IMG/VR virus record: IMGVR_UViG_3300028840_001395
Coordinates: 310,001-374,000 of that record
Strand: one strand, 5' to 3'
DNA length: 64,000 bases
Positions 1 to 64,000 of the stretch are shown here, one piece after another. Each line of letters begins with the position of its first letter. The first letter of the stretch is position 1. Below the pieces are notes generated by a model. That model did no database searches and had not been told where the DNA came from. It saw nothing but the letters and a program-made list of their open reading frames with translations. Position numbers and translations under genes: made by a program.

Positions 1-1
1 G

Positions 2-643
2 CAACGCGATGTGCCCGACCTGTCGGGGCTGTATCTCGACTCGGGGTACGTCCATCCCTTTGAGATGCTCCAGCACCTTCGGGAACGCAGCCCGTTTGAG
101 TCCGAGCATGTCGATGCACTCGGTTGTCCGAGGGCCGATGACCCCATCCACGGGTCCGCAGTTCCGACCAACCCGATGAAGCTGGGCCTGCACGAATCTC
201 TCTTCGGCCTTGTCGCCCTTCCAGACCCCGGCATCCACCTGGGCAGCACAGCACATCGAGGGCCACGCCAGATGGCCACGCCCCTCGGACATGAGGCGGT
301 CATAGACGATGCGCCACAGCCCGCAGAAGTGGAACACGTCGTCTGCACCCGACCCGGCCAGGGGATAGCGGTTCCAGGGGGTGAACCCGAGCGGAACAGC
401 ATGACCCCAGGCTGCATTGAGCGCCTGCTGGGGGCCAGCACCCTCCTGGTGGAGTCGGAGCACCACCTGACGGCCTGCCTGGCAGAGGGAGAGAGGGCCT
501 TCCGGGGGCGGCACGGCTGGTGGAGCCGGGATGAGACTCACCCGCCATCCATTCTCGGTGGCGTTCTCCTCCAGGGTCTTGAGGGCTTCGATGGTGTCCG
601 CAGCGAGGGCTACCCCTTTGTGGTTGTAGAGTTGCTCTCGCAT
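2..643 (-). CDS. Peptidoglycan-binding-domain protein, possibly endolysin-related (3' end runs off the window)
   Basis: Missing from the ORF track because it has no stop in the window. ATG at 643 follows GGAGG. It translates MREQLYNHKGVALAADTIEALK...FVQAQLHRVGRNCGPVDGVIGPRTTECI, with a PG_binding_1-type GxVDGxxGxxT motif. The upstream LGFTPWNRYP...VFHF segment loosely recalls M15 peptidases. Confidence 0.65.
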   Translation of the reverse strand, partial: MREQLYNHKGVALAADTIEALKTLEENATENGWRVSLIPAPPAVPPPEGPLSLCQAGRQVVLRLHQEGAGPQQALNAAWGHAVPLGFTPWNRYPLAGSGADDVFHFCGLWRIVYDRLMSEGRGHLAWPSMCCAAQVDAGVWKGDKAEERFVQAQLHRVGRNCGPVDGVIGPRTTECIDMLGLKRAAFPKVLEHLKGMDVPRVEIQPRQVGHIAL

Positions 644-669
644 CACGGGCCTCCAATCAGGTGCGGCTG

Positions 670-684
670 ATAGGCTAGCTACCG
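670..684 (-). promoter_or_regulatory. Candidate late promoter CGGT-N7-CTAT (cggtagctagcctat)
   Basis: Lies 26 nt upstream of ATG 643. The same spaced motif occurs upstream of three virion genes. Confidence 0.55.
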
Positions 685-685
685 C

Positions 686-1414
686 TCACACCTCGATGAC
701 CTTCTTCCAGTCGAACCCAGCGTTCTCCTCCCGCCGGAGATAGCCGAACGGGTTGCAGATGAGCCGAGTCTTGCCGATGGTGAAGTCGTGGGAGTCGTGG
801 GTGTGACCGTAGACCCAGACTTCGGGCTGGGCCTCCCGGATGACCCCCTCCATGTCACAGGTGAAGAAGTAGTTCAAAGGCTCACCCTTGAACCGAGGGT
901 GACTCCCCTTGGGCGTCGGGACGTGATGCGTGACCACGATGTCGTCCGACTGGACAGTTTCCGCGAGAAACTGGCGCGAAGCCTGATTAAGTGCCGGGAA
1001 CCAGTCGGTGAACCCTCCGTTGATGATATGGAAATCATTGAGCCTTACGCGATAGGGGTGAGATTCTGGTTTGTCCTCGAACCAGAGAGTGCAGCCAACA
1101 AATCTCTGACCCTCGATGGTCACCGTGTCGTTCTCAAGGACGTGGAGGTTGGGGAGTTCCTCCTGTGCCCTTTGGAGGATACCAAGGATGCCCCGGCGGG
1201 TCGAGTGATAGAACTCGTGGTTCCCCATCACGTACACGACATGCGGCACCCGCTGACAGAGAAGGGTCAGGCAGTATCCGAGGTTGAAGTGGATACCCAA
1301 GTCCCCGGCAATGACCAGGACATCGGTGCCATCGAGAGGGATCTCATCGCAGAAGTACTTTCCCCGATCATGGTGGAATTCTGCGTGGATATCGCTCACG
1401 ATTTGGACTCTCAT
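686..1414 (-). CDS. Calcineurin-like metallophosphoesterase
   Basis: Motifs SDIH, AGDLG, GNHE, THH and GHTH. Start placed at MRVQ (1414), which follows GAGGAGG. Confidence 0.93.
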   Translation of the reverse strand: MRVQIVSDIHAEFHHDRGKYFCDEIPLDGTDVLVIAGDLGIHFNLGYCLTLLCQRVPHVVYVMGNHEFYHSTRRGILGILQRAQEELPNLHVLENDTVTIEGQRFVGCTLWFEDKPESHPYRVRLNDFHIINGGFTDWFPALNQASRQFLAETVQSDDIVVTHHVPTPKGSHPRFKGEPLNYFFTCDMEGVIREAQPEVWVYGHTHDSHDFTIGKTRLICNPFGYLRREENAGFDWKKVIEV

Positions 1415-1448
1415 GTCGGCCTCCTCGACCATTCTACCCTATCGAGAG

Positions 1449-1463
1449 CAATAAAGCGTCTAT
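1449..1463 (+). promoter_or_regulatory. Degenerate copy of the candidate late promoter (CAAT-N7-CTAT) upstream of the helicase
   Basis: caataaagcgtctat ends 33 nt before ATG 1497, with 2 mismatches to the consensus. Confidence 0.3.
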
Positions 1464-1496
1464 GCTCGGGTATCAGTGAGACTTGAGGAGAGGGCA

Positions 1497-4400
1497 ATGA
1501 ACAAGCCGAACGCCAAGCGGGTCAGCAAGCGATACCTCAAGGGCACCATGAAGCGGACGGCTGCCCCCAGAGGGGGAGGCGGTCGTGTCACCCCGAAGAT
1601 GATGGTGGACTTCATCAACTTCGAGGTAGCCCTCGCCACCTACATCCGGTGGCTCGTCAACCAGGACAAGAAAACTGACCCCCTGGCCGCCGAGGGAAAG
1701 GCCATCCTCCGCAAGATCTTTGGCAGGGCCGTCTCCGGCATGGAGAAATACCTGGAGAGCGTGGCCCTTGAAGCCAATCTCAAGCAGATCGGCATGGCGT
1801 ACCGGAAGGCCCGTCGAGGGAAGGACGTTCGTGCCGTCCGGCTGCACGCCGAGTTCTACTCCACCCTCCTGCCCTGGCTCAAGAAGAACCAGAAGCTCAA
1901 GACCACCCTGGATGACCAGCAAGCCGTCGATCTGGCCCGTCGCATCGCCCGTATCTGTCAGGAGGAGGGTCTCGAATCCAGACTGAACCAGGCGGCAGGC
2001 ACCAAGGCGGTGTCCTCCTTCAAGCAGGGCTACAAGTGGATTCGGAAGGCAGCCGAGGCCGTGGGTGCCGGGCTGACCGAGACCGAGCGCGTGTTGGCGG
2101 ACGCCTCCCTGGCGAAGTCACTGGGTGGTGAGCTGCAGGACATCGAGGCCCGCATCGCTCTGACCGACCCGAACACCCCCGAGGCAGCAGACCTGGAAGA
2201 AGAGCGTCTGAGCATCCTCGACCAGATCGAGGATCTGGCGGCGAACACCCCCGACAAGAGCGTCGTCATGGCGACGGCTGCTTCGGCACAGGATGCCGGG
2301 GGGCAGGAGTTCGCCACCGCGATGGGCAAGGAGATGTCGCTCTCCGAAGATCAGGAAGACGCGATGATGGTCCGGGACCGGGGCATCATCGCTGCCGGAG
2401 CGGGGTCGGGCAAGACCCGCGTGCTGGCAGCGAAGGTCGGCTATCACGTCAAGGAGCTTGGCGTGCCTCCAAGTGCCATCCTCGCTACGAGCTTTACCAA
2501 CAAGTCCTCCGCCGAGCTGATCAAGCGCATCGAGGAGAAGGCCGGAGTCAAGATCGGGAAGGGTGACAAGGGTGGCTTCGGCACGACCCACTCCATTGCC
2601 CTGAAGTTCCTCTACAACCAGGCCCGTCCGTTCCTGAGATCCAACGGCTACATCGGTAAGAAGGAGACCTACAAACAGATCAAGCTCATTCGTCTGGCCA
2701 TTGAGCAGGTGCAGATGCCGGGCGGCGGTGAAGACCAGGCCCCCGAGCCGGTGGGATTCTGGGAGGGCAAGGCGGTCGGCAAGAAGTCTCCGGGCAAGAC
2801 CCCGGCGGATATCTCTCAGAGTCCGGACGTTGACCCGCCTGACCCCGATGTGGCGATGGAAGCCGAAAGGCTGGATAACTTCCAGGATGCCATTGATGAT
2901 GCCAAGGGCTACTTCCGTTCCATCATCCGCAATCGAGACAGACGCCCCGCAGGGATGGTCGCATGGGCTGAACGGGCTATGGACCTCCTGGAGCGCCTTG
3001 AGAACATGGACCCGGAGAGCCTCTCCGCTGCGGACAAGAAGGATCTCAACTACTTCTTCGAGAAGGCCCAGAACAGCCCATACGCCAAGGTGAAGAACTA
3101 CCGGGTCGCCAAGGACAAGGACGAGGACGAGGGCGGCGAGAAGAAAAAGAAGAAGCACCAGCTCGATGATTACGTCTACTTCAAGAAGCCCGCAGGGGAG
3201 TGGTTCAACCTGAACCGCACGCTGAGCCGTGGCCCGGAGGGCAAGGAGACTCCCATCCCCCTCGGTGAGTTCAAGAATGCCATCTCCATCCTCAAAGGCA
3301 AGGGCATCAGCCCCTCCCAGGCATGGGCCGGTGAGGGTGGATACGGTGAAGGTTCTGACCAGGCTGCCGTCTATGCTGCCTATGAGTGGCTCAAGGGCTC
3401 CAAGGGAGAGCCCAAATTCGCGGGCAAGGGCGACATGGATGACGCCCTGATCGATGCCGTGACCGCTCTCGTGTCCAGCCCCAAGATCCGCCGCCAGATG
3501 CAGAATCGCTTCAAGGTCGTGCTGGTCGATGAAGCCCAGGATCTCAACCGCGTCCAGCACAACCTGTTCGGCCTCATCACGGGCTATCTCGACCCGCAGA
3601 CACTGGAGCCTGCCGAAGACAAGGGGATGACGGCAGACACCTACACCCTCATCGGTGACGACAAGCAGGCCATCTACGAGTTCCGTGGGGCTGACCCCGA
3701 GGAATTCATTGACAAATCCGACATGACCGACGGTGGTGACGACTTCCAGACCAAGCTGCTGGAGACCAACTACCGCTCGGGAGCCGCCATCGTGGATGCA
3801 GCACAGCGGCTCATCGACCACAACGAGAAGCAAGTTCCGATGGTCTGCAAGGCCCACGAGGATCGGACTGGCACGGGCCAGATCCTCTCTCGACCGATGG
3901 AAGACATCGAGGAAGCCGCCATCAACGTGGCCGAGGACATCGAAGAGACCATGAAGATGGGAGGGGGTGAGGACACCAAGTACGCCGACTTCGGTGTCGC
4001 CCTCCGTTCCAACGCCGAAGCCTACGAGTACGGCCTGGAGATGCTCAAGCGGGGCATCCCATTCAAGTCCAACGCCCGGTTCTTCAACGACCGGAACACC
4101 AAGGCGCTCATCGGCTGGATGACTGTCGTGGAACAGGGTCTCGACTCCAGCAGCAAGGAAGCCCTGAAAGCCTTGGGTGACGCAACTGCAGCCCCCTACT
4201 CGAAGCTCAAGGGTGATACCCTGGTCAAGATGCTGCAAGACCGCGTTCCGAAGGACGTGGGGTGGGGCCGCTGGCTTGTGGAGGGAGGCTACCTCCGCAT
4301 CTACGGCAGGATGCAAGACGAGATCAAGAGCTTCACCAACAACGTCGAGAGAGTCGCAGACATGGACGGCACCCCGTCCTCTCTCGTGGAGCGACTGCTC

Positions 4401-5063
4401 GTAATCGAGGGCCTCGACGGCGAGAGCATGATGGAAGCCCTCGTAAACAACGTGCGGAACGACGATGAGGTGATGTCTCAGTTGGCGGCAGAGTCGGAGA
4501 ACGGTGTCCCCTCCGAGAGCCAGATTCAGAACATGGCGATGGCCCCCATCCAGCCCTTGATGGGCCTGGCGGAGAGCCAGGAAGACCTGAACGGGGCAAT
4601 GCGGTATGTCCGCCAGCTTCAGAAGGTCAACGAGAAGATCACTTCGGCAGACACCGAGGATGAGATCGACCGGGATGCGGTGACCATCGGCACGATGCAC
4701 TCGTGGAAGGGTCTGGAGTGCCCGCAGATGTTCGTCCCGATGGTCGGTGGCAAGTTCCCCCGCACCCGTATCGGCGTCCCCACATCGCTGGGCATTGAGG
4801 AGGAGGGGGCGGTCGCGGAGCAGGAGGACTTTGCCGAGGAAGGCCCGGATCTCTGGTCGGAGCGTCGGCTCGCCTACGTCGCCATCACCCGCGCCGAGCA
4901 GCGCTGCATCCTGCTCGACATCCCGCATCCGAAGTTCGGCACCCACAGCCAGTTCATCACTGAGGCGTGCGCCCCTCTCGATGACAGTGATGAGGAGGGG
5001 GCCATGCCCAAGCTGGGCCAGGAGATCCGAGAGATTCTGGCCCAGTGGCCGGAGGAGTTCTGA
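1497..5063 (+). CDS. UvrD/Rep/PcrA-family SF1A DNA helicase with a long N-terminal extension and an internal insertion
   Basis: Intact motifs: LSEDQ (Q), AGAGSGKT (I), SFTNKSSAEL (Ia), THS (Ib), VDEAQD (II), GDDKQAIYEFRGA (III), NYRS (IV), TMHSWKGLE (V), ERRLAYVAITRA (VI). GAGGAG precedes ATG 1497. Confidence 0.93.
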   Translation: MNKPNAKRVSKRYLKGTMKRTAAPRGGGGRVTPKMMVDFINFEVALATYIRWLVNQDKKTDPLAAEGKAILRKIFGRAVSGMEKYLESVALEANLKQIGMAYRKARRGKDVRAVRLHAEFYSTLLPWLKKNQKLKTTLDDQQAVDLARRIARICQEEGLESRLNQAAGTKAVSSFKQGYKWIRKAAEAVGAGLTETERVLADASLAKSLGGELQDIEARIALTDPNTPEAADLEEERLSILDQIEDLAANTPDKSVVMATAASAQDAGGQEFATAMGKEMSLSEDQEDAMMVRDRGIIAAGAGSGKTRVLAAKVGYHVKELGVPPSAILATSFTNKSSAELIKRIEEKAGVKIGKGDKGGFGTTHSIALKFLYNQARPFLRSNGYIGKKETYKQIKLIRLAIEQVQMPGGGEDQAPEPVGFWEGKAVGKKSPGKTPADISQSPDVDPPDPDVAMEAERLDNFQDAIDDAKGYFRSIIRNRDRRPAGMVAWAERAMDLLERLENMDPESLSAADKKDLNYFFEKAQNSPYAKVKNYRVAKDKDEDEGGEKKKKKHQLDDYVYFKKPAGEWFNLNRTLSRGPEGKETPIPLGEFKNAISILKGKGISPSQAWAGEGGYGEGSDQAAVYAAYEWLKGSKGEPKFAGKGDMDDALIDAVTALVSSPKIRRQMQNRFKVVLVDEAQDLNRVQHNLFGLITGYLDPQTLEPAEDKGMTADTYTLIGDDKQAIYEFRGADPEEFIDKSDMTDGGDDFQTKLLETNYRSGAAIVDAAQRLIDHNEKQVPMVCKAHEDRTGTGQILSRPMEDIEEAAINVAEDIEETMKMGGGEDTKYADFGVALRSNAEAYEYGLEMLKRGIPFKSNARFFNDRNTKALIGWMTVVEQGLDSSSKEALKALGDATAAPYSKLKGDTLVKMLQDRVPKDVGWGRWLVEGGYLRIYGRMQDEIKSFTNNVERVADMDGTPSSLVERLLVIEGLDGESMMEALVNNVRNDDEVMSQLAAESENGVPSESQIQNMAMAPIQPLMGLAESQEDLNGAMRYVRQLQKVNEKITSADTEDEIDRDAVTIGTMHSWKGLECPQMFVPMVGGKFPRTRIGVPTSLGIEEEGAVAEQEDFAEEGPDLWSERRLAYVAITRAEQRCILLDIPHPKFGTHSQFITEACAPLDDSDEEGAMPKLGQEIREILAQWPEEF

Positions 5064-5866
5064 TGGGCACCTACGTTCAGATCAGCCGTGATGAGCTAGA
5101 ACAGTGGATCAGCGGCCTCCCCCTCAAGGGCAAGTGGCAGGTCAAGCCCGGCTATGCTGGCGTCTACCTCCTTCCGCTGGGCCAGAATGTCGGCGTCAAG
5201 CTCTCCTCGACCATCGGGTCCAAGGACGATGCGATGGGTCGGGGCCGGGCCTCGATGCAACTGGCACTCGTGAGCCTGGTGACGAACCAGGTCTTGAACA
5301 AGAAGGCTCAGGGACAGAAACACTTCAAGCGCACCACGAACTGGAAGACCACCTGGCGCAAGGGCTTCGACCGGCTCAAGCAGGCCTACCTCAAGGCCCA
5401 GGGCTTCTACGACGCCATCGCGGTCATCGAGGACCGAGAGAAGTACAAGAACGATCTCCTACGGGAGATCGAGACCGCTCCGGCGTGGGCAGGTCACAAG
5501 ACCCTGGCTGACTTCCACGTCCGACTGGAGAAAGGCGGAGTCCTCACAGCCAAGCAAGTTGGCCTTCTCCGGGCCGAGGTCAGCAAGGCAGTGAAGAATT
5601 CGCCGGTACCGGCAGTGACTCCTGCCGAGCCGTCAGGCTCGCCTATCGATGATTCCCTGGTGGCTCGTCTGCGCGAACTATGGAAGGTCGCTCAGCGGTC
5701 AGGCGATAGCTGGCTCATGGACTTCGCACGGAACATCGGTGAGAAGGTGAAGGCAGGTGAATCCCTCACCCCTCGTCAGGAGGCGGTGATGGAGAAGAAT
5801 CTGAAACGCCATCGCTTGGCTAGTCTGATTCGGGAGCGTCTGGCCGTGGTCGAAGAACTTCCTTGA
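5063..5866 (+). CDS. Hypothetical protein with two short helical repeats (LTAKQ / LTPRQ type)
   Basis: TGATG coupling to the helicase stop, a GGAGGAG RBS and GC3-rich codons. Confidence 0.8.
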   Translation: MGTYVQISRDELEQWISGLPLKGKWQVKPGYAGVYLLPLGQNVGVKLSSTIGSKDDAMGRGRASMQLALVSLVTNQVLNKKAQGQKHFKRTTNWKTTWRKGFDRLKQAYLKAQGFYDAIAVIEDREKYKNDLLREIETAPAWAGHKTLADFHVRLEKGGVLTAKQVGLLRAEVSKAVKNSPVPAVTPAEPSGSPIDDSLVARLRELWKVAQRSGDSWLMDFARNIGEKVKAGESLTPRQEAVMEKNLKRHRLASLIRERLAVVEELP

Positions 5867-6101
5867 TATCTCCGAGCTGAAGAATCTTCCCCCGACGAAC
5901 AACGGCACCCCCATACATCACAGGCTTGACCTTGACGCGCTTGGCGAAGTTGCCGGTCACTTTCTCCACCTCGGTGGTGCGGAAACCGTTGTCGTAGTAG
6001 GTCACAGCATCCCCGGCCTTGACCTTCTTCACGTCCCCAACAGCAGGGCTCCGGCCACTCGCGGCACGGTAGATGACTTCGTATTTCTCATTAGTTTCCA
6101 T
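5820..6101 (-). CDS. Hypothetical protein (93 aa)
   Basis: ATG follows GGGAGAGG, with a TATAGT -10-like hexamer upstream at 6118-6123. It overlaps the previous gene tail-to-tail. Confidence 0.7.
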   Translation of the reverse strand: METNEKYEVIYRAASGRSPAVGDVKKVKAGDAVTYYDNGFRTTEVEKVTGNFAKRVKVKPVMYGGAVVRRGKILQLGDIKEVLRPRPDAPESD

Positions 6102-6156
6102 TGGATACCTCTCCCTTACTATACTCTATCCAATGGAAATTGAACCCCCTAGCGAG

Positions 6157-6885
6157 TCATCGGACGCAGCGGACGTGTCTCTCGTTGTTCTTGTGCGCCG
6201 TGAAGATCCACCCGTGAGAGAAAGACAGCCCCCACAGGGCCATCTCGTTATAGGAGGTCGAACTCCAGTGGATCTCACCGTCCAGGCAGTTTCCTCCGAG
6301 TCCCCCGGCCCAGTAGCAACCGCCCTCGGCACCACCCCCGAAGTTGCAGACCCCGTTGCATGTTGCATCCCAACAGTCTGTATCGTCCAATATGTCCCCG
6401 CTGTAGAACTTGCACTCGTGCGTGAGAGGGCACGACCCACCGGCCTCTACTGCGGGGCAGCCCCGCACCAACGACCGAAGCTCATCGATGGTGGGAAGCC
6501 TCATGCCCATGCCTTCGCAGTAGGTCTCGGCATCCGCGTAGGCGCGATCCTCGTCCGGGGTCTGCTCCCACTCCAGGCCCGTCGCGGGGTCGATGCAGGT
6601 CGAGCCATCGCACTCCAGGGACGTATCCGCGTCCGTGTCGGCGTCGGTGTCCGTGTCGGTGTCCGTATCGGTGTCCGTATCGGTGTCGGCGTCCGCGTCG
6701 CTATCGGCGTCTCCGGCCCCGCAGCTTCCTCCTTCGGGGATGCAGAAGCCCTCGCAGCACTCGAACCCACCCGGACAACCCTCGCTGGCATCACAGGCGA
6801 AGCGAGTCCCGGTCAAGTCCGTGTCCGTTCCACAGCCCGCGAGAGCGAAGCTGAACGCGATCAGGATGGTCAGCCAGGTCTTCAT
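6157..6885 (-). CDS. Lipoprotein with Cys-rich N-terminus, Asp-Thr linker and DUF1566 (Lcl C-terminal, CLec-like) domain
   Basis: Lipobox LAG-C18, a (D-A/T)n linker, and DPATGLEWEQ, AETYC, RLPTIDELRSL, WSST and terminal VRCVR motifs. Confidence 0.85.
   Translation of the reverse strand: MKTWLTILIAFSFALAGCGTDTDLTGTRFACDASEGCPGGFECCEGFCIPEGGSCGAGDADSDADADTDTDTDTDTDTDTDADTDADTSLECDGSTCIDPATGLEWEQTPDEDRAYADAETYCEGMGMRLPTIDELRSLVRGCPAVEAGGSCPLTHECKFYSGDILDDTDCWDATCNGVCNFGGGAEGGCYWAGGLGGNCLDGEIHWSSTSYNEMALWGLSFSHGWIFTAHKNNERHVRCVR
6622..6711 (-). repeat. Degenerate 6-bp coding repeat for the DADSDADADTDTDT... linker
   Basis: About 15 tandem gtgtcg/gtgtcc/gcgtcg-type hexamers. Confidence 0.85.
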
Positions 6886-7694
6886 CAGAACGTCCCTCCA
6901 ACAGCGAGACCCTTGAAGTCTCGATCCACTGCGGGAGCGACTGCGAATGCCGGTTCGTCCACCTCGAAGAAGTAGAGCAAGAGGGCCGTCACCGCCGCCA
7001 CCCCACCCACTCCAAGGATTACTCCACCAGCGATCTTTTCAGACCTACTTTTCTCTTCGATTTCCTGCACTTCGCTGTAGAACGTGCGGGTCGAGGTGCT
7101 CCGGTCAGCGAGACGCTGAGCTTCCGCGTCATCGGCATAACCCACACCTACCAGGACAGCCCCCGTAACCACGAGAGCGCCCGCCGTTCCTGTGGCCACC
7201 CACGTCCAGAGACGCTTCGGTTCCTGGGCCTCCAACTCAGCCTTGAACAGTCGGCGGAAGAGAACCGCCACCGCGTCAATAGCATCTTCCTCTGTGGCCC
7301 CCCGCAGTCGGCCTGCCTCGCGTCGCTCGACCTGGGCCGTCCGGATGTTGATGAGCTTGATGGAGATCAAGAGGGTCTCGCCCACCTTGTCCATCGAACC
7401 CGCCAGGAGCAAGTCCACTCCCAAGGCCCCGCCGATCTCCGCGAGGCAGGAGTCCTCGTCGCAGCCGACCATTTGCTTCTGTTGCTCGTGGTCGAACATC
7501 CTCTGGATGTCGTCGCGCCCGATGACCTGGTAGTCCCGCAGCCGGGCCGTCTCGTTGGCGAGGAACTCCTCGACCACGCGAGCGATCACCGGGTCAACGC
7601 CCCGGCGCACCTTGATCTCCGTCACGGCCAGCTTCGCTGCCCCCGCAGTCAGCGGGATGAGCAGTAGGACCAGGATGGTGAGGATCTTCTTCAT
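6885..7694 (-). CDS. Secreted/membrane protein with a CsgG/FlgO-like N-terminal domain, myxobacterial/deltaproteobacterial style
   Basis: True start is MKKILTILVLLLIPLTAGA (signal peptide). It contains GCDEDSCLAEIGGALGVDLLLAGSMDKVG, two Gly-rich hydrophobic helices and a C-terminal GLAVGGTF. The track's upstream extension overlaps the WGR gene and is spurious. Confidence 0.75.
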   Translation of the reverse strand: MKKILTILVLLLIPLTAGAAKLAVTEIKVRRGVDPVIARVVEEFLANETARLRDYQVIGRDDIQRMFDHEQQKQMVGCDEDSCLAEIGGALGVDLLLAGSMDKVGETLLISIKLINIRTAQVERREAGRLRGATEEDAIDAVAVLFRRLFKAELEAQEPKRLWTWVATGTAGALVVTGAVLVGVGYADDAEAQRLADRSTSTRTFYSEVQEIEEKSRSEKIAGGVILGVGGVAAVTALLLYFFEVDEPAFAVAPAVDRDFKGLAVGGTF

Positions 7695-7705
7695 GTCAGC
7701 CCCCG

Positions 7706-8347
7706 TCACGCGAACTCGATGTCCACGTCGTAGTCGCGGGCGAACTCGACTCCGCCCTTGGGGTCGAACTTGAGCAGTTCGTCGCCGTTCTCGTCCACCG
7801 CCGAGTAGCCCTTGACCGTGGTGCCGTCGCGGAGCACCTTGAGGCTCCGGATGAGGCTCCAGGGCTCCCCCAACGCGAGGAGGTCGCTCGACACCTGGGC
7901 CGGGGTGTTCGTCGCCTGTGCGGGCGCTGACGCCGCCTGGGCCGGGTTGCCGAGCGGGTGGTTGGACACCGGAGCGGGCTTCGGCTTCTTCGGGGCCTTC
8001 GCCTTCTTGCCGGGCTTCGAGGGCGTCGCGCCTCCGAGCTTGGCGATGGCCTTGGCGCTCATCCTGACGTACCCGTGGTCGGTGTAGTCGTAGCCCTTGG
8101 CGAGCTTCTCTTCGGTCTTGTCGCGGAGCTTGTCCCAGTCCGCGAGCATCGAGCCGTGCGGGGGTGCCCCGTTCTTGCCCCAGGCGATCTCGACCGGCTC
8201 GCCCAGGCCCCTGCCCGTGGCGTACCAGTACTTGGACGACCACCCCGACTTGTTGGCCGCGTTGCTCCCGACGTACTCCAGCCGGAACGACCAGGGGCGA
8301 CCCCGGCGGGCGATGTCCTCAGCGTCGTGAATCGTCATCCGTGCCAT
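7706..8347 (-). CDS. WGR-like domain protein
   Basis: SSKYWY...VEIAWGKNG...EEKLAKGY pattern, followed by a Lys/Pro/Ala linker and a small C-terminal domain. The start is coupled to the upstream stop (TGATG). Confidence 0.75.
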   Translation of the reverse strand: MARMTIHDAEDIARRGRPWSFRLEYVGSNAANKSGWSSKYWYATGRGLGEPVEIAWGKNGAPPHGSMLADWDKLRDKTEEKLAKGYDYTDHGYVRMSAKAIAKLGGATPSKPGKKAKAPKKPKPAPVSNHPLGNPAQAASAPAQATNTPAQVSSDLLALGEPWSLIRSLKVLRDGTTVKGYSAVDENGDELLKFDPKGGVEFARDYDVDIEFA

Positions 8348-8472
8348 CACTTGCCTCCCTTGCGCTTGCGCCGTCCAGAGAACGTGCGCTTCCGCTTCCC
8401 CGTCCAGCGCCGGACGATGGTGACCTTGCCGGGCACCTCGACCAGCACCTCGGTCTTGACGCACTGTGCCAT
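8347..8472 (-). CDS. Small basic protein (41 aa)
   Basis: MAQCVKTEVLVEVPGKVTIVRRWTGKRKRTFSGRRKRKGGK, with TGATG coupling on both sides and a GGAGG RBS. Confidence 0.65.
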   Translation of the reverse strand: MAQCVKTEVLVEVPGKVTIVRRWTGKRKRTFSGRRKRKGGK

Positions 8473-8654
8473 CACGCCTCCCCGGAGAAGCGGCCTCGGC
8501 ACGCCTTCTTGTTGGCCTGGTGCTTGCGGTCGCCCATCGTGACCGCCCGTCCGCGCCACTCGGCCAGGGTGCCCCCGGCGGCGAAGTGAGCGGCACGCGC
8601 CCCGCCCCGCTCGACGGAGGTGGCCTTGCTGTTGCCCTGATGCTGCCGTGCCAT
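8472..8654 (-). CDS. Small basic protein (60 aa), first gene of the leftward operon
   Basis: AAGGAG RBS directly downstream of the promoter motif, and TGATG coupling to the next gene. Confidence 0.7.
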   Translation of the reverse strand: MARQHQGNSKATSVERGGARAAHFAAGGTLAEWRGRAVTMGDRKHQANKKACRGRFSGEA

Positions 8655-8673
8655 CGCACTTCTCCTTTCCTCC

Positions 8674-8704
8674 CCTAGACTACTCTGGCCCAGCCCGAAA
8701 TAAG
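8674..8704 (-). promoter_or_regulatory. Leftward promoter-like motif CTTAT-N15-AGTAGTCTAGG
   Basis: One of three copies with identical boxes and spacing, each just upstream of an RBS and start codon. Confidence 0.75.
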
Positions 8705-8739
8705 ACCCTTTCTTTCAAAAAGAATTCGCGCGCGAGGGT

Positions 8740-8770
8740 CTTATCTTGCCCCCCGACAGAGTAGTCTAGG
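8740..8770 (+). promoter_or_regulatory. Rightward promoter-like motif CTTAT-N15-AGTAGTCTAGG
   Basis: Inverted partner of the 8674-8704 copy, 16 nt before ATG 8787. Confidence 0.75.
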
Positions 8771-8786
8771 GGAAGGGAGAGAGGCG

Positions 8787-9143
8787 ATGAACGGCATGGT
8801 CATTCACACCGCGAAAGTCGTCACCGAGCTGAAGGGGCTGACCTCCTGTGGCGAGGCCCGCAGGCTCATCGAGCGCGACCTGACCCCCGAGCAGCGGGAG
8901 CGGGTGCTGGCGCAGGAGGCCCGGTGGGAGGACTTCGAGCGCCGCGCCTGGGAGGGCGAGGACGAGGACGACGAGCCCGCCCCCGAGTGCGAGGGCTGCG
9001 ACTGCCCGGACGGGTGCGAGGGCTGCGTGGCGTGGGAGCTGGACGAGAGCATGGACGGCGACCACGAGAGCGGCCTGGCCAGCGCGGGCTTCGGGACGGA
9101 CGAGGACTACGGCTGCTTCGACGGCGGCTGCGACGAGTGGTAG
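8787..9143 (+). CDS. Small, highly acidic, Cys-containing protein
   Basis: 34 of 118 residues are D/E. It has a purine-rich RBS and is the first gene after the promoter motif. Confidence 0.75.
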   Translation: MNGMVIHTAKVVTELKGLTSCGEARRLIERDLTPEQRERVLAQEARWEDFERRAWEGEDEDDEPAPECEGCDCPDGCEGCVAWELDESMDGDHESGLASAGFGTDEDYGCFDGGCDEW

Positions 9144-9150
9144 GGAGGAC

Positions 9151-9753
9151 GTGATGGACCTGCAACTGATGAGAGCGGACATCGAGGCGGTTGCCGCCAA
9201 GGTGCTGCGTCGGCCCGTCAAGGTCAAGGTGGGCGAGATCACCGACATCGAGGGCGAGTCGGTCGAGGGCCTGACCGTGGACGGCGACATGTTCCTCTAC
9301 GCGGTCAAGCGGACGCGGAGCGGTCTGGGGGGCAAGCCCATCGAGTTCGAGATGGTCGCCATCGACATCCTGTTCGGCGGCGACGGGCAGTTCGTGGAGC
9401 CGGACGTGCGGCGTCACCCGAGCGACGGTGAGACGTTCCACGAAAGCGACGCCATCGCGGAGGTCATCGCGGTGCTGGCCCGTGCGGAAGCTCACGGGCA
9501 CCTGGAGGCCATCGGAGAGGCCCGGCACATCGCAGAGATGAACGAAGCCGCGAAGGGACTCGACGGCAAGACGGTGCCCCTGGTGCTGCCGCCGGGTTAC
9601 CCGGTCATGAAGATCGTCATCCAGCAGCGCACGGAGTGCAAGCACTGTGGCAAGGAGATGCCGAAGAACTCCGAGGGCTGGTGGGTGCGGACGACCGCCG
9701 AGCACAAGGGTGGGCTCTACCACACGGGCTGCATCAAGATCGAGGAGAAGTGA
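9151..9753 (+). CDS. Hypothetical protein with a C-terminal CxxC...HxxC zinc finger
   Basis: CKHCGKEM...LYHTGC motif and a GGAGG RBS. Confidence 0.8.
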   Translation: MMDLQLMRADIEAVAAKVLRRPVKVKVGEITDIEGESVEGLTVDGDMFLYAVKRTRSGLGGKPIEFEMVAIDILFGGDGQFVEPDVRRHPSDGETFHESDAIAEVIAVLARAEAHGHLEAIGEARHIAEMNEAAKGLDGKTVPLVLPPGYPVMKIVIQQRTECKHCGKEMPKNSEGWWVRTTAEHKGGLYHTGCIKIEEK

Positions 9754-9754
9754 C

Positions 9755-10198
9755 GTGAATCACGCTGCTATCCACACGGTCGTCCACACGAGCCATGAAC
9801 CCGACCGGCGACGCAGGCGTCGTCGGGCAGCCGATGGGATCACCCCCCGCGACAAGACCCGAGCGCCAGTCATCCCCGACCTGGACACGCTGCCTCCGTT
9901 CATGCTCGTGCCCGACACCGACGACCCCAAGGTCAGCCTCGTGTACGCCCTGGTGGACGGCATCGCCCGCTTCAAGGGTCGCATCTGGTTCACGGAGAAA
10001 TACCGCTACGGGGGCCGCGAGTATGGAGAGGGCTGGATGGCCGAAATCGCGGGCCGCGAGGATCCCGCTCAGCACGAGCACTTCTCCGACCGCACATGCA
10101 CCAAGAGCGGCAAGGCGACAGCCATCGGGAGGCTCGTGTCGCACCCCATCAGCCCGGAGATGTTGAAGAAAGGCTTATCTCGGGGTCGGGCAAAGTAG
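9755..10198 (+). CDS. Hypothetical protein (about 147 aa)
   Basis: GTG at 9755 follows GAGGAG. The stop codon lies inside the next promoter motif. Confidence 0.6.
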   Translation: MNHAAIHTVVHTSHEPDRRRRRRRAADGITPRDKTRAPVIPDLDTLPPFMLVPDTDDPKVSLVYALVDGIARFKGRIWFTEKYRYGGREYGEGWMAEIAGREDPAQHEHFSDRTCTKSGKATAIGRLVSHPISPEMLKKGLSRGRAK

Positions 10199-10204
10199 TC
10201 TAGG
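10174..10204 (+). promoter_or_regulatory. Third copy of CTTAT-N15-AGTAGTCTAGG
   Basis: cttatctcggggtcgggcaaagtagtctagg is followed by TGGAGGG and ATG 10212. Confidence 0.75.
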
Positions 10205-10211
10205 TGGAGGG

Positions 10212-11186
10212 ATGATGATGGATACCACAGCGACACCCAAGACCCCGGAGACCCACGCTGCCATCGCCCAGATCACCGCGAGCCACTGCTGCGTGTGCCG
10301 GGCGGAACTCACCGACGCCGAGAGCGTCGAGCACGGCATCGGGCCGGTCTGCTCCAAGCGTTACTACAACCCGCTGCACAAGCCCGACGCGAGCCAGATC
10401 AAGAACGCCCTCGGGCTGCTGGCCTGCTCCGACCTGCCCGAGCACATCCAGGACGGGTTCCTCAAGCTCGTCAACACCAAGGGCGGCGAGCCGCACGCCA
10501 ACGCCCGGCTCGCGTGCAACCTGCTGGTGTACTGGGCCTCGGCCCACTTCGACAACCGCGACGAGGTGTTCAAGTGCAGCGCCATCGTCCGCACGTTGGG
10601 CTACACCGAGCTGGCTGACAAGCTGGAAGCGGACCGCACGGTCGCCATCGTCCGCGAGCACTCCGACCACATCGAGGCCTTCATCCCCGACAAGTACCGC
10701 TTCCGGGGCGACATGCGGGACATCCCCGGCGCGGAGGCGCTCACGACCACCGAGTCCAGCCCCACGGGCGACACGGTGGAGAAGCCGCTCAAGGTCGGTC
10801 GCAAGGTCGGCTGGAAGGTGCCCATCGCGGAGAAGGACTACTTCCTGACCGTCCTGGGCTACCACTGCGGCGGCGACCTCGCCTGCGGTGACGGGCGCAT
10901 CTGGAAGATCCCGAACAAGCGGTGGGCAGACCTCCGACCCTTCAAGGCCCCCGCCCAGGCGACCACGGGGACGGCCCCGGCCAACGGGAGCATCCGGCTG
11001 GAGGACACCCCGAACGGTCACGTCCGCGTGTTCACCCCCTACAACACGGACTTCATCACCGACCTCAAGAAGATCCCCTGGAAGCAGCGCCGCTGGAACC
11101 CCAACGCCCGGTGTTGGGAGGTGGGCAAGAAGTACGAGGGTCGAGCCAAGGAGCTGATCAAGACCCACTACGGGGTGGCCCTGTGA
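10212..11186 (+). CDS. DUF6011-like zinc-finger protein with a C-terminal HARP-like domain
   Basis: CCVCRAELTDAESVEHGIGPVC at the N-terminus and FTPYNTDFITDLKKIP..RRWNPNARCWEV at the C-terminus. Confidence 0.7.
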   Translation: MMMDTTATPKTPETHAAIAQITASHCCVCRAELTDAESVEHGIGPVCSKRYYNPLHKPDASQIKNALGLLACSDLPEHIQDGFLKLVNTKGGEPHANARLACNLLVYWASAHFDNRDEVFKCSAIVRTLGYTELADKLEADRTVAIVREHSDHIEAFIPDKYRFRGDMRDIPGAEALTTTESSPTGDTVEKPLKVGRKVGWKVPIAEKDYFLTVLGYHCGGDLACGDGRIWKIPNKRWADLRPFKAPAQATTGTAPANGSIRLEDTPNGHVRVFTPYNTDFITDLKKIPWKQRRWNPNARCWEVGKKYEGRAKELIKTHYGVAL

Positions 11187-11449
11187 AGCACCTGCTCACT
11201 TTTGTCCAGCCCCGAGATGAGTGGCGCACCCAGGGCGATTACATGGTGCTGCCCCCGCGCCCTGTCCCAGGCCGACTTGTCAAGAGCCAAGACACCCGAC
11301 CCGGTGCTTGCCCGTGGTACTGGCAGGTAGGCGAGTTCGTGCGAGGGTTTCGCAGCATGGAGGAAGGAGTGGTCTTCCTCGGGCGTGTCTATGATCTACT
11401 GGTCAAGGGGGTCGAACCGGAGGAGATCGAAGACGACCGGAGGGACTAG
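11183..11449 (+). CDS. Hypothetical protein (88 aa)
   Basis: GTGA overlap with the upstream stop. It fills the gap up to the convergent late module. Confidence 0.55.
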   Translation: MKHLLTFVQPRDEWRTQGDYMVLPPRPVPGRLVKSQDTRPGACPWYWQVGEFVRGFRSMEEGVVFLGRVYDLLVKGVEPEEIEDDRRD

Positions 11450-12060
11450 CCCTCGGCCTTCTTGGGCTTGGGCAGCGTGTGCTTGCCGAGCATCTCCCAC
11501 AGGCCGACCGCCGCAGCGCCCGTCAGGAAGCCCTGGATGAGCGCCGTGGTCAGGTCGAGCCCCGACGCCAGAGCGACACCCATGTAGCCCACCATGCCGA
11601 TGGCCGCAGAAACCCAGGGCACGGCCTTGTCCGGCAGGAACGAGATGACGTTGAACTTGCGGAGAACCCAGACGATCAACGTCAGCAGCAGGCCCACGAA
11701 AAGCTGCCAGTTGCCGCCCTTGGCCGCATTGATGAGCTGCTCAACCAGCAAGATGACCTCCTCCGGATCCTCCGGAATCGGGGCGGTCTTGTCGGCCTCG
11801 GCCTCCTTGACGACCTTCAAGACCTTCTTGGCCTCGGCGGGAGCGGGAGCCGCGTCCTTGACCTCGGCAGGCTTGGCCTCGATCTTGGCCTCCTCCGCAG
11901 GAGCGGGAACCGCTTCGGCCTTGGCATCGGGGGCCGGAGCCGGGGCGGCTTCTGTGGCCTTGGCGTCAGGTGCCGGAGCCTCGGTGGGCTTGGCCCCCTC
12001 GTCGGCCATCGCTGCCAAGGGCAGGGCGAGCAGGGACAGAACCAGGATTGCGCGTCGCAT
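11446..12060 (-). CDS. Holin-like membrane protein with signal peptide and Ala/Pro/Glu/Lys-rich linker
   Basis: Three C-terminal hydrophobic segments end in GFLTGAAAVGLWE plus a basic tail. It has an AAGGAGG RBS and is the last gene of the late module. Confidence 0.6.
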   Translation of the reverse strand: MRRAILVLSLLALPLAAMADEGAKPTEAPAPDAKATEAAPAPAPDAKAEAVPAPAEEAKIEAKPAEVKDAAPAPAEAKKVLKVVKEAEADKTAPIPEDPEEVILLVEQLINAAKGGNWQLFVGLLLTLIVWVLRKFNVISFLPDKAVPWVSAAIGMVGYMGVALASGLDLTTALIQGFLTGAAAVGLWEMLGKHTLPKPKKAEG

Positions 12061-12072
12061 AGCGACCTCCTT

Positions 12073-12234
12073 CTAGTCGGACTTCTGAACGGCCCGAATC
12101 TTCTTCTGGATGGCTTCCTTCTGCTCCGGTGGCAGGCCCGGATTCCGCAGGGCTTCGCGGAGCCGGGCGATGTACTTGCGCTCGTAGGGAGCCCGGATCT
12201 TCTGGCTGATGTCACTGCGTCGGATGAAGGGCAT
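12073..12234 (-). CDS. Small basic protein (53 aa)
   Basis: Below the track cut-off. MPFIRRSDISQKIRAPYERKYIARLREALRNPGLPPEQKEAIQKKIRAVQKSD is TGATG-coupled to the upstream gene and fills the gap. Confidence 0.7.
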   Translation of the reverse strand: MPFIRRSDISQKIRAPYERKYIARLREALRNPGLPPEQKEAIQKKIRAVQKSD

Positions 12235-15200
12235 CAGCACGGCCCCCCGCCCGGATCATCCGGCCCCTCCTCGGGGTACGGAGCGAGCACCACATTCGCC
12301 GGGTTCGGGATCTCCCGGTTGAAGCCCCGGAACATCGGGCGAGCGCCCAGACGGTAACGGTCAGCCGCAGCGAAGCCTTCGCCGTAGCCCGCCGGGGAGA
12401 TGTCACCACCGAGGGTGACACCATCCTCCTGCGTCGTGTCCGTTCCCAGAACCCCGTAGGTCACGATGACCATCTGGATCTCATCACCATCGGTCAACGT
12501 GTAGGATCCACCGATCAGGTCGGCCTCCTCGTAAAAGTTCCGCACCAGGAGCGCCCGGCAGACCAGTGCCCCACCCTTCATCACGGGCTGGAGCGAGTCC
12601 GAGAAGGTCTCGGTCACCCAGTCCACCGGCCCGCCGGGGTGCTGGCCATCGAGCACGTACACGGAGCCACCGCCCCGGAAGAGACGGAAGATGCGGGAGC
12701 CGCCCGTATTCTGTTCCGTCCAGGCCGAGTAGTCCGTGACCGACACGGAGCCATCCGACTGAGCGAAGAGAGCGCCGGGCTCACCGAAGAAGCGGTCATA
12801 CTCATCCCGCTCGACCAAGGGCATGAGCGTCTGGATGGGACGCGGCCCGGTCGGGCTGGCCTTCATCGCAGAGGCGTCATCCCGCAGCGGGTTCTCGCAG
12901 AGGAAGTCCGAGTCCTGGAGCAGGGCACCCAGCGGCAGGCGTTCGGTCATGCCGGTGATGTTGACCTGGCTGGTGCCATCGCCCGCGTTCATCGGACGGT
13001 CAACACCTCCCGAAAGTGGGCTGCTGGAGCGCAGGCTGAAGGGGAACTCGTTGGTCGTATCCGCGAACGGGATGATAGTCTGGAATGGTGAGTTGACCGT
13101 CGGTGGGACGCTCTCAGTGTACCACTTGGTCTCGTAGGTGACCTCGTTGCCCTCGGCACCCGTGGGGACAGCGGCGATCCGAACCTTGTCCGGCTTCTCG
13201 GGGATCGCCAGGCAGTTCTGGCTCAGCGTCGAGTGCCTGTTGATGGCCGAGGCCAGATTGGTCACGGTCTCGTTGAGGTCACCCGTATCGTGAATGACCG
13301 TGATGTCCAAGTACTTCCCATCGAGATCAACGGTGTGTGCCGCCACATCCTGTGGTTGCAGGATCGCAGCCAGGAATGGCATGATCGGCCCAGGGCCAAC
13401 AGGAGCCGCACTGGCGTTGTAGATCCAGTAATCCACTGTATCAGGAGCGACCACTGCAGCCGTCACAATCAATGCCTCATACCCAGGAGGCGGAGGCACG
13501 GTATGATCCTGTGACAACACCACCACATCTCCTGGAAGGACACCGGACAAGGTCTGCGCTGGAAAGGGAACCCCTGTATTTGCTGGGATGGCAGCCACGG
13601 GGATAGATACGGGGACGATGGTGTAACCAGGCACTCCCTGTGGCCAGTCGTAGGCGGTCGGCGTCCAGGTGTTGAACACACCCACTCTGACGATTCCATC
13701 TGTCGGGACATGGCCCTCGAATACGATGTGTTCCAGATCTTCACGGGCGTTGATGATCACAGTGTCCCCGACCGTGACCCCAGAAATCGCCTTGTTAGTG
13801 AAGGTGTAGAATCCCGGTGCGTAGGTGCCCACCAGTTGGGTCGAATCCTTGATGAACGACTGAATCGAAGTGGTGTCGATGTCCCAGACATCCTCCTCGG
13901 GAATGCCCAGGCCAGCCGGAGGAGCGTCAGTGAGCTTGGACTTGTAGGCAGCCTGTGCCCCGTAGAGATCGACGTAGGTGCCATCCAGCAACCCGAAGCG
14001 ACAGAACACGTAGTTCTCATCGTCCGGATTCAAGGTGTCCACACCCCCCTGCACGAACAGAGTCAACTCGGCCCGTGAGTCGTTGGTCTTCTGCCCTTCG
14101 GTGAAGGCCCGTGTCTTGATGCGCCAGGCAGGCTGGTCATCCGAAGAGGGCTGCCGCAGCGCCGCCGGAGGCTTGTTGCAGGTGAAGCCCACATCGAGCG
14201 GAGTGCCAGGGAACAGCTCTCCGCCGATCTTGCCCGTCCCCAACGTCGTGTAGAAGTCCATGCTGGCCAGAACCTCGAAGCCACGGGCGTTCGGGGTCTG
14301 CGGGATGTACTCGCCATCGAAGTACTGCTGGATGGGCGTCTCCATCGCGTACTGGCCCGAGATCGGCACCTGACCATAGCGGTGCTCGTAGTCCGACGCC
14401 ACCGTGACTTCGCCACCCCGCGTCATGTAGGGGTCGCCCTGGTACACGGTACGGTTGAAGTCGTTGTAGAGCTGATCGTTGTACCCCGCCGGACACGGGA
14501 TGCAGAGATGGATACCTTCGAGTTCCTCTTCATCCGAGTCGTCGTGGGGATCTCCCGAACCGTCGTGCCAGCGCACGAGCACGTAGTTGTTCTGGTCGAT
14601 CCAGCCCTTGGCGAAACCGAAGATGCAGCACTCGACCACGTAGTCGAGATCCTCGAAGGTCTCACCATCCGTGTAGTGCGTCGAGCGCGTCAGGTCGAGG
14701 ATGTTGGACGGCACGATGTAGGTGTGGTCACCCTCACTCTCCGTCATGGAGTCACTGCACAGATCCTTGGCCCCGTCCTGCAAGATGAACAGCGTCTGCT
14801 GGTCGGCATCCTCACGGATGAGGTTCGGAGCCGAATCAGAGAGCATCTCCCAGCGATTCCCCTGGAAGGTACGCCCACCGAAGGTGTCCCAGTCCCGCTT
14901 GTCATAGACCCCGTAGAGCCGGGCGATGCCCAGGTACGGCGGAAGCTGAATGCCCTTGAGACCGCGCCCCAGGTCGGAGGAGTTGACCGCGTTGAGCGCC
15001 TCGATCACCTCGTCCGCGTAGAGCACGGTGTCATCGATGTCCGTGGTCTTGCGGGCCTTGTAGTAGGGCAGGTTGTTCCACGCGGCGACGAAGGTACCCG
15101 ACCCACCGTAGTTGGACGGGGTGTCAGTCGTGAAGTACATCGAGTAGACGCCCGGCGACGGGCTCCCGTTGTTGTCCGAGCCACCGATGATGTGGAAAAC

Positions 15201-18200
15201 GTGAGCGTCCGTATCCGTGGTGTCCACGAACAGGTGGTTGATGCCCGGAAGGAACGGCCCCTGACCGTTCGAGGTGTCCGTGTAGTAGGGGATGTCCTGC
15301 CGCCCGAAGCGAGGCATCCACTCACGCGGCATGGCATAGGCCGACTGCTTGCCATTGCCGCCGATGGAGCCACCCTGCGTGAAGAGATTCAGGGCATCCT
15401 TGTAGCAGCCGTTGGGATACTGGTATGACCCGAGCAAGCAGTCGGGAATCTCCGCGAAGTAGGCGTCCTCGAAGCTAAGCTGCTTGAGGGTCATCTCCCG
15501 GTCGCGGAAGGGGCGGAACATGATGGTCTTGCTGCCCCGGTCGATGAACAGCTCGTGCTCCCGATCCTGCTCCGTGAAGCCGACCACCTGGCCACCCGCA
15601 CTCGGCATGTTCGGGGCATACCAACCCAGCGCCGGGAGCTTGTTCCAGAGCTGGATGTGGGCCGGATCCCAGTAGGTCTCGTTGGTCGGCATGTTCGGGA
15701 AGGTCAAGTCCAGGGACGCCGGGCTCTGTCGGAGGTAGGCTCCCAGCGTCTCTCCGAGGCCACCGACCATAGCGAAGCGGACGATCTCATCCGGAACACG
15801 GGCGCTGCCGCCCCGTCCGGGGTGGTACATGAGGGTGAAGGAGATCTCCAGCTTGGACTGGAGTGGATAGGTGAATTCGACCCCTCCGCAGGGGAGCGAC
15901 AGGTCGTAGGACTCTCCGAAACCGAGCCGATACCGCTCCCACGGGTAGTTGTAGATCGGATTCCAGGCATTGATCCCGTAGAAGGTGCCCGAGCTGAGCA
16001 TCTTGCCGCAGATGTCCGTGAACACGATCACCAAGTCCGCCGTGTTCGAGTCGTAGTCCGAGGTGTCGTCCGAGTTGTGCTCCTGCGACCGGAACTCCAC
16101 CGTGATGTTGTTCCCGGTGGCGGTATCGAAGGTGGTGAAGTCCTGGCTCATCGGCTCAACCCGAATACGGGTTGCTGCCGAAGCCGGGCTCGAAGTCAGA
16201 CCCAACGAGGCCGTCCCCGCCCCGATGACTCGGAAGGCACCGTTGTTGTTGCGGGAATCCGTGTCTCCGTAGAGTACCACGTAGATCTCGGACTGGCTCC
16301 CGGTGGAGTTCTTCCCGTTGTTGGTCAGCATCCCATACAACGTCCGGGTGCCTCGCAAGAGGGGCTTCGAGATAGCCGTGGGGTCATTCTGGAAGTTGGG
16401 GATATCGACGGTTCCCGGCCCCGTGTGGTCATCCTGCGACCACCAGATGCCTTCTCCGTCATCGAAGTCGATGCCCACATCAATCTCGTAGATGTCTCCG
16501 GATAGCTCCTCCAGGTCAGAGGCGCTCCGATTCTTCGTCAACTCGTTGCGGAGCAGACCTCCGAGCGCGATGAAGGGATACTCGAAGTTCGTTGCCCGCC
16601 ACGGGTACATCGGCCCCGCGTGCCTGGCGGCTTCCTCGGGCAAGATGGCCTCGGGAGCAGGCTCGAAAGCCCGGAAGTCGATGAGTCGGAGAGAGATGGG
16701 ATACTGGTTCCCGTTCTCCGGATCCACATCCGGGTAGCCGGACTTCCAGTACTCTCGGGGCATCACGGCCCGAACAGCCCGTGTGCTTCCATCACGGAAG
16801 GTTCCTCGTGCCCCGTGCGTTCCGTCATCCCCACCAAGGAAGAAGAACAGCGACGTGCCGTTCACCCAGCCGTCAGTGTCAGCCAAATTGGCCACGTTCA
16901 TGAAACCAGAGGGCTTGAAGTCCGCACCCACGTCCCAGTTGGTGTTGGTGTCGAAGGTGTCCGTGACGTTGAACCCGACCTTGTTGTCGTCCTGGCTCGC
17001 CTCGTTGTCCAGCAGGAGAGTCACCTCGGGCTGGATGACCGCCCCGTCCGACCAGATGTAGCGGATACCGTCCGGCCCATCGAGAGCCTCGGTGTGGTTC
17101 GGCGGGTCGAGGGGGCCAGGCCGACCAGCCCAGAGGTAGTCCACCTCGTTGACCGTGACGCCCTGGGTGTCGCCCGCCGCCGCGTCCTTCCAGGCCGACC
17201 GCAGCTCGTTCTTCGCCAGAGCCGCGACGTTGTGCTCCAGGAGTCGCTTGAAGTCCCAGTCGTTCGCGTTGACACCGTGCCGCAGGTCGAGCACGTCCTG
17301 CTGAGCAATCTCATCCGAGTAGAGACCGTCCGGGCGCGTGTTGAAGAACTGGAGCGAAGCCCCGGCAGAATGGCCCACCGCTGCGGTGCCCCACCGTCCC
17401 CGGCCACCTGCCGGGATAGTGACGGTTCCTGCCACGTCATCCACGGCGGAGATACCCATGATCTCCCCGTCGATGAGGATGAAGATGTTGGACAACGTGT
17501 GCTGGGGGTCGTCCCAACCCGACCCCTCCAGGTTCGAGACGCTGATCGTGGCATCGCTGACCCCCGCTGCCGCCGTGGGGCTCAAGTCCTCTGCCAACGT
17601 GGCGACCGGCAAGGGCTGGGCTCCGTCGAGCGGGATGGGCAGATGCTTGGAGTTCGGGGTGCGCTCGAAACCACCGTTCTGCTCGGGGTCACCCGCATCC
17701 GTGACAGCCTGATACACCTTCGAGTTACGCCGGAAGATGGCCGCGATGGGGATGGCGTAGGTGTATCCGTCGATGGTTCCCAGAGCGTTGCCTGCGTCTC
17801 CGTCGCCAGCCCGCCAGAGGCCGGGATCACCCAGATCCTCGCGCATGTTGTCGAAGGAGAATCCAGGAATCGGGTCGTCCGCCGTTCCCTGACCGAGAAT
17901 GTTGGGATCACCCAGACCGTCCGGGTGGACTTCGAGAGCCACGCTGCCCCCGACTCCCGCAGCGGCCCCGCCGAACACGCGGAGGCGATACTGAACCTGG
18001 ATGCGACCCGTGGTCTCCATCCCGATGCTCGGGTCTTCGAGGTCATCCGTCAGGTTCGTCCCGCCATAGAGGACGTTCCCGTACTTCCAGAGGGTCGAGG
18101 CGTTGGGCTTGTTGACCTCCGAGGGATTCGGGTCAACCCGGCACTGCCAGGCTTCGAGGAACAGGAAGTCGATGCGCCGGTCAGTCTCGGGCGGCGGGTA

Positions 18201-18587
18201 GAGCTTGATCCAGTTGGAGAGGTCACCCTCCTCCGTGACCTGGGTTCCGACGACGGGCAGAATCCAGCCGTTGACGTTGGCCCAGATCACGGGATCTTCT
18301 TCCGGAGTCTCCAGCTCGCCCTGCGGCACTCGCGGGTTGCCGAACTTGAACAGGTTGGCCCACTGGGGGTCGAACTGGAAATCCTCCAAGGAGCGCGTCG
18401 GGTCGAGAATGAAGCCCGAAGGCATCATCGCCCGGACGAGTTGCCGGAGGTTCTCCCAGGCGATCTGGTTGCCCAGGTTGGCCTCGGAATCGAGAGGCGG
18501 CTTCCCGGCCTGCCAGACGACAGAGGAGAACTGCCGCTTGATGGCCGTCAGGGTGCGAGAAACGCCGTTACCAAAGTCCAAGCTCAT
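12234..18587 (-). CDS. Large virion tail/baseplate-associated protein with DUF6519-like N-terminus (2117 aa)
   Basis: N-terminal VSRTL...FSSVVWQAGKPPLDSE, paralogy with 22642-26241, and position in the tail module. Confidence 0.75.
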   Translation of the reverse strand: MSLDFGNGVSRTLTAIKRQFSSVVWQAGKPPLDSEANLGNQIAWENLRQLVRAMMPSGFILDPTRSLEDFQFDPQWANLFKFGNPRVPQGELETPEEDPVIWANVNGWILPVVGTQVTEEGDLSNWIKLYPPPETDRRIDFLFLEAWQCRVDPNPSEVNKPNASTLWKYGNVLYGGTNLTDDLEDPSIGMETTGRIQVQYRLRVFGGAAAGVGGSVALEVHPDGLGDPNILGQGTADDPIPGFSFDNMREDLGDPGLWRAGDGDAGNALGTIDGYTYAIPIAAIFRRNSKVYQAVTDAGDPEQNGGFERTPNSKHLPIPLDGAQPLPVATLAEDLSPTAAAGVSDATISVSNLEGSGWDDPQHTLSNIFILIDGEIMGISAVDDVAGTVTIPAGGRGRWGTAAVGHSAGASLQFFNTRPDGLYSDEIAQQDVLDLRHGVNANDWDFKRLLEHNVAALAKNELRSAWKDAAAGDTQGVTVNEVDYLWAGRPGPLDPPNHTEALDGPDGIRYIWSDGAVIQPEVTLLLDNEASQDDNKVGFNVTDTFDTNTNWDVGADFKPSGFMNVANLADTDGWVNGTSLFFFLGGDDGTHGARGTFRDGSTRAVRAVMPREYWKSGYPDVDPENGNQYPISLRLIDFRAFEPAPEAILPEEAARHAGPMYPWRATNFEYPFIALGGLLRNELTKNRSASDLEELSGDIYEIDVGIDFDDGEGIWWSQDDHTGPGTVDIPNFQNDPTAISKPLLRGTRTLYGMLTNNGKNSTGSQSEIYVVLYGDTDSRNNNGAFRVIGAGTASLGLTSSPASAATRIRVEPMSQDFTTFDTATGNNITVEFRSQEHNSDDTSDYDSNTADLVIVFTDICGKMLSSGTFYGINAWNPIYNYPWERYRLGFGESYDLSLPCGGVEFTYPLQSKLEISFTLMYHPGRGGSARVPDEIVRFAMVGGLGETLGAYLRQSPASLDLTFPNMPTNETYWDPAHIQLWNKLPALGWYAPNMPSAGGQVVGFTEQDREHELFIDRGSKTIMFRPFRDREMTLKQLSFEDAYFAEIPDCLLGSYQYPNGCYKDALNLFTQGGSIGGNGKQSAYAMPREWMPRFGRQDIPYYTDTSNGQGPFLPGINHLFVDTTDTDAHVFHIIGGSDNNGSPSPGVYSMYFTTDTPSNYGGSGTFVAAWNNLPYYKARKTTDIDDTVLYADEVIEALNAVNSSDLGRGLKGIQLPPYLGIARLYGVYDKRDWDTFGGRTFQGNRWEMLSDSAPNLIREDADQQTLFILQDGAKDLCSDSMTESEGDHTYIVPSNILDLTRSTHYTDGETFEDLDYVVECCIFGFAKGWIDQNNYVLVRWHDGSGDPHDDSDEEELEGIHLCIPCPAGYNDQLYNDFNRTVYQGDPYMTRGGEVTVASDYEHRYGQVPISGQYAMETPIQQYFDGEYIPQTPNARGFEVLASMDFYTTLGTGKIGGELFPGTPLDVGFTCNKPPAALRQPSSDDQPAWRIKTRAFTEGQKTNDSRAELTLFVQGGVDTLNPDDENYVFCRFGLLDGTYVDLYGAQAAYKSKLTDAPPAGLGIPEEDVWDIDTTSIQSFIKDSTQLVGTYAPGFYTFTNKAISGVTVGDTVIINAREDLEHIVFEGHVPTDGIVRVGVFNTWTPTAYDWPQGVPGYTIVPVSIPVAAIPANTGVPFPAQTLSGVLPGDVVVLSQDHTVPPPPGYEALIVTAAVVAPDTVDYWIYNASAAPVGPGPIMPFLAAILQPQDVAAHTVDLDGKYLDITVIHDTGDLNETVTNLASAINRHSTLSQNCLAIPEKPDKVRIAAVPTGAEGNEVTYETKWYTESVPPTVNSPFQTIIPFADTTNEFPFSLRSSSPLSGGVDRPMNAGDGTSQVNITGMTERLPLGALLQDSDFLCENPLRDDASAMKASPTGPRPIQTLMPLVERDEYDRFFGEPGALFAQSDGSVSVTDYSAWTEQNTGGSRIFRLFRGGGSVYVLDGQHPGGPVDWVTETFSDSLQPVMKGGALVCRALLVRNFYEEADLIGGSYTLTDGDEIQMVIVTYGVLGTDTTQEDGVTLGGDISPAGYGEGFAAADRYRLGARPMFRGFNREIPNPANVVLAPYPEEGPDDPGGGPC

Positions 18588-18596
18588 GTCGCCCTC

Positions 18597-19376
18597 TCAG
18601 AACAGCACTGCGAAGTTCGCCAGGAAGATCTTGGCGTCCGCCGTGCTCTTGAATGCTACCCGGAACGTGGTCGTGGGTGCTGCCACCGTCACCGTTTCCA
18701 GCAGATTCACGGGAGTCCATGTGTATGGAGCCCCACTATCGGTAGTGATATAGGCGAAAAACTCATCCGGCTCCTGGTCTGTCTCGTAAACCCGCCGAAT
18801 CGCAGGGGTATTCTGTCCTGTTGTGGCCCCGTACTCGGATCGGACATCGTGGCTCACGTCGAAGTCGAGGAGCTTCCAGTAGACCATGAAGTCGGTCACC
18901 CCGGTCGGCTCCAGGGCGCTGATGTCGATATCCTGGGTGACCATGAGCCCAGGACGGGCGTAGTCCCCCGCATCGTTCTGGGGGAGGAGCGCCGTGTGGG
19001 TCGGCATCTGGCCTTCAAAGGGGTATCCCGTCTGGAAGCGGGGGTAGTAGACCGCTGGGATAAGGGGGTCGGTGAACAAGAAGAACGGGTCGAGTTCGAG
19101 AAGCTGGGTGTCCGTGATGAGCGGGTTGAAGTAGATGTTGGCGAACTCGGGGAACATCGCCAGGAGATGGCTGAACGAGATGCTGGACAGGTCTCCGCCG
19201 TCCACGGGGAGGATGTAGTCGTCCGAGGTGATGGGGAACTCGACACTCGTGACGATGGGGAGCACGAAGCGCCCGTTGATGGGCGTCCCCTCTTCCGGTG
19301 CCGGAGTCTTCTCCACCTGGGTCACCTCTGGGGTACCTGTGGTGAAGAGGGTCTTGAGGTCAGCGAGCACGCGCAT
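18597..19376 (-). CDS. Hypothetical virion-module protein (259 aa)
   Basis: Tightly packed between the tailspike and the 2117-aa gene, with GC3-rich codons. Confidence 0.75.
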   Translation of the reverse strand: MRVLADLKTLFTTGTPEVTQVEKTPAPEEGTPINGRFVLPIVTSVEFPITSDDYILPVDGGDLSSISFSHLLAMFPEFANIYFNPLITDTQLLELDPFFLFTDPLIPAVYYPRFQTGYPFEGQMPTHTALLPQNDAGDYARPGLMVTQDIDISALEPTGVTDFMVYWKLLDFDVSHDVRSEYGATTGQNTPAIRRVYETDQEPDEFFAYITTDSGAPYTWTPVNLLETVTVAAPTTTFRVAFKSTADAKIFLANFAVLF

Positions 19377-19384
19377 GGTTCACC

Positions 19385-22300
19385 CTAAGTGTTGTTGTCC
19401 ACGATGTTCGCCGGGCCAACGGAACCATTCGGAACGGGGGCACCGAAATAGCCGGTGGCGTTGTCCGAAATCCGATTGCCTACGATGGTATTGCCGCCAG
19501 GATCTCCACCGGCCAAGCTGTCGATTGAGTTCATCCGATTCCCCATGATGATTGCCGTGGTCTGGGAGTTTGACAGAGTGATCTGATTGAACACGCCATT
19601 GCCAACCACTACAACCCCCATACCACTACCCGCGACCCCAAGGAGCATGTCATTCTGGACCCGGTTGCCGTTCACTGTGGAAAAGTCTCCGTAGATGGTC
19701 ATGTCGTTTGCGACGACATTCCCGGATACAGTGGAACGCACAGCACCGGAACCCACAAAGAAATCCCCTTCGGTGTTGTTCCCCGAGGCAGAATTCTCAT
19801 CCTCAAGAATACTGATTTTCAGGGCGCTGTTCCCTGAAACCGTATTATGCACTCCATCGCTCGTAAGCTCGTTGAGGACACGATTCCCAGTAATCGTGCA
19901 ACGAGGCCCCTCGACCAAAAGATCTGCACAGATGTTATCCCCAAAGGTGCATTGGCTGCTTGAATTCGTCCCGTGGATGATTCCCTCCACTCGGTTCCCC
20001 GAGACGGTGATGTTGACACCCCCAACAACGATATCGGAGGCATCGTTGTCTCCCACCGTGACCTTGAGGCTGGTGACCGTGATGTTCCCCGTGACCTTGT
20101 TGTTGTCCACCGTGCATTCGTTCGCGTTGACCGTAACAGTCAAGAGAACACGGTTTCCTGTCACAGTGCAGCCCGAGGCCCCCGCCGCGATAAATATGGA
20201 TTCTCCGACGACATTGTCTCCAATGGTCGAATCCGCACTGCCCACCAAAATCTCTTCGGCCTCGTTGTCCCCGATGGTGAGAGATGACCCAGGCCCGGTG
20301 CTGATCGCATTCTGCACCCAGTTGCCTGTGATGGTAGTGTCCTGTCCGCTCGATTGGATGTCGCCACCGACACGGTTTCCTGTGACCGTGGTTCTGGCCC
20401 CGAAAGTGCTGATGTTGTTGACAACATTGTTGCCGGTAATGGTGCAATCGGGAACATTGACCGCGACATTGAGGGCTCCCACCCAGTTCCCGGTGATCGT
20501 GGAATAGGGGCCACCGTTCATGACGATGTTATCGCTGTGGTTGCCGTCCACCACGATGACCCCGGAGCCGTTTCCAACCACGATGTTGTTGTCCCCGTAG
20601 TTCCCAGCCACCATGACATCCGAACCCGTGATGGAGATGTCAGACCCCACATTGTTGCCGGTGATCGTAGACTCATCCCCCAAGTAAGAAAGGGCCGCAT
20701 CAATGGTGTTGCCAGTGACCGATGCCCGGTCACTGTTGATAGTCATATTGGTCGAAATCTTGTTCCCGGAGATGACAGACCCATCACCGGCCCACTCCAA
20801 CTCCTCACACACGTTGTCAGCGACCACGCAGTCGTCCACGCCAGCCGCATCATGGAGGCGGCCCTCGACCTGATTCCCCGTGATGGTGTGGTTGGATCCC
20901 CCCGTAAAATCCACGAACACGAGTTCGCCTACGACTCGGTTGCCGCTTACGGTTGCCTTGTCCCCAGTGACCGCGAGACCCACCTGAATTTCATTGTCTC
21001 CAATGACGCAGTCGTCTCCCTGTACGATCACACCATCCATGAACTTGTTGCCGGTGATCTCCCATTCCTGTCCGAGTCCCGTATCGAACCCCCCGCCAAC
21101 GATGTTCCCCGTGACGGTGCATCGAGAACCCTGGGATAGGATGTCGCCTACGATGTAGTTGCCCGTGATGGTGTGGAGGCCACTGTCTGCGGGGATCGTG
21201 AAATCCCCACCAATCTCGTTGTCTCCGATGGTGCATCGGTTGGGTGCCCCGGTCAGAGTGAAGTCTCCGTCAACCCAGTTGCCCTGGGCGATACAGGCGT
21301 TGCCGCTCAGGATGAATCCGGCGCAGTGGTTCCCCTCCGCGATGGATTCATCCGTCAACAGGTTGATTTCCCCGTTGCTCTGCAGGGCGTCATTGTCGCA
21401 CACCGTATTCCTGTCACCGCCCGTCACCAGAATAGGGATGTCCCCTGGGATATCCCCATCAAGGCCGACGATGTTCTCCCGGCAGACGTTGCTGTTCCCC
21501 GTGATGGAGATACCAGTCTTCGGGGAGGGGTCGCTGTAGCAGTTCAAGAGCCCGTTCTTCAGGACACGGTTGATGACCCCCCGAGTGATGATGGCCTCTT
21601 CTTCACTCTCCTGGCAGAAGTTGTTGTCGATGGTGTTCCCGTTCCCGAGCACGTTCACGCTATGCCGATACCCGGTGAAGGTATTCTCCCCGATCACGTT
21701 GAGGTCGGACTGCTGTACCAGGTTCACGTCATAGGCCATCACCCCATCGAAGTGCTGGTATGCCGAACCTTCGATAGTGAATCGGTTGCGGGTGATATTG
21801 CAGTTCCCCATCCTCCCGTAAATGGGAGGATGCAAGAGGCTTCCGCCGTTCGTAGTCGAGATACCGAAGGAGCCAGTGTTGGCCTGGTTGTTCACCACCG
21901 TCCAGTTGATGATGTCCGTATCGGAAAGGATGAAACCATGAGCAGAGGGACCCTTACTTCGGCAGTTGTCCACCACTACATTTGAGGACGTGGTCACGGA
22001 AGAATTGCGGAAAACCACCCTACTGAAAGGAGGTATGGGGGTAGAGACTCCATCCCGATCACTGTTGAACGACAGATTCCGGAAGATGAGGTCACTGTGC
22101 CCGTCAATATCGAAGAGAGGGACATTGCCTCCCCTCCAGGTGATCTCCACCGCCGGGGGAGGGCCTCCGTCGTTCGTCCAGGCAGCACCCTCGATGATCA
22201 GTCCGTCCGTGGGGATGGTGATCGGCACACTGCCTGTAGGCTCCAGGGTCGGGCCAATGACCCAGATGCGGACGTTACGGCCAGCCGCATCCGCCTGCGG

Positions 22301-22639
22301 ATCCATCAAGGCCCCTGCCGCCGCCACCGCCTCGCCCAGCGTCGCGTAGTCCGGGGTCACACCCGTCCAACCGGGATGCAGCGTCGGGTCACCAACCGTG
22401 AGAACCGTGTCCTCGACCGAACCGCCCCCACCGATGGAACCCCCGCTGCCACCGGCTCCACCACAGGCCCGACACGGAAGCGCAGGGTATCCGGCTCTCG
22501 GCATCCCACCGCCCGGCGGGATGTGGGCACCCTCTCCGGCTCCGCCCGCGTAGCTCCGGAGAACAAGCTCATCCGTATCAGACGAAACCGTCTTGCCCGG
22601 CCCCGTGGTGATGTCACCTGGGTTAGTCTTCCGAGGCAT
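19385..22639 (-). CDS. Right-handed parallel beta-helix tailspike / receptor-binding protein
   Basis: Dozens of roughly 20-aa repeats such as TITGNxV and TIGDNxx, preceded by a pectin-lyase-like cap (LGEAVAAAG...VRIWVIG...LIIEGA). Confidence 0.85.
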   Translation of the reverse strand: MPRKTNPGDITTGPGKTVSSDTDELVLRSYAGGAGEGAHIPPGGGMPRAGYPALPCRACGGAGGSGGSIGGGGSVEDTVLTVGDPTLHPGWTGVTPDYATLGEAVAAAGALMDPQADAAGRNVRIWVIGPTLEPTGSVPITIPTDGLIIEGAAWTNDGGPPPAVEITWRGGNVPLFDIDGHSDLIFRNLSFNSDRDGVSTPIPPFSRVVFRNSSVTTSSNVVVDNCRSKGPSAHGFILSDTDIINWTVVNNQANTGSFGISTTNGGSLLHPPIYGRMGNCNITRNRFTIEGSAYQHFDGVMAYDVNLVQQSDLNVIGENTFTGYRHSVNVLGNGNTIDNNFCQESEEEAIITRGVINRVLKNGLLNCYSDPSPKTGISITGNSNVCRENIVGLDGDIPGDIPILVTGGDRNTVCDNDALQSNGEINLLTDESIAEGNHCAGFILSGNACIAQGNWVDGDFTLTGAPNRCTIGDNEIGGDFTIPADSGLHTITGNYIVGDILSQGSRCTVTGNIVGGGFDTGLGQEWEITGNKFMDGVIVQGDDCVIGDNEIQVGLAVTGDKATVSGNRVVGELVFVDFTGGSNHTITGNQVEGRLHDAAGVDDCVVADNVCEELEWAGDGSVISGNKISTNMTINSDRASVTGNTIDAALSYLGDESTITGNNVGSDISITGSDVMVAGNYGDNNIVVGNGSGVIVVDGNHSDNIVMNGGPYSTITGNWVGALNVAVNVPDCTITGNNVVNNISTFGARTTVTGNRVGGDIQSSGQDTTITGNWVQNAISTGPGSSLTIGDNEAEEILVGSADSTIGDNVVGESIFIAAGASGCTVTGNRVLLTVTVNANECTVDNNKVTGNITVTSLKVTVGDNDASDIVVGGVNITVSGNRVEGIIHGTNSSSQCTFGDNICADLLVEGPRCTITGNRVLNELTSDGVHNTVSGNSALKISILEDENSASGNNTEGDFFVGSGAVRSTVSGNVVANDMTIYGDFSTVNGNRVQNDMLLGVAGSGMGVVVVGNGVFNQITLSNSQTTAIIMGNRMNSIDSLAGGDPGGNTIVGNRISDNATGYFGAPVPNGSVGPANIVDNNT

Positions 22640-22641
22640 CG

Positions 22642-25600
22642 TCAGACTCCCTCGTTTCGCGGCCCTACGACGAGCAACAGGTTCCGCGTCCGGTAAAGCG
22701 CAGCACTGGTGCGGTTGTCGGTGTCCACGAACCGGACGGTGTTGTCGTCGTCCAACTCCGCGAACCGGCTGATCACGATGAGCAGCAACTCATCCTTGCG
22801 ATACAGGAGACCACCATCGCTACCTTCGACCTCCTCCGTCGCCCGACACAAGATAGGCACGATGACCTTGTGCCTCGTCGCCCCATACAAGGGCTGCGAC
22901 ATGATCGTCGGACGATACGAGGTGTCATCCGCGAACGGATAGTAGGCCCGGAACTCGGCATCCTTCTCCGGCCCGGCTCCGGCACCGATGCTGCCGAACT
23001 CCAGGTCATTCTGGACATCGCCCTGGACGAAGGGGTGGAGCGCCAGGAGTCCCGTGTCTGCGTCGAAGTCATCGATGGCGATAGAGGCAGAAGCGCAGAA
23101 GTACCACTCCTTCGTCGTGTTCATCGCCCCATCGTTGACAGCGATCTGGTCAAGCGGCGACCCGTAGGGGAACGCCAGGTCGAGTGAACCCATGCCGACC
23201 TGTCCCGACCAGACATTCTGGCCCATCGCCAGAGGCTCGACCCGCAGGATGGTCGGCAGCACCCCGTCGCCCGCAGTCGTGATGCTCCCCTCCTTCACAC
23301 CCGCCGTCTGCGGAGCGTTGGAGCGGAAGTACACGCCGATCTGGTAGCCCGCACCGATGGGGCCGTAGTTCGGGATGGCGTCCTGCGGGAAGTACTCGAT
23401 GTAGCACAACTCCTGCGGAGAGTTGAGCGGGGTGAAGTTGCTGATGACCATCTTCCGACTGCTGGAGCCGAACTCGCACTGAGTGAAGTCCAGGGACACC
23501 GCCCCCGCGTCATCACCCTCGACATGAATCTGCTGCGGCCCCCAGACCCGACGCGGGAAGTACAGCTCGTCGTCCCGGCTCACGAGACTCTCGGTGTGAA
23601 CCTCTCCAACCGGAGCCCCCTCAAGCCGGTCGCCCGGCGTCAAACCGTTCGTGTCGTTGGCCACGTACTCCAGCATGACTTCGCGGTAGCCCTGCCGGAA
23701 CGCAGGCTCCATGAGATCCTCGAAGTCGTTGGGCCGCTGGTTCGTGCTGTTCTCGATCTGCGGGCCAGGCCCTCCCTGGCTGCCATCGTAGATGTCCGGG
23801 TCAGGCTCAATCTCGAAGTCCGGCGTGTCCGTGGTGCCGACGCCCAGCGGATACGTGATCTCGACTTCGAGGAAGATGCGACGCGGAGACCCCGAGTCTC
23901 CGATGCTCCCGTCACTTCCGACGAGGGGGTAGGTCGCGGCTCCCCTGATGCCGCCGTTGGCCCGGCGATCATTGACATCGAGTTCCACCCGCAGATGGTC
24001 AGTCCCCAGACCACCGATGGTCTTGATCTCGACCCGCTGGTCGATGGGCAGCTCGAAGTTTCCATCATCGTGATAGGCCGACAGGACATCCGTGATCTTC
24101 GTCCCCGGAGGTGCGAAGTAAGTGAAGCTCGTGTCCGGCATCCCCACACCCGAGGAGCCGCCTCCGCTGATGCCCTGGAACACACCACCCAGAGAGGTCA
24201 CATCGAGCTTGGTCAGGTCGAGATGGAGGATGTCCCCGTAAGACCACTGCAGGACACTCGCCCCCATCGGGTTCTCGACGTACTTGCCAGGATTGACCGT
24301 GCCAGCCCCGATGGACGGCCCCGTCTCCTGGTCAGACGGGTGGTAGGCGACCACCAGGCGCTCAACCACGGGCTGGTCACCGAAGCGCCGGGCCACATGG
24401 TCGAAGTTCCGGATGGTCTCTCCACGCTGGGTGTCTCCCGAGAAAGGAGGGGCTCCCTGCTGGGCAGCCTCCCGACCTACCTCGTTGCAGACGAGGAAGC
24501 GGGTGGACACGTCTCCCGAGCCACCACCCAGCGTCTGCTTGCTGTCGGTGTCGATGGCCCACGTCCGTAGCGAGCCGTCCAGCAGCGACTGAATCTGGTA
24601 GAGGGCCTCGGCCTGCAAGTCGGCCCCGGCGAACATGACGTGCCGCCGGAGGTCGAGGAGGCGGCTCTGGGCAATGACATCGGCCCACTCACCGTCAGGA
24701 CGATCCGTGTGCCCAGCCCCGATGGAGCCCAGAGCGCCCGTGTAGGCCGTGTGCTGGTAGCGGGGGGCTCCGTTGGTGTTGTAGACGGGATTGAAGCCCT
24801 TGGCGGCTGCTGCCGGGTCTCCCGCGTCGTTGTAGCGGAAGATGAAGCAGATGGGGATGGCATAGACGAAACCGTCCACAGTGCCCAAGTCCTTCGCGGA
24901 CTGGGACGACCCATCTCCGGAGACCCAGAGTCCGTTGTCCTCGACACCGTATTCGACAGCCGACGACTCATCCCAGGTGCTCACCTTGTCCGCCGGGACG
25001 AACGGGTAAGAGCGACCGGAGACATTCGCTGCCGGAGTGGCTCTCGCCCCCTGGGCGAAGATACCTGCGTTGGGGCCGAGAACCTTGGTCGAGAAGCCGT
25101 CCGGGTGGGTCTTGAAGTTGACGCCTTCGGCGGCTCCCGTGGCCCGGATGCGATACTGGAACTGGATGCGCTGGCTGGTCTCCGACCGAAGGACGGGATC
25201 CACCATCACGTCATCGAGGTAGCTGGCAGGGGCCGAGAGCACGTTCCCATGCCGGAACAGCTTGTCCTGGGCGTTGACGGGCTTGTTGGGCCGGTCTTCA
25301 CCGCCCGTGAGGTTCGGGCCAGAGATGGACATGGCTCCGATGACCGCCGTGGTCACCGCGAGGGTGATGTAGTTGCCGGACGGGGGTGGCCCCACTTCAC
25401 CGTAGCCCGGTTCGTAAGACCAGAGCTGAACGACGTTGGCATACTCCTGGGCCGTCACGGTGGTCGAGAAGGAGTTGGCCGGGTTGTTGAGTGCCGCTGC
25501 CAGGCTCGTGGCCGTCGCGTTGTCGTCTCCGGGCACGATGAGGAACTCATCCAGGCCCGGAACGGCCAGCGTCGCGGTCATGTCCATGCCGTTGATGGTG

Positions 25601-26241
25601 ATCTTGTCACCGGCCACCAGGCTGCTCGAATCCGCGATGGTCGCGGCCCCCGTTGCCTTGGGCGACGGGGCGACGAGGGCCTGCCAGCACTCCAGAAACA
25701 CGAAGTCGGTTCGGTGAATGGTGCCGCTCGTCCCATCGTAGATGGTCGGGGGATCCAGGGTCACCAGGTTGTATCCCGCAGTCCGGGTGTTGGTGAACTC
25801 CACCACCACAGGCCGTCCGGCAACAACGGCTTCGAGACGGGGCAGCAGAATAGCATCGATCAGGGTGCGGTCATCGAGGATGTGAGCGCCATCCCCCACC
25901 GAGCCCAGTGACTCACCGATGGACTCGACCTGCTCCGAGTCGTCCACGACCTCGGAGGGGGCGCTCCCCAGGATGTAGTCGTTGTACACGTCGTGATGGG
26001 TCTGGCCTCGGAGCCAGCCCGAGTGAACTTGCCAGCGACGCAGGAGGTAGTTCTCCCAGAAAGACGCATCCTGGGCGGCGTCGAGTTCCGAGTCGAGGAC
26101 AGGCTTGCCGGATTCCCACACCATCGTCTGGAAGGAGCGGTCTCCGACCCGAAGGTTGCGTGACACCGAATTGGGCGTCTGCGCGACGCTGTCGGGCTCT
26201 GCGAGCGCCCGGTAGTGCTTGTCTCGGTCCTTTACAGACAT
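22642..26241 (-). CDS. Virion tail/baseplate-associated protein with DUF6519-like N-terminus (1199 aa)
   Basis: VSRNL...FQTMVWESGKPVLDSELD, plus several blocks shared with 12234-18587. Confidence 0.75.
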   Translation of the reverse strand: MSVKDRDKHYRALAEPDSVAQTPNSVSRNLRVGDRSFQTMVWESGKPVLDSELDAAQDASFWENYLLRRWQVHSGWLRGQTHHDVYNDYILGSAPSEVVDDSEQVESIGESLGSVGDGAHILDDRTLIDAILLPRLEAVVAGRPVVVEFTNTRTAGYNLVTLDPPTIYDGTSGTIHRTDFVFLECWQALVAPSPKATGAATIADSSSLVAGDKITINGMDMTATLAVPGLDEFLIVPGDDNATATSLAAALNNPANSFSTTVTAQEYANVVQLWSYEPGYGEVGPPPSGNYITLAVTTAVIGAMSISGPNLTGGEDRPNKPVNAQDKLFRHGNVLSAPASYLDDVMVDPVLRSETSQRIQFQYRIRATGAAEGVNFKTHPDGFSTKVLGPNAGIFAQGARATPAANVSGRSYPFVPADKVSTWDESSAVEYGVEDNGLWVSGDGSSQSAKDLGTVDGFVYAIPICFIFRYNDAGDPAAAAKGFNPVYNTNGAPRYQHTAYTGALGSIGAGHTDRPDGEWADVIAQSRLLDLRRHVMFAGADLQAEALYQIQSLLDGSLRTWAIDTDSKQTLGGGSGDVSTRFLVCNEVGREAAQQGAPPFSGDTQRGETIRNFDHVARRFGDQPVVERLVVAYHPSDQETGPSIGAGTVNPGKYVENPMGASVLQWSYGDILHLDLTKLDVTSLGGVFQGISGGGSSGVGMPDTSFTYFAPPGTKITDVLSAYHDDGNFELPIDQRVEIKTIGGLGTDHLRVELDVNDRRANGGIRGAATYPLVGSDGSIGDSGSPRRIFLEVEITYPLGVGTTDTPDFEIEPDPDIYDGSQGGPGPQIENSTNQRPNDFEDLMEPAFRQGYREVMLEYVANDTNGLTPGDRLEGAPVGEVHTESLVSRDDELYFPRRVWGPQQIHVEGDDAGAVSLDFTQCEFGSSSRKMVISNFTPLNSPQELCYIEYFPQDAIPNYGPIGAGYQIGVYFRSNAPQTAGVKEGSITTAGDGVLPTILRVEPLAMGQNVWSGQVGMGSLDLAFPYGSPLDQIAVNDGAMNTTKEWYFCASASIAIDDFDADTGLLALHPFVQGDVQNDLEFGSIGAGAGPEKDAEFRAYYPFADDTSYRPTIMSQPLYGATRHKVIVPILCRATEEVEGSDGGLLYRKDELLLIVISRFAELDDDNTVRFVDTDNRTSAALYRTRNLLLVVGPRNEGV

Positions 26242-26250
26242 ACTCGCGTC

Positions 26251-27009
26251 CTAGCTGATAGTCGCCATCAACTCGCCCACATAGGGCAACTGGGCCGGGT
26301 CAGCCATCGGATATTTCGCCTTTGCTGATCCCACGGCATCATTTGCTTCCTCATGGACGACCTTCAGAGCTTCTGCCACCGACTGTTCGTATTGCTGGGC
26401 GATACCCTTGAAGCGCCTCTTGACGAAAGCGATGGCCTTCTTCGTCTGGTCGGCCACTGCTGCCATGTCCGGCTTGTCCGAGATCACGATCCCGGCATTG
26501 ACCAGCTTCACCACTGCGGAGGCACCCCGCTTCTCGGCTTCCTCGACCACATGGTTCCGCGCGATGGCGCGGTTCGCATTCTTCTTGAGGAGAATCAGGC
26601 GCCCCTGGTACTCCGCAGGCCCGTCAATGGGAGCGATGATGCCCTTGATGTCCTCGATGGACTTCGCCTTCCGGAGAACACCCAACTGCTGACGCATCTC
26701 TTCGAGGCGTTCCTTGAGCTTCTCCTCGGATCCCACCAGGCTGAGCCAGTCATCCCACAACCGGCCCCGGCCAGATGACAGTTCCTTGACCTGGCGCTCC
26801 CAGCTCTTGACGTAATCTGCGAAGGCCTTGGCTCCCGCCTTGGCCTCGTCATCCCGCACGTATCCCTCGGTCGTCCGGGCTCCAGACCCGAATGGAACGT
26901 ACAAGATAGTGGCGGGGTTGTATGTCCCCGGCTTGTCGAAGGCCGAGATGTCGAACCCGCGAGCGGATTCATGGATCGTTGGCCCCCACTGATCAGCCAA
27001 GTGTGTCAT
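26251..27009 (-). CDS. Hypothetical helical protein (252 aa)
   Basis: ATGA overlap with the upstream gene. Its Lys/Ala-rich composition differs from the acidic flanking tail proteins. Confidence 0.75.
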   Translation of the reverse strand: MTHLADQWGPTIHESARGFDISAFDKPGTYNPATILYVPFGSGARTTEGYVRDDEAKAGAKAFADYVKSWERQVKELSSGRGRLWDDWLSLVGSEEKLKERLEEMRQQLGVLRKAKSIEDIKGIIAPIDGPAEYQGRLILLKKNANRAIARNHVVEEAEKRGASAVVKLVNAGIVISDKPDMAAVADQTKKAIAFVKRRFKGIAQQYEQSVAEALKVVHEEANDAVGSAKAKYPMADPAQLPYVGELMATIS

Positions 27010-27839
27010 CGTCCTTCTCCTCGAATCTTGAGCTTCCGGCGAGGAAACTCCCAGTCGGGAATCTCGGTCGAGTAGATGCTCTCGATGGCCTTCCAGAGCA
27101 CCGTGCTCTGGCTGATGATGAACACGTCCTCTCCCGTGGCTTCCTTGAAATCCTGGATCTTCTGGGCCAGTCCCGAAGGCAGGAACCCAGCCCGCTGCTG
27201 CCAGCCCACCACCTCAACCCATCCCACGGGAGCCAGGTCATAGAGGGACTGAAGCAATCGGAACGAAGGCACCCACGAAAGCCCGAAGATGGTCGGTCGA
27301 TACTCGTAGGGCACCCGCTCCCGAAGAAGCACCCGAGCGAAGTTCGCCTCCATGATCGACCGGCACGGATGCGGGATGCCCTTCCTGCGCCCGGCCTTCT
27401 TCCGACCCCCGTGGGGCCGTGGTCCGCTACCACTGCGGGGCAAGATGGCTTCGGAGAACTTCGACACCCGCTGACCGAGCCGTCCCAGGCTGATCGCCCG
27501 GCGATGGTCATCCGAGAGCTTCTTGCCCTTCCACGGGGCCGACTTCTTCAGCCGCTTCGACTGGGCCTCACGCTCATCGACCGAAGCCCAGCGACGCTTC
27601 GCGGCTGCCGACTGCTTGGCCCGGCACTCATCCGAGCGACGACGGCTGGCAGGCATGTCAAGGGCGGCTCCGGGGAACATAGCCAGATAGTTCGCCGGGG
27701 TCATGTCGTGAGCGGTTCGCAGATGACGCCCCAACTGCCGTCTCATCGCCCCACAGATACGACATTCGACCGCAAAGAGGCCGTTATCCTCCCTGGTCTG
27801 GGCCACAGCCCCTCCATTCTGGGCGACAGTGGCCAGCAT
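27006..27839 (-). CDS. Homing-endonuclease-like protein (zinc finger, NUMOD3-like motif, degenerate PD-(D/E)xK domain)
   Basis: CRICG..LGRHLRTAH, KGKKLSDDHRRAIS and RSIMEANFARVL..YEYRP..WVPSF..WVEVVG. Confidence 0.65.
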   Translation of the reverse strand: MLATVAQNGGAVAQTREDNGLFAVECRICGAMRRQLGRHLRTAHDMTPANYLAMFPGAALDMPASRRRSDECRAKQSAAAKRRWASVDEREAQSKRLKKSAPWKGKKLSDDHRRAISLGRLGQRVSKFSEAILPRSGSGPRPHGGRKKAGRRKGIPHPCRSIMEANFARVLLRERVPYEYRPTIFGLSWVPSFRLLQSLYDLAPVGWVEVVGWQQRAGFLPSGLAQKIQDFKEATGEDVFIISQSTVLWKAIESIYSTEIPDWEFPRRKLKIRGEGR

Positions 27840-28498
27840 CAGAAGGTGAATCTCCAGGTGATCGTCAGAACCGCCGTGGCGGGCTTGGTCACTACGCTGA
27901 AAGTCAGGTAGTTGGCCATGATGTCCTTGCCCGTCACGTCGATGGTCGGGTCGTAGTCGGTCGGCCCGTTGTTGATGGGGTTCTTGTTGTTCGGGTTGAG
28001 CGAGTAGGTGCTCATGAGCCCCATCTCGTTGAGCGGCCCGACCGCCTCGGACTCCCCGAAGGTGCAGGTGAAGTCCACGATGTTCGTCGGGTAGCTGACG
28101 GCCACGCCATCGGAGTTCCGATACGTCGTGGCCGAGAACGCCTTCCGGGCGACCTCGCTGTTGAGCTTCCGCTGCTCCGGCTGCGGAGCGTCCGGGTTGA
28201 GGATGTTCCCCGTGGCTCCCGTGCCCACGCCCAGCATCGTCAGGCCATTGTTCTGGGTCGGGTTGGGCTGAAGGCTGTCCTTGAACAGCCTGGCGGCCAG
28301 AATCCCAGCATCGAGGGTGACCACGTTGTCCACTTCGTAGGACAACAGAATCTCGTCGGAAGCAGCGTCCCGCATCTCGATGAAGACCTGGCCCCTGGCA
28401 TTGGCCAAGAGTCTCATGATCTCCTGGTTGGGACCAAGGCTCATGCCGAGTTTCACGGCTGTCTGGGCTCGCCTGATTTTCTCCTGAAACTGGGACAT
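27839..28498 (-). CDS. Baseplate/tail-fibre attachment protein (tail fibre N-terminal-like fold)
   Basis: LGVGTG...KLNSEVARK...EAVGPLNEMGL...YLTFSVVTK...ITWRFTF pattern. Confidence 0.7.
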   Translation of the reverse strand: MSQFQEKIRRAQTAVKLGMSLGPNQEIMRLLANARGQVFIEMRDAASDEILLSYEVDNVVTLDAGILAARLFKDSLQPNPTQNNGLTMLGVGTGATGNILNPDAPQPEQRKLNSEVARKAFSATTYRNSDGVAVSYPTNIVDFTCTFGESEAVGPLNEMGLMSTYSLNPNNKNPINNGPTDYDPTIDVTGKDIMANYLTFSVVTKPATAVLTITWRFTF

Positions 28499-28540
28499 AT
28501 CTGCTCTCCAGCGAGTCCTGTTCCCTACTCTTGCTCCATC

Positions 28541-28555
28541 ATAGGCGATTTACCG
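28541..28555 (-). promoter_or_regulatory. Candidate late promoter CGGT-N7-CTAT (cggtaaatcgcctat)
   Basis: Lies 42 nt upstream of ATG 28498. Confidence 0.55.
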
Positions 28556-28636
28556 ACTAGAAGCCGGGCAGGACACCCCCGGCCCTTGCCGGAAAATCGC
28601 TCTCTCCTCTACACCATACCGAGTTCCGGGGCCGAA

Positions 28637-31600
28637 TCACCGATATGAGCCAGGCGGTGCATTTTTGAAGAGAACGGCAGAGTTCAACTCGCCGCCCAAC
28701 GCATGTTGCCCGATGACCTTGCCTGTATCATCTACCACCGGCCCCACATAGTTCCCGCCGCTGGCATAGAGGTAGTTGTTCGGAAGCTCGACGCCACCCA
28801 CGGTGGGCAGAAGCTCATCCACAGGGGTAGGGGGCTTCTCCCAGAACGCAGACCCGCTCAAGGTCAGAAGGAAGCCACCAAAGGGGCTCCCCGTAGTCTG
28901 ACCTGTCTCATACAGCCCAGCACTGGCTCCGGTGCCCCCCAGAGGAGGCCCCGTGCCATCGGGACTGTAGATGGGGTCTCCACCCACATCCGAGTAGCCC
29001 GATTCACCCAGCGGAAGCCCACCCTCGCACATGGTCGAGAGCAGCCCCTCATCCCCAGAACTGACCTCGAAGAAGTCCAGTTCTTCATAAAGAGCTTCGG
29101 GATCATTCGTGAAATTCAGGATGCGGTAGTCCAAGCTGCCAATCGAGGCCCCGAGAGAAGCCCCGAGAGAAGCCCCCACCGAGTCAGGAACCGTGGCGAT
29201 CTCCCAGTGGTCGGTGCCCTGCTGGCTCTTGGGGACCGGAGGGGTGCCCTCGTTGAGCAGCGTCACGCTGTCCAGGAGGGGCTGAGCTTCGAGGTAGGTG
29301 TTCGTGACCGGCTTGCCGGGGATGAAAACGATGGTGACGGGGACGTTATCCCCGGAGAACGTGTAGTCGTTCCCCTCGTCGTCCTGGCCTAGCGTGATGG
29401 TCTGGCCGTCCGCCGCGAGGGTGAACATCTCGTAGGTGAAGATGGTATCCCCATCCACGATCTTCCAGATGCTCTGGGCGAAGAGATGGGCGGGCTTCAG
29501 CGTCACCCGGCGGCTATCGAGGGTGGTGACTACCACGCTCTCGTGGAGCAAGTCCTTGGTCATCTCACCGCTGGTGATGACGTTGCTGTAATTCAAGACC
29601 ATGTGCTGCGGTGCGGTGTAGTCGTTCGTGATGGGCTTGAACAGCTTGTAGCGAACGAAGTCCCACCGCTGCTGGGTCACGGACTCGGGATTCAAAGCAC
29701 CCCAGGAGACCTTCCCGAAGTTCGATTCCACCCTCGGCAGATCGGGGTACTCGACGTTGATCCATCCCGCCGAAGGCTCGGTCGTGTAGGTGGCGAATCC
29801 GGTGCCGGGAACGCCCGGAGTCTCCGGCTTGTAGTAGGGCGGCAGCGGGAGGTCAGGCCGGAATACGGTGACACCCCAGTCCGGCGTCTGGAACACCCGC
29901 AGATCCACGTAGTCGCGCCAGTCCATCTCCTCGATGACGGGGCCATACTGGGCCGAGTTCTGGGCCGATGAGTTATCCGTCCGGGGGATCTCCCAGGAGT
30001 TGATGTCGGTCTTGTCTCCGCCCCGCCAGACTCCGAGCGTGCGCTTGCACTCGTCGGTGGGCCGGAGGGAGTAGCTCAGCGACCGCCACCGCGATTCGCT
30101 AGCCAGACTCTGCGTAACGCCGGATACCGTGTTGTGCGCCCCAAACACGCAGGTATTCTGTCCCGTGTTGCCGGGGAAATCGAAGAGGTTGCGTGGGGGT
30201 GACTGCGCCTCGTCATCGATGTAGAGCGTGACCGCACTGAGCGGCGCGACGACACGGTAGGTATGGAACTCCCCGTCGTCCCACTCGAAAGGGTATTCCT
30301 GAACCACAAGGTCATCGATATCGATGAGTTGGACGCTGCTGTTTGGTCCGCCTCGAAGACGTACTCCGACATGGTGGTCGCCGCCCACGTCGGCGTGGAA
30401 CCGGATGCCAGTGTTGCCATTCGCATCTCCCGTCCATGAGTCCACAGCAATCCGGGCCTCGATGATACGCCCGCCCTGGTCAGAGAACGGCAATCCCGTC
30501 TTGTCCAGATGGCTCGTGAACTGGATGGTCTCCCCGGCACTCTGGCTCACCACCAGGTCTTGGGCCTGAACCGCCCTCGACCCATCCGAACCCGAGACCA
30601 CCTCCCAACCCTGCTCGGTCGGGTCGAGGATCCCCGAGATGCTCTCCACGGGCAGATCAACAAGCTGACGCCAGCTTGTGCCAGGTTGGTTCTCCACGTA
30701 CAAGAGCGTCGCCAGGCGAACCTCGCGCTGACCATCGTTCAGAATCGCCTCGGCATCTCCAGCACCCAACGTCCCTGACTCAACTTTGAACTTCAGTCGG
30801 AGGTCGAAGTTCGAGTCCGGGGCGAAGAATGGCTCCAATCTTTCGTAACCGAAGCTGAAATCCAAACTTTCGGAGGCCGTTGTGCCCTTGAGAAGCAGAA
30901 CATCGCCGCTGGAGTCAACTTCCGAGTACCCAAAGGGCTGGGTGATGAACCACAGTTCCGCGTCTTCCTCGCACTCGGGCAACTCGTCCATCTCGGTGTA
31001 CACCCGGAGGGCGAAGTCCCGAAGGTTCGTCTGATCTGGCACCACAGCGTAGCGGGTGAACGACCAGACCGACTGGTTCGTCCCTCGGCGGCTCAGTGAC
31101 CCCCAGAAGAACTGCCCACCCTGGCCGATGACAAGGTTCAAGCCCGTGTTGGCGGGCTCCTCCAGAGTGCAGACCGTCGAGGTCAGGTCGAGGAGGGTCG
31201 CCGTAGTCAGACCCGACATCGTGAGCTGAATACGCTGGGTGTCGGGGTCAACCACGAAGCGGTAGGACGAAGCCGTCCCCTGCCACTGGGTCTCGAAGAT
31301 GACTTCGGGGTAAGTGTTCCCGAACAGCTTGGGGTCAGCCGGGAAGGCCGGGCTCACCGTGATGGTCGTTGTCCCGTCACACTGGGCCACGACATGCTCT
31401 GCCGTGTACACCCCAGCCTGGGTGCCCTCAAGGATCTGGAACCTGTCACCGTCTGCCAGGTCTTGTGGGGCCTCGGCGGTGTTGACGATGAGGGTCGTGC
31501 TGTCCTCGATAGTCCCGGTGGTCTTGGAACCAAGCTCCCAGGACTCGACATTGTGGATGTAGCGGGCGTCGAGCAGCATCCCGACATGTTGTAGGCCATT

Positions 31601-34039
31601 CACCGACAGTGCGCCGACCAGGTAGAGATGCTGATCGTTGTGGAAGCCGAACCCGACTCCAGTGAACACACCGTCAGGAGAGAGGTTCTCTTCCTCGACA
31701 TGGAATCGAGCGACCATGCTGATCGAGGCCGGGAAGGTCAGGTCTTCCAGCCTGTAATACTCGGCCACCTGGGGGTCGTCGGGGTCGAAGGAACCACTCT
31801 GGAGATCGATGACGGTGTAGGTGCCCTCGTTGATGTTGACCTGGCCCGTATCCGTCCCCAGAAGCTCCCAGACGGGCGAACTCGCTATGGGGGTCTGTGT
31901 GCCCTCATAGGAGACAGCATAGCCCGCCAGCGCCCTCTCAAAGCCCTCCTGCTGCCCTGCGTGGGGACTCTGGTTCATCAGGAGCGTCGTGGGGCTGTTC
32001 AGGAGTGCGGAGTACTCCCTCTCGAAGCCCATGTAGCGGTGCCCGATGAGCTTGGGCTGAGGCCGACTGATCGGCCCCATGACGAGACCCATCGGGAACC
32101 GGGCCGTATCCGCTGCCCCCAGTCCAGCATCTGTGTCACCGTGCCAGGCCGGGTCGTGGTGCCCTCGGGCTCGGTTCCACTTGTTGAACACCAGGCCCAG
32201 CGTGTTGAGGCCCTCCATCACCATGATGGGGGTGTTCATCCACTTGTAGTCGAGCGACACGTCGAAGTCAGGGGTGCCCGGTGGCATCAGTGGGATGGGA
32301 ATGGCGGTCTTGATCTCCCCGATGTAGGGATTGACCGATGCAACCTCGACCGGGACTCCATTGACCTCGACCGTCACGTCCTGGTCTGTCGCGGGAGTCG
32401 CATCACCCCAGCCCTTGACCAGCGGCCCCCGCTTGGTCAACACCGAGTCATTGGCCAGCGAGGGGTCACCGATGAAGGATGACCCGGCGTTGTGCATGAA
32501 GTTCCAGGCTGCCGAGAACACGGTCTTGGTCGCCGTGTAGGAGATACCCCGGACGGTGAAACCCTCGACACTGAACGCCTCGTCGTAAAAGAACCAAGAA
32601 GCCCCACCATCACCCATCGAGGGCTGGTCGAAGAGAGCCTCGGCCCCCGAGGTGAGGGGAAGCTCGTTGAACAGGATGGCGTAGATGCCACCCTTGCGGT
32701 TCCTGACCACCGATACGGTGTTGGTGCCTGTGCTCCACTCGACGTTGAGCGTCGTATCGAAGGTTCCACACTGGATGCGAAGCTGATCAGCTCCGAGATT
32801 CTGCTGGAACGTGATGTCCACCTGGACACCCATGCCAGGCGGGCCACTCTGCACCCGGAACACCCCGACGTGAGGGTTCGGGAAAGATGAGAGCGGCGGA
32901 ACGTACTGGGTCGTCTCGGCGTTGAACGTGAAGTCCACCCGGAAGCTCGCCGGGTCGAGGGACGCCTTGCCCGTCGTATCCCAGAATCCCCAGCCGTAGG
33001 GTTCGTTGGCGACCTTGGACATCCACAGGTAGTTCGACACGATCTGCGATGTGCCGTTGGCCGGGAAGATCTCGATGCCGTCGAAGGTCGGGTCATCGCT
33101 CGGGAGCACAGAGCCGTCGTAGCTGATGGCTGTCGCAGGAGAGATGCTGGTTGCATAGTCCAGGGAGGTCATCCCCGTGACCTGCATGTGGACTTGATGC
33201 GGATCCCCACCATAGGGGTGCGTCACCGTCACGGGCGTGATGTCGATGGGGTAGTCCGGCGTCGGGGTGAACCCGTAGGACTCGGGGGCCAGGATGCCGT
33301 AGAGGTTCCCGACCGGCTCCTCTGCCTCGGGGAGCATGGCATGGAGGAAACTGAAGATCAGTTCATCCCCACTGATGGGGTAGACCACATAGGGCGGAGG
33401 CTCACCCTTGGTGTAGAGCGTCACCGGCACGTTGAGGATGGGGTTGCCCGAGATGTCGGTCGGCCCAGAGCAGTTGATCTGGTAGGTGCCACCCAGCATC
33501 GTTCCCGTGTGGGTGAGGATGACCGATGTAACCCCCCGCAGGTAGTCTCCGACCGAGATGCCCAGCGAGCCCATATCCCCGATATCGACGCGGGTGACCA
33601 CCGAGGGGCCACCGATGAGCGGTGTCAACGTGTAGCTGGCCGGGTCGGTCAGTGCGGGGTTGTTCGGGTCCATCGGCTCGGAGAAGAAGACCTCGATCTC
33701 CCAGCCGTTGAGGCTCAAGGCTGAGAGCATCCGGGGTGGGATGTGCTCGATAGACCCGTAGGGGCCTGTCCCGAAGGCGTCGCCGCCGTAGCCGCCGTCC
33801 ACCTCGATGTCGGGAGCCGGGAACATCCGACTGCCGTAGGAGGCCATCCCGTAGGGACTTCCTACAGGAGAAGTCCCCTGCCCGCCTCCGGGAACCCATC
33901 CCACGCCGCCGTAGCCAGAACCTTCGGGGTAGGAAGGGCAATCGTAGACCGCCTCCTGTCCCGGAGGGGGGAACGGCCCAGACCCGAACACGCTCCACTG
34001 GTAGCACTCGCTCGGGTCAGTATCAGGAGTCCAGCCCAA
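28637..34039 (-). CDS. Large virion structural protein (about 1800 aa) with probable Ig-like and lectin-like beta-sandwich domains
   Basis: Long acidic, beta-rich ORF with an Ig-like IEVFFSEPMD..TDPASYTL..TDISGN segment and a LamG-like WDDGEFHTYRVV..VTLYID segment. The TTG start is uncertain. Confidence 0.75.
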   Translation of the reverse strand: MGWTPDTDPSECYQWSVFGSGPFPPPGQEAVYDCPSYPEGSGYGGVGWVPGGGQGTSPVGSPYGMASYGSRMFPAPDIEVDGGYGGDAFGTGPYGSIEHIPPRMLSALSLNGWEIEVFFSEPMDPNNPALTDPASYTLTPLIGGPSVVTRVDIGDMGSLGISVGDYLRGVTSVILTHTGTMLGGTYQINCSGPTDISGNPILNVPVTLYTKGEPPPYVVYPISGDELIFSFLHAMLPEAEEPVGNLYGILAPESYGFTPTPDYPIDITPVTVTHPYGGDPHQVHMQVTGMTSLDYATSISPATAISYDGSVLPSDDPTFDGIEIFPANGTSQIVSNYLWMSKVANEPYGWGFWDTTGKASLDPASFRVDFTFNAETTQYVPPLSSFPNPHVGVFRVQSGPPGMGVQVDITFQQNLGADQLRIQCGTFDTTLNVEWSTGTNTVSVVRNRKGGIYAILFNELPLTSGAEALFDQPSMGDGGASWFFYDEAFSVEGFTVRGISYTATKTVFSAAWNFMHNAGSSFIGDPSLANDSVLTKRGPLVKGWGDATPATDQDVTVEVNGVPVEVASVNPYIGEIKTAIPIPLMPPGTPDFDVSLDYKWMNTPIMVMEGLNTLGLVFNKWNRARGHHDPAWHGDTDAGLGAADTARFPMGLVMGPISRPQPKLIGHRYMGFEREYSALLNSPTTLLMNQSPHAGQQEGFERALAGYAVSYEGTQTPIASSPVWELLGTDTGQVNINEGTYTVIDLQSGSFDPDDPQVAEYYRLEDLTFPASISMVARFHVEEENLSPDGVFTGVGFGFHNDQHLYLVGALSVNGLQHVGMLLDARYIHNVESWELGSKTTGTIEDSTTLIVNTAEAPQDLADGDRFQILEGTQAGVYTAEHVVAQCDGTTTITVSPAFPADPKLFGNTYPEVIFETQWQGTASSYRFVVDPDTQRIQLTMSGLTTATLLDLTSTVCTLEEPANTGLNLVIGQGGQFFWGSLSRRGTNQSVWSFTRYAVVPDQTNLRDFALRVYTEMDELPECEEDAELWFITQPFGYSEVDSSGDVLLLKGTTASESLDFSFGYERLEPFFAPDSNFDLRLKFKVESGTLGAGDAEAILNDGQREVRLATLLYVENQPGTSWRQLVDLPVESISGILDPTEQGWEVVSGSDGSRAVQAQDLVVSQSAGETIQFTSHLDKTGLPFSDQGGRIIEARIAVDSWTGDANGNTGIRFHADVGGDHHVGVRLRGGPNSSVQLIDIDDLVVQEYPFEWDDGEFHTYRVVAPLSAVTLYIDDEAQSPPRNLFDFPGNTGQNTCVFGAHNTVSGVTQSLASESRWRSLSYSLRPTDECKRTLGVWRGGDKTDINSWEIPRTDNSSAQNSAQYGPVIEEMDWRDYVDLRVFQTPDWGVTVFRPDLPLPPYYKPETPGVPGTGFATYTTEPSAGWINVEYPDLPRVESNFGKVSWGALNPESVTQQRWDFVRYKLFKPITNDYTAPQHMVLNYSNVITSGEMTKDLLHESVVVTTLDSRRVTLKPAHLFAQSIWKIVDGDTIFTYEMFTLAADGQTITLGQDDEGNDYTFSGDNVPVTIVFIPGKPVTNTYLEAQPLLDSVTLLNEGTPPVPKSQQGTDHWEIATVPDSVGASLGASLGASIGSLDYRILNFTNDPEALYEELDFFEVSSGDEGLLSTMCEGGLPLGESGYSDVGGDPIYSPDGTGPPLGGTGASAGLYETGQTTGSPFGGFLLTLSGSAFWEKPPTPVDELLPTVGGVELPNNYLYASGGNYVGPVVDDTGKVIGQHALGGELNSAVLFKNAPPGSYR

Positions 34040-34050
34040 CTATGCGCCCC

Positions 34051-37000
34051 CTAGCAGATGAACCAGTTCAGTCCATCTGAATAGAGTCGAATCGCCTGAC
34101 CGTTGACAGCCACCATCACGACGGGGGCTCCATCGATGGTTTCAGGGCCGCCGGGAAGGATAGCGAATGGTGCCAGTCCCGCATTCAGGCTCTCATCCTT
34201 GATGGTGACCTCTCGCCCCGGCGGGGGAGGAGTTGGAAGTACCACAGCGTAACCCGGCAAAGCCACTGGGTTAAACATCCCGACCAAACGAGCCGTGGCA
34301 GTCACAGGCACGGCGAATGGGGGCGGGGGGAGCAGAGTGCAGTCGATCTTCTGATAGACCAGCGTCGGGCCACCACCGCCACCACCGCAACAAGAACCTC
34401 CCGCCGTGATGTCGCCGGTAGCGTGCAGGTCACCAAAGATCGTCAACTCGTCCGTGTCGGTACAGCCGATGTCCACGTACTTGTTGTAGTCACCGGGCGT
34501 GAAGGTCGCCCCCGAGGCCACTCGAAGCTCACCCAGGTTGGCGGTGTTGAGTGTGGGGGGTTCCGATGCGATGAACAGCACATCGCCATTCGGCCCCGGT
34601 GTCAGGCTCCTCAACCGGAGAGCGCCGCCTTGATTTGAGGCTACGAACTGATAGCTCGAAAGATTGATCCGAGTAACAAGAGCATTCAGGTCATCCGCAG
34701 CATCAACCAGGAACCTCTCAACGCCATTCAGACCCCCGACATAGAACACCCCGGAACCACCCGCGACAAAGGGGTTCGCTGCGTCAAGAGAGGCCCACGA
34801 GATAGTGTTGTCCAAGAGACAGACTCGAATCGTAGAGGCAGTCGAATCCGCCAAATTCGTTGCCATCCCTGGAGCCAAGAAGATAGTGCCGCCCAAAGCC
34901 GGGAAAGGCGCGGCACCCGAAGGCTGATAGCACGTCCCGCCTTGGACATAGACACTGCCGCCCAACGTGTCCCCACTGCCCACCGACCCGAAGTCCGGGT
35001 AGGACTCACCACCACCCAGAACGATACGACCAAGCTCGTCCGTGTCGGACTCGTAGTTGTTCCGTGTCCGCAGGTGCAGATTGAACGGCGCATGTCCGTC
35101 CGTGGCATTCATCGCGTTCGGATTGCCACCCATGATGAGGCCAGCGGGCAGACCCCGGTGAGTGCCGCTTGCTGCGAAGTCATTGGACACGACCGAGCGG
35201 CCCAGAGACATCGAAGCTGCTCCGGCATAGGTACCCGGACGCAGATTGATCTCGGAACCCAGGTTGTCGAGGGCTCCGTTGGGGGCACCGGACACGAAGG
35301 GGCCGATGTCCACGTTGCCTTCGACCTGAAGGCCGCCGGTCAGAACCTCGTCTTCCAGCCAGTCCTCGACGGGCGTTTCTGCCCCGCCGATCTGTACGGC
35401 CCCTGCGTCGGCGGTGATCGTCCGCCCGGCTCCGTCGCCGTAGGTCAAGGGCTGCAACGAATCGAGGCCGTCATAGGCCGAGTCCAGCGAGTAGTAGGGG
35501 GAGGTACCCAGCGGGAGAGCAGCCCCCACGAGCATGTCGATGGCGTTCTGCACCTTGTTCGTGGGCAGAAGCCCCGGCACACCACCCACGGGATCCACCG
35601 GGTCAACGTAGGCGTTGTCGTAGAGCAGCGACTCGCCCCTCGTCAGGGGCTCCCACTCATCCGGGGCTCCCGTGGGGAAGATGTAGTCGCCACCGAACCG
35701 GATGGACGACGGATAGAATCCCACAGTGTTCGAGGTCTGCTTCGTCCGAACGCTGATGTCCTCCTCGACCCGCGTGTTGTTGAGGAAGATCTGGACATCG
35801 TAGCTGACCGCACCCACCCCAGCGAGCACCCCCGATGTATCGGCCAGCTCGAAGGCCAGGAGGGGATTGACCGAGGTTTCCTCACCGTCGAACTCGCAGT
35901 TCGTGCCGTAGAAGATGCCGGGCAATCCACGGAAGGCGTAGCCGTTCACGGCCATTGCCCGAACCCAGGACTGCTCGAACCTGACCTCGGCCCCGTCCGG
36001 GTCATCCTGGAAGTTCGTGTTGTACCGGACACCCGAGTCACCCCAGATGTTGGATCGGAGACCGTAGATGACTCCGATATCAGTCATGGTGACCGCATAG
36101 TTGGTCGGGTCATCCACCTGTGCGTACACGAAGCTGTCCCGGAAGAAGATCTGCGGGGGAAGCGCACCATTCGCTTCGGATACGATAGCCCCGGTTGCCG
36201 CCCCCGTCTGAACGACGTTGCAGCGGTCGAACAGCATCAGACCGCCGATGTGACGAAGGACTGGTTCAGTGCTGGGTGCGAAGTTCAGAAGTTCGATTCC
36301 ACGGAGCACCACGAAGTCTCCGGGATTCGTCCCCGTGAAGAAGTGGTGCGCCCCTGGATTGGTGGTGGGGAAGATTGCCACCCCGATCATCTGACCGGGA
36401 TTAGGTTCTGTGACCACCACCTCACCGGGGGTATCCGCGATCAGGTGAACGTGTGGGATAAGCCGCAAGTCCTCCTGATACGCACCCGGAGCGATCTTGA
36501 TGATGTAGGGGTTGAACTCATCGAGGGGAGCTTCCCCCCGACTGACACAGTTCTCCGCGTAGGTGATGGCCAGGTTGATGCTGGAGAAGTCCGCGAAGCC
36601 CTCGCAGGCAATCCGCATCCCTGTCTCGTCCTCGCGCCCTGTCTCCGGCCCTGGCATCCTGACGATGTTGGTCGGATCGTTGGGCTCGATAGGACTTGTG
36701 TAGCTACGCCCCCTGTTGTGATCGACGTAGAGGACACGCCCGCTCATCGAAGCACGCCGCACAAGGAGCATCAACCGCTGGAGGTTCGAGTTCTGCTCAT
36801 TGGCCCAACCCTGGGCCGACACGTCAGCGGGGATCGTGCCACTCTCGTCTCGCCGCTCACCCGCCGAGATCAGGAACAGCTCCGCGAAGGTCGTCTTGAC
36901 CCGGAGCCGGACGAACTGGACATCCTCGGTGGCCTCTCCTGCATCTGTCACCAGGCGGATGAGGTAGGCCCCCTCATTATCCACCGTGAACTTGGTCTGC

Positions 37001-37254
37001 TGGGTCACCGTGCTCGTCAGGTTGGCCGTCGAATCCTCACGGGTGTAGGCATCGGCGTCCGGAGCAGCCGCCTCTGGCCCCGAAGTCTCGGGGGTAAAGG
37101 ACAACTGCCAGCTATAGCTGACAGCCGAATGGACGGATGTGCAGGTGACCTCATAACCCTTGCGGAGGTCGTTCCGGCTCGTCCCCTCGGTCATGGGGCC
37201 GATAGGAACACCCGTGGGCGAAGTCTTCAGGGTTACACGGATGATGGCGGGCAT
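34051..37254 (-). CDS. Tail fibre/spike-like protein (1067 aa)
   Basis: PKD-like N-terminus, a pectin-lyase-like entry (SINLAI..IIKIAPGAYQEDL), and a C-terminal VVLP..GREVTIKDE..TIDG..LYSDG.NWF fibre module. AAGGAGG RBS. Confidence 0.75.
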   Translation of the reverse strand: MPAIIRVTLKTSPTGVPIGPMTEGTSRNDLRKGYEVTCTSVHSAVSYSWQLSFTPETSGPEAAAPDADAYTREDSTANLTSTVTQQTKFTVDNEGAYLIRLVTDAGEATEDVQFVRLRVKTTFAELFLISAGERRDESGTIPADVSAQGWANEQNSNLQRLMLLVRRASMSGRVLYVDHNRGRSYTSPIEPNDPTNIVRMPGPETGREDETGMRIACEGFADFSSINLAITYAENCVSRGEAPLDEFNPYIIKIAPGAYQEDLRLIPHVHLIADTPGEVVVTEPNPGQMIGVAIFPTTNPGAHHFFTGTNPGDFVVLRGIELLNFAPSTEPVLRHIGGLMLFDRCNVVQTGAATGAIVSEANGALPPQIFFRDSFVYAQVDDPTNYAVTMTDIGVIYGLRSNIWGDSGVRYNTNFQDDPDGAEVRFEQSWVRAMAVNGYAFRGLPGIFYGTNCEFDGEETSVNPLLAFELADTSGVLAGVGAVSYDVQIFLNNTRVEEDISVRTKQTSNTVGFYPSSIRFGGDYIFPTGAPDEWEPLTRGESLLYDNAYVDPVDPVGGVPGLLPTNKVQNAIDMLVGAALPLGTSPYYSLDSAYDGLDSLQPLTYGDGAGRTITADAGAVQIGGAETPVEDWLEDEVLTGGLQVEGNVDIGPFVSGAPNGALDNLGSEINLRPGTYAGAASMSLGRSVVSNDFAASGTHRGLPAGLIMGGNPNAMNATDGHAPFNLHLRTRNNYESDTDELGRIVLGGGESYPDFGSVGSGDTLGGSVYVQGGTCYQPSGAAPFPALGGTIFLAPGMATNLADSTASTIRVCLLDNTISWASLDAANPFVAGGSGVFYVGGLNGVERFLVDAADDLNALVTRINLSSYQFVASNQGGALRLRSLTPGPNGDVLFIASEPPTLNTANLGELRVASGATFTPGDYNKYVDIGCTDTDELTIFGDLHATGDITAGGSCCGGGGGGPTLVYQKIDCTLLPPPPFAVPVTATARLVGMFNPVALPGYAVVLPTPPPPGREVTIKDESLNAGLAPFAILPGGPETIDGAPVVMVAVNGQAIRLYSDGLNWFIC

Positions 37255-37294
37255 GTGACCCTCCTTCTAGCGCACGCTCTATGTAGTCGGGCCT

Positions 37295-37309
37295 ATACCC
37301 TTACTACCG
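37295..37309 (-). promoter_or_regulatory. Candidate late promoter CGGT-N7-GTAT (cggtagtaagggtat)
   Basis: Lies 40 nt upstream of ATG 37254 and overlaps the upstream stop codon. Confidence 0.45.
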
Positions 37310-38689
37310 GAGGAAAAAGACGGTCGCATCCTCGTCTTCGACCTCCTGGGGCACCTGCACACCCAGCCGGTCAACCACGACCTCGTATTCCTGGCCCGTA
37401 GCGGCCTGGGCCATCCTGCGGCGTACTCGCAGGATGCTGGGTGCCACTCTCACTCTTGTCCCCGGCCCCGGAGCGAACCCCACAGGCCCTCCATCGTTGC
37501 CCAGCACCATCTTCAGCCGGTAACTCCCAGCGTTGGGGCCGTCCGAGAACACCAGAATCTCGCCCTCGACGGCCAAAGCCCAGTTCTGGCTGTCATCCTC
37601 GACCACATCCCCTGTGACCGTCGCCGTCCCAGTCAGCCCAGTCGGGATTGTCGTGTATTCCCGCGCCACTGGGTCAGTCCCAACTGGGAAGGCCAGGATC
37701 TCCTCGACCCGATACCGACCGATGTGTCCCTCATCCGTCGAAGCCGGAGTGCCCTCGATGCCCCCGACATGGATGGAGTTCGGGCCGGACAACACTGTCA
37801 GATAGGCACCTACCTGAACCGATGTGAAGTCCCGATAGGGGTCGCTGAACAGCGTGCGGTCAGTCAGGGTCTCCCCTTCCGTTCCTGCAATTCTCTTGGC
37901 CCCGAGGCAATAACGCCGAAAATCCTCATAGTAGTAGTTCGACCACTCGAAGCTGTAAGACTCCGAAAACAGAGGGCCAAACGCCTCCCTGAACAGGAAT
38001 CGGAAGTCATACAAAGTGTGGGCAGGCTTGAGGGCTCGCAGGACAATCCTGACGTTGTTGACGAGGGTGAACGGGTCGTCGGGGAAGTCCGGCAGGATGA
38101 CAGTGGTTTCGCCCACGGTGAGGGTTCGGGTGTCCTCGACGTTGATCTCGAAGGAGAACTGGTCATCGAAGCCCCAGGCCGAAGTGCCCTTGAGCTTCCG
38201 GTCTTCGATGACCTTCTCGATCACCTCGACCGTGGCGTCGGTGAGAAGCTCAACACCCTCCTTGACGGTCTTCTTGGTGGCTCCCTGGAGCAGCAAGATG
38301 ACCATGCGCTTGAGGAACTGGCGGTAGGAGATGTCACCGTCGATCTCGGGCCAGCCGTCCGTCCGGGCGTCCGGGAACACCAGAGCACCGAGAATCTGGT
38401 AGAGGAACTCCGACCGCGTGTAGTCGTACACCGAGTCGGCATAGACCTCCTGGGCCGAGATCTGGAACTTGGCGATCTGCTCGGCTGCCGCCTGGTAGCG
38501 CAGGGTGTAGAAGGGACCGGGGACATCCGACACGTAGTTGGACGGCAGCAGTTGGAGGAACACCTCCATGATGCGGTCAACCTGACTCCGCTCGGCGTCG
38601 ATGCGATCCTGCGAAGGCTTGTCTACGGGAGCAGGGTTCTGCTCCAGCAGAGAGGGCAGCATCGTCTTGTCAGAAGGCTGGTCTGCCAT
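37304..38689 (-). CDS. Baseplate wedge subunit, P2 gpI-like
   Basis: YRQFL..LLQGAT..GV..LT and LKPAHT motifs, immediately after the J-like gene. Confidence 0.75.
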   Translation of the reverse strand: MADQPSDKTMLPSLLEQNPAPVDKPSQDRIDAERSQVDRIMEVFLQLLPSNYVSDVPGPFYTLRYQAAAEQIAKFQISAQEVYADSVYDYTRSEFLYQILGALVFPDARTDGWPEIDGDISYRQFLKRMVILLLQGATKKTVKEGVELLTDATVEVIEKVIEDRKLKGTSAWGFDDQFSFEINVEDTRTLTVGETTVILPDFPDDPFTLVNNVRIVLRALKPAHTLYDFRFLFREAFGPLFSESYSFEWSNYYYEDFRRYCLGAKRIAGTEGETLTDRTLFSDPYRDFTSVQVGAYLTVLSGPNSIHVGGIEGTPASTDEGHIGRYRVEEILAFPVGTDPVAREYTTIPTGLTGTATVTGDVVEDDSQNWALAVEGEILVFSDGPNAGSYRLKMVLGNDGGPVGFAPGPGTRVRVAPSILRVRRRMAQAATGQEYEVVVDRLGVQVPQEVEDEDATVFFLR

Positions 38690-41600
38690 CAGACTCTCCG
38701 ATTCCCTCCGGTCAGCAGCCGCGCCCGGTCTTCGTCCTCATCGTAGCTGAAGTCCAGATCGCCAAGCTCCAGGAACTCGGTCGGACCCGGCTCGATGTTC
38801 TTCACACCCTCGTCTCCGTACACGACGTAGGTGGCCGTGTAGTCGTAGTTCTCGGGAGTGTCACCCTTGGCTAGCGACACCAGAATCCGCCGCTGGGTGA
38901 TCTCCTTCCGCTTGTCATCGATCTCGGCATCCGTGGCGAACGGATACTGCTCCTTGAGCGTCGTGTCGTCACTGTATCCGGGGATGAACAGACCGTCGTT
39001 GCCGATGATGAATGCCCGCCCCGCTGCGTTCTTGATGGGGATGCCATTGAGGTTGGGCGGGTCGTTGTAGATGATGAGAGGTTCCTCGCTGGCGAAAACC
39101 CCACGCGGGTCGTTGATCTCGCCCCCACCGTTGACCGTGCCCGACTCCAACGGATTGACCAGCAGATACACGTCCACCAACTCGGTAGACCAGTCCGATA
39201 TCAAGGAGAAGTCGATGTCCTCGTCCGTGGTCACTTCCTCCCGGATGACCAGGGAACCGTCCGTCTTGGCCAACCTGACCAGCGGAACCACGGTGTAGGA
39301 CACTCCAGCCACCGTCTCGATCACATCGATCACGTCACTCTGCCGGACAGGCTCACCCAGCACCAGCGACCCGAAGAACCGAGCCAGTGCCGTCCGCACC
39401 GCGCTGTCCACCGTCGAGGCCGTCTGGTTGGGCTGAAGAACGAGGGTGCCCCAGATGTCCACCCCGACCGGAGCAGCCTCCTTGGTCAACACGTCTGCCG
39501 TGACGTGGCGGGTGTCATCCAGGTCATCCTGCACCACTCCGACCAGGGAGTTGTAGGTGTAGGTGACCACGAAGTTCTCGTCATGCTGGTAGTCCACCAG
39601 CACCGTCTGGCCTTCCACGATGCGAGAGCTGGCTGTCGGAAGGATGCCCAGTGGAGTGCCTTCCGACTCATCTACGAAGGTGAAATCGGGAGCCACGTTC
39701 GGCTCGTAGGGGCCATAGTACTCGATGGTGCGCTCGTCGTTGTACACCCGGACGGTGATGGGATTGATGCCGAGATTGTTCAGGTATTCGGCCCCATCGA
39801 GGATGACGTGCTCCTCGTTCTCGACCGGGATGGGGTCACCAGAAGGAACAGTCACCGGAGCCGAACCATCTGTGGGCTGGATGACCTGTACGTAGTCTCC
39901 GGCCTCGTTCGAGCGCCCCATGTCGAGGGGCAGGCTGCCAGGGAACAGCTTGTAGGTCGAATCGAGCAGCGTTCCCGACACGGTGCCGGTGAACTCGGTG
40001 ACCTCCCGGACGGGCTGCCGGGTCATCACGTAGCGGTCGCTCGTCCGGAAGCGGTAGGAACCCGTGAACACGTCCGTCAGGAAGATGTTGGTCGGGTCGT
40101 TGTAGGTCGATGAAAGCTGAATCCCGTCCGGCGGGATGATGGTCACATCGGTCAGGTCGAACACCTTGCCCGTGGTGATGTCCTTGAACTCGAAGCCCCA
40201 GTCGGGATTGTCCAGCATCTCGATGATGGGGTTGGAATCGTTGATATCCGCATTGATGGCCCGGAACTTCAGGTTGCGGATGTCCCCCACGGGCTCGAAC
40301 TGACCGTCCTCCACGATCTCGAAGGAGAAGGCAAAGGCATCGGTGACGTTGGAGAGGTTCTCTCCACGAATCCACACGTCCACCTTGCCGCCCACATGCT
40401 CCCCGGTCGCGGGGTCGCGGTCACGCTGCATCAGGACGTTGCCCGCGTCCACCACGATAGTCTGGAGCACGCCCGGCACATCGATGGCATTCTGGATGTA
40501 GCCCTGGTAGGTGCCAGAGTCCACCGAGGCCAGCACGCGGTCAGCCCGAGCCGCCAGGTCGCGGTTGCTCTCGACATCCCGGCCACCGAAGGTTGCCCCC
40601 TCGTTGACCACCTGGACGCCCGCCGGGCCGCTGATGATGCTCGTGATCTGCCCCGCAGCGAGGTTACCCGCCAGGCCCGGCTGCTCGGCCTGGATGAAGG
40701 CTCGGGCCGAGAAGCGTCCCGTCTGGGGGTTGTAGGTGGTCTGTGCTCCGCTGGACGTGATCTGGGCCGCCGAAGTCGTGCGGAAACGGACGCTGCCGCC
40801 TCCGGTGATGGTGCCGATGGGCATGAAGCGGGTCGTGTCGGGCCGTCTGGTCGTGTAGAAGGTGACTTCGCCCCGAGACTGGGTGCCGGGGCGACGGGTG
40901 ATACCCCGCCTGGCAGCAAGCTGGTCAAACATGTTGTCGATGAGATTCTGCACATCACCGTTCGTCTGAAGGAAGAACGCCTGCTTGATGGCCAGCTTGT
41001 AGGGAGACTGCTCGACCGGGATGCTTGACCCCGAAAAACCGGGGTCATCGATCACCAGGAGGGTGGCGAAGGACTGGGCTGCTTGCATGAAGTTGACGAT
41101 GAAGCGGACACGCTCCGCCTCGGTCGAGAACGGGTCGATGTAGGTGTCCCGCTGGACAGAACCAGGCTTCACGTCAAGCTCAGGGTGCGTCCTGAAAATG
41201 GAGCGCACCGTGTCCCGCACGATCTGCTGCCGACTCACGGTGGGCAGGGCCGAGATGCCGGGGGTCACCGTCAGCGGACTGGCAGCAACCTCGGGCGAGA
41301 AGGCCGACTCATACTCCTGATCCTCGATGAGATACACCGCCGTCGCCACGTAGTAGAGCGGGTCTTCGTCCGGCAACGCATTGAACTCGGAGTTCGGCAG
41401 GGCCGGATAGGGTGTCGAGGTCGGCGTGGCCACACGGTCATGGGTGAAGGAGAACTGCTGGGTCAGCCGGATCGAGTCCACGTTCACGACGGTCTTGACC
41501 CGTGTGACGGTCTCGGGCACTTCGACTACCTGGTCGAAGTCTGTCTGGATGATGTTGCCAAGCTGGTCGGTCTGCTGACCGACGTAGCGCAGGTAGAGCG

Positions 41601-42210
41601 GGTCGGCTGCGGGACTGCCATCCTCATTGGTGGCGATGAGGTCATCCACGGTCAACTGGCCCAAGGAGTCGGTGTCCTCAATGGTCTCACTGGAGATGAC
41701 CATCGTGGGGTTGATGCGCTTGAACCCTGTGGTGCCCCCACCGGGGTCTGTGGCAGCGTAGAAGTGGTAGCCGACGACGTTCTGATCCTCGATACCCTCG
41801 ACGGTGATCGTGACCACCCTGTCCTTCCGCTCCACGAAGATGCCGGAAGGGGCGATGACGCCCGCCTTGATATCCCGCTCCAGGGAGAGTTCGGCCTGCA
41901 CACGACCAGAGGCCGTGACCTCCCCATTGGTCAGAATCGACCGCACCTCGATGATGTTGTCGCCGGGGAACAGTTGCAGGCCCTCGGGATAGGCCGAAGG
42001 GTTGGGGACGGTGAAGGTCTCACCCTCGAACACGATGCTGTCCGGGTCAGAGGTGAATCCGCTGCCCCTGATGGATACCTGCATGTCTGCCGTGTCGGGC
42101 GACATGACACCCCGGAAGAATCGGGTCGAGATGTCCGTGGTGAAGATGTATTCCGCGCGCAGCACCCCATCGGGTCCCATGAAGCGGGGAGTCTTGCTCG
42201 CTGTCGCCAT
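38689..42210 (-). CDS. Baseplate J-like wedge protein (enlarged, 1173 aa)
   Basis: DVKPGSVQRD, GITRRPG..GEVTF, AEQPGLAGNLAAGQI, GGRDVESNRDL, GKVDVWI and LGEPVRQSDVI..VAGV. Confidence 0.88.
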   Translation of the reverse strand: MATASKTPRFMGPDGVLRAEYIFTTDISTRFFRGVMSPDTADMQVSIRGSGFTSDPDSIVFEGETFTVPNPSAYPEGLQLFPGDNIIEVRSILTNGEVTASGRVQAELSLERDIKAGVIAPSGIFVERKDRVVTITVEGIEDQNVVGYHFYAATDPGGGTTGFKRINPTMVISSETIEDTDSLGQLTVDDLIATNEDGSPAADPLYLRYVGQQTDQLGNIIQTDFDQVVEVPETVTRVKTVVNVDSIRLTQQFSFTHDRVATPTSTPYPALPNSEFNALPDEDPLYYVATAVYLIEDQEYESAFSPEVAASPLTVTPGISALPTVSRQQIVRDTVRSIFRTHPELDVKPGSVQRDTYIDPFSTEAERVRFIVNFMQAAQSFATLLVIDDPGFSGSSIPVEQSPYKLAIKQAFFLQTNGDVQNLIDNMFDQLAARRGITRRPGTQSRGEVTFYTTRRPDTTRFMPIGTITGGGSVRFRTTSAAQITSSGAQTTYNPQTGRFSARAFIQAEQPGLAGNLAAGQITSIISGPAGVQVVNEGATFGGRDVESNRDLAARADRVLASVDSGTYQGYIQNAIDVPGVLQTIVVDAGNVLMQRDRDPATGEHVGGKVDVWIRGENLSNVTDAFAFSFEIVEDGQFEPVGDIRNLKFRAINADINDSNPIIEMLDNPDWGFEFKDITTGKVFDLTDVTIIPPDGIQLSSTYNDPTNIFLTDVFTGSYRFRTSDRYVMTRQPVREVTEFTGTVSGTLLDSTYKLFPGSLPLDMGRSNEAGDYVQVIQPTDGSAPVTVPSGDPIPVENEEHVILDGAEYLNNLGINPITVRVYNDERTIEYYGPYEPNVAPDFTFVDESEGTPLGILPTASSRIVEGQTVLVDYQHDENFVVTYTYNSLVGVVQDDLDDTRHVTADVLTKEAAPVGVDIWGTLVLQPNQTASTVDSAVRTALARFFGSLVLGEPVRQSDVIDVIETVAGVSYTVVPLVRLAKTDGSLVIREEVTTDEDIDFSLISDWSTELVDVYLLVNPLESGTVNGGGEINDPRGVFASEEPLIIYNDPPNLNGIPIKNAAGRAFIIGNDGLFIPGYSDDTTLKEQYPFATDAEIDDKRKEITQRRILVSLAKGDTPENYDYTATYVVYGDEGVKNIEPGPTEFLELGDLDFSYDEDEDRARLLTGGNRRV

Positions 42211-42211
42211 A

Positions 42212-43390
42212 TTAGCTCCCGTCGTTTAGCAGAAGCCGAGCACCGTTCGGGACATTGATCCGGCTCTGGCCAAGTCCGGCGGCCTCCGTCCCGAGCATGA
42301 GGCCATTCGACCCCATCAGGGCCACCACATCGGGCACCGTGAACACGATTGTCAGCTCGATGGGTTCCCCCGAGGCGTTCTGCACTGTCAGGTCGATCAT
42401 GTAGGTCGTCGGATCTTCCTCATGAGGATAGACATCCACCGACACAATCGAGTAGAGGCGCTCCTTGAAAGTGACTTTCTGGTACTTGGCCTGGTCCTCC
42501 TGCAAGCTCTGGTAGCGACCCAACGCCTGGCGAACATCATCGCTCAAGACGGAAGCCACTCCAGCCAGCGCCTTCTGGCCAATACGGGACCGGAGAGTTG
42601 TCCCATACCAGGCGTGGTATGGGTTGCTCCCCTGGTCGGTCAAGAGGATCTTCAGGGCCGCCTGATAGAGCAGGTTCTCATCTTGGATGAGCAGGGACTT
42701 GCCATCAGGAGAGAAGCGGAAGTCGTTCTCGATATAGGTGGCCTTGCAGCGGAGACAACGGTTCACCGGCACCGAGTAGGTCACCTTGAACATCGGGTTG
42801 CCCCGGACAGCCTGGATGAACTGCGGGAAGCGGTTGGTGATGGTGTCCGGCCTCTGGGCCAACACCCAGCCAGGATAGATCATCTTGCCCTGGGCTCGAT
42901 ACTGATAGCCCACCGTCGCACAAGGTCCGGCCCCGAACCCCAGCGTGGCAGCCATCGTGCCGCCCACCTGGACATAGGAGTCGGTGCCCACCGTCGAGGT
43001 GTCACTGAACAAGAGGTGGCCGTTCGAGTTCTCGGCCAGTACTACCGAGAGATTCTGCTGGAGCATCGCCTTGATGATCTGGTCAGTCGTCATCCGCTGG
43101 GTGCCTGTGACCCCGAAGGAAAAGGTCTCAGACCCCCGAGGAGATGTGATTGTCAGGGTGTCCTCGTTCTCGGTAACGTCGTAAGGCCCCGAGATAGATG
43201 AGAAAATCCGACCGACCGAGTATAGCCCCGCCTGGGGGATGAAGACCTCGTTGTTGACGAGGATACGGACTGTTCCCGCACCAGCCACGGGTTGCCGGGT
43301 CGGAAGAGAGCGCCGGTTGCTCCCCAGGTTGACCACTTCCTCCATCGTCATGTGAGGACAGGGCCAAGCTAGCTGAAAGTCCTGCGACAC
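42212..43390 (-). CDS. Baseplate wedge/sheath-initiator gp25 (GPW)-like protein with N-terminal extension
   Basis: C-terminal LYQAALKILLTDQGSNPYHAWYGTTL. It precedes the J-like gene and has a GTG start after GAGGTG. Confidence 0.8.
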   Translation of the reverse strand: MSQDFQLAWPCPHMTMEEVVNLGSNRRSLPTRQPVAGAGTVRILVNNEVFIPQAGLYSVGRIFSSISGPYDVTENEDTLTITSPRGSETFSFGVTGTQRMTTDQIIKAMLQQNLSVVLAENSNGHLLFSDTSTVGTDSYVQVGGTMAATLGFGAGPCATVGYQYRAQGKMIYPGWVLAQRPDTITNRFPQFIQAVRGNPMFKVTYSVPVNRCLRCKATYIENDFRFSPDGKSLLIQDENLLYQAALKILLTDQGSNPYHAWYGTTLRSRIGQKALAGVASVLSDDVRQALGRYQSLQEDQAKYQKVTFKERLYSIVSVDVYPHEEDPTTYMIDLTVQNASGEPIELTIVFTVPDVVALMGSNGLMLGTEAAGLGQSRINVPNGARLLLNDGS

Positions 43391-43415
43391 TACGTCACCT
43401 CATTGAAGGAACCGT

Positions 43416-43430
43416 ATAGCCTAGACACCG
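43416..43430 (-). promoter_or_regulatory. Candidate late promoter CGGT-N7-CTAT (cggtgtctaggctat)
   Basis: Lies 25 nt upstream of GTG 43390. Confidence 0.55.
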
Positions 43431-43443
43431 GCCCGCCCGCACG

Positions 43444-44334
43444 TCAGCCTCCCAAAGGATCTCTGATTTCAGAGGGTTCGTCCTCAAAGGTGAAGTTCAG
43501 GAAGGCCACACGGGGAGCCGCCTTGTAGGCCTGGACTGTCCCGTCGCTCCGCATGTCATAGATCTGCTCGTACATGTCCTGCACGAGGTTCTGCACCTGA
43601 AGGTCACGACTGAAGCGGTCTTCGTTGAACTCCCCGACGCCCGTGAGGGCTCCCCCGAACGCAGACACCAGGACTTCATCCACCTCCTTGAGAAGCTGCT
43701 CTCGAAGGTCGCAGAGCTTGATGATGCGCCACTCGATATCCTGCACCCGCTCCTTGATGTCCTGCTTGGCCCAGCGCCGGATCGAGTGCATGTAACGGAC
43801 GATGGTGTTCGAGTCGAAGGCCCCCCGGCTCATCCGGCCACCCATCCGAGCCGGGTAGTAGCGGTCGGTGTTCAGATAGCCCCCCTCGTAGTCCCCGAAG
43901 CCCGAACTGGTGCCCGTCTTGGGCTGCGGGTCGTTGTATTCGACCGACCTGGGAGCCACGACGCCACCGTGGGGGTATCGCTGCATGGACTGGGTGGCAT
44001 TCCCTCTAGCGTCCGCCTCCAAGACCTCTGTGCTGTCCGGATACATGAACGGGGAGATGTCGAGAGGATTGCCCCCCTGGGCGACATAGGCCCGGCAGAG
44101 GCGCTCCAGGGAGGAACCCTTGGTGACCCCGAAACCCACCCGCTGCTCGGTCAGGGTGGTCTGCCCGTCCTCCGTCTTGGATGCGTAGTAGACCGTGATG
44201 AAGCCAATGCGGGAGATCTCGGCCTTGATTGCAGCGATACGGGCTGCCACAGTCCGGCGGTTCCGGAGGAGCCAACTGGAGTAGGCCCGGAAGTATCCGA
44301 CCGGCCAGACTGCGAGTTTCTGGAACGAAGCCAT
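43444..44334 (-). CDS. Hypothetical baseplate-region protein (296 aa)
   Basis: GAGGA RBS, tight packing and GC3-rich codons. Confidence 0.8.
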   Translation of the reverse strand: MASFQKLAVWPVGYFRAYSSWLLRNRRTVAARIAAIKAEISRIGFITVYYASKTEDGQTTLTEQRVGFGVTKGSSLERLCRAYVAQGGNPLDISPFMYPDSTEVLEADARGNATQSMQRYPHGGVVAPRSVEYNDPQPKTGTSSGFGDYEGGYLNTDRYYPARMGGRMSRGAFDSNTIVRYMHSIRRWAKQDIKERVQDIEWRIIKLCDLREQLLKEVDEVLVSAFGGALTGVGEFNEDRFSRDLQVQNLVQDMYEQIYDMRSDGTVQAYKAAPRVAFLNFTFEDEPSEIRDPLGG

Positions 44335-44342
44335 GTGTCCTC

Positions 44343-47297
44343 CTAGAGCACGTCCGGCGGCGGATCCGGCGGCGGTGGTGGCGGAGGCGGCAGTTCCTCG
44401 GCATTGATCGCATCGGAGGGGGTGCTCCCATCCGACAGGGTAGCTCCAGGCTGCGGAGACTCTCCGGGCTCCACTTCGAGAAGGGCCTTGATGATGTCGT
44501 AGGCGAAGGCCGGGCCACCGGGAATGACGATGGCGATACCGGCCCCGAAGGCAAGAGGGCTGTCGCTGGGCTTGTTGTCCGCTGACACGAGATCGGAGAG
44601 CACTCCCGCCGACCCGTCAGAGATGAGCATGAGCGCCGAGCACTGGGGGATCTGGAACATAAAGCCCAGGATGGTCTGGATGAGCGAGTTGATGCGCCGA
44701 ATGAGCTGCTGGATCTCGATGACGCGGGCCTCCACGAACTCGATGTACTTCAGGATGGTGTCCACGATGGACTGGATAGACGCCCGGATCTGCCGCATCC
44801 AGTTGACAATGGCCTCCAGGAAGTCCTCCATCCCCGGCACCGTGTCGAAGAATCGGATGACCTCCCACGCTCCGTCCTCGGGACTCCGGCTCAAAGCCGC
44901 AGCCGCGACGTTCAAAGCCGTGGCTGCCTGGCGGAACAGGAGGCCGTCCTGATACTGGTAGAGCAGGTTGCGGCAGAAGTACATGGCCGCCTGGTCAGAC
45001 GGCGTGTATTGACTGTAGTAGGTATATTGGGACTCGATAGCCCAGCGGTTGATCACGAACACAGGCGAGTCATCCGCCGACCCCTCAAGGAACTCGTTGT
45101 CCCGGTAGTAGAGCATCGCCTCATACTCTGACTCGGGAACAAGGATGCTGCCGTCCTCCTGGATGAACTTCTCGTAGAAGATGCGAAGGCCAGGAGCAGC
45201 CAGGGTCATCAACTCCTGGGCCTGTTCGGGGTCTGCCGTGGACAACAGGTAGAACGAGTCGTCCGGCGGAGTCCGAGGAGCCTCCATGAAGTGCGGCTTG
45301 CGGTCTCGGATCACCGCGTCTCCCAAGTAGAAGAGATCGGTCACCGTTCCTTCTGGCAAGCCCGCACAGAATGGGTTGAGGGCCAGCCCGAAGTCGGGGT
45401 TCGCGCCCTTCCTCTCACCCGACTCGACGGCTTCCCAGAGGGTCATCTGGGCGACCTCCTCGGGGAGTGCCCTCTCCATTCCGGGATGCACTTCCTTGAA
45501 GATATCGCCCCAGGTGATCGTCCGGAGAAGTTCGGTCTGCTCGACAATGGCCTTCTCGACGCCGGGCATCGGCCCCGAAGTCGAGAAGAAGTCATTGATC
45601 GTCCGCTCGATGCGCCTCCGCAGGTCGCTCCTGAAGGAGAGAGGAACGCCGTCCTTCTGCTGTCGCTCCTTGGCGTAGTCGTCGTAGAGGAATCCCAGGA
45701 GGTGCTTCAGGGTCTCCAGGCCACCGGGTTGCAGGGCCACACCTTCGAGAACGAGCTTGTCATCGATGATGAGACCAAGTTCCTCCGGGGTGAGCGTGTC
45801 CTCGATCTCCGCCACCGTGGTCAGGTCTGGCCGGGTGAGGGCCAGAATCAGGAGTGCCGACCGCAGCGATTGCATGTAGGCCAGCGTGTTGGCGTTCGGG
45901 AAGGTGATTTCCCGTGGAATCGAGAACTCGCCCACGTCCGACACACCGACTGTTGCATCGGTGAGTCCGACCGAGAGCGGGATGCTGGTGGCGTCCTTCT
46001 TCCCGGCAGCGGTGGGGAAGTCGAACTTGTACTCCTTCTCCCCGCTGGAGATGGCGTTGGTGCAGGTGGCGACCCGGACATAGACCGTGGTGGCATGGCC
46101 GTCCGCGTTCACGACCATCTTGTTGTCCTCGATGGTGATGTCCGCTTCGAGGGGCATGTTCTCCAGATTGAGGACGATGGAGTACTCCTCGGTGACCCAC
46201 TGGGAGCCTGCTACCGTCATGGGCACGAAGTGGGTCGCCTGGAAGACCGGCTTCCCTCCCTGGGTGAGTTCTTCCAGAGGGATGACCGCATCCTTGGCCG
46301 GGTTCTGGAGCCCGTAGACACGGGTAACACCGTTCTTGATATTGCCGTCACTGTCGATGGAGTCGTTGTACGCCATGCTGGGGGCGGTCTTGAGCATCTC
46401 CGCCCCACCGAACAGAATCAAGGGCTTCCCGTCGAAGGCCCTCCGCACCACGTCATACTGATGCGGCTGAACCTTCTTCTCGGGGTCCGCCACGCTCGGT
46501 TGCAACTCGGTGTTCGCCACCGTCCGGTCATAGACGATGGGGATACCGTCCGGGAACGTCGAGAGAGTGACCAGGAAACCGCCCGGCATGTAGAGGTCAG
46601 TGAAGGGCAGGAACGGATCCTTCCTGCCTGGCGGGGTGATCTTCCACTTGATCTCGACCAGATTGGGCGGAGTCCTCTCGGTCCCGGCATCCCCGTCACC
46701 GTCGAGGTAGGGGGCCAGGAAGTAGGAGGCCAGCGTCTTGGGGTAGAAGATGCTCGTGGCGCTCATGTCGTAGCGGATGTCCGTGATGAAGGGGACAGGG
46801 AGCCCGCTGGTGGGCCGGAAGGTCATCTGGAAGTAGGCCATCAGCTTGAGGATGAAGTCGATCAGCCGCTCGATCTCCGATACGTCCACCGACAGGTAGA
46901 AGAAGAAGCTGAGCACCTTGGTTCGGGCCGACACGTCAGGCCGGGTCGGATCCGTCCGGTCGGTGAGCCGGGCGATCATGCGGCGCTCGTACTCGGAGAA
47001 GCCACCCCGGAGCAGGTCGAAGGGGTAGCCGGGGTTCATGATGAGCCCCCAGTCCCCGGTGACGTAGAAGCCCAGCTTCCGCAGATCTTCGAGCAACGCC
47101 TCCAACTCATCAATCACGGCCTGGACAATGGCCAGGATAGGATTGAGGTAGCCCGTCAAGAAGGACTTGGCCAGATCCATCGCCGCCAGCACCAGATCCA
47201 AGACGGAGACGAGGAACTCCGCGATGTCGTTGATTCCCTCCCGGAGATCCTTGAGGAAATCCGGAATCTGGAAGGATACTGTTCCCCACTCTGACAT
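44343..47297 (-). CDS. Hypothetical baseplate-region protein with amphipathic helical termini (984 aa)
   Basis: TGATG coupling, long amphipathic helices at both ends and a poly-Pro tail. Confidence 0.8.
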   Translation of the reverse strand: MSEWGTVSFQIPDFLKDLREGINDIAEFLVSVLDLVLAAMDLAKSFLTGYLNPILAIVQAVIDELEALLEDLRKLGFYVTGDWGLIMNPGYPFDLLRGGFSEYERRMIARLTDRTDPTRPDVSARTKVLSFFFYLSVDVSEIERLIDFILKLMAYFQMTFRPTSGLPVPFITDIRYDMSATSIFYPKTLASYFLAPYLDGDGDAGTERTPPNLVEIKWKITPPGRKDPFLPFTDLYMPGGFLVTLSTFPDGIPIVYDRTVANTELQPSVADPEKKVQPHQYDVVRRAFDGKPLILFGGAEMLKTAPSMAYNDSIDSDGNIKNGVTRVYGLQNPAKDAVIPLEELTQGGKPVFQATHFVPMTVAGSQWVTEEYSIVLNLENMPLEADITIEDNKMVVNADGHATTVYVRVATCTNAISSGEKEYKFDFPTAAGKKDATSIPLSVGLTDATVGVSDVGEFSIPREITFPNANTLAYMQSLRSALLILALTRPDLTTVAEIEDTLTPEELGLIIDDKLVLEGVALQPGGLETLKHLLGFLYDDYAKERQQKDGVPLSFRSDLRRRIERTINDFFSTSGPMPGVEKAIVEQTELLRTITWGDIFKEVHPGMERALPEEVAQMTLWEAVESGERKGANPDFGLALNPFCAGLPEGTVTDLFYLGDAVIRDRKPHFMEAPRTPPDDSFYLLSTADPEQAQELMTLAAPGLRIFYEKFIQEDGSILVPESEYEAMLYYRDNEFLEGSADDSPVFVINRWAIESQYTYYSQYTPSDQAAMYFCRNLLYQYQDGLLFRQAATALNVAAAALSRSPEDGAWEVIRFFDTVPGMEDFLEAIVNWMRQIRASIQSIVDTILKYIEFVEARVIEIQQLIRRINSLIQTILGFMFQIPQCSALMLISDGSAGVLSDLVSADNKPSDSPLAFGAGIAIVIPGGPAFAYDIIKALLEVEPGESPQPGATLSDGSTPSDAINAEELPPPPPPPPDPPPDVL

Positions 47298-47530
47298 CAG
47301 CGCCCTCCGCCGAACTGCAGCCGATTCAACTGCTCACGGAGCTGAAGGATCGTCTTTCGGTCATCCTCCACCGCACCTTCCAAGAGGGTCTTCAGCTTCT
47401 CCAACGCCACTTTCTGACGGTCAACCATCGGCAGCCGGACGGTACGCTCGGGGGAATCGCCCCACTGGCCTGGGTCGAGGCCTAGCTTCTTCAGAAGCTC
47501 CTGGATCTCCTTCAGGTCAGACTCATTCAT
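47297..47530 (-). CDS. Small coiled-coil protein (77 aa)
   Basis: ATGA and TGATG couplings on the two sides. Confidence 0.75.
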   Translation of the reverse strand: MNESDLKEIQELLKKLGLDPGQWGDSPERTVRLPMVDRQKVALEKLKTLLEGAVEDDRKTILQLREQLNRLQFGGGR

Positions 47531-50500
47531 TCGCCAATTCCCTCAATCGAGTCTTCAAGGAGGAGCAGACGCTTCTGCTCCTCCAGGCGCTCGGGAAGTT
47601 CCTCATCAAACCGCACGATGGACGCCAGAGTGCCCAGCTTCACATGGGTACGGTAGGCCAGCCACACGAAGCGGATGGGCCGGAAGCGGTCTCGGGTGTC
47701 GAGCACCTCGTCCACCCGCTCGGGCAGCACGGGGCGCACCACCCCTCCTGTAGAGAAATCGGTATAGGCCGTGTAGGCAGTATCACCGGGGCTGATCCTG
47801 ACCATCTTCAGCGTCGGGTCAGCGGGGTCGGGCTTCAGGAAGTCAAGCCGCCAGTCCTGAATCCAGAATCGACGGTCGAGCAAGGACAGGCAGCTCTCGT
47901 TGTTGATGTAGGGCACCACGTCCAGGCGTCCCAGGATGGACGTGATGTAGTCGTTGGACAGCAGACCCAGACCGGCCTGTGGGTTGGTCGTGTTGCCCAG
48001 GTCGCTGATGTGCTCATCCCGCTGGAAGATGAAGTAGCTGCCGCTCTTGTAGCCCGAGATCACCGCCCGGATCATCTCAATCCACGAGAGCATCCTCTCC
48101 CTGGTCGAGAGCACCAGGTCGATAGTCTCGTCTGTGAACAGCCCGGAAGCCCGGATGACCCGGTAGCCGAAGGGCCGGATGGAGTAGTACTGAAGGTGGT
48201 TTGTCGGGTAGTTCGAGAACGTCCCGTTCGCCGCCCGCTCGTAGGTCGGGCGTAGATCCATCTGGCCCTCGTCCGCGTCCTGTCCGAAGTAGTCCCGAAG
48301 CTGCGAATCATGGATGGTCGGATACACGGCGTACTCGTAGGCATCTGTCGGGGGTGTCCCGAAGATCACGTCATTGTCCACGTCACCCGTGAATGTCGTC
48401 ACCGGGTCCACTTCCAGGTAGGGCGGGTTGCTCGCATCCGCCAGACTGGTGACCCGATAGAAGCCCCGGTTGTCATCCAGGTCGTCAGGAGTCCCCGCCG
48501 TGTAGATGTTATTGGGGGGCGGGGGGCCAGGACGACTGGCCACACCGTCATCTCCGATAGGCCGGGCTCCCTGCTCCTGAGTCGAGGGCAGGCCACTCTT
48601 CCTCGGAATCTTGCCCACCGGGTCAACGATCACGATGTCACCCGGCTGGATACCCAAAGCACTGAACGGCTGGTCAGGAGTCGGGGCATGGAGGTCGTCC
48701 ATGAGTCGGTTGGCGACATCTCCCCAGTCCGGTGTCGGGGCACCCTCCATGTCCGGAACATGACCACCGAGTTCGCCTGCCACGTCGCCCCAGGTGGGGA
48801 ACGTGCGATGCACCACTCGGTCGGTGATGAGTTCGAGAAGCTGCTCGTTCGACTGCTCATGTGGGACAGGAGGCCGCCGGAGGTAGATCTCGAACCGCAT
48901 CCCGCCATCCGGGTTGCCACTCTCGGTCATCTCCGCGACCGTGTACTTGGTCAGGCCCGGCGCAGCCAGGAGAATCTCCCGGTCGCTCAAGATGCTTTCG
49001 ATCTGGGCCTCGTCCACCAGGTCACCGAACTCATCGAGCAATCGAAGCTGGTCGCCTGCGTTGACGTTCACATCCTCGTCGTTGAACGGACCGAGGTTCG
49101 TGCCCGTGTAGGTGTAGCCGTCGTTCCAGGGGTCAGCCTGATGCGGGGTGTGGGAGTCGTCCCAGTTCATCACGAAGTCGTTGGCTGTCAGGATTCCGCC
49201 CTGCTTGGCCGTGACCAAGTAGTTCTTGATGCGTCCTCGCCGGATCTCATAGGCATAGCGGAGAGGCTTGAGGTTCGAGTCGGCCTCCTCCTGAATCTCG
49301 TGCCACCTGCGGATACGTCGAACCTCGTAGTTGACCTGCTCGGGCTGATTGAGGAATCCAGGCGTGATGTTGTAGCTCCAGGCGTCCCGCATCCCCACCT
49401 GACGGTCTTCATCAACAAGGGGCTGGGGGTCGGGCAAGCTGTGGGACGTGTCCACCACCTTGGCATCGCTGTTCGCCAGGTCGAGGGTGGGCCGGGGCAC
49501 CGAGGGCTCCAGGAAGATGCCCGCCTGGGCGTAGTGGCCGGGTGCAAAAGGAGGCCCGATGGAGAGTGGAACGCTATCCCGGATCTCCAGGGAGGTGCCC
49601 GGCAAAATGCACTTGAGCTGTGTTCCGTTGAAGCCGTTGAGGTTCCGCCAGCTCGGAGAGGGTGCCGCAGCACCCACGGTCGGAATGGAGTCCAATCGAA
49701 TGGTGTGAACCACGTAGTCATAGACTGGCGCAAGCTCATCGTTCTCGAAGATCCAGGGTGTCGGCGGGTTGTCTGTCTCAATCCCCAGATGAGGCGGCGT
49801 AGGGGCGACCGGGTAGGGGGCGACGTTGAGTTCGATCTCGCTCGGCCCAGCCGAGGCATCCCAGAAAATACCCGTGCCCGCGTTCAAGGCAGGCTGGAAC
49901 GTCACATACTTGAACCCTGCGACGCTTCCCACTCCAGAGGGGTCGTGCCAGCCCACCGTGTTGTTGTCTGGCAGCCCGTAGGACTCGCCGGACACGTTCA
50001 CAGGCAGGAACATCATCCCCGACACCTGGTAGGGCTTGTCTGTGATGAGGGCCTTAAACTCATCGGGCGTCATGCCGGTAACGGTGCCATCCGAATATCG
50101 GACGGCGGTTAGTCCCTCGATGACAAGCCGTTCGCCATCGAGAGAAAGACCCGTGTAATTAGCCATGATCACAGCCCGGCGGCGGGTCTCCAGGTCGCTG
50201 CTGTTGAGGTCATTCACGCTACGGATGATGTACACCCGCTCGCCCGCTATCGCCGGGAGGAAACCCGTGGTCGTGCCTCCTACCGGAGTGCCGCCCCTTG
50301 CGGGAGCCGGGTCAGAAAGGGTCAGGTTCCGGGTGGCCGTATCGAAGTCCACCACGGTCGGGAAGTGAATAGGACACCACCCCGACTCCGAGCCCGCCAA
50401 CGTCACGGGTGCGTCACCACCCGAGTCCTGGGAGATCCGATAGTCCGAGTGGAGCCCGAAGTTATCGGACTCCACGACATGCCGGACAACGTAGGTGCCC

Positions 50501-53500
50501 GCCTTGGTCGAGGCCAGATGATTACCACCTGGGTTCGACTCAACCACCAGAATGTCCCCCGACTCGATGTTCTCCAAGAGCCCGTTGGTGGGAGCAACCG
50601 AGATGATCACCCGGTTGTCCACCAGGAGGGGGTCATACGGACCCGCAATGATGTCCGGGTTGTACTGACTCGCCATTCCACCAGCACCTCGGCAGATACG
50701 CCCGCCAGAGAAGCGTTCGTCGGAAGGAATGGCCGAGAAGGTCACGTCGTCGGACGTGGTGATCTCGGTGTTGTTCCAGCCCTCGAAGGCCATCGCCTTG
50801 ATTGTCCCCTGCTCGTAGTCCAGCAAGAGATCGGTCTTCCTCTGCCAGTCGCCGGGGGTGCTCCCTACCGTTCGGGTCTTGAACGTGAACGGGTTGGGGA
50901 TGACCCCAGTGAAACCATTGGCTGTGGCGTTGACCCAGCTCTGAATCGCTCCGACCGAAGGGTGGTTCATCGTCACCAGGGTCACGACGAGCCCAGCTTC
51001 AAGCTGCAACTGGGTGTAGGGTGGAGGTGGAGGGCCTCCCGAGTAGGGATAGACCGTCCCACGCTCCTGAGCCATCCGCAGGTCAAACACCTCATGGAAA
51101 GTGAGCCGGTCGTTGTCCACCCAGGCCGTGTCCGACTCCCCGGTGGCCGCATTGAAGGTGTCGATGTCGAAGGTGAACTCGAAGCCGTAGTTCATCGTGT
51201 AGGTCGGGCCTGCCGTCACCGTATGCGGAAGGAACCACTCGGCTGTCGTGCCCGGACCAGGCCCCCAAGGAATCATCCCGATCTGCGGGATGATGATCTC
51301 CTTGTTGTCGAGTACAGCCTCCGCAGGTGGCCCGTTCACCGGAACCGGCCACTTCGTCCCGAAGGCCACATCGAATCCAGGGATGAGCGCGAACGGCCCG
51401 TAGATATTCCCCTGATAGTCCGTCAGGGTGATGGAGCCACCCTGAATCTGGATGGTCAAGGCCACCACCCCACCCGAAACGCTGGGCAGCGGGTTGCCTC
51501 CCAGCGGCCCATTCAAGATGGCGGGGTCGAGCCTGGAGATGAGCTTGATGGTGATGATGTTGTTGGACTTCGGCCCTATCAAGCTCCAGATCCGGTTCAG
51601 ATTCCCTGTGGGAGTGCCTCCAGGGCTGGGGCCATACACAGGAACCGGAGTGAACCCGTCATTGAGGGCGAACTGGCCCAGCGAACTGAAGTCGAGACGG
51701 GTGATGTTGTTGGCCTGATCCTCGATGATCTGCACACCGGGGCTGGCAGGCGGTCCGGAGTCGGCAGGAGCCCCGTCCGCATAGGACATGGCATTCGTGA
51801 ATATGTAGCTGACCGGCGAAGGGGTCACCGGGACGCCACCAGGTGGCGGCGGTGTCGTCTGAGTGATGAAACGAGGCGGCTCGAACTTCGACCCCGCCGG
51901 AGGCGGAGTCAGAGTGTCAATCTCCCCGATAGACTGGATGCCCATCGGGCCTACCGTCGTTGCAGGGCCACCCGAGACCTCGAACTTGCTTGCACTCGCC
52001 TCGGCGGCCTGGATGAGAAGCAAGTCGTAACGCTTGATGTCCCCGATACCAGGCTCAGTGATACCGTGGAGCCTGGGCTCCGCGTCCTCGTCCGTGAGGA
52101 GAGAAGCCGGAGTTGCAAAGCCCGGCGGCTGGGCTGGCCCTAGAACCGCACCGTCCGTCCCCAAGATCTCATCGGGATAGATGTATCCGCCCAAATCGTC
52201 CACCTCGGTCATCACGGGCGAGATACCGATCATCGCCTCATCGAAGCGATCAAGCTCGGTGTTGGCAGCCTTGATGTAGGGGATCTGGTAGTCCCCGGAA
52301 TCATCCACAACCTCGCCCCGCAACGCCGGGAACTGGAATGGGTTCAGGCCGTCGTAGTAGAACCGGACATCCGCTTCCAGGTAAGAAAGCGGGTCCGGCG
52401 GATGCTGCCCGAAGATCTCCTTGATGCCGAAAAGCGAAGGGTCGTAGAAGGACGGCCAGGTCTTGTCCACCACCCGACCGCTGCCCGTGACCCTCACATC
52501 GTAGCCCGTCCGGTAGTCATCGAGGCCCTGAGCCAGTTCGATGATGTCGTCCTGAGTCGCAGCGTTGCTCGTCCCTCCCGCGATAGGCGCATCGAGGCTC
52601 TTGAGCGGAGGCCCTGCGAAGATGGTGTCGTGAGTCTCCACCGGGAAGTCCGCGAACGGGATGCCGACATCCGTTCCCGTTCCTACGAGGATGTCGTTCG
52701 GGTTCGTGATGGGTGCCTTGGGCGGCACGACCCCAAGCCCCTGGGGGGACTGGAAGCGAATGACACAGCCATAGCTGATGTCATAGACCTGCAACCCCAG
52801 AAACGTCCATGTCGGGTCGAAGGGGTTTGCGAGAATCTTGCGGTTCCAGAACGCATCGTAGGTCGTCCCGTCCGGCTTCCCCAGAGAGACCTCATCCCCC
52901 CTCTCAAAGCCAGGTACGACCAACTCGGGATCACCAGCCACAGCGTCCGGGAGCCATGCCTCCGAGTTGGAGAGCCCGAAGCCCTGCGAGATGAGCTGTG
53001 AGTCGTCCGGGAACCCTGTCCCCGGATCGATAGGGATGTCCCTCAAGAGAGCCGGAACCGCGATGAGGCATGGCTCGGTGATGGACGGGTCTGCTCCGCC
53101 GGGCTCCGTTCCTCCCTGGAAGGAGAAGTCAGGGATGCCGTTCGGGAAGTATCCCCAGATGCGAGCCCGTGCCCGGCGACGCGACAGCTTGACGTTCGAC
53201 ACCCGCCGGTCGATGTCCCCCAGCGCCGGGTTCCAGAGCTGTCCAATGGTCTTGCCCGTCGTGCGCTTCTTGTCCCCGAAGAAGATGGCCCCATAGGTGT
53301 AGCGGCCAGCACTCCAGGCATCCGGATCCTCTGTCTCCTGGTTGCCCCCGACGCCGGGGTACGACATGAAGAAGGCCCGAGTCTCGGTCGGGAAGATGCG
53401 GGAGAACCGGCTCCGCTGATAGAGGGTGCGGAAGCGGCCCTTGACCTTGTAGTAGAAGAACGGGTAGCGCAGCTTGAAGAACAGCTTGGGCCTCGCCAGG

Positions 53501-56500
53501 CTGGTCATCACCATGTCGTCCACGTCGTTCTTGATGAGCGGACGCTGCTGTTCCAGAAGGCGTCCCACACGATCAGGGTTGGGGAAGGAGCCCTCCACCA
53601 CCCCGCCGTCGAGGTCTTGCGAGCCCGGCCTGACAATCCAGTCCGTGGTCAGGTAGAACAGCTCGGCTCCAGGGTCGGCCTGATTGAACACCTCTGACCA
53701 GATGTTCCGCCGCGTCAGGTCACCCGAGATGTCGTCCTCGTAGCCCGGAGTCGGGTAGTCCTTCCCCCGACCGACCCAGAATCGGAACTTGCCATCCCGG
53801 TCACCGATGAAGCCACCGGAGATGGTCTCGTTGATCTGCTCGAAGGACACGATGGATGAGTTGTAGAAGTCGAGGAACGCCCGTGCCGCCCGATCCTGAT
53901 CCTCCAGGGCACTGCGCTCCGACTTGAGCCCGATGCGACCCTGCTCCCAGTTCTCCTGGCCAGGGCCAGAGGTCAGGATGGCCCCGCCAGCGGGCTCCTG
54001 GCTCCGGATGTCCTCGATAGCATCCTGGGCCGCTTCGACCAGGAACTCCGGCATCGAGACCGCCCGGTAGTAGAAGCTGTCCGGGTTGCGGAAGGTGAAC
54101 GTCCCTGTGAGCTGAGCGTTGAGGAAGCCGTTGTCGTCGCTCGGGGCGATGTTGTAGAGGTAGCTCGCCGCATAGCGCGGGAAAGACACCGTGCCGCCGT
54201 CCCAGAAGGGCTGAAGCACCCGGAGCCGGGTGAAGGTGAAAACGAGCTTCTGGGTGGGCTCCAGGGGCTCCTGGAGGGGTTCCAGGAGCGTGATGGCACC
54301 CGTGTCCGGGTCGAGGGTGTATTCGACCCCCTCGATGAGCGTCCGGCCCGGCAGTTCGTTGCCTGCGGTGTCCGTCTCCCCGTAGAGGATCAACTCGTAG
54401 GGTTCATCGATGACCAGCGGCCCAACACCATTGAACTCGAAGCTCTGTGGAGCGTAGATGGGCCGGTAGGTCAACTTGATGGTCGTGGCTTCCTCGACCG
54501 AGTAGCCCGTCTTGAACTGGTTGGTGACGGTGATCTTGGTTCGGGTGCCGTCATCGGTCAACTCGGCCTGGCCGATGGTGTGAGGCTCCCCGCCCACCTC
54601 GATGATGTGCCCCGGCTGGGCGAACGCCAGGAGGTTGCCGAGGAAGATGACCTCCATCTGTCCCCGGTTGATAGGCTCGAATGGGAAGTCCGTGAGGTCG
54701 ATGGCCGACATGAGCCCCGCAGCGGCACTGGTCGGGATAGGGCTCGACCCATCCGGGTCGATGACAGACGTGATCGGCAGGTTGGACACCGCGCTGATCG
54801 AGTCGTTGCCCGGTGACCGACTACCGACTTCCGTGACAGTCGAGGGGAAGATATTGACCGCCGTGACATCCCCGGTGCCTTCGTCATTCTGGGGGTAGTA
54901 CTTGGTGCTCTCGATGTAGAATGTCTCGTTGTCCACCCGGAGAATCTGCCCCGGCTGGAACTCATCGGCTCGGTCTCCTCGAAGGCCGAAGCGGGACTGG
55001 CCCGCCTCGATGAAGAACGGGGGCCGATAGAGAGGCTTGGTGCTCGCGTCATAGGCCCGCTCGCCCCCGATGGCTTCAAGGACAGCGTAGGACACCTGGA
55101 CGGTCACATGGTCAGGGATTTCCCTGGTGAATGAGAGCCTTCCCTGACCGTTGAGGTAATCCGGGTAGTCGAGGATGTAGTCCAGGGCGTTGTAGTTCTG
55201 CATCACCGCGCCGATGTACACGAGGGGCTCGATGCGCTGATCGATGGTGCGCCGAGGATCGACGTTGAAGTAGAACACGCTGGGGGACACAGCATCTTCG
55301 TCCCGAACCGCCTCCTCGTCCTGGATGTACACCGGAAGGAACTCGGTGATCTGGTCGCCAACCTTGCGACCTTCCAGGTCAGCCGCCCAGTAGGACACCT
55401 CCACGGTCGAGTTCTCGGACACGGGCTGGTTGAAGGCGAACGACCCCAGAAGCGGGTTGATAGCCACGTCCTCCCGCTCCTCGGTGATCATGCGCTCCAC
55501 GAAGTAGGCCGTCGTGGAACCCCCGAAGGTACTGATCTCGGTCGCGGAGAAGTTGAGCCGACCGTTCGTGGGGTCATACTCAACCGTCAGAGCGGCCAGA
55601 TCCGCCGGAGGCTGGAACGCCTGGGCATAGTGAACCACCGAGGACTCGTAGTTGACCAGGAGGTTCGAGCCGAACTTGAGCCGACCGATGGGGTTCACCA
55701 CACCATCGATGGTCGCCTCCTGGGTCAGATACTCAATGCCGTCACCACCACCCGGATTCGAGCTGAAAGTCGTCACACCCTTGAGGAGCACACCATCATT
55801 CTCGAATACCGTGGTGCCGATCTTGATGGAGAAGGAGCCCGTCGTGAACCGCTGCGAGTCCGTCTCCGGCACATCCAGGGCGTTGTTCGCCAGGGTGCCA
55901 AGCTCCGTCTGAGTCAGAGCGATCATCGAAGCCGTGTTCGCCGCCGTGGCTGCCACAAGCCCGAAGCGGATACCGATGGGCCGGTTGCTCGCCAGGGCCT
56001 TCTCCATGTAGGCGAACAGCCGAGAGTTCTCCTGAGCAGTAGAACTCTCGGGCACCGTACCCACGGGCGACAACAGAAAGACCTCGAAGGGCTCTGATTG
56101 CAGGTGGTTGAACGTCTTGTAGGACATATCAGCCACGATGGACGGGTCGTACACGTCCTCGGTGACGCCCTCATACAGTTCCCAGGTGACCAATCGCTCG
56201 GGTGTCCCGGTCGGTGTGGGAGAGATCCTGATATTCTGGGCGTCCACCACCTCCTGCACGACGTAGGAGCCTGCCACGGGCTCTCCGCCGGACAGCACCT
56301 TGAGCCGGTAACCGGGCTCGGCCTGGGTGAAGTCGGTGTCGGTGGAGTCGTCGGAGAAGGTGTCACTCCCCTCCGTGATGACACCTCGGGCACCCGAAGA
56401 GACCACCGACCCCAGCTTCTCGACCAGAACCGCGATGCCCGGAATCCCGTTCTCGGGAAGCAGGTAGTCGGTGTCCTGTGTCTGGAACTCGGCAGAACCA

Positions 56501-59322
56501 CCACCCTCCGAGACGTACAGACCCCCACCAATCTCGGGCGCACCCAGCATGGACTCTGGCACCACCACCGACTGTTCGAGGTTGATGCTCGCCGCCGGGG
56601 CCTGGAGAGACTCCGAGATGGCGTTGCTCACCACCCAGTCGAACTTGGACTGGCCGAAGCGGTAGATGATGTCGTCGTAGTGGTCGAGATACCTCTGGAC
56701 GATGGTGACCGAGAATCCATCATCCACCGTGGTTGAGAGGCTGAAGAAGATGTTCTCATCGAACCCAGCCACGTCCTGCAACGGCGGGTTGTCGAGGAAC
56801 TGGAACGGGTTGGCCGACACCGCCTCCTGAAGGATCTCCTCGTCCAGCCGGTTGGTGTCCTTGAAGTCCGGGATCGCCCGAGTGCGATCCAGGTTGAGAG
56901 GGCTTCGGAACAGCCCCAGGGACGTTCCACTGTCCGGCAGCCAGTTGGTGAGCCCCCCTCGCGCCTTCCAGCCCGGCATGAAGCCCAGCACGGCTGCCCC
57001 GGAGAGATCCTTCTCCCCTCCCTCTCCCCAGCCGATCTCGACGTTGCCAGTGGCCTCATTGGTGGCTCCCAGAACCACACGACCGTTCATCTCGTAGGCT
57101 GTGCCAGTGATGAGTCCCGTGCCGGGGCCAGGGAGCTGCTCCGAGTCATTGGTGATGCTCTCGGCCACCTCGGTGGCCGTATAGAAGTCAGACCCCGTGA
57201 GGTTGGAGGACTCCCACTTGTAGAGCTGACCGTCGATGGCGAAGTAGAGGATCTCTTCTCCGTCGAAGCGGAACACGTCCCGCGTCTTGGAGAACAACCG
57301 GGCCGTGAGCGTATGAACCGCCGGAGTGAACGAGGACTGAAGGAAGTACACCTTGTCCCCAGACCAGGAACGCAAGTCCGACCGGCTCAAGGACACCCGC
57401 GACGGATAGATGGTGACTGGCCCCGGAAGCGTGAGAGGGGTGTCCTCCTGGGCGATGTAGGCCCGGCCTCGCCGTACCTTGTAGCTCGGGAAAGGCAGGT
57501 CGCTGTTTCGGGGCTCATCATAGACCGTATCGGTCGAGCGTGTCCGCCCGAACACGATGATGTCACCCACGCCATCAGAGATCTGGCGGAGCCGCCCTGT
57601 GGTCACATCACTTTCGTCATCCCCACCAGGTCGAACACTGCCTGGCACTCCAGGCTGGGCCGGGAGGGCTCCTGTGCCATCTGGCGCGTCGATGACGCCA
57701 GAACGGCCCAGTCCTCGGTAGAGGTCGGTGCCCGAGTAGTCATCTGGCAGCGTGACCGCCTCGGGCAAATAGAACGCATCCGAAGTCCCGGCGATGGCGT
57801 CATCACCATCTTCATCGATCAGGGCGACCGGAGCCTTCGTGGGCTGGGGCACCTGATTGAGAGCCGTCCCGTCATAGACGAGATCCTCGCCCAAGAAGTA
57901 CTTGTCGAAGGACGTGATGTTCGTCGGGTCGGCCTTGGCAATGTCCTCTGGGCTGAGCTTCACCCGACCCGTAGAGAGCGCCACGATGGCCTGCCCCGTG
58001 GACGGGTTGGGGAGGGCCGCCAGTTCGGCCTCCGTGTCGGTCATGGTGATGCTCAGATACTTCCGGCTCCCCAGTCGGAGGAGAGGGGTGTCGGTCGGCC
58101 CAGGGACAGGGGCGATGAACAGCGGGCGGATATCAGCCCCGTTGAGCTTCCCGACGATTCCGTCCTCTTCCTCGGAGAAGCTCTTGTAGACGAACCAGAC
58201 CGTCTTGCCTGCATGGAGCTGAACGTAGGACGGGTTGAACTCCAGCTTGCCCGTGGTCTGGCCCATGACACCGGCCAGACCTGGGTCGGTGCTGAAGTCG
58301 AATCCATCCTCGACCTGACTGTCCGACTTGACCTGGATGCCGGTATAGCCGTCCGGGTCTCCTGTACCGACCGGGGTGCTCGATGCTCCGGGATTCGGAC
58401 CCAACCTGATCATTGCATAGGCGTCCGGGTCATTTCCGTCACCCGGCAGGAACGCATTGACCGGCAGGTTGGTGATCTTCGGGGACATCTGGTAGCTCTC
58501 GTCAAAGAGCAGAATCCCGAGATCCTTTGGTGCCGACCCCTTGATGGGAGCCCACCGCTGCTGCTGGCCGTTCCAGGCGAAGCGGGTCTCGTAACGGTCG
58601 TTCCTCGTCCAGTAGAACCTGACCGGCGACAGGGTGTAGGTCACGCTGATGATCTGGTCACCTCGTTCGGCGGACAGACCCCCACCCAGTTCATCGAGGA
58701 TCTGCTGACCGTCCCAGGGCGGGAGGGCCTCCAGAGTATCCCGAGTCAACCTGACGATCCCTGCCTGAGTGTCCTGGTCTTGCTCGGTCAGAACCACCGT
58801 GATGTAGGGGCGGAAGCCGTTGCGGCCCTGTGTCGGGTCTTCGGAGTCACGCCACCCGAGATCGAAGTAACGCACGTCGCCACGGGCGATGACGATGGTG
58901 GTGATGATTCCGATACTCCGGCCACCATTATCAGTGACCACCGCCCGGTCGGTCCCATCCTCATAGGGATTGGGTTCATCGTCGTCGGGATCCGCGTTCT
59001 CCACTTCGAGGGTGCCGTTGGGGATAGACCCGGAACCTTCCTCCACCCACCAGTCGGGGTTGTCCACCATCGCCAGGCTGCCAGTATTCTGCGCCCAGAC
59101 GAGATACTCGGCAGCGGTTGTTCCGGGGGCATCCAGGACGGAAGCCCTGTACTGGTCAGCGTAGGCATCCACGAACGCGGGCGCGTCGGCCTGGCTGTCA
59201 TATTCGGAAGGCACCGGCTTGGGGCATCGGGTGACCCCCGTGGTCGGTTCCGCCGTGGACTGGGCGTTGGCCGGAGAGACCCTCGGCCCGCGCAGTACGT
59301 ATCCCTCGAACTTGTCAGCCAT
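47527..59322 (-). CDS. Giant virion baseplate/tail-associated protein (3931 aa)
   Basis: An 11.8-kb uninterrupted ORF with acidic, beta-rich composition and TAATG coupling, lying between the spike and the gp25-like gene. Confidence 0.8.
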   Translation of the reverse strand: MADKFEGYVLRGPRVSPANAQSTAEPTTGVTRCPKPVPSEYDSQADAPAFVDAYADQYRASVLDAPGTTAAEYLVWAQNTGSLAMVDNPDWWVEEGSGSIPNGTLEVENADPDDDEPNPYEDGTDRAVVTDNGGRSIGIITTIVIARGDVRYFDLGWRDSEDPTQGRNGFRPYITVVLTEQDQDTQAGIVRLTRDTLEALPPWDGQQILDELGGGLSAERGDQIISVTYTLSPVRFYWTRNDRYETRFAWNGQQQRWAPIKGSAPKDLGILLFDESYQMSPKITNLPVNAFLPGDGNDPDAYAMIRLGPNPGASSTPVGTGDPDGYTGIQVKSDSQVEDGFDFSTDPGLAGVMGQTTGKLEFNPSYVQLHAGKTVWFVYKSFSEEEDGIVGKLNGADIRPLFIAPVPGPTDTPLLRLGSRKYLSITMTDTEAELAALPNPSTGQAIVALSTGRVKLSPEDIAKADPTNITSFDKYFLGEDLVYDGTALNQVPQPTKAPVALIDEDGDDAIAGTSDAFYLPEAVTLPDDYSGTDLYRGLGRSGVIDAPDGTGALPAQPGVPGSVRPGGDDESDVTTGRLRQISDGVGDIIVFGRTRSTDTVYDEPRNSDLPFPSYKVRRGRAYIAQEDTPLTLPGPVTIYPSRVSLSRSDLRSWSGDKVYFLQSSFTPAVHTLTARLFSKTRDVFRFDGEEILYFAIDGQLYKWESSNLTGSDFYTATEVAESITNDSEQLPGPGTGLITGTAYEMNGRVVLGATNEATGNVEIGWGEGGEKDLSGAAVLGFMPGWKARGGLTNWLPDSGTSLGLFRSPLNLDRTRAIPDFKDTNRLDEEILQEAVSANPFQFLDNPPLQDVAGFDENIFFSLSTTVDDGFSVTIVQRYLDHYDDIIYRFGQSKFDWVVSNAISESLQAPAASINLEQSVVVPESMLGAPEIGGGLYVSEGGGSAEFQTQDTDYLLPENGIPGIAVLVEKLGSVVSSGARGVITEGSDTFSDDSTDTDFTQAEPGYRLKVLSGGEPVAGSYVVQEVVDAQNIRISPTPTGTPERLVTWELYEGVTEDVYDPSIVADMSYKTFNHLQSEPFEVFLLSPVGTVPESSTAQENSRLFAYMEKALASNRPIGIRFGLVAATAANTASMIALTQTELGTLANNALDVPETDSQRFTTGSFSIKIGTTVFENDGVLLKGVTTFSSNPGGGDGIEYLTQEATIDGVVNPIGRLKFGSNLLVNYESSVVHYAQAFQPPADLAALTVEYDPTNGRLNFSATEISTFGGSTTAYFVERMITEEREDVAINPLLGSFAFNQPVSENSTVEVSYWAADLEGRKVGDQITEFLPVYIQDEEAVRDEDAVSPSVFYFNVDPRRTIDQRIEPLVYIGAVMQNYNALDYILDYPDYLNGQGRLSFTREIPDHVTVQVSYAVLEAIGGERAYDASTKPLYRPPFFIEAGQSRFGLRGDRADEFQPGQILRVDNETFYIESTKYYPQNDEGTGDVTAVNIFPSTVTEVGSRSPGNDSISAVSNLPITSVIDPDGSSPIPTSAAAGLMSAIDLTDFPFEPINRGQMEVIFLGNLLAFAQPGHIIEVGGEPHTIGQAELTDDGTRTKITVTNQFKTGYSVEEATTIKLTYRPIYAPQSFEFNGVGPLVIDEPYELILYGETDTAGNELPGRTLIEGVEYTLDPDTGAITLLEPLQEPLEPTQKLVFTFTRLRVLQPFWDGGTVSFPRYAASYLYNIAPSDDNGFLNAQLTGTFTFRNPDSFYYRAVSMPEFLVEAAQDAIEDIRSQEPAGGAILTSGPGQENWEQGRIGLKSERSALEDQDRAARAFLDFYNSSIVSFEQINETISGGFIGDRDGKFRFWVGRGKDYPTPGYEDDISGDLTRRNIWSEVFNQADPGAELFYLTTDWIVRPGSQDLDGGVVEGSFPNPDRVGRLLEQQRPLIKNDVDDMVMTSLARPKLFFKLRYPFFYYKVKGRFRTLYQRSRFSRIFPTETRAFFMSYPGVGGNQETEDPDAWSAGRYTYGAIFFGDKKRTTGKTIGQLWNPALGDIDRRVSNVKLSRRRARARIWGYFPNGIPDFSFQGGTEPGGADPSITEPCLIAVPALLRDIPIDPGTGFPDDSQLISQGFGLSNSEAWLPDAVAGDPELVVPGFERGDEVSLGKPDGTTYDAFWNRKILANPFDPTWTFLGLQVYDISYGCVIRFQSPQGLGVVPPKAPITNPNDILVGTGTDVGIPFADFPVETHDTIFAGPPLKSLDAPIAGGTSNAATQDDIIELAQGLDDYRTGYDVRVTGSGRVVDKTWPSFYDPSLFGIKEIFGQHPPDPLSYLEADVRFYYDGLNPFQFPALRGEVVDDSGDYQIPYIKAANTELDRFDEAMIGISPVMTEVDDLGGYIYPDEILGTDGAVLGPAQPPGFATPASLLTDEDAEPRLHGITEPGIGDIKRYDLLLIQAAEASASKFEVSGGPATTVGPMGIQSIGEIDTLTPPPAGSKFEPPRFITQTTPPPPGGVPVTPSPVSYIFTNAMSYADGAPADSGPPASPGVQIIEDQANNITRLDFSSLGQFALNDGFTPVPVYGPSPGGTPTGNLNRIWSLIGPKSNNIITIKLISRLDPAILNGPLGGNPLPSVSGGVVALTIQIQGGSITLTDYQGNIYGPFALIPGFDVAFGTKWPVPVNGPPAEAVLDNKEIIIPQIGMIPWGPGPGTTAEWFLPHTVTAGPTYTMNYGFEFTFDIDTFNAATGESDTAWVDNDRLTFHEVFDLRMAQERGTVYPYSGGPPPPPYTQLQLEAGLVVTLVTMNHPSVGAIQSWVNATANGFTGVIPNPFTFKTRTVGSTPGDWQRKTDLLLDYEQGTIKAMAFEGWNNTEITTSDDVTFSAIPSDERFSGGRICRGAGGMASQYNPDIIAGPYDPLLVDNRVIISVAPTNGLLENIESGDILVVESNPGGNHLASTKAGTYVVRHVVESDNFGLHSDYRISQDSGGDAPVTLAGSESGWCPIHFPTVVDFDTATRNLTLSDPAPARGGTPVGGTTTGFLPAIAGERVYIIRSVNDLNSSDLETRRRAVIMANYTGLSLDGERLVIEGLTAVRYSDGTVTGMTPDEFKALITDKPYQVSGMMFLPVNVSGESYGLPDNNTVGWHDPSGVGSVAGFKYVTFQPALNAGTGIFWDASAGPSEIELNVAPYPVAPTPPHLGIETDNPPTPWIFENDELAPVYDYVVHTIRLDSIPTVGAAAPSPSWRNLNGFNGTQLKCILPGTSLEIRDSVPLSIGPPFAPGHYAQAGIFLEPSVPRPTLDLANSDAKVVDTSHSLPDPQPLVDEDRQVGMRDAWSYNITPGFLNQPEQVNYEVRRIRRWHEIQEEADSNLKPLRYAYEIRRGRIKNYLVTAKQGGILTANDFVMNWDDSHTPHQADPWNDGYTYTGTNLGPFNDEDVNVNAGDQLRLLDEFGDLVDEAQIESILSDREILLAAPGLTKYTVAEMTESGNPDGGMRFEIYLRRPPVPHEQSNEQLLELITDRVVHRTFPTWGDVAGELGGHVPDMEGAPTPDWGDVANRLMDDLHAPTPDQPFSALGIQPGDIVIVDPVGKIPRKSGLPSTQEQGARPIGDDGVASRPGPPPPNNIYTAGTPDDLDDNRGFYRVTSLADASNPPYLEVDPVTTFTGDVDNDVIFGTPPTDAYEYAVYPTIHDSQLRDYFGQDADEGQMDLRPTYERAANGTFSNYPTNHLQYYSIRPFGYRVIRASGLFTDETIDLVLSTRERMLSWIEMIRAVISGYKSGSYFIFQRDEHISDLGNTTNPQAGLGLLSNDYITSILGRLDVVPYINNESCLSLLDRRFWIQDWRLDFLKPDPADPTLKMVRISPGDTAYTAYTDFSTGGVVRPVLPERVDEVLDTRDRFRPIRFVWLAYRTHVKLGTLASIVRFDEELPERLEEQKRLLLLEDSIEGIGE

Positions 59323-59936
59323 TACACCACCTGCGAACTCGTCGCCCCAGCACCCGGAATAGTCGGAACAATAGGCCCACCCTGAATCGACCCCGCACCT
59401 GTCCCCTGAAGTAGCTGGCTCGCAATACCGCTCCCCAAAGCTCGGGCCATCATGGGCAGAGCAGGCCCCGACGAAGCAGGGGCCGCTGCTGCAATCGTCC
59501 CCATCAGGATCTTGGTCAATGTCCCACCATTGGCTGTCGTGATCTTGGACACGTCAGCCCCCACCGCTACGCTGGCGGACGGCCCCGTGTAGTTCCCTGA
59601 CCCGCTGAAGGCCTGGGCGATAGCCACAGCCGTCACCGTCGCCAGGCTGGTTCCCAGCGGGCCATTCAATCCAGCGCCCTTGAACTCAGCCAGCACGATC
59701 CCCACGTTGGCAGGCACCGCGAGCTTGGACAGCAAGGGCACGATGGTTCCTGTACCGGCGAGACCCGAGGCTCCCCCTGTCAGTCCCAGATTGGCCTGGT
59801 TTCCCACACCCCACTGGGCCACTCCGTTGGCAATCCCGATGGCGAGCTTGTCATACTGGCTCCCCAGAAACGGGTAGGGAGCGGCTGCCCTCGCCGCCTG
59901 AAATGCCTGGAGAATGGTGCCCGCGTTCAAAGCCAT
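59322..59936 (-). CDS. Gly/Ala-rich protein next to the spike (204 aa)
   Basis: Internal repeats LAIGIANGV / LATVTAVAIA / MARALGSGIA. It occupies the position directly after the spike gene. Confidence 0.7.
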   Translation of the reverse strand: MALNAGTILQAFQAARAAAPYPFLGSQYDKLAIGIANGVAQWGVGNQANLGLTGGASGLAGTGTIVPLLSKLAVPANVGIVLAEFKGAGLNGPLGTSLATVTAVAIAQAFSGSGNYTGPSASVAVGADVSKITTANGGTLTKILMGTIAAAAPASSGPALPMMARALGSGIASQLLQGTGAGSIQGGPIVPTIPGAGATSSQVV

Positions 59937-59949
59937 CAGAACATCATAC

Positions 59950-62388
59950 CTAGCCAGTGGTCACGATGTGGTTCTTCGCACCCAACCCCCAAGTGGAAAA
60001 GGGCAGGTTCGTGAACGGCTCCAGAGTGCCTGCACAGATGATTGGCCCCTGATCAGGCCCCGTCACGGGAGCCGAAAGGACGATCTGCTGGGTGCTGCGG
60101 AGCTTGACGGCCCCGGCCAAAGAGGTCACCGTAACCCCCGTGAAGCCCTTCATCTCGACAGAGCCCGTGGTGGCCGAGAGGGTCATGTTCCCAACCTGTG
60201 CCTTCTGCTCGATGCCCTCCCCGTCCATCTTCAGGGAGGAAGTCATTGCACTGGCCTTCCACTCGCCCAGTGCAATGCGATGTTCCAGGTCACCAGCCAA
60301 GATGGTCGTCTTGTGGTTGCCGATGACGAACTTCTCTTCGCGGTCGCCCTGGTTGTAGGTGACCTTCTCGCATACGGTATCAGGCAACGTCGGCGTGTAT
60401 GTCCGCTCATGGAGAGGGCCGTTGGTCGGCATGTTGGTCTTGGGGCCAGACCAGGTTTCCTGCGACTTGCCGCTGACGTTGCTCTGGAAGCTCTCGGTGG
60501 TGACCGACACCTTCTTGACGCCGTTGATCTCCACGTCCTGGTGACCCTGGAGCTTGACCGAACTACCGTTCAACTCGACGTTATTGCCCTTCACCAAGAT
60601 CTTCTTCTCGGCTCGGATGCGGGTGTTCGTCCGAGACTGGATATCCACCGCCGGAAGATCGCCCTCTCCTCCATCAGTCCCGGTCATCCGGGATACCGTG
60701 GTCTCGCTGCTCTTGATCGGCCCACCACCGTAGATGACGACCGGCCCGGACTCGGCTCGCAGATCGAGACTCTCCTTCCCCTTGGTCTCCAGACCGACAT
60801 GCCCGTTGAAGCTGAGGTTGAACTCCCCCGCCACACCGAGCTTCAGGCCACCTCGCAGGTAGGCCTCGACCGAGTTCTCCTTGGGGTCTCCCCCGATGGC
60901 TGCCTTGAGCTGACCGGCCTTGTTGACCCCCCAGAATGTCGGAGGGCCTCCTGTCGGCGGTGAGAGCCGGAACAGTGACGCCAACTGATACTTGAGCGGG
61001 GTCGGCGTCAACGGGGCGTTCTCGGTGACGAGCTTCGCCGCCGTCAATCGGGGATTGCCCTGATCCCCATCAAAGATTTCCGCTACCAGCGGAAGGCCAT
61101 ACTGTTGACGGCCCTGCTGGGTGAATGCGTCGTTGCCCACGACGGAGCCCATGACGAACTCCATGAACGGCCAGTTGGGTGGGAGATCCACCGAACTCCC
61201 TGTCTCGGGATCCGTCGTGGGGAGCCTCTCGGCGTCGAACAGGTCCGTCTGTTCACTCACAGGGAGTCGCCCATCCGACGTGTGGGCCACCTCGATACGA
61301 TGCTCGGTCAGCGTCGGGGCGTCCGGCAACTTGGCGGCGTTGTCACTCCTCTGGGCAGCCACCCGGAAGATGGGCTTCCCGCCGTAGGTGACATCAGACT
61401 CCCAGCGGTTGTCCACGACGAATCCGGCGTCGGTGATGAAGCCGCCATGTCGGAGGAACACGTAGGGGTCGATGTTCTCCCCCATCGGGATGACGCTACG
61501 GCCCAGATAGCCCTCATCTGACGTGCCCTTGCTCTTCTTCCGCAGGATACGGGCGGGGGTGAGGAAATCCTTGGGGGCTGTGGAGTCAACCGGCAGTTGG
61601 GTCTCATCGAGGGGCTTCCCCTGCATGGACTGGATAGGGCCATCCCACTCGTAGCCGTCCGACACCATCATCGGGTTGAGGAACGTCGCGTCCCGCTGCA
61701 CCATGCCCGCGTAGGTGCGTGCCCCGGAGAGGGCCTGGAAGCTCTGACACGCCCGGAGCACGGCGGCCTGATCCTGGTCGCGGAGCCGGAACTCGTTTCC
61801 TCGACGGTTCGCCAGGGTCACCCCCTCGTCCAGCACCATGTCAGAGCCCTGGGAGGACGATGCGACGATGTTGCCCGGCTGGATGTGCCGGAGCTTGAAA
61901 CGTGTCCGATCATGGACGCCCTTGACGAACTCCTGGTCGGTCGGGGAGTCGAGGTCGTATTCGTCCACCTCGAAGTCCGCACCTGTGACCCACTCACGAC
62001 CCATCCAGGGGCCAGGGACGGCCCAGGCCAGGATGACCGGAACCTTGGTTCCTCCGTGGGGGGAGGCGGTCTCCTGGGGCATCCAGCCGACGATGCAGTA
62101 GTCCCCGACCTCGGGCATGGCTCCGAAGAAGTGGCGCTTTCCGGCTCCGGGCACCGTGAGTGGAATCGGAACGCGGTCATGGGTCTCCGCAACACCCGTG
62201 AGGGTACGGAGGGTCACCATGAAGTCCTCGTAGTCGATGACCATGACCTTGGCGACACCCAGACCGTAGTTACGATCTGGCCCCATCTGACTCAAGTCCA
62301 TCTCGGCCTTGAGTGTGGACTGACGGATCTGTCCCCGATTTACTTGTCTGAGCGCCGAAAACGGAGGGAGTCCGCCCCTTTTAGCCAT
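59950..62388 (-). CDS. Baseplate central spike, gp5/VgrG/gpV-like
   Basis: N-terminal OB-fold signature AMPEVGDYCIVGW and C-terminal roughly 8-residue beta-strand repeats. Confidence 0.8.
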   Translation of the reverse strand: MAKRGGLPPFSALRQVNRGQIRQSTLKAEMDLSQMGPDRNYGLGVAKVMVIDYEDFMVTLRTLTGVAETHDRVPIPLTVPGAGKRHFFGAMPEVGDYCIVGWMPQETASPHGGTKVPVILAWAVPGPWMGREWVTGADFEVDEYDLDSPTDQEFVKGVHDRTRFKLRHIQPGNIVASSSQGSDMVLDEGVTLANRRGNEFRLRDQDQAAVLRACQSFQALSGARTYAGMVQRDATFLNPMMVSDGYEWDGPIQSMQGKPLDETQLPVDSTAPKDFLTPARILRKKSKGTSDEGYLGRSVIPMGENIDPYVFLRHGGFITDAGFVVDNRWESDVTYGGKPIFRVAAQRSDNAAKLPDAPTLTEHRIEVAHTSDGRLPVSEQTDLFDAERLPTTDPETGSSVDLPPNWPFMEFVMGSVVGNDAFTQQGRQQYGLPLVAEIFDGDQGNPRLTAAKLVTENAPLTPTPLKYQLASLFRLSPPTGGPPTFWGVNKAGQLKAAIGGDPKENSVEAYLRGGLKLGVAGEFNLSFNGHVGLETKGKESLDLRAESGPVVIYGGGPIKSSETTVSRMTGTDGGEGDLPAVDIQSRTNTRIRAEKKILVKGNNVELNGSSVKLQGHQDVEINGVKKVSVTTESFQSNVSGKSQETWSGPKTNMPTNGPLHERTYTPTLPDTVCEKVTYNQGDREEKFVIGNHKTTILAGDLEHRIALGEWKASAMTSSLKMDGEGIEQKAQVGNMTLSATTGSVEMKGFTGVTVTSLAGAVKLRSTQQIVLSAPVTGPDQGPIICAGTLEPFTNLPFSTWGLGAKNHIVTTG

Positions 62389-63998
62389 CAGAGTTCTCCG
62401 TCATCTACGACTTCCACGTCGTTCCTGATTCGCCGGGCCTCCTCCTCAATGGACTCAGCCTGGGCGGTCAATGCCCTTGTCTGTTCCGAGATTCTGTCCA
62501 CCTGGTCACGGAAAGCCTCTCCCGTCGAGAGGATGGTCGAGACAATCGTGCTCTTTCTCGTGTCAGGCACCGTCCCCCGCAGCGCATCCTGGCTGACCTT
62601 CCAGGCCCCAGACTGTCGCGCCACCTCGGCCATGAGCCACTGAGTCGGACGATCTTCCTCACCCGTCCCCGCCGTGTCCGCCGTCTGGTTGGCCGGAGCG
62701 GCGAAGTCAAGGAAGTTGTCCTGCCCAGCGGCGTCTAGCATCACCTCGGCCTCGGCCATCTTGCAGGAGCAGATGCGCTTGCTCGTGTGCAAGGTCATGT
62801 CGGCCAGCGAATAGGCCGCGTTGTTGATGGGCAGCTTCTGGACACCCTCCTTGCCCTTCTCCGAGAACCAGTTCATGAAGTTGATCTCAAGCATGTTCGG
62901 GTCACTGGTCTTCTCCGCCAGGCCCAGGTCGAGAAGCTGCTTGTCTGTGTATTCCCTCCGGAGAGCTGCGATGACCTGACGGGACGCCTCATCGTAGGCA
63001 TCCTGGCCTTCCAGCAACTCCTTGCGAGTCACCGGGTTGCCGTTCTTGTCCGTCTTGACGCTGCCGTCTGGATTCTCGACAGGGACATCGGCGTAGAGGC
63101 CCTCCTTCTTCACGATGACTCGCAGGATGAGATCCATCTGGTGTTTGTCGAGGATATCCAGCGGGGACTGGTTGTGCAGGGCATCGAACACCCCGTTGGG
63201 ATCGATGTCCACGTCACGCCCGTAGCGATACGACCCGAAGACTTCGTATCCACGGGCATCCGACACGGGGAACACAGGCGTCTGGAGCCTGAACGGACGC
63301 TTGGCCTCCGTGCTCTGTTTCGCCTTCTCCACGGTAGGCATCGAAGCATCGTAGTGCCCACCGAGGGATTGCTCGAACAAGCCGAGCCGATACTTGGCCT
63401 CTGTGAACGGAAGACCCATGCTCCGCATCGAGTCGAACCACTCATACTTGGCTGCCGCGATCATCACCCGATATGCCTGAGTCCCCAGTTCCACCGCCAT
63501 CCTCTCCCAGAACGCTCGGAGGGTGGTGTTCTTTGATGACCCAGGCCACGCCTCGGGGAGACCTGTGGTGGCCGAGTTCACGTCCGAGAATCTGTAGCTG
63601 GAGCCGATGGGGGTCTCGAAGTCGAATACCGTCCCGCCAACGGTCAGGCTCAATATCACCGGGAGTTGGGGGAAAACGGGAATCGAGGAGGGGTCTATCC
63701 CAGGGGTGTTCTTGGTGGCTTCTGCGGACTGGTTTACGTTGGTGTTGAAGTTCACCAGCCACGACCCGAAGATATCTTCGAGGGTCTGGCTTGTGTTCCC
63801 CTGCTGGTACTGCTGAACCTCGGTCAGTGCCGACTTCTGAAGGGCCTCTCGAAGCTGGGCCTCTCCGTCAGAAACCTCCCGGCGGCGTTGCGTACTGATG
63901 ATCCTCCGGCTGATGTCCGCCGAGTGGGTGGCGAACATCAACTCCCGGATCTCACTTGTCGGAAGGATCTCTCCATCGGCCTGCTCTGGGTTGTTGGT
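62388..63998 (-). CDS. C-terminal part of a large protein upstream of the spike, possibly the baseplate hub (5' end outside the window)
   Basis: The frame stays open beyond 63941 to the window edge (TNNPEQADGEILPTSEIREL...) and is TGATG-coupled to the spike. The hub identity is inferred from position only. Confidence 0.6.
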   Translation of the reverse strand, partial: TNNPEQADGEILPTSEIRELMFATHSADISRRIISTQRRREVSDGEAQLREALQKSALTEVQQYQQGNTSQTLEDIFGSWLVNFNTNVNQSAEATKNTPGIDPSSIPVFPQLPVILSLTVGGTVFDFETPIGSSYRFSDVNSATTGLPEAWPGSSKNTTLRAFWERMAVELGTQAYRVMIAAAKYEWFDSMRSMGLPFTEAKYRLGLFEQSLGGHYDASMPTVEKAKQSTEAKRPFRLQTPVFPVSDARGYEVFGSYRYGRDVDIDPNGVFDALHNQSPLDILDKHQMDLILRVIVKKEGLYADVPVENPDGSVKTDKNGNPVTRKELLEGQDAYDEASRQVIAALRREYTDKQLLDLGLAEKTSDPNMLEINFMNWFSEKGKEGVQKLPINNAAYSLADMTLHTSKRICSCKMAEAEVMLDAAGQDNFLDFAAPANQTADTAGTGEEDRPTQWLMAEVARQSGAWKVSQDALRGTVPDTRKSTIVSTILSTGEAFRDQVDRISEQTRALTAQAESIEEEARRIRNDVEVVDDGEL

Positions 63999-64000
63999 GA

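What the first reader, a model, noticed from the sequence alone, without database searches (positions are those of the whole stretch)
43444..59936. About 16.5 kb of unassignable virion genes, including a 3931-aa giant, between the spike and gp25-J-I wedge genes
Seen: five tightly packed genes (204, 3931, 77, 984 and 296 aa) separate the gp5/VgrG-like spike from the gp25/J/I-like trio, and I see no PAAR gene. The gp25-like (392 aa) and J-like (1173 aa) proteins are themselves much enlarged. Known: in P2, Mu and eCIS loci the spike and wedge genes are usually adjacent or nearly so. Inference: this lineage builds a greatly elaborated baseplate with a large extra scaffold or tail-tip apparatus, possibly a type not yet described structurally.
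Basis: partly seen in the sequence, partly recalled or inferred. Interest (0 to 1): 0.7.

Follow-up and report, generated by a model that had tools for sequence, protein, structure and literature searches.

The report
Giant conserved baseplate module, huge phage
A 435-kb uncultured phage, like at least 200 relatives, carries five conserved genes between its tail spike and baseplate-wedge genes; one is a 3,931-residue globular protein of unknown fold and another is probably a new kind of spike-tip cap, so this lineage likely builds a much enlarged, undescribed tail tip or baseplate.

Summary
Five co-directional, translationally coupled genes (204, 3931, 77, 984 and 296 aa) lie between a gpV/gp5-type spike and a gp25/J/I wedge trio. 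The window comes from a complete 435,804-bp phage genome with terminal repeats.

None of the five matches Pfam, PHROGs, PDB sequences or T4 baseplate and neck proteins. They are not an oddity of this genome. The giant has 56 full-length homologues and at least 222 IMG/VR loci, and the order hub-spike-204-giant-77-984-296-gp25-J is kept in essentially every locus fetched.

- **p204:** it has three internal repeats, almost no charged residues and no PAAR motif. A complex model places one copy on the tip of the spike trimer (ipSAE 0.72, best control 0.00), with one repeat per spike chain. It probably fills the missing PAAR role.
- **Giant:** its C-terminal 1,200 residues fold as a compact multidomain body (pLDDT 89.6, pTM 0.83), so it is neither a fibre nor a tape measure. 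No whole-fold match exists. It shares a small beta-barrel module with the I-like wedge protein, and its weak structural neighbours are phage tail and baseplate proteins.
- **Sub-modules:** in a rearranged relative the block splits into giant-77-984 with p204 nearby, 296-gp25-J, and the spike elsewhere.

Best reading: an added baseplate or tail-tip structural module. Virion location is inferred, not shown.

The parts
62388..64000 (-). 3' part of a 1783-aa gene (genome 372388-377739) that runs off the window. It is a hub or tail-lysin candidate directly upstream of the spike.
   Evidence: One search gives the gene model. One search shows an SSHPDGAAID motif of the SxHxxGxAxD type (LAS/M15 peptidase-like; the assignment rests on my reading of the motif) and a coiled coil. 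It has no Pfam or PHROG hit. Its length varies between 1280 and 2137 aa across relatives.
59950..62388 (-). Central spike (812 aa) of gpV/gp5/VgrG type.
   Evidence: DUF2345 hit at E 2e-4, below the cut-off. Of 44 orthologues, 6 hit DUF2345 and 3 hit Phage_base_V. The consensus carries a gpV-like OB-fold motif. The C-terminal 223 residues model as a trimer with pLDDT 88-89.
59322..59936 (-). p204: an Ala/Gly-rich, nearly uncharged protein of three internal repeats. It is the predicted monomeric spike-tip cap, a PAAR-like role without PAAR sequence.
   Evidence: Composition. Three repeats (1-73, 74-135, 136-204) by hhalign self-comparison, probability 85%, E 6e-6. Complex model with 3 x spike 590-812: ipSAE 0.72, best control 0.00, partner pLDDT 90, contact agreement between runs at least 93%; contacts are spike 789-801 of all three chains with p204 21-31, 89-98 and 152-163. 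The contact loops centre on G25, G92 and G157, conserved in 37-43 of 43 sequences; the spike contact loop is more conserved (0.63) than its surroundings (0.47). No PAAR Pfam hit in any of 43 members.
47527..59322 (-). Giant protein (3931 aa, P0001): mostly beta, globular and multidomain. Residues 1-2400 and 3350-3931 are conserved; 2400-3350 is indel-rich.
   Evidence: No Pfam, PHROG or PDB sequence hit. Family of 56 full-length homologues, conserved along its whole length. AF2 of residues 2732-3931: pLDDT 89.6, pTM 0.83. No whole-fold match; only an EF-Tu-domain-II-like barrel at giant residues about 3358-3491, Z about 7, also seen in lambda gpJ. The module at about 970-1040 is homologous to I461 (E 1e-7) and d1800 (E 2e-6).
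47297..47530 (-). p77: a small, charged, helix-prone protein translationally coupled to both neighbours. It is a candidate assembly chaperone or adaptor.
   Evidence: Composition is 60% helix formers. ATGA and TGATG overlaps with its neighbours. It is conserved between the giant and p984 in 47 of 48 loci, and also in the rearranged LR745208.1.
44343..47297 (-). p984: N- and C-terminal long helices pack together, with an inserted FN3-like beta-sandwich and an all-helical domain. The overall fold is unknown.
   Evidence: AF2 pLDDT 81, pTM 0.63. Foldseek on PDB finds nothing at E<=0.001. VIA finds only an FN3-like match at Z about 8 for residues 165-468. AFDB gives uncharacterised proteins, best E 1e-6. 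It always follows giant-p77.
43444..44334 (-). p296: a wedge-associated protein with an N-terminal helix and a conserved C-terminal coiled-coil-like segment.
   Evidence: No family or PDB hit. It stays directly upstream of gp25-J even in LR745208.1, where the giant lies elsewhere. It is adjacent to the gp25-like gene in 48 of 48 loci.
42212..43390 (-). gp25-like sheath initiator, enlarged to 392 aa.
   Evidence: Sheath_initiator E 2.8e-4, below the cut-off. Baseplate PHROGs 2669, 975 and 43.
38689..42210 (-). Baseplate J / gp6-like wedge protein (1173 aa).
   Evidence: PF04865 E 1e-23. phrog_6 E 3.5e-29. 39.6% identical to the LR745208.1 orthologue.
37304..38689 (-). I-position wedge protein (461 aa) carrying repeats of the same small barrel module as the giant.
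   Evidence: Position directly after J. Giant-chunk HMMs hit it with whole-sequence E 8e-7 to 9e-8, with stretches at residues 262-304 and 346-398 among others. It is fused to the 1800-aa downstream protein in LR745208.1.

Best explanation
The 16.5 kb is a conserved late-operon insertion that adds structural parts to the centre or underside of a contractile-tail baseplate in an uncultured clade of huge phages. It has three functional pieces.

1. **p204.** This is a monomer of three repeats that caps the blunt tip of the trimeric spike, one repeat per spike chain. It does the job PAAR or gp5.4 does elsewhere, but with an uncharged Ala/Gly-rich surface.
2. **Giant-p77-p984.** This is a separable three-gene unit. 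It makes a very large globular multidomain protein of about 430 kDa. That protein is built partly from the small beta-barrel and beta-sandwich modules used in wedge and tail-tip proteins. A 77-aa helical helper and a 984-aa partner go with it. Together they form an extra baseplate or tail-tip layer, with the indel-rich part of the giant (residues 2400-3350) exposed.
3. **p296.** This protein belongs to the gp25-J-I wedge block.

**Shown:** the gene structure, the conservation and synteny, the lack of known homologues, the three repeats in p204, the compact predicted fold, and the module shared with the I-like protein.

**Predicted:** the p204-spike contact.

**Inferred:** virion location, copy number, and where the giant docks.
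For: - **Operon position.** The genes sit in a co-directional operon between spike and wedge genes, with overlapping stop and start codons.
- **Conserved order.** Each neighbouring gene pair from u238 to J is adjacent in 25/25 to 57/58 of the fetched loci where both genes were found. The order also holds in ENA and NCBI contigs at 32-45% identity.
- **Length behaviour.** Giant length is tightly kept (median 3731 aa, CV 0.08), whereas the upstream 1783-aa gene varies more (CV 0.13).
- **Fold.** The C-terminal third of the giant gives pLDDT 89.6 and pTM 0.83, which means a compact body.
- **Shared module.** A giant module is homologous to modules in the I-like wedge protein and the 1800-aa tail protein.
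- **Structural neighbours.** The weak neighbours are almost exclusively tail fibre, baseplate J, gp7-type 'wedge initiator' and host-specificity-J proteins.
- **p204.** Three repeats. Cap model ipSAE 0.72 against 0.00 for the controls; this mark was reached by 58 of 80 solved complexes and 2 of 110 mismatched pairs; partner pLDDT 90; runs agree on at least 93% of contacts. The interface residues are conserved.
- **Sub-modules.** They are revealed by the rearranged relative LR745208.1.
Against: - There is no proteomic, imaging or expression evidence that any of the five proteins is in the virion.
- All structural similarities of the giant and of p984 fall below the level that shows homology (TM <0.3, Z <8).
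- Only 1,200 of the giant's 3,931 residues were folded.
- The cap model is a prediction made with my own alignments and with three copies plus one partner, which the tool's calibration does not cover.
- The spike assignment itself rests on sub-threshold hits.
- In LR745208.1 the p204 gene is far from the spike gene. So gene linkage does not itself support a p204-spike pairing.
Confidence: 0.55

Rival explanations
1. The giant is cargo or a tip-mounted apparatus carried on the spike through the p204 cap. This would resemble T6SS VgrG-PAAR-Rhs effectors, and the giant would be released or delivered at penetration rather than being a fixed baseplate layer.
For: - The gene order spike, cap, giant carries a TAATG coupling.
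- In LR745208.1 p204 travels with the giant, about 3 kb away, and not with the spike.
- The cap is predicted to sit on the spike tip.
- The body is compact and globular.
Against: - No toxin, enzyme or Rhs/YD signature appears in any of the giants tested.
- Sequence is conserved along the whole length, with no swapped C-terminal modules. This is unlike polymorphic effectors.
- A module is shared with wedge and tail proteins.
- All top 150 p204 relatives are stand-alone proteins of 120-253 aa. None is fused to an extension as PAAR often is.
- No giant-p204 contact was tested.
Confidence: 0.17
2. The giant is a peripheral receptor-binding or host-adhesion structure, in effect a very large tail-fibre or tailspike substitute. 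The 2400-3350 region binds the host surface, and p77 acts as a fibre-assembly chaperone.
For: - Residues 2400-3350 are indel-rich and the least conserved.
- A small gene lies directly downstream, as with fibre chaperones.
- The nearest BFVD and AFDB neighbours include 'tail fiber' and 'host specificity protein J' proteins.
Against: - The folded third is compact with a confident interdomain arrangement (pTM 0.83). It is not an elongated trimeric fibre.
- The variable region stays homologous across the family and is not exchanged.
- Several other very large tail genes lie downstream of the wedge (1067, 1800, 1199, 1084 and 2117 aa), where fibres are normally encoded.
- No lectin, CBM or depolymerase fold was found.
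Confidence: 0.15
3. The giant is the tape measure protein or another tail-lumen protein, and the module is only an unusual arrangement of standard tail genes.
For: - It lies close to the spike and hub genes.
- It is very long.
Against: - Its composition is beta-type: 32% helix formers and 18% Gly+Pro. Propensity analysis calls it mostly strand.
- The AF2 model is a compact beta-rich body.
- Its length is nearly constant across the clade. Meanwhile a 1008-aa gene with 55% helix formers, and the length-variable 1783-aa gene, lie upstream in the usual tape-measure position.
Confidence: 0.03
4. The five genes are not virion components. They would be assembly factors, scaffolds removed before maturation, or late non-structural proteins that happen to sit in the tail operon.
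For: - There is no direct virion evidence.
- T4 has non-virion assembly catalysts (gp26/gp51, gp57A) inside its tail gene clusters, as annotated.
- p77 in particular looks like a helper protein.
Against: - An 11.8-kb gene kept at constant length and conserved along its whole length in over 200 loci is costly for a catalyst.
- It shares a module with wedge proteins.
- p204 is predicted to bind the spike tip, which is a virion location.
Confidence: 0.1

Closest known systems
PAAR-repeat spike-tip proteins (T4 gp5.4, T6SS PAAR; Pfam PF05488)
   Same: - It is a small stand-alone protein encoded just downstream of the spike gene.
- It has three pseudo-repeats.
- One copy is predicted to sit on the three-fold tip of the spike beta-helix, each repeat touching one chain.
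- T4 gp5.4 is likewise a separately encoded tip protein (PMC12407873).
   Different: - No PAAR motif or Pfam hit occurs in the genome or in any of 43 family members.
- It is about twice as long (about 195 aa; T4 gene 5.4 is 294 bp).
- It is Ala/Gly-rich with almost no charged residues and no Cys.
- The repeats contain a predicted helix-forming 'LAxAI' segment.
- No fusion to extension domains appears among the top 150 relatives.
P2 / Mu / eCIS-type minimal baseplate operon (spike V - gp25 W - J - I)
   Same: The order spike, then gp25-like, J-like and I-position genes is kept on one strand.
   Different: - Five genes (16.5 kb) are inserted between spike and gp25.
- The gp25-like (392 aa) and J-like (1173 aa) proteins are enlarged.
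- The I-position protein carries barrel repeats that it shares with the giant.
Large multi-layer baseplates of jumbo phages (phiKZ, Goslar) and the T4 peripheral wedge proteins gp7-gp10
   Same: Very large phages add inner and peripheral baseplate layers made of many extra proteins. The Goslar baseplate is about 100 nm across, with hub/spike, inner and peripheral parts (bioRxiv 10.64898/2026.04.21.720040). The weak BFVD neighbours of the giant include cyanophage gp7-type 'baseplate wedge initiator' proteins.
   Different: - There is no sequence or profile similarity to T4 gp6-gp14.
- No PDB chain from any solved baseplate matches above noise.
- Here the extra mass is concentrated in one polypeptide of about 430 kDa.
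Lambda gpJ / TipJ central tail-tip proteins
   Same: One small beta-barrel of the giant (residues about 3358-3491) superposes on the barrel at gpJ residues 490-567 (Z 6.6-6.9). TipJ and host-specificity-J clusters are among the nearest atlas shapes.
   Different: - The match covers one domain of about 80 residues, of a fold also found in EF-Tu domain II and many enzymes.
- TM is <0.2 overall.
- gpJ belongs to non-contractile tails.

Membership tests
PAAR (PF05488), tested for p204 | PAAR sequence motifs or a Pfam match | tested here: not met
   No PAAR match in the whole genome at E<=1. None of 43 p204-family members hits PAAR at E<=0.1.
PAAR (PF05488), tested for p204 | Three pseudo-repeats giving pseudo-three-fold symmetry | tested here: met
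   hhalign self-comparison finds repeats 1-73, 74-135 and 136-204 (probability 83-85%, E 6e-6 to 9e-6).
PAAR (PF05488), tested for p204 | One copy binds the tip of the trimeric spike beta-helix | tested here: inconclusive
   Prediction only: ipSAE 0.72 against a best control of 0.00, with contacts to all three chains through one loop per repeat. The interface is conserved. No experiment has been done.
gpV / gp5 / VgrG spike, tested for the 812-aa protein | N-terminal OB-fold (Phage_base_V) and C-terminal beta-helix (DUF2345-type) | tested here: inconclusive
   DUF2345 gives 21.5 bits against a cut-off of 30.7. Of 44 orthologues, 6 hit DUF2345 and 3 hit Phage_base_V, all sub-threshold. A gpV-like motif is present in the consensus. 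The profile search against PDB sequences found nothing.
T4 peripheral and inner baseplate subunits gp6-gp12, gp53, and neck proteins gp13/gp14 | Profile-to-sequence similarity of the giant, p984, p296 or p204 to the T4 proteins | tested here: not met
   The best hhalign probability is 4.3%. The templates were single sequences, so very remote homology cannot be excluded.
Tape measure protein, tested for the giant | Predominantly alpha-helical extended protein whose length varies with tail length | tested here: not met
   32% helix formers and mostly strand propensity. Compact beta-rich model. Length CV 0.08.
Rhs/YD or other polymorphic spike-borne effectors, tested for the giant | Rhs/YD repeats or a recognisable toxin domain, with variable C-terminal modules | tested here: not met
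   No Pfam family in the 3931-aa protein at E<=1. None in the 4164-aa variant at E<=0.01, and only one sub-threshold Gp18_dom_I hit (E 0.003, 17.9 bits against a cut-off of 27) in the 4941-aa variant. The C-terminus is the conserved part.
Baseplate_J (gp6/gpJ), tested for the 1173-aa protein | Pfam PF04865 match above the cut-off | tested here: met
   84.3 bits against a cut-off of 21.1. Confirmed on the genome.
gp25 / Sheath_initiator, tested for the 392-aa protein | Pfam PF10934 match above the cut-off | tested here: inconclusive
   21.4 bits against a cut-off of 32.9. Three baseplate PHROGs at E 7e-4 to 5e-3. The position directly upstream of J is conserved.

The most novel reading that the evidence does not exclude
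The spike of this huge-phage clade ends in a non-PAAR, three-repeat hydrophobic cap. That cap anchors one to three copies of a 430-kDa globular protein, together with p984, at the very tip of the tail. This would be a tail-tip organelle with no described counterpart in contractile tails. It would act either as a host-envelope docking or penetration device or as a delivered cargo.
Probability: 0.15. Interest if true: 0.85.

Novelty: new variant of a known kind. Interest (0 to 1): 0.62.

Why it matters
Contractile-tail baseplates are thought to share a small conserved core, with lineage-specific additions at the periphery. Here an abundant but uncultured clade of 200-600-kb phages keeps about 5,500 codons of unknown protein between the spike and the wedge core. 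The clade has at least 222 IMG/VR loci, and this phage's own DNA turns up in sediment and seawater metagenomes.

If p204 is a spike-tip protein, PAAR is not the only solution for capping a CIS spike. Searches for 'PAAR-less' phages, eCIS and T6SS would then have a new family to look for.

The giant family is a convenient marker gene for the clade. It is also a defined target for cryo-EM or cryo-ET of environmental virions and for domain-wise structure prediction.

Tried and rejected
- **Family scans.** Pfam and PHROGs scans of all operon genes, including seven upstream genes, recognised only Baseplate_J, a weak gp25 and a weak DUF2345.
- **Sheath.** Sheath Pfam models found nothing in the genome.
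- **PDB by sequence.** phmmer and hmmsearch of single proteins and of profiles A1-A5 against PDB sequences found nothing meaningful.
- **T4 comparison.** hhalign against 25 T4 tail, neck and baseplate proteins found nothing; a first attempt timed out.
- **Atlas feature searches.** For giant 1-2000 and 3330-3931 the scores stayed at noise level, 0.76-0.81. For p296 there was no model and no hit.
- **T4 gp13 / adaptor lead.** The atlas shape hit had TM 0.28 and the atlas features scored 0.78. I could not confirm it. PF26809 is not in the local Pfam, the hhalign probability against T4 gp13 is <=4.3%, over only 12 aligned columns, and no PDB neck protein appears in the VIA lists. I dropped the lead.
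- **RNA polymerase motif.** A 'DEDGD' string near residue 505 of the giant looked like an RNA-polymerase DxDGD motif, but it is not conserved in the family.
- **Representative search with p204.** It was saturated by the family's own members, so it says nothing about more distant relatives.
- **Longer giant variants.** Pfam on the 4941-aa and 4164-aa variants gave no informative extra domain.
- **GTDB species genomes.** The scan gave only four MAG contigs and no isolate or host clue.
- **Huge-phage paper.** LR745208 was not found in the held supplements of that paper.
- **Promoter and terminator scan.** The counts equal those expected from shuffled sequence.
- **First locus search.** A single-protein scan with p984 found one locus only; the alignment-based scan was needed.
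Full report
**What the window is.** The window is bases 310001-374000 of a 435,804-bp virus record with direct terminal repeats that is estimated complete. The region of the finding lies in a run of about 50 kb of minus-strand genes. Many of these are very large: 2117, 1084, 1199, 1800, 1067, 1173 and 3931 aa. The nearest deposited relative is the 485-kb uncultured phage LR745208.1. Its J protein is 39.6% identical and its giant 31-35% identical. The cultured Tunturiibacter phage Tunturi_5 shares only a 29% identical J-like protein and has no giant. The same DNA is present in three metagenome runs from three studies, from sediment and seawater.

**Checking the observation.** The stop and start codons overlap as TAATG (204/giant), ATGA (giant/77) and TGATG (77/984). 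Downstream, the 1173-aa protein is a clear Baseplate_J (E 1e-23; phrog_6). The 392-aa protein is a sub-threshold gp25/Sheath_initiator with three baseplate PHROG hits. The 461-aa gene is 'I-like' by position only. Upstream, the 812-aa protein is a spike on weaker grounds. It has sub-threshold DUF2345 hits in 6 of 44 orthologues and Phage_base_V hits in 3 of 44. It also has a gpV-type OB-fold motif in the family consensus. No PAAR match exists anywhere in the genome. The five genes have no usable Pfam or PHROG match.

**Is it real and conserved?** The giant has 56 full-length homologues of 3,459-4,052 aa at 30-70% identity in the protein collection, none with a Pfam domain. An alignment of 51 of them is conserved along its whole length. 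Residues 1-2400 and 3350-3931 are the best kept, and 2400-3350 is rich in indels. A scan of IMG/VR with that alignment found 222 loci, of which 79 were fetched, on contigs of up to 619 kb.

In these loci the order is u238-u531-u1783-spike-p204-giant-p77-p984-p296-gp25-J(-I). Each neighbouring pair is adjacent in 25/25 to 57/58 loci where both genes were found (J-I in 5/5). The same order holds on ENA and NCBI contigs. Giant length is nearly fixed (median 3731 aa, CV 0.08, a few variants of 4164 and 4941 aa). The 1783-aa upstream gene ranges from 1280 to 2137 aa. Only four contigs in about 185,000 species genomes carry the giant, and all four are MAG contigs. The family is therefore confined to uncultured phages.

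**Sub-structure of the block.** LR745208.1 is rearranged, and that is informative.
- Giant, a 72-aa gene and an 867-aa p984 homologue stay together.
- A p204 homologue lies 3 kb upstream on the other strand.
- p296 stays directly upstream of gp25-J.
- The spike lies about 230 kb away.
- Two IMG/VR loci (L031, L083) also have the giant away from the spike.

So giant-p77-p984 is one unit, p296 belongs to the wedge block, and p204 tracks the giant at least as much as the spike.

**p204.** It is 19% Ala and 17% Gly, with almost no Asp, Glu, Lys or Arg. Profile self-comparison shows three tandem repeats at residues 1-73, 74-135 and 136-204 (probability 83-85%, E about 6e-6). A monomer with three repeats is what a protein sitting on a three-fold axis would look like, so I tested the cap idea.

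Three copies of spike residues 590-812 plus one p204 gave ipSAE 0.72-0.73 in three runs. The three controls gave 0.00. Partner pLDDT was 90 and the runs agreed on 93-95% of contacts. The tool's mark was reached by 58 of 80 solved complexes and 2 of 110 mismatched pairs, with the caveat that my own alignments and a 3+1 design lie outside its calibration.

The contacts are spike residues 789-801 of all three chains against p204 residues 21-31, 89-98 and 152-163, which is one loop per repeat. Those loops centre on G25, G92 and G157, conserved in 37-43 of 43 sequences. The spike loop L[DE]P[LF]T[GN]LPF is more conserved (0.63) than its surroundings (0.47). No family member has a PAAR hit. The family has 439 representatives at E<=1e-3 among 1.84 billion proteins, and the top 150 are all stand-alone proteins of 120-253 aa. 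I conclude that p204 works like a spike-tip protein but is not a PAAR family member. This is a prediction, not a measurement.

**The giant.** Composition and propensity show it is mostly beta, with weak internal repeats of a module of about 55 residues. AlphaFold2 on residues 2732-3931 with 97 sequences gave pLDDT 89.6 and pTM 0.83. The model is a compact, confidently packed multidomain body ending in about 200 helical residues. It is neither an elongated fibre nor a helical tape measure.

Foldseek against the PDB gave no hit at E<=0.001. VIA-align gave a best Z of 7.2-7.6. The matches cover only a barrel of about 80 residues (giant residues about 3358-3491) of the EF-Tu-domain-II type. That barrel also occurs in lambda gpJ, the JBD30 baseplate and some tailspikes.

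AFDB, BFVD and atlas neighbours are all weak (TM <0.3). They are nevertheless dominated by tail fibre, baseplate J-like, gp7-type wedge initiator and host-specificity-J proteins.

Within the phage itself, HMMs of giant residues about 750-1200 hit the I-position wedge protein (whole-sequence E 8e-7 to 9e-8, several stretches) and the 1800-aa downstream protein (E 1e-5 to 2e-6). The giant is thus built at least partly from the same module as bona fide tail proteins of this phage.

**p984, p77 and p296.**
- **p984.** It models well (pLDDT 81). Long N- and C-terminal helices pack together, with an FN3-like sandwich (residues 165-468) and a helical domain (469-840). It has no significant PDB match. 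Its only AFDB neighbours are uncharacterised proteins.
- **p77.** It is a charged, Leu-rich, helix-prone peptide coupled to both neighbours. The most economical guess is a helper or adaptor, and this is inference.
- **p296.** It has no match anywhere.

**Explanations weighed.**
- **Tape measure.** This reading fails on composition, fold and length behaviour. A helix-rich 1008-aa gene and the variable 1783-aa gene upstream are better tape-measure or hub candidates. The 1783-aa gene also carries an SSHPDGAAID peptidase-like motif.
- **Fibre or adhesin.** This fits the indel-rich region and the downstream small gene. It does not fit the compact fold, or the presence of five more giant genes in the usual fibre position.
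- **T6SS-like cargo or tip-mounted body.** This fits the gene order and the LR745208.1 linkage. It lacks any toxin or enzyme signature and any modular C-terminal variation.
- **Non-virion role.** This cannot be excluded without proteomics. It is unlikely for so large and so uniformly conserved a protein that shares a module with wedge proteins.

I therefore favour an added baseplate or tail-tip structural module with a novel spike cap (confidence about 0.55). The tip-mounted or cargo version is the most interesting alternative that remains open.

**Novelty.** The machine is a known kind, a contractile tail with spike, gp25, J and I. The inserted proteins are new families with no recognisable relatives in Pfam, PHROGs or the PDB. 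One of them probably replaces PAAR. That makes this a new variant of a known kind rather than a new category.

Noticed in passing
window 37304-38689 and 28637-34039; L003:23391-28682: The 461-aa I-position protein and the 1800-aa protein are separate genes here, with a 1067-aa gene between them. In LR745208.1 a single 1763-aa ORF matches both: its residues 26-508 match the 461-aa protein and its residues 526-1637 match the 1800-aa protein.
   Followed up: partly
window 62388-64000, continuing to genome 377739: The 1783-aa gene upstream of the spike contains SSHPDGAAID, a motif of the SxHxxGxAxD LAS/M15-peptidase type, and a long Gln-rich coiled coil. It may be a hub or tail-lysin fusion. It has no Pfam hit.
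   Followed up: partly
window 27006-27839 (-): A 277-aa ORF inside the run of giant tail genes has a near-threshold ROS/MucR zinc-finger match (E 3.5e-5, 24.3 bits against a cut-off of 25.4).
   Followed up: no
genome 85246-120154 (outside the window): aragorn finds 70 tRNA genes in the phage genome, in two large arrays. One of them has a four-base anticodon call (tatc).
   Followed up: no
genome 387943-390720 (L004:15943-18720, -): A 925-aa protein with VIT and von Willebrand A domains lies just upstream of the tail operon.
   Followed up: no
L054, L059, L066 (giant 4941 aa); L065 (4164 aa): A few clade members carry giants 400-1200 residues longer than the family median of 3731 aa. Pfam sees no significant domain in them. 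Where the insertions lie was not mapped.
   Followed up: partly
genome 380058-383084 (L004:8058-11084, -): A 1008-aa protein with 55% helix-forming residues (13% Ala, 10% Lys) lies three genes upstream of the 1783-aa gene. It is the most tape-measure-like protein in the operon.
   Followed up: no
window 1476-5063 (+), 686-1432 (-), 10212-11186 (+): The left part of the window holds non-structural genes: a UvrD-type helicase with an N-terminal extension of about 290 aa, a calcineurin-like phosphoesterase, and a DUF6011 protein.
   Followed up: no
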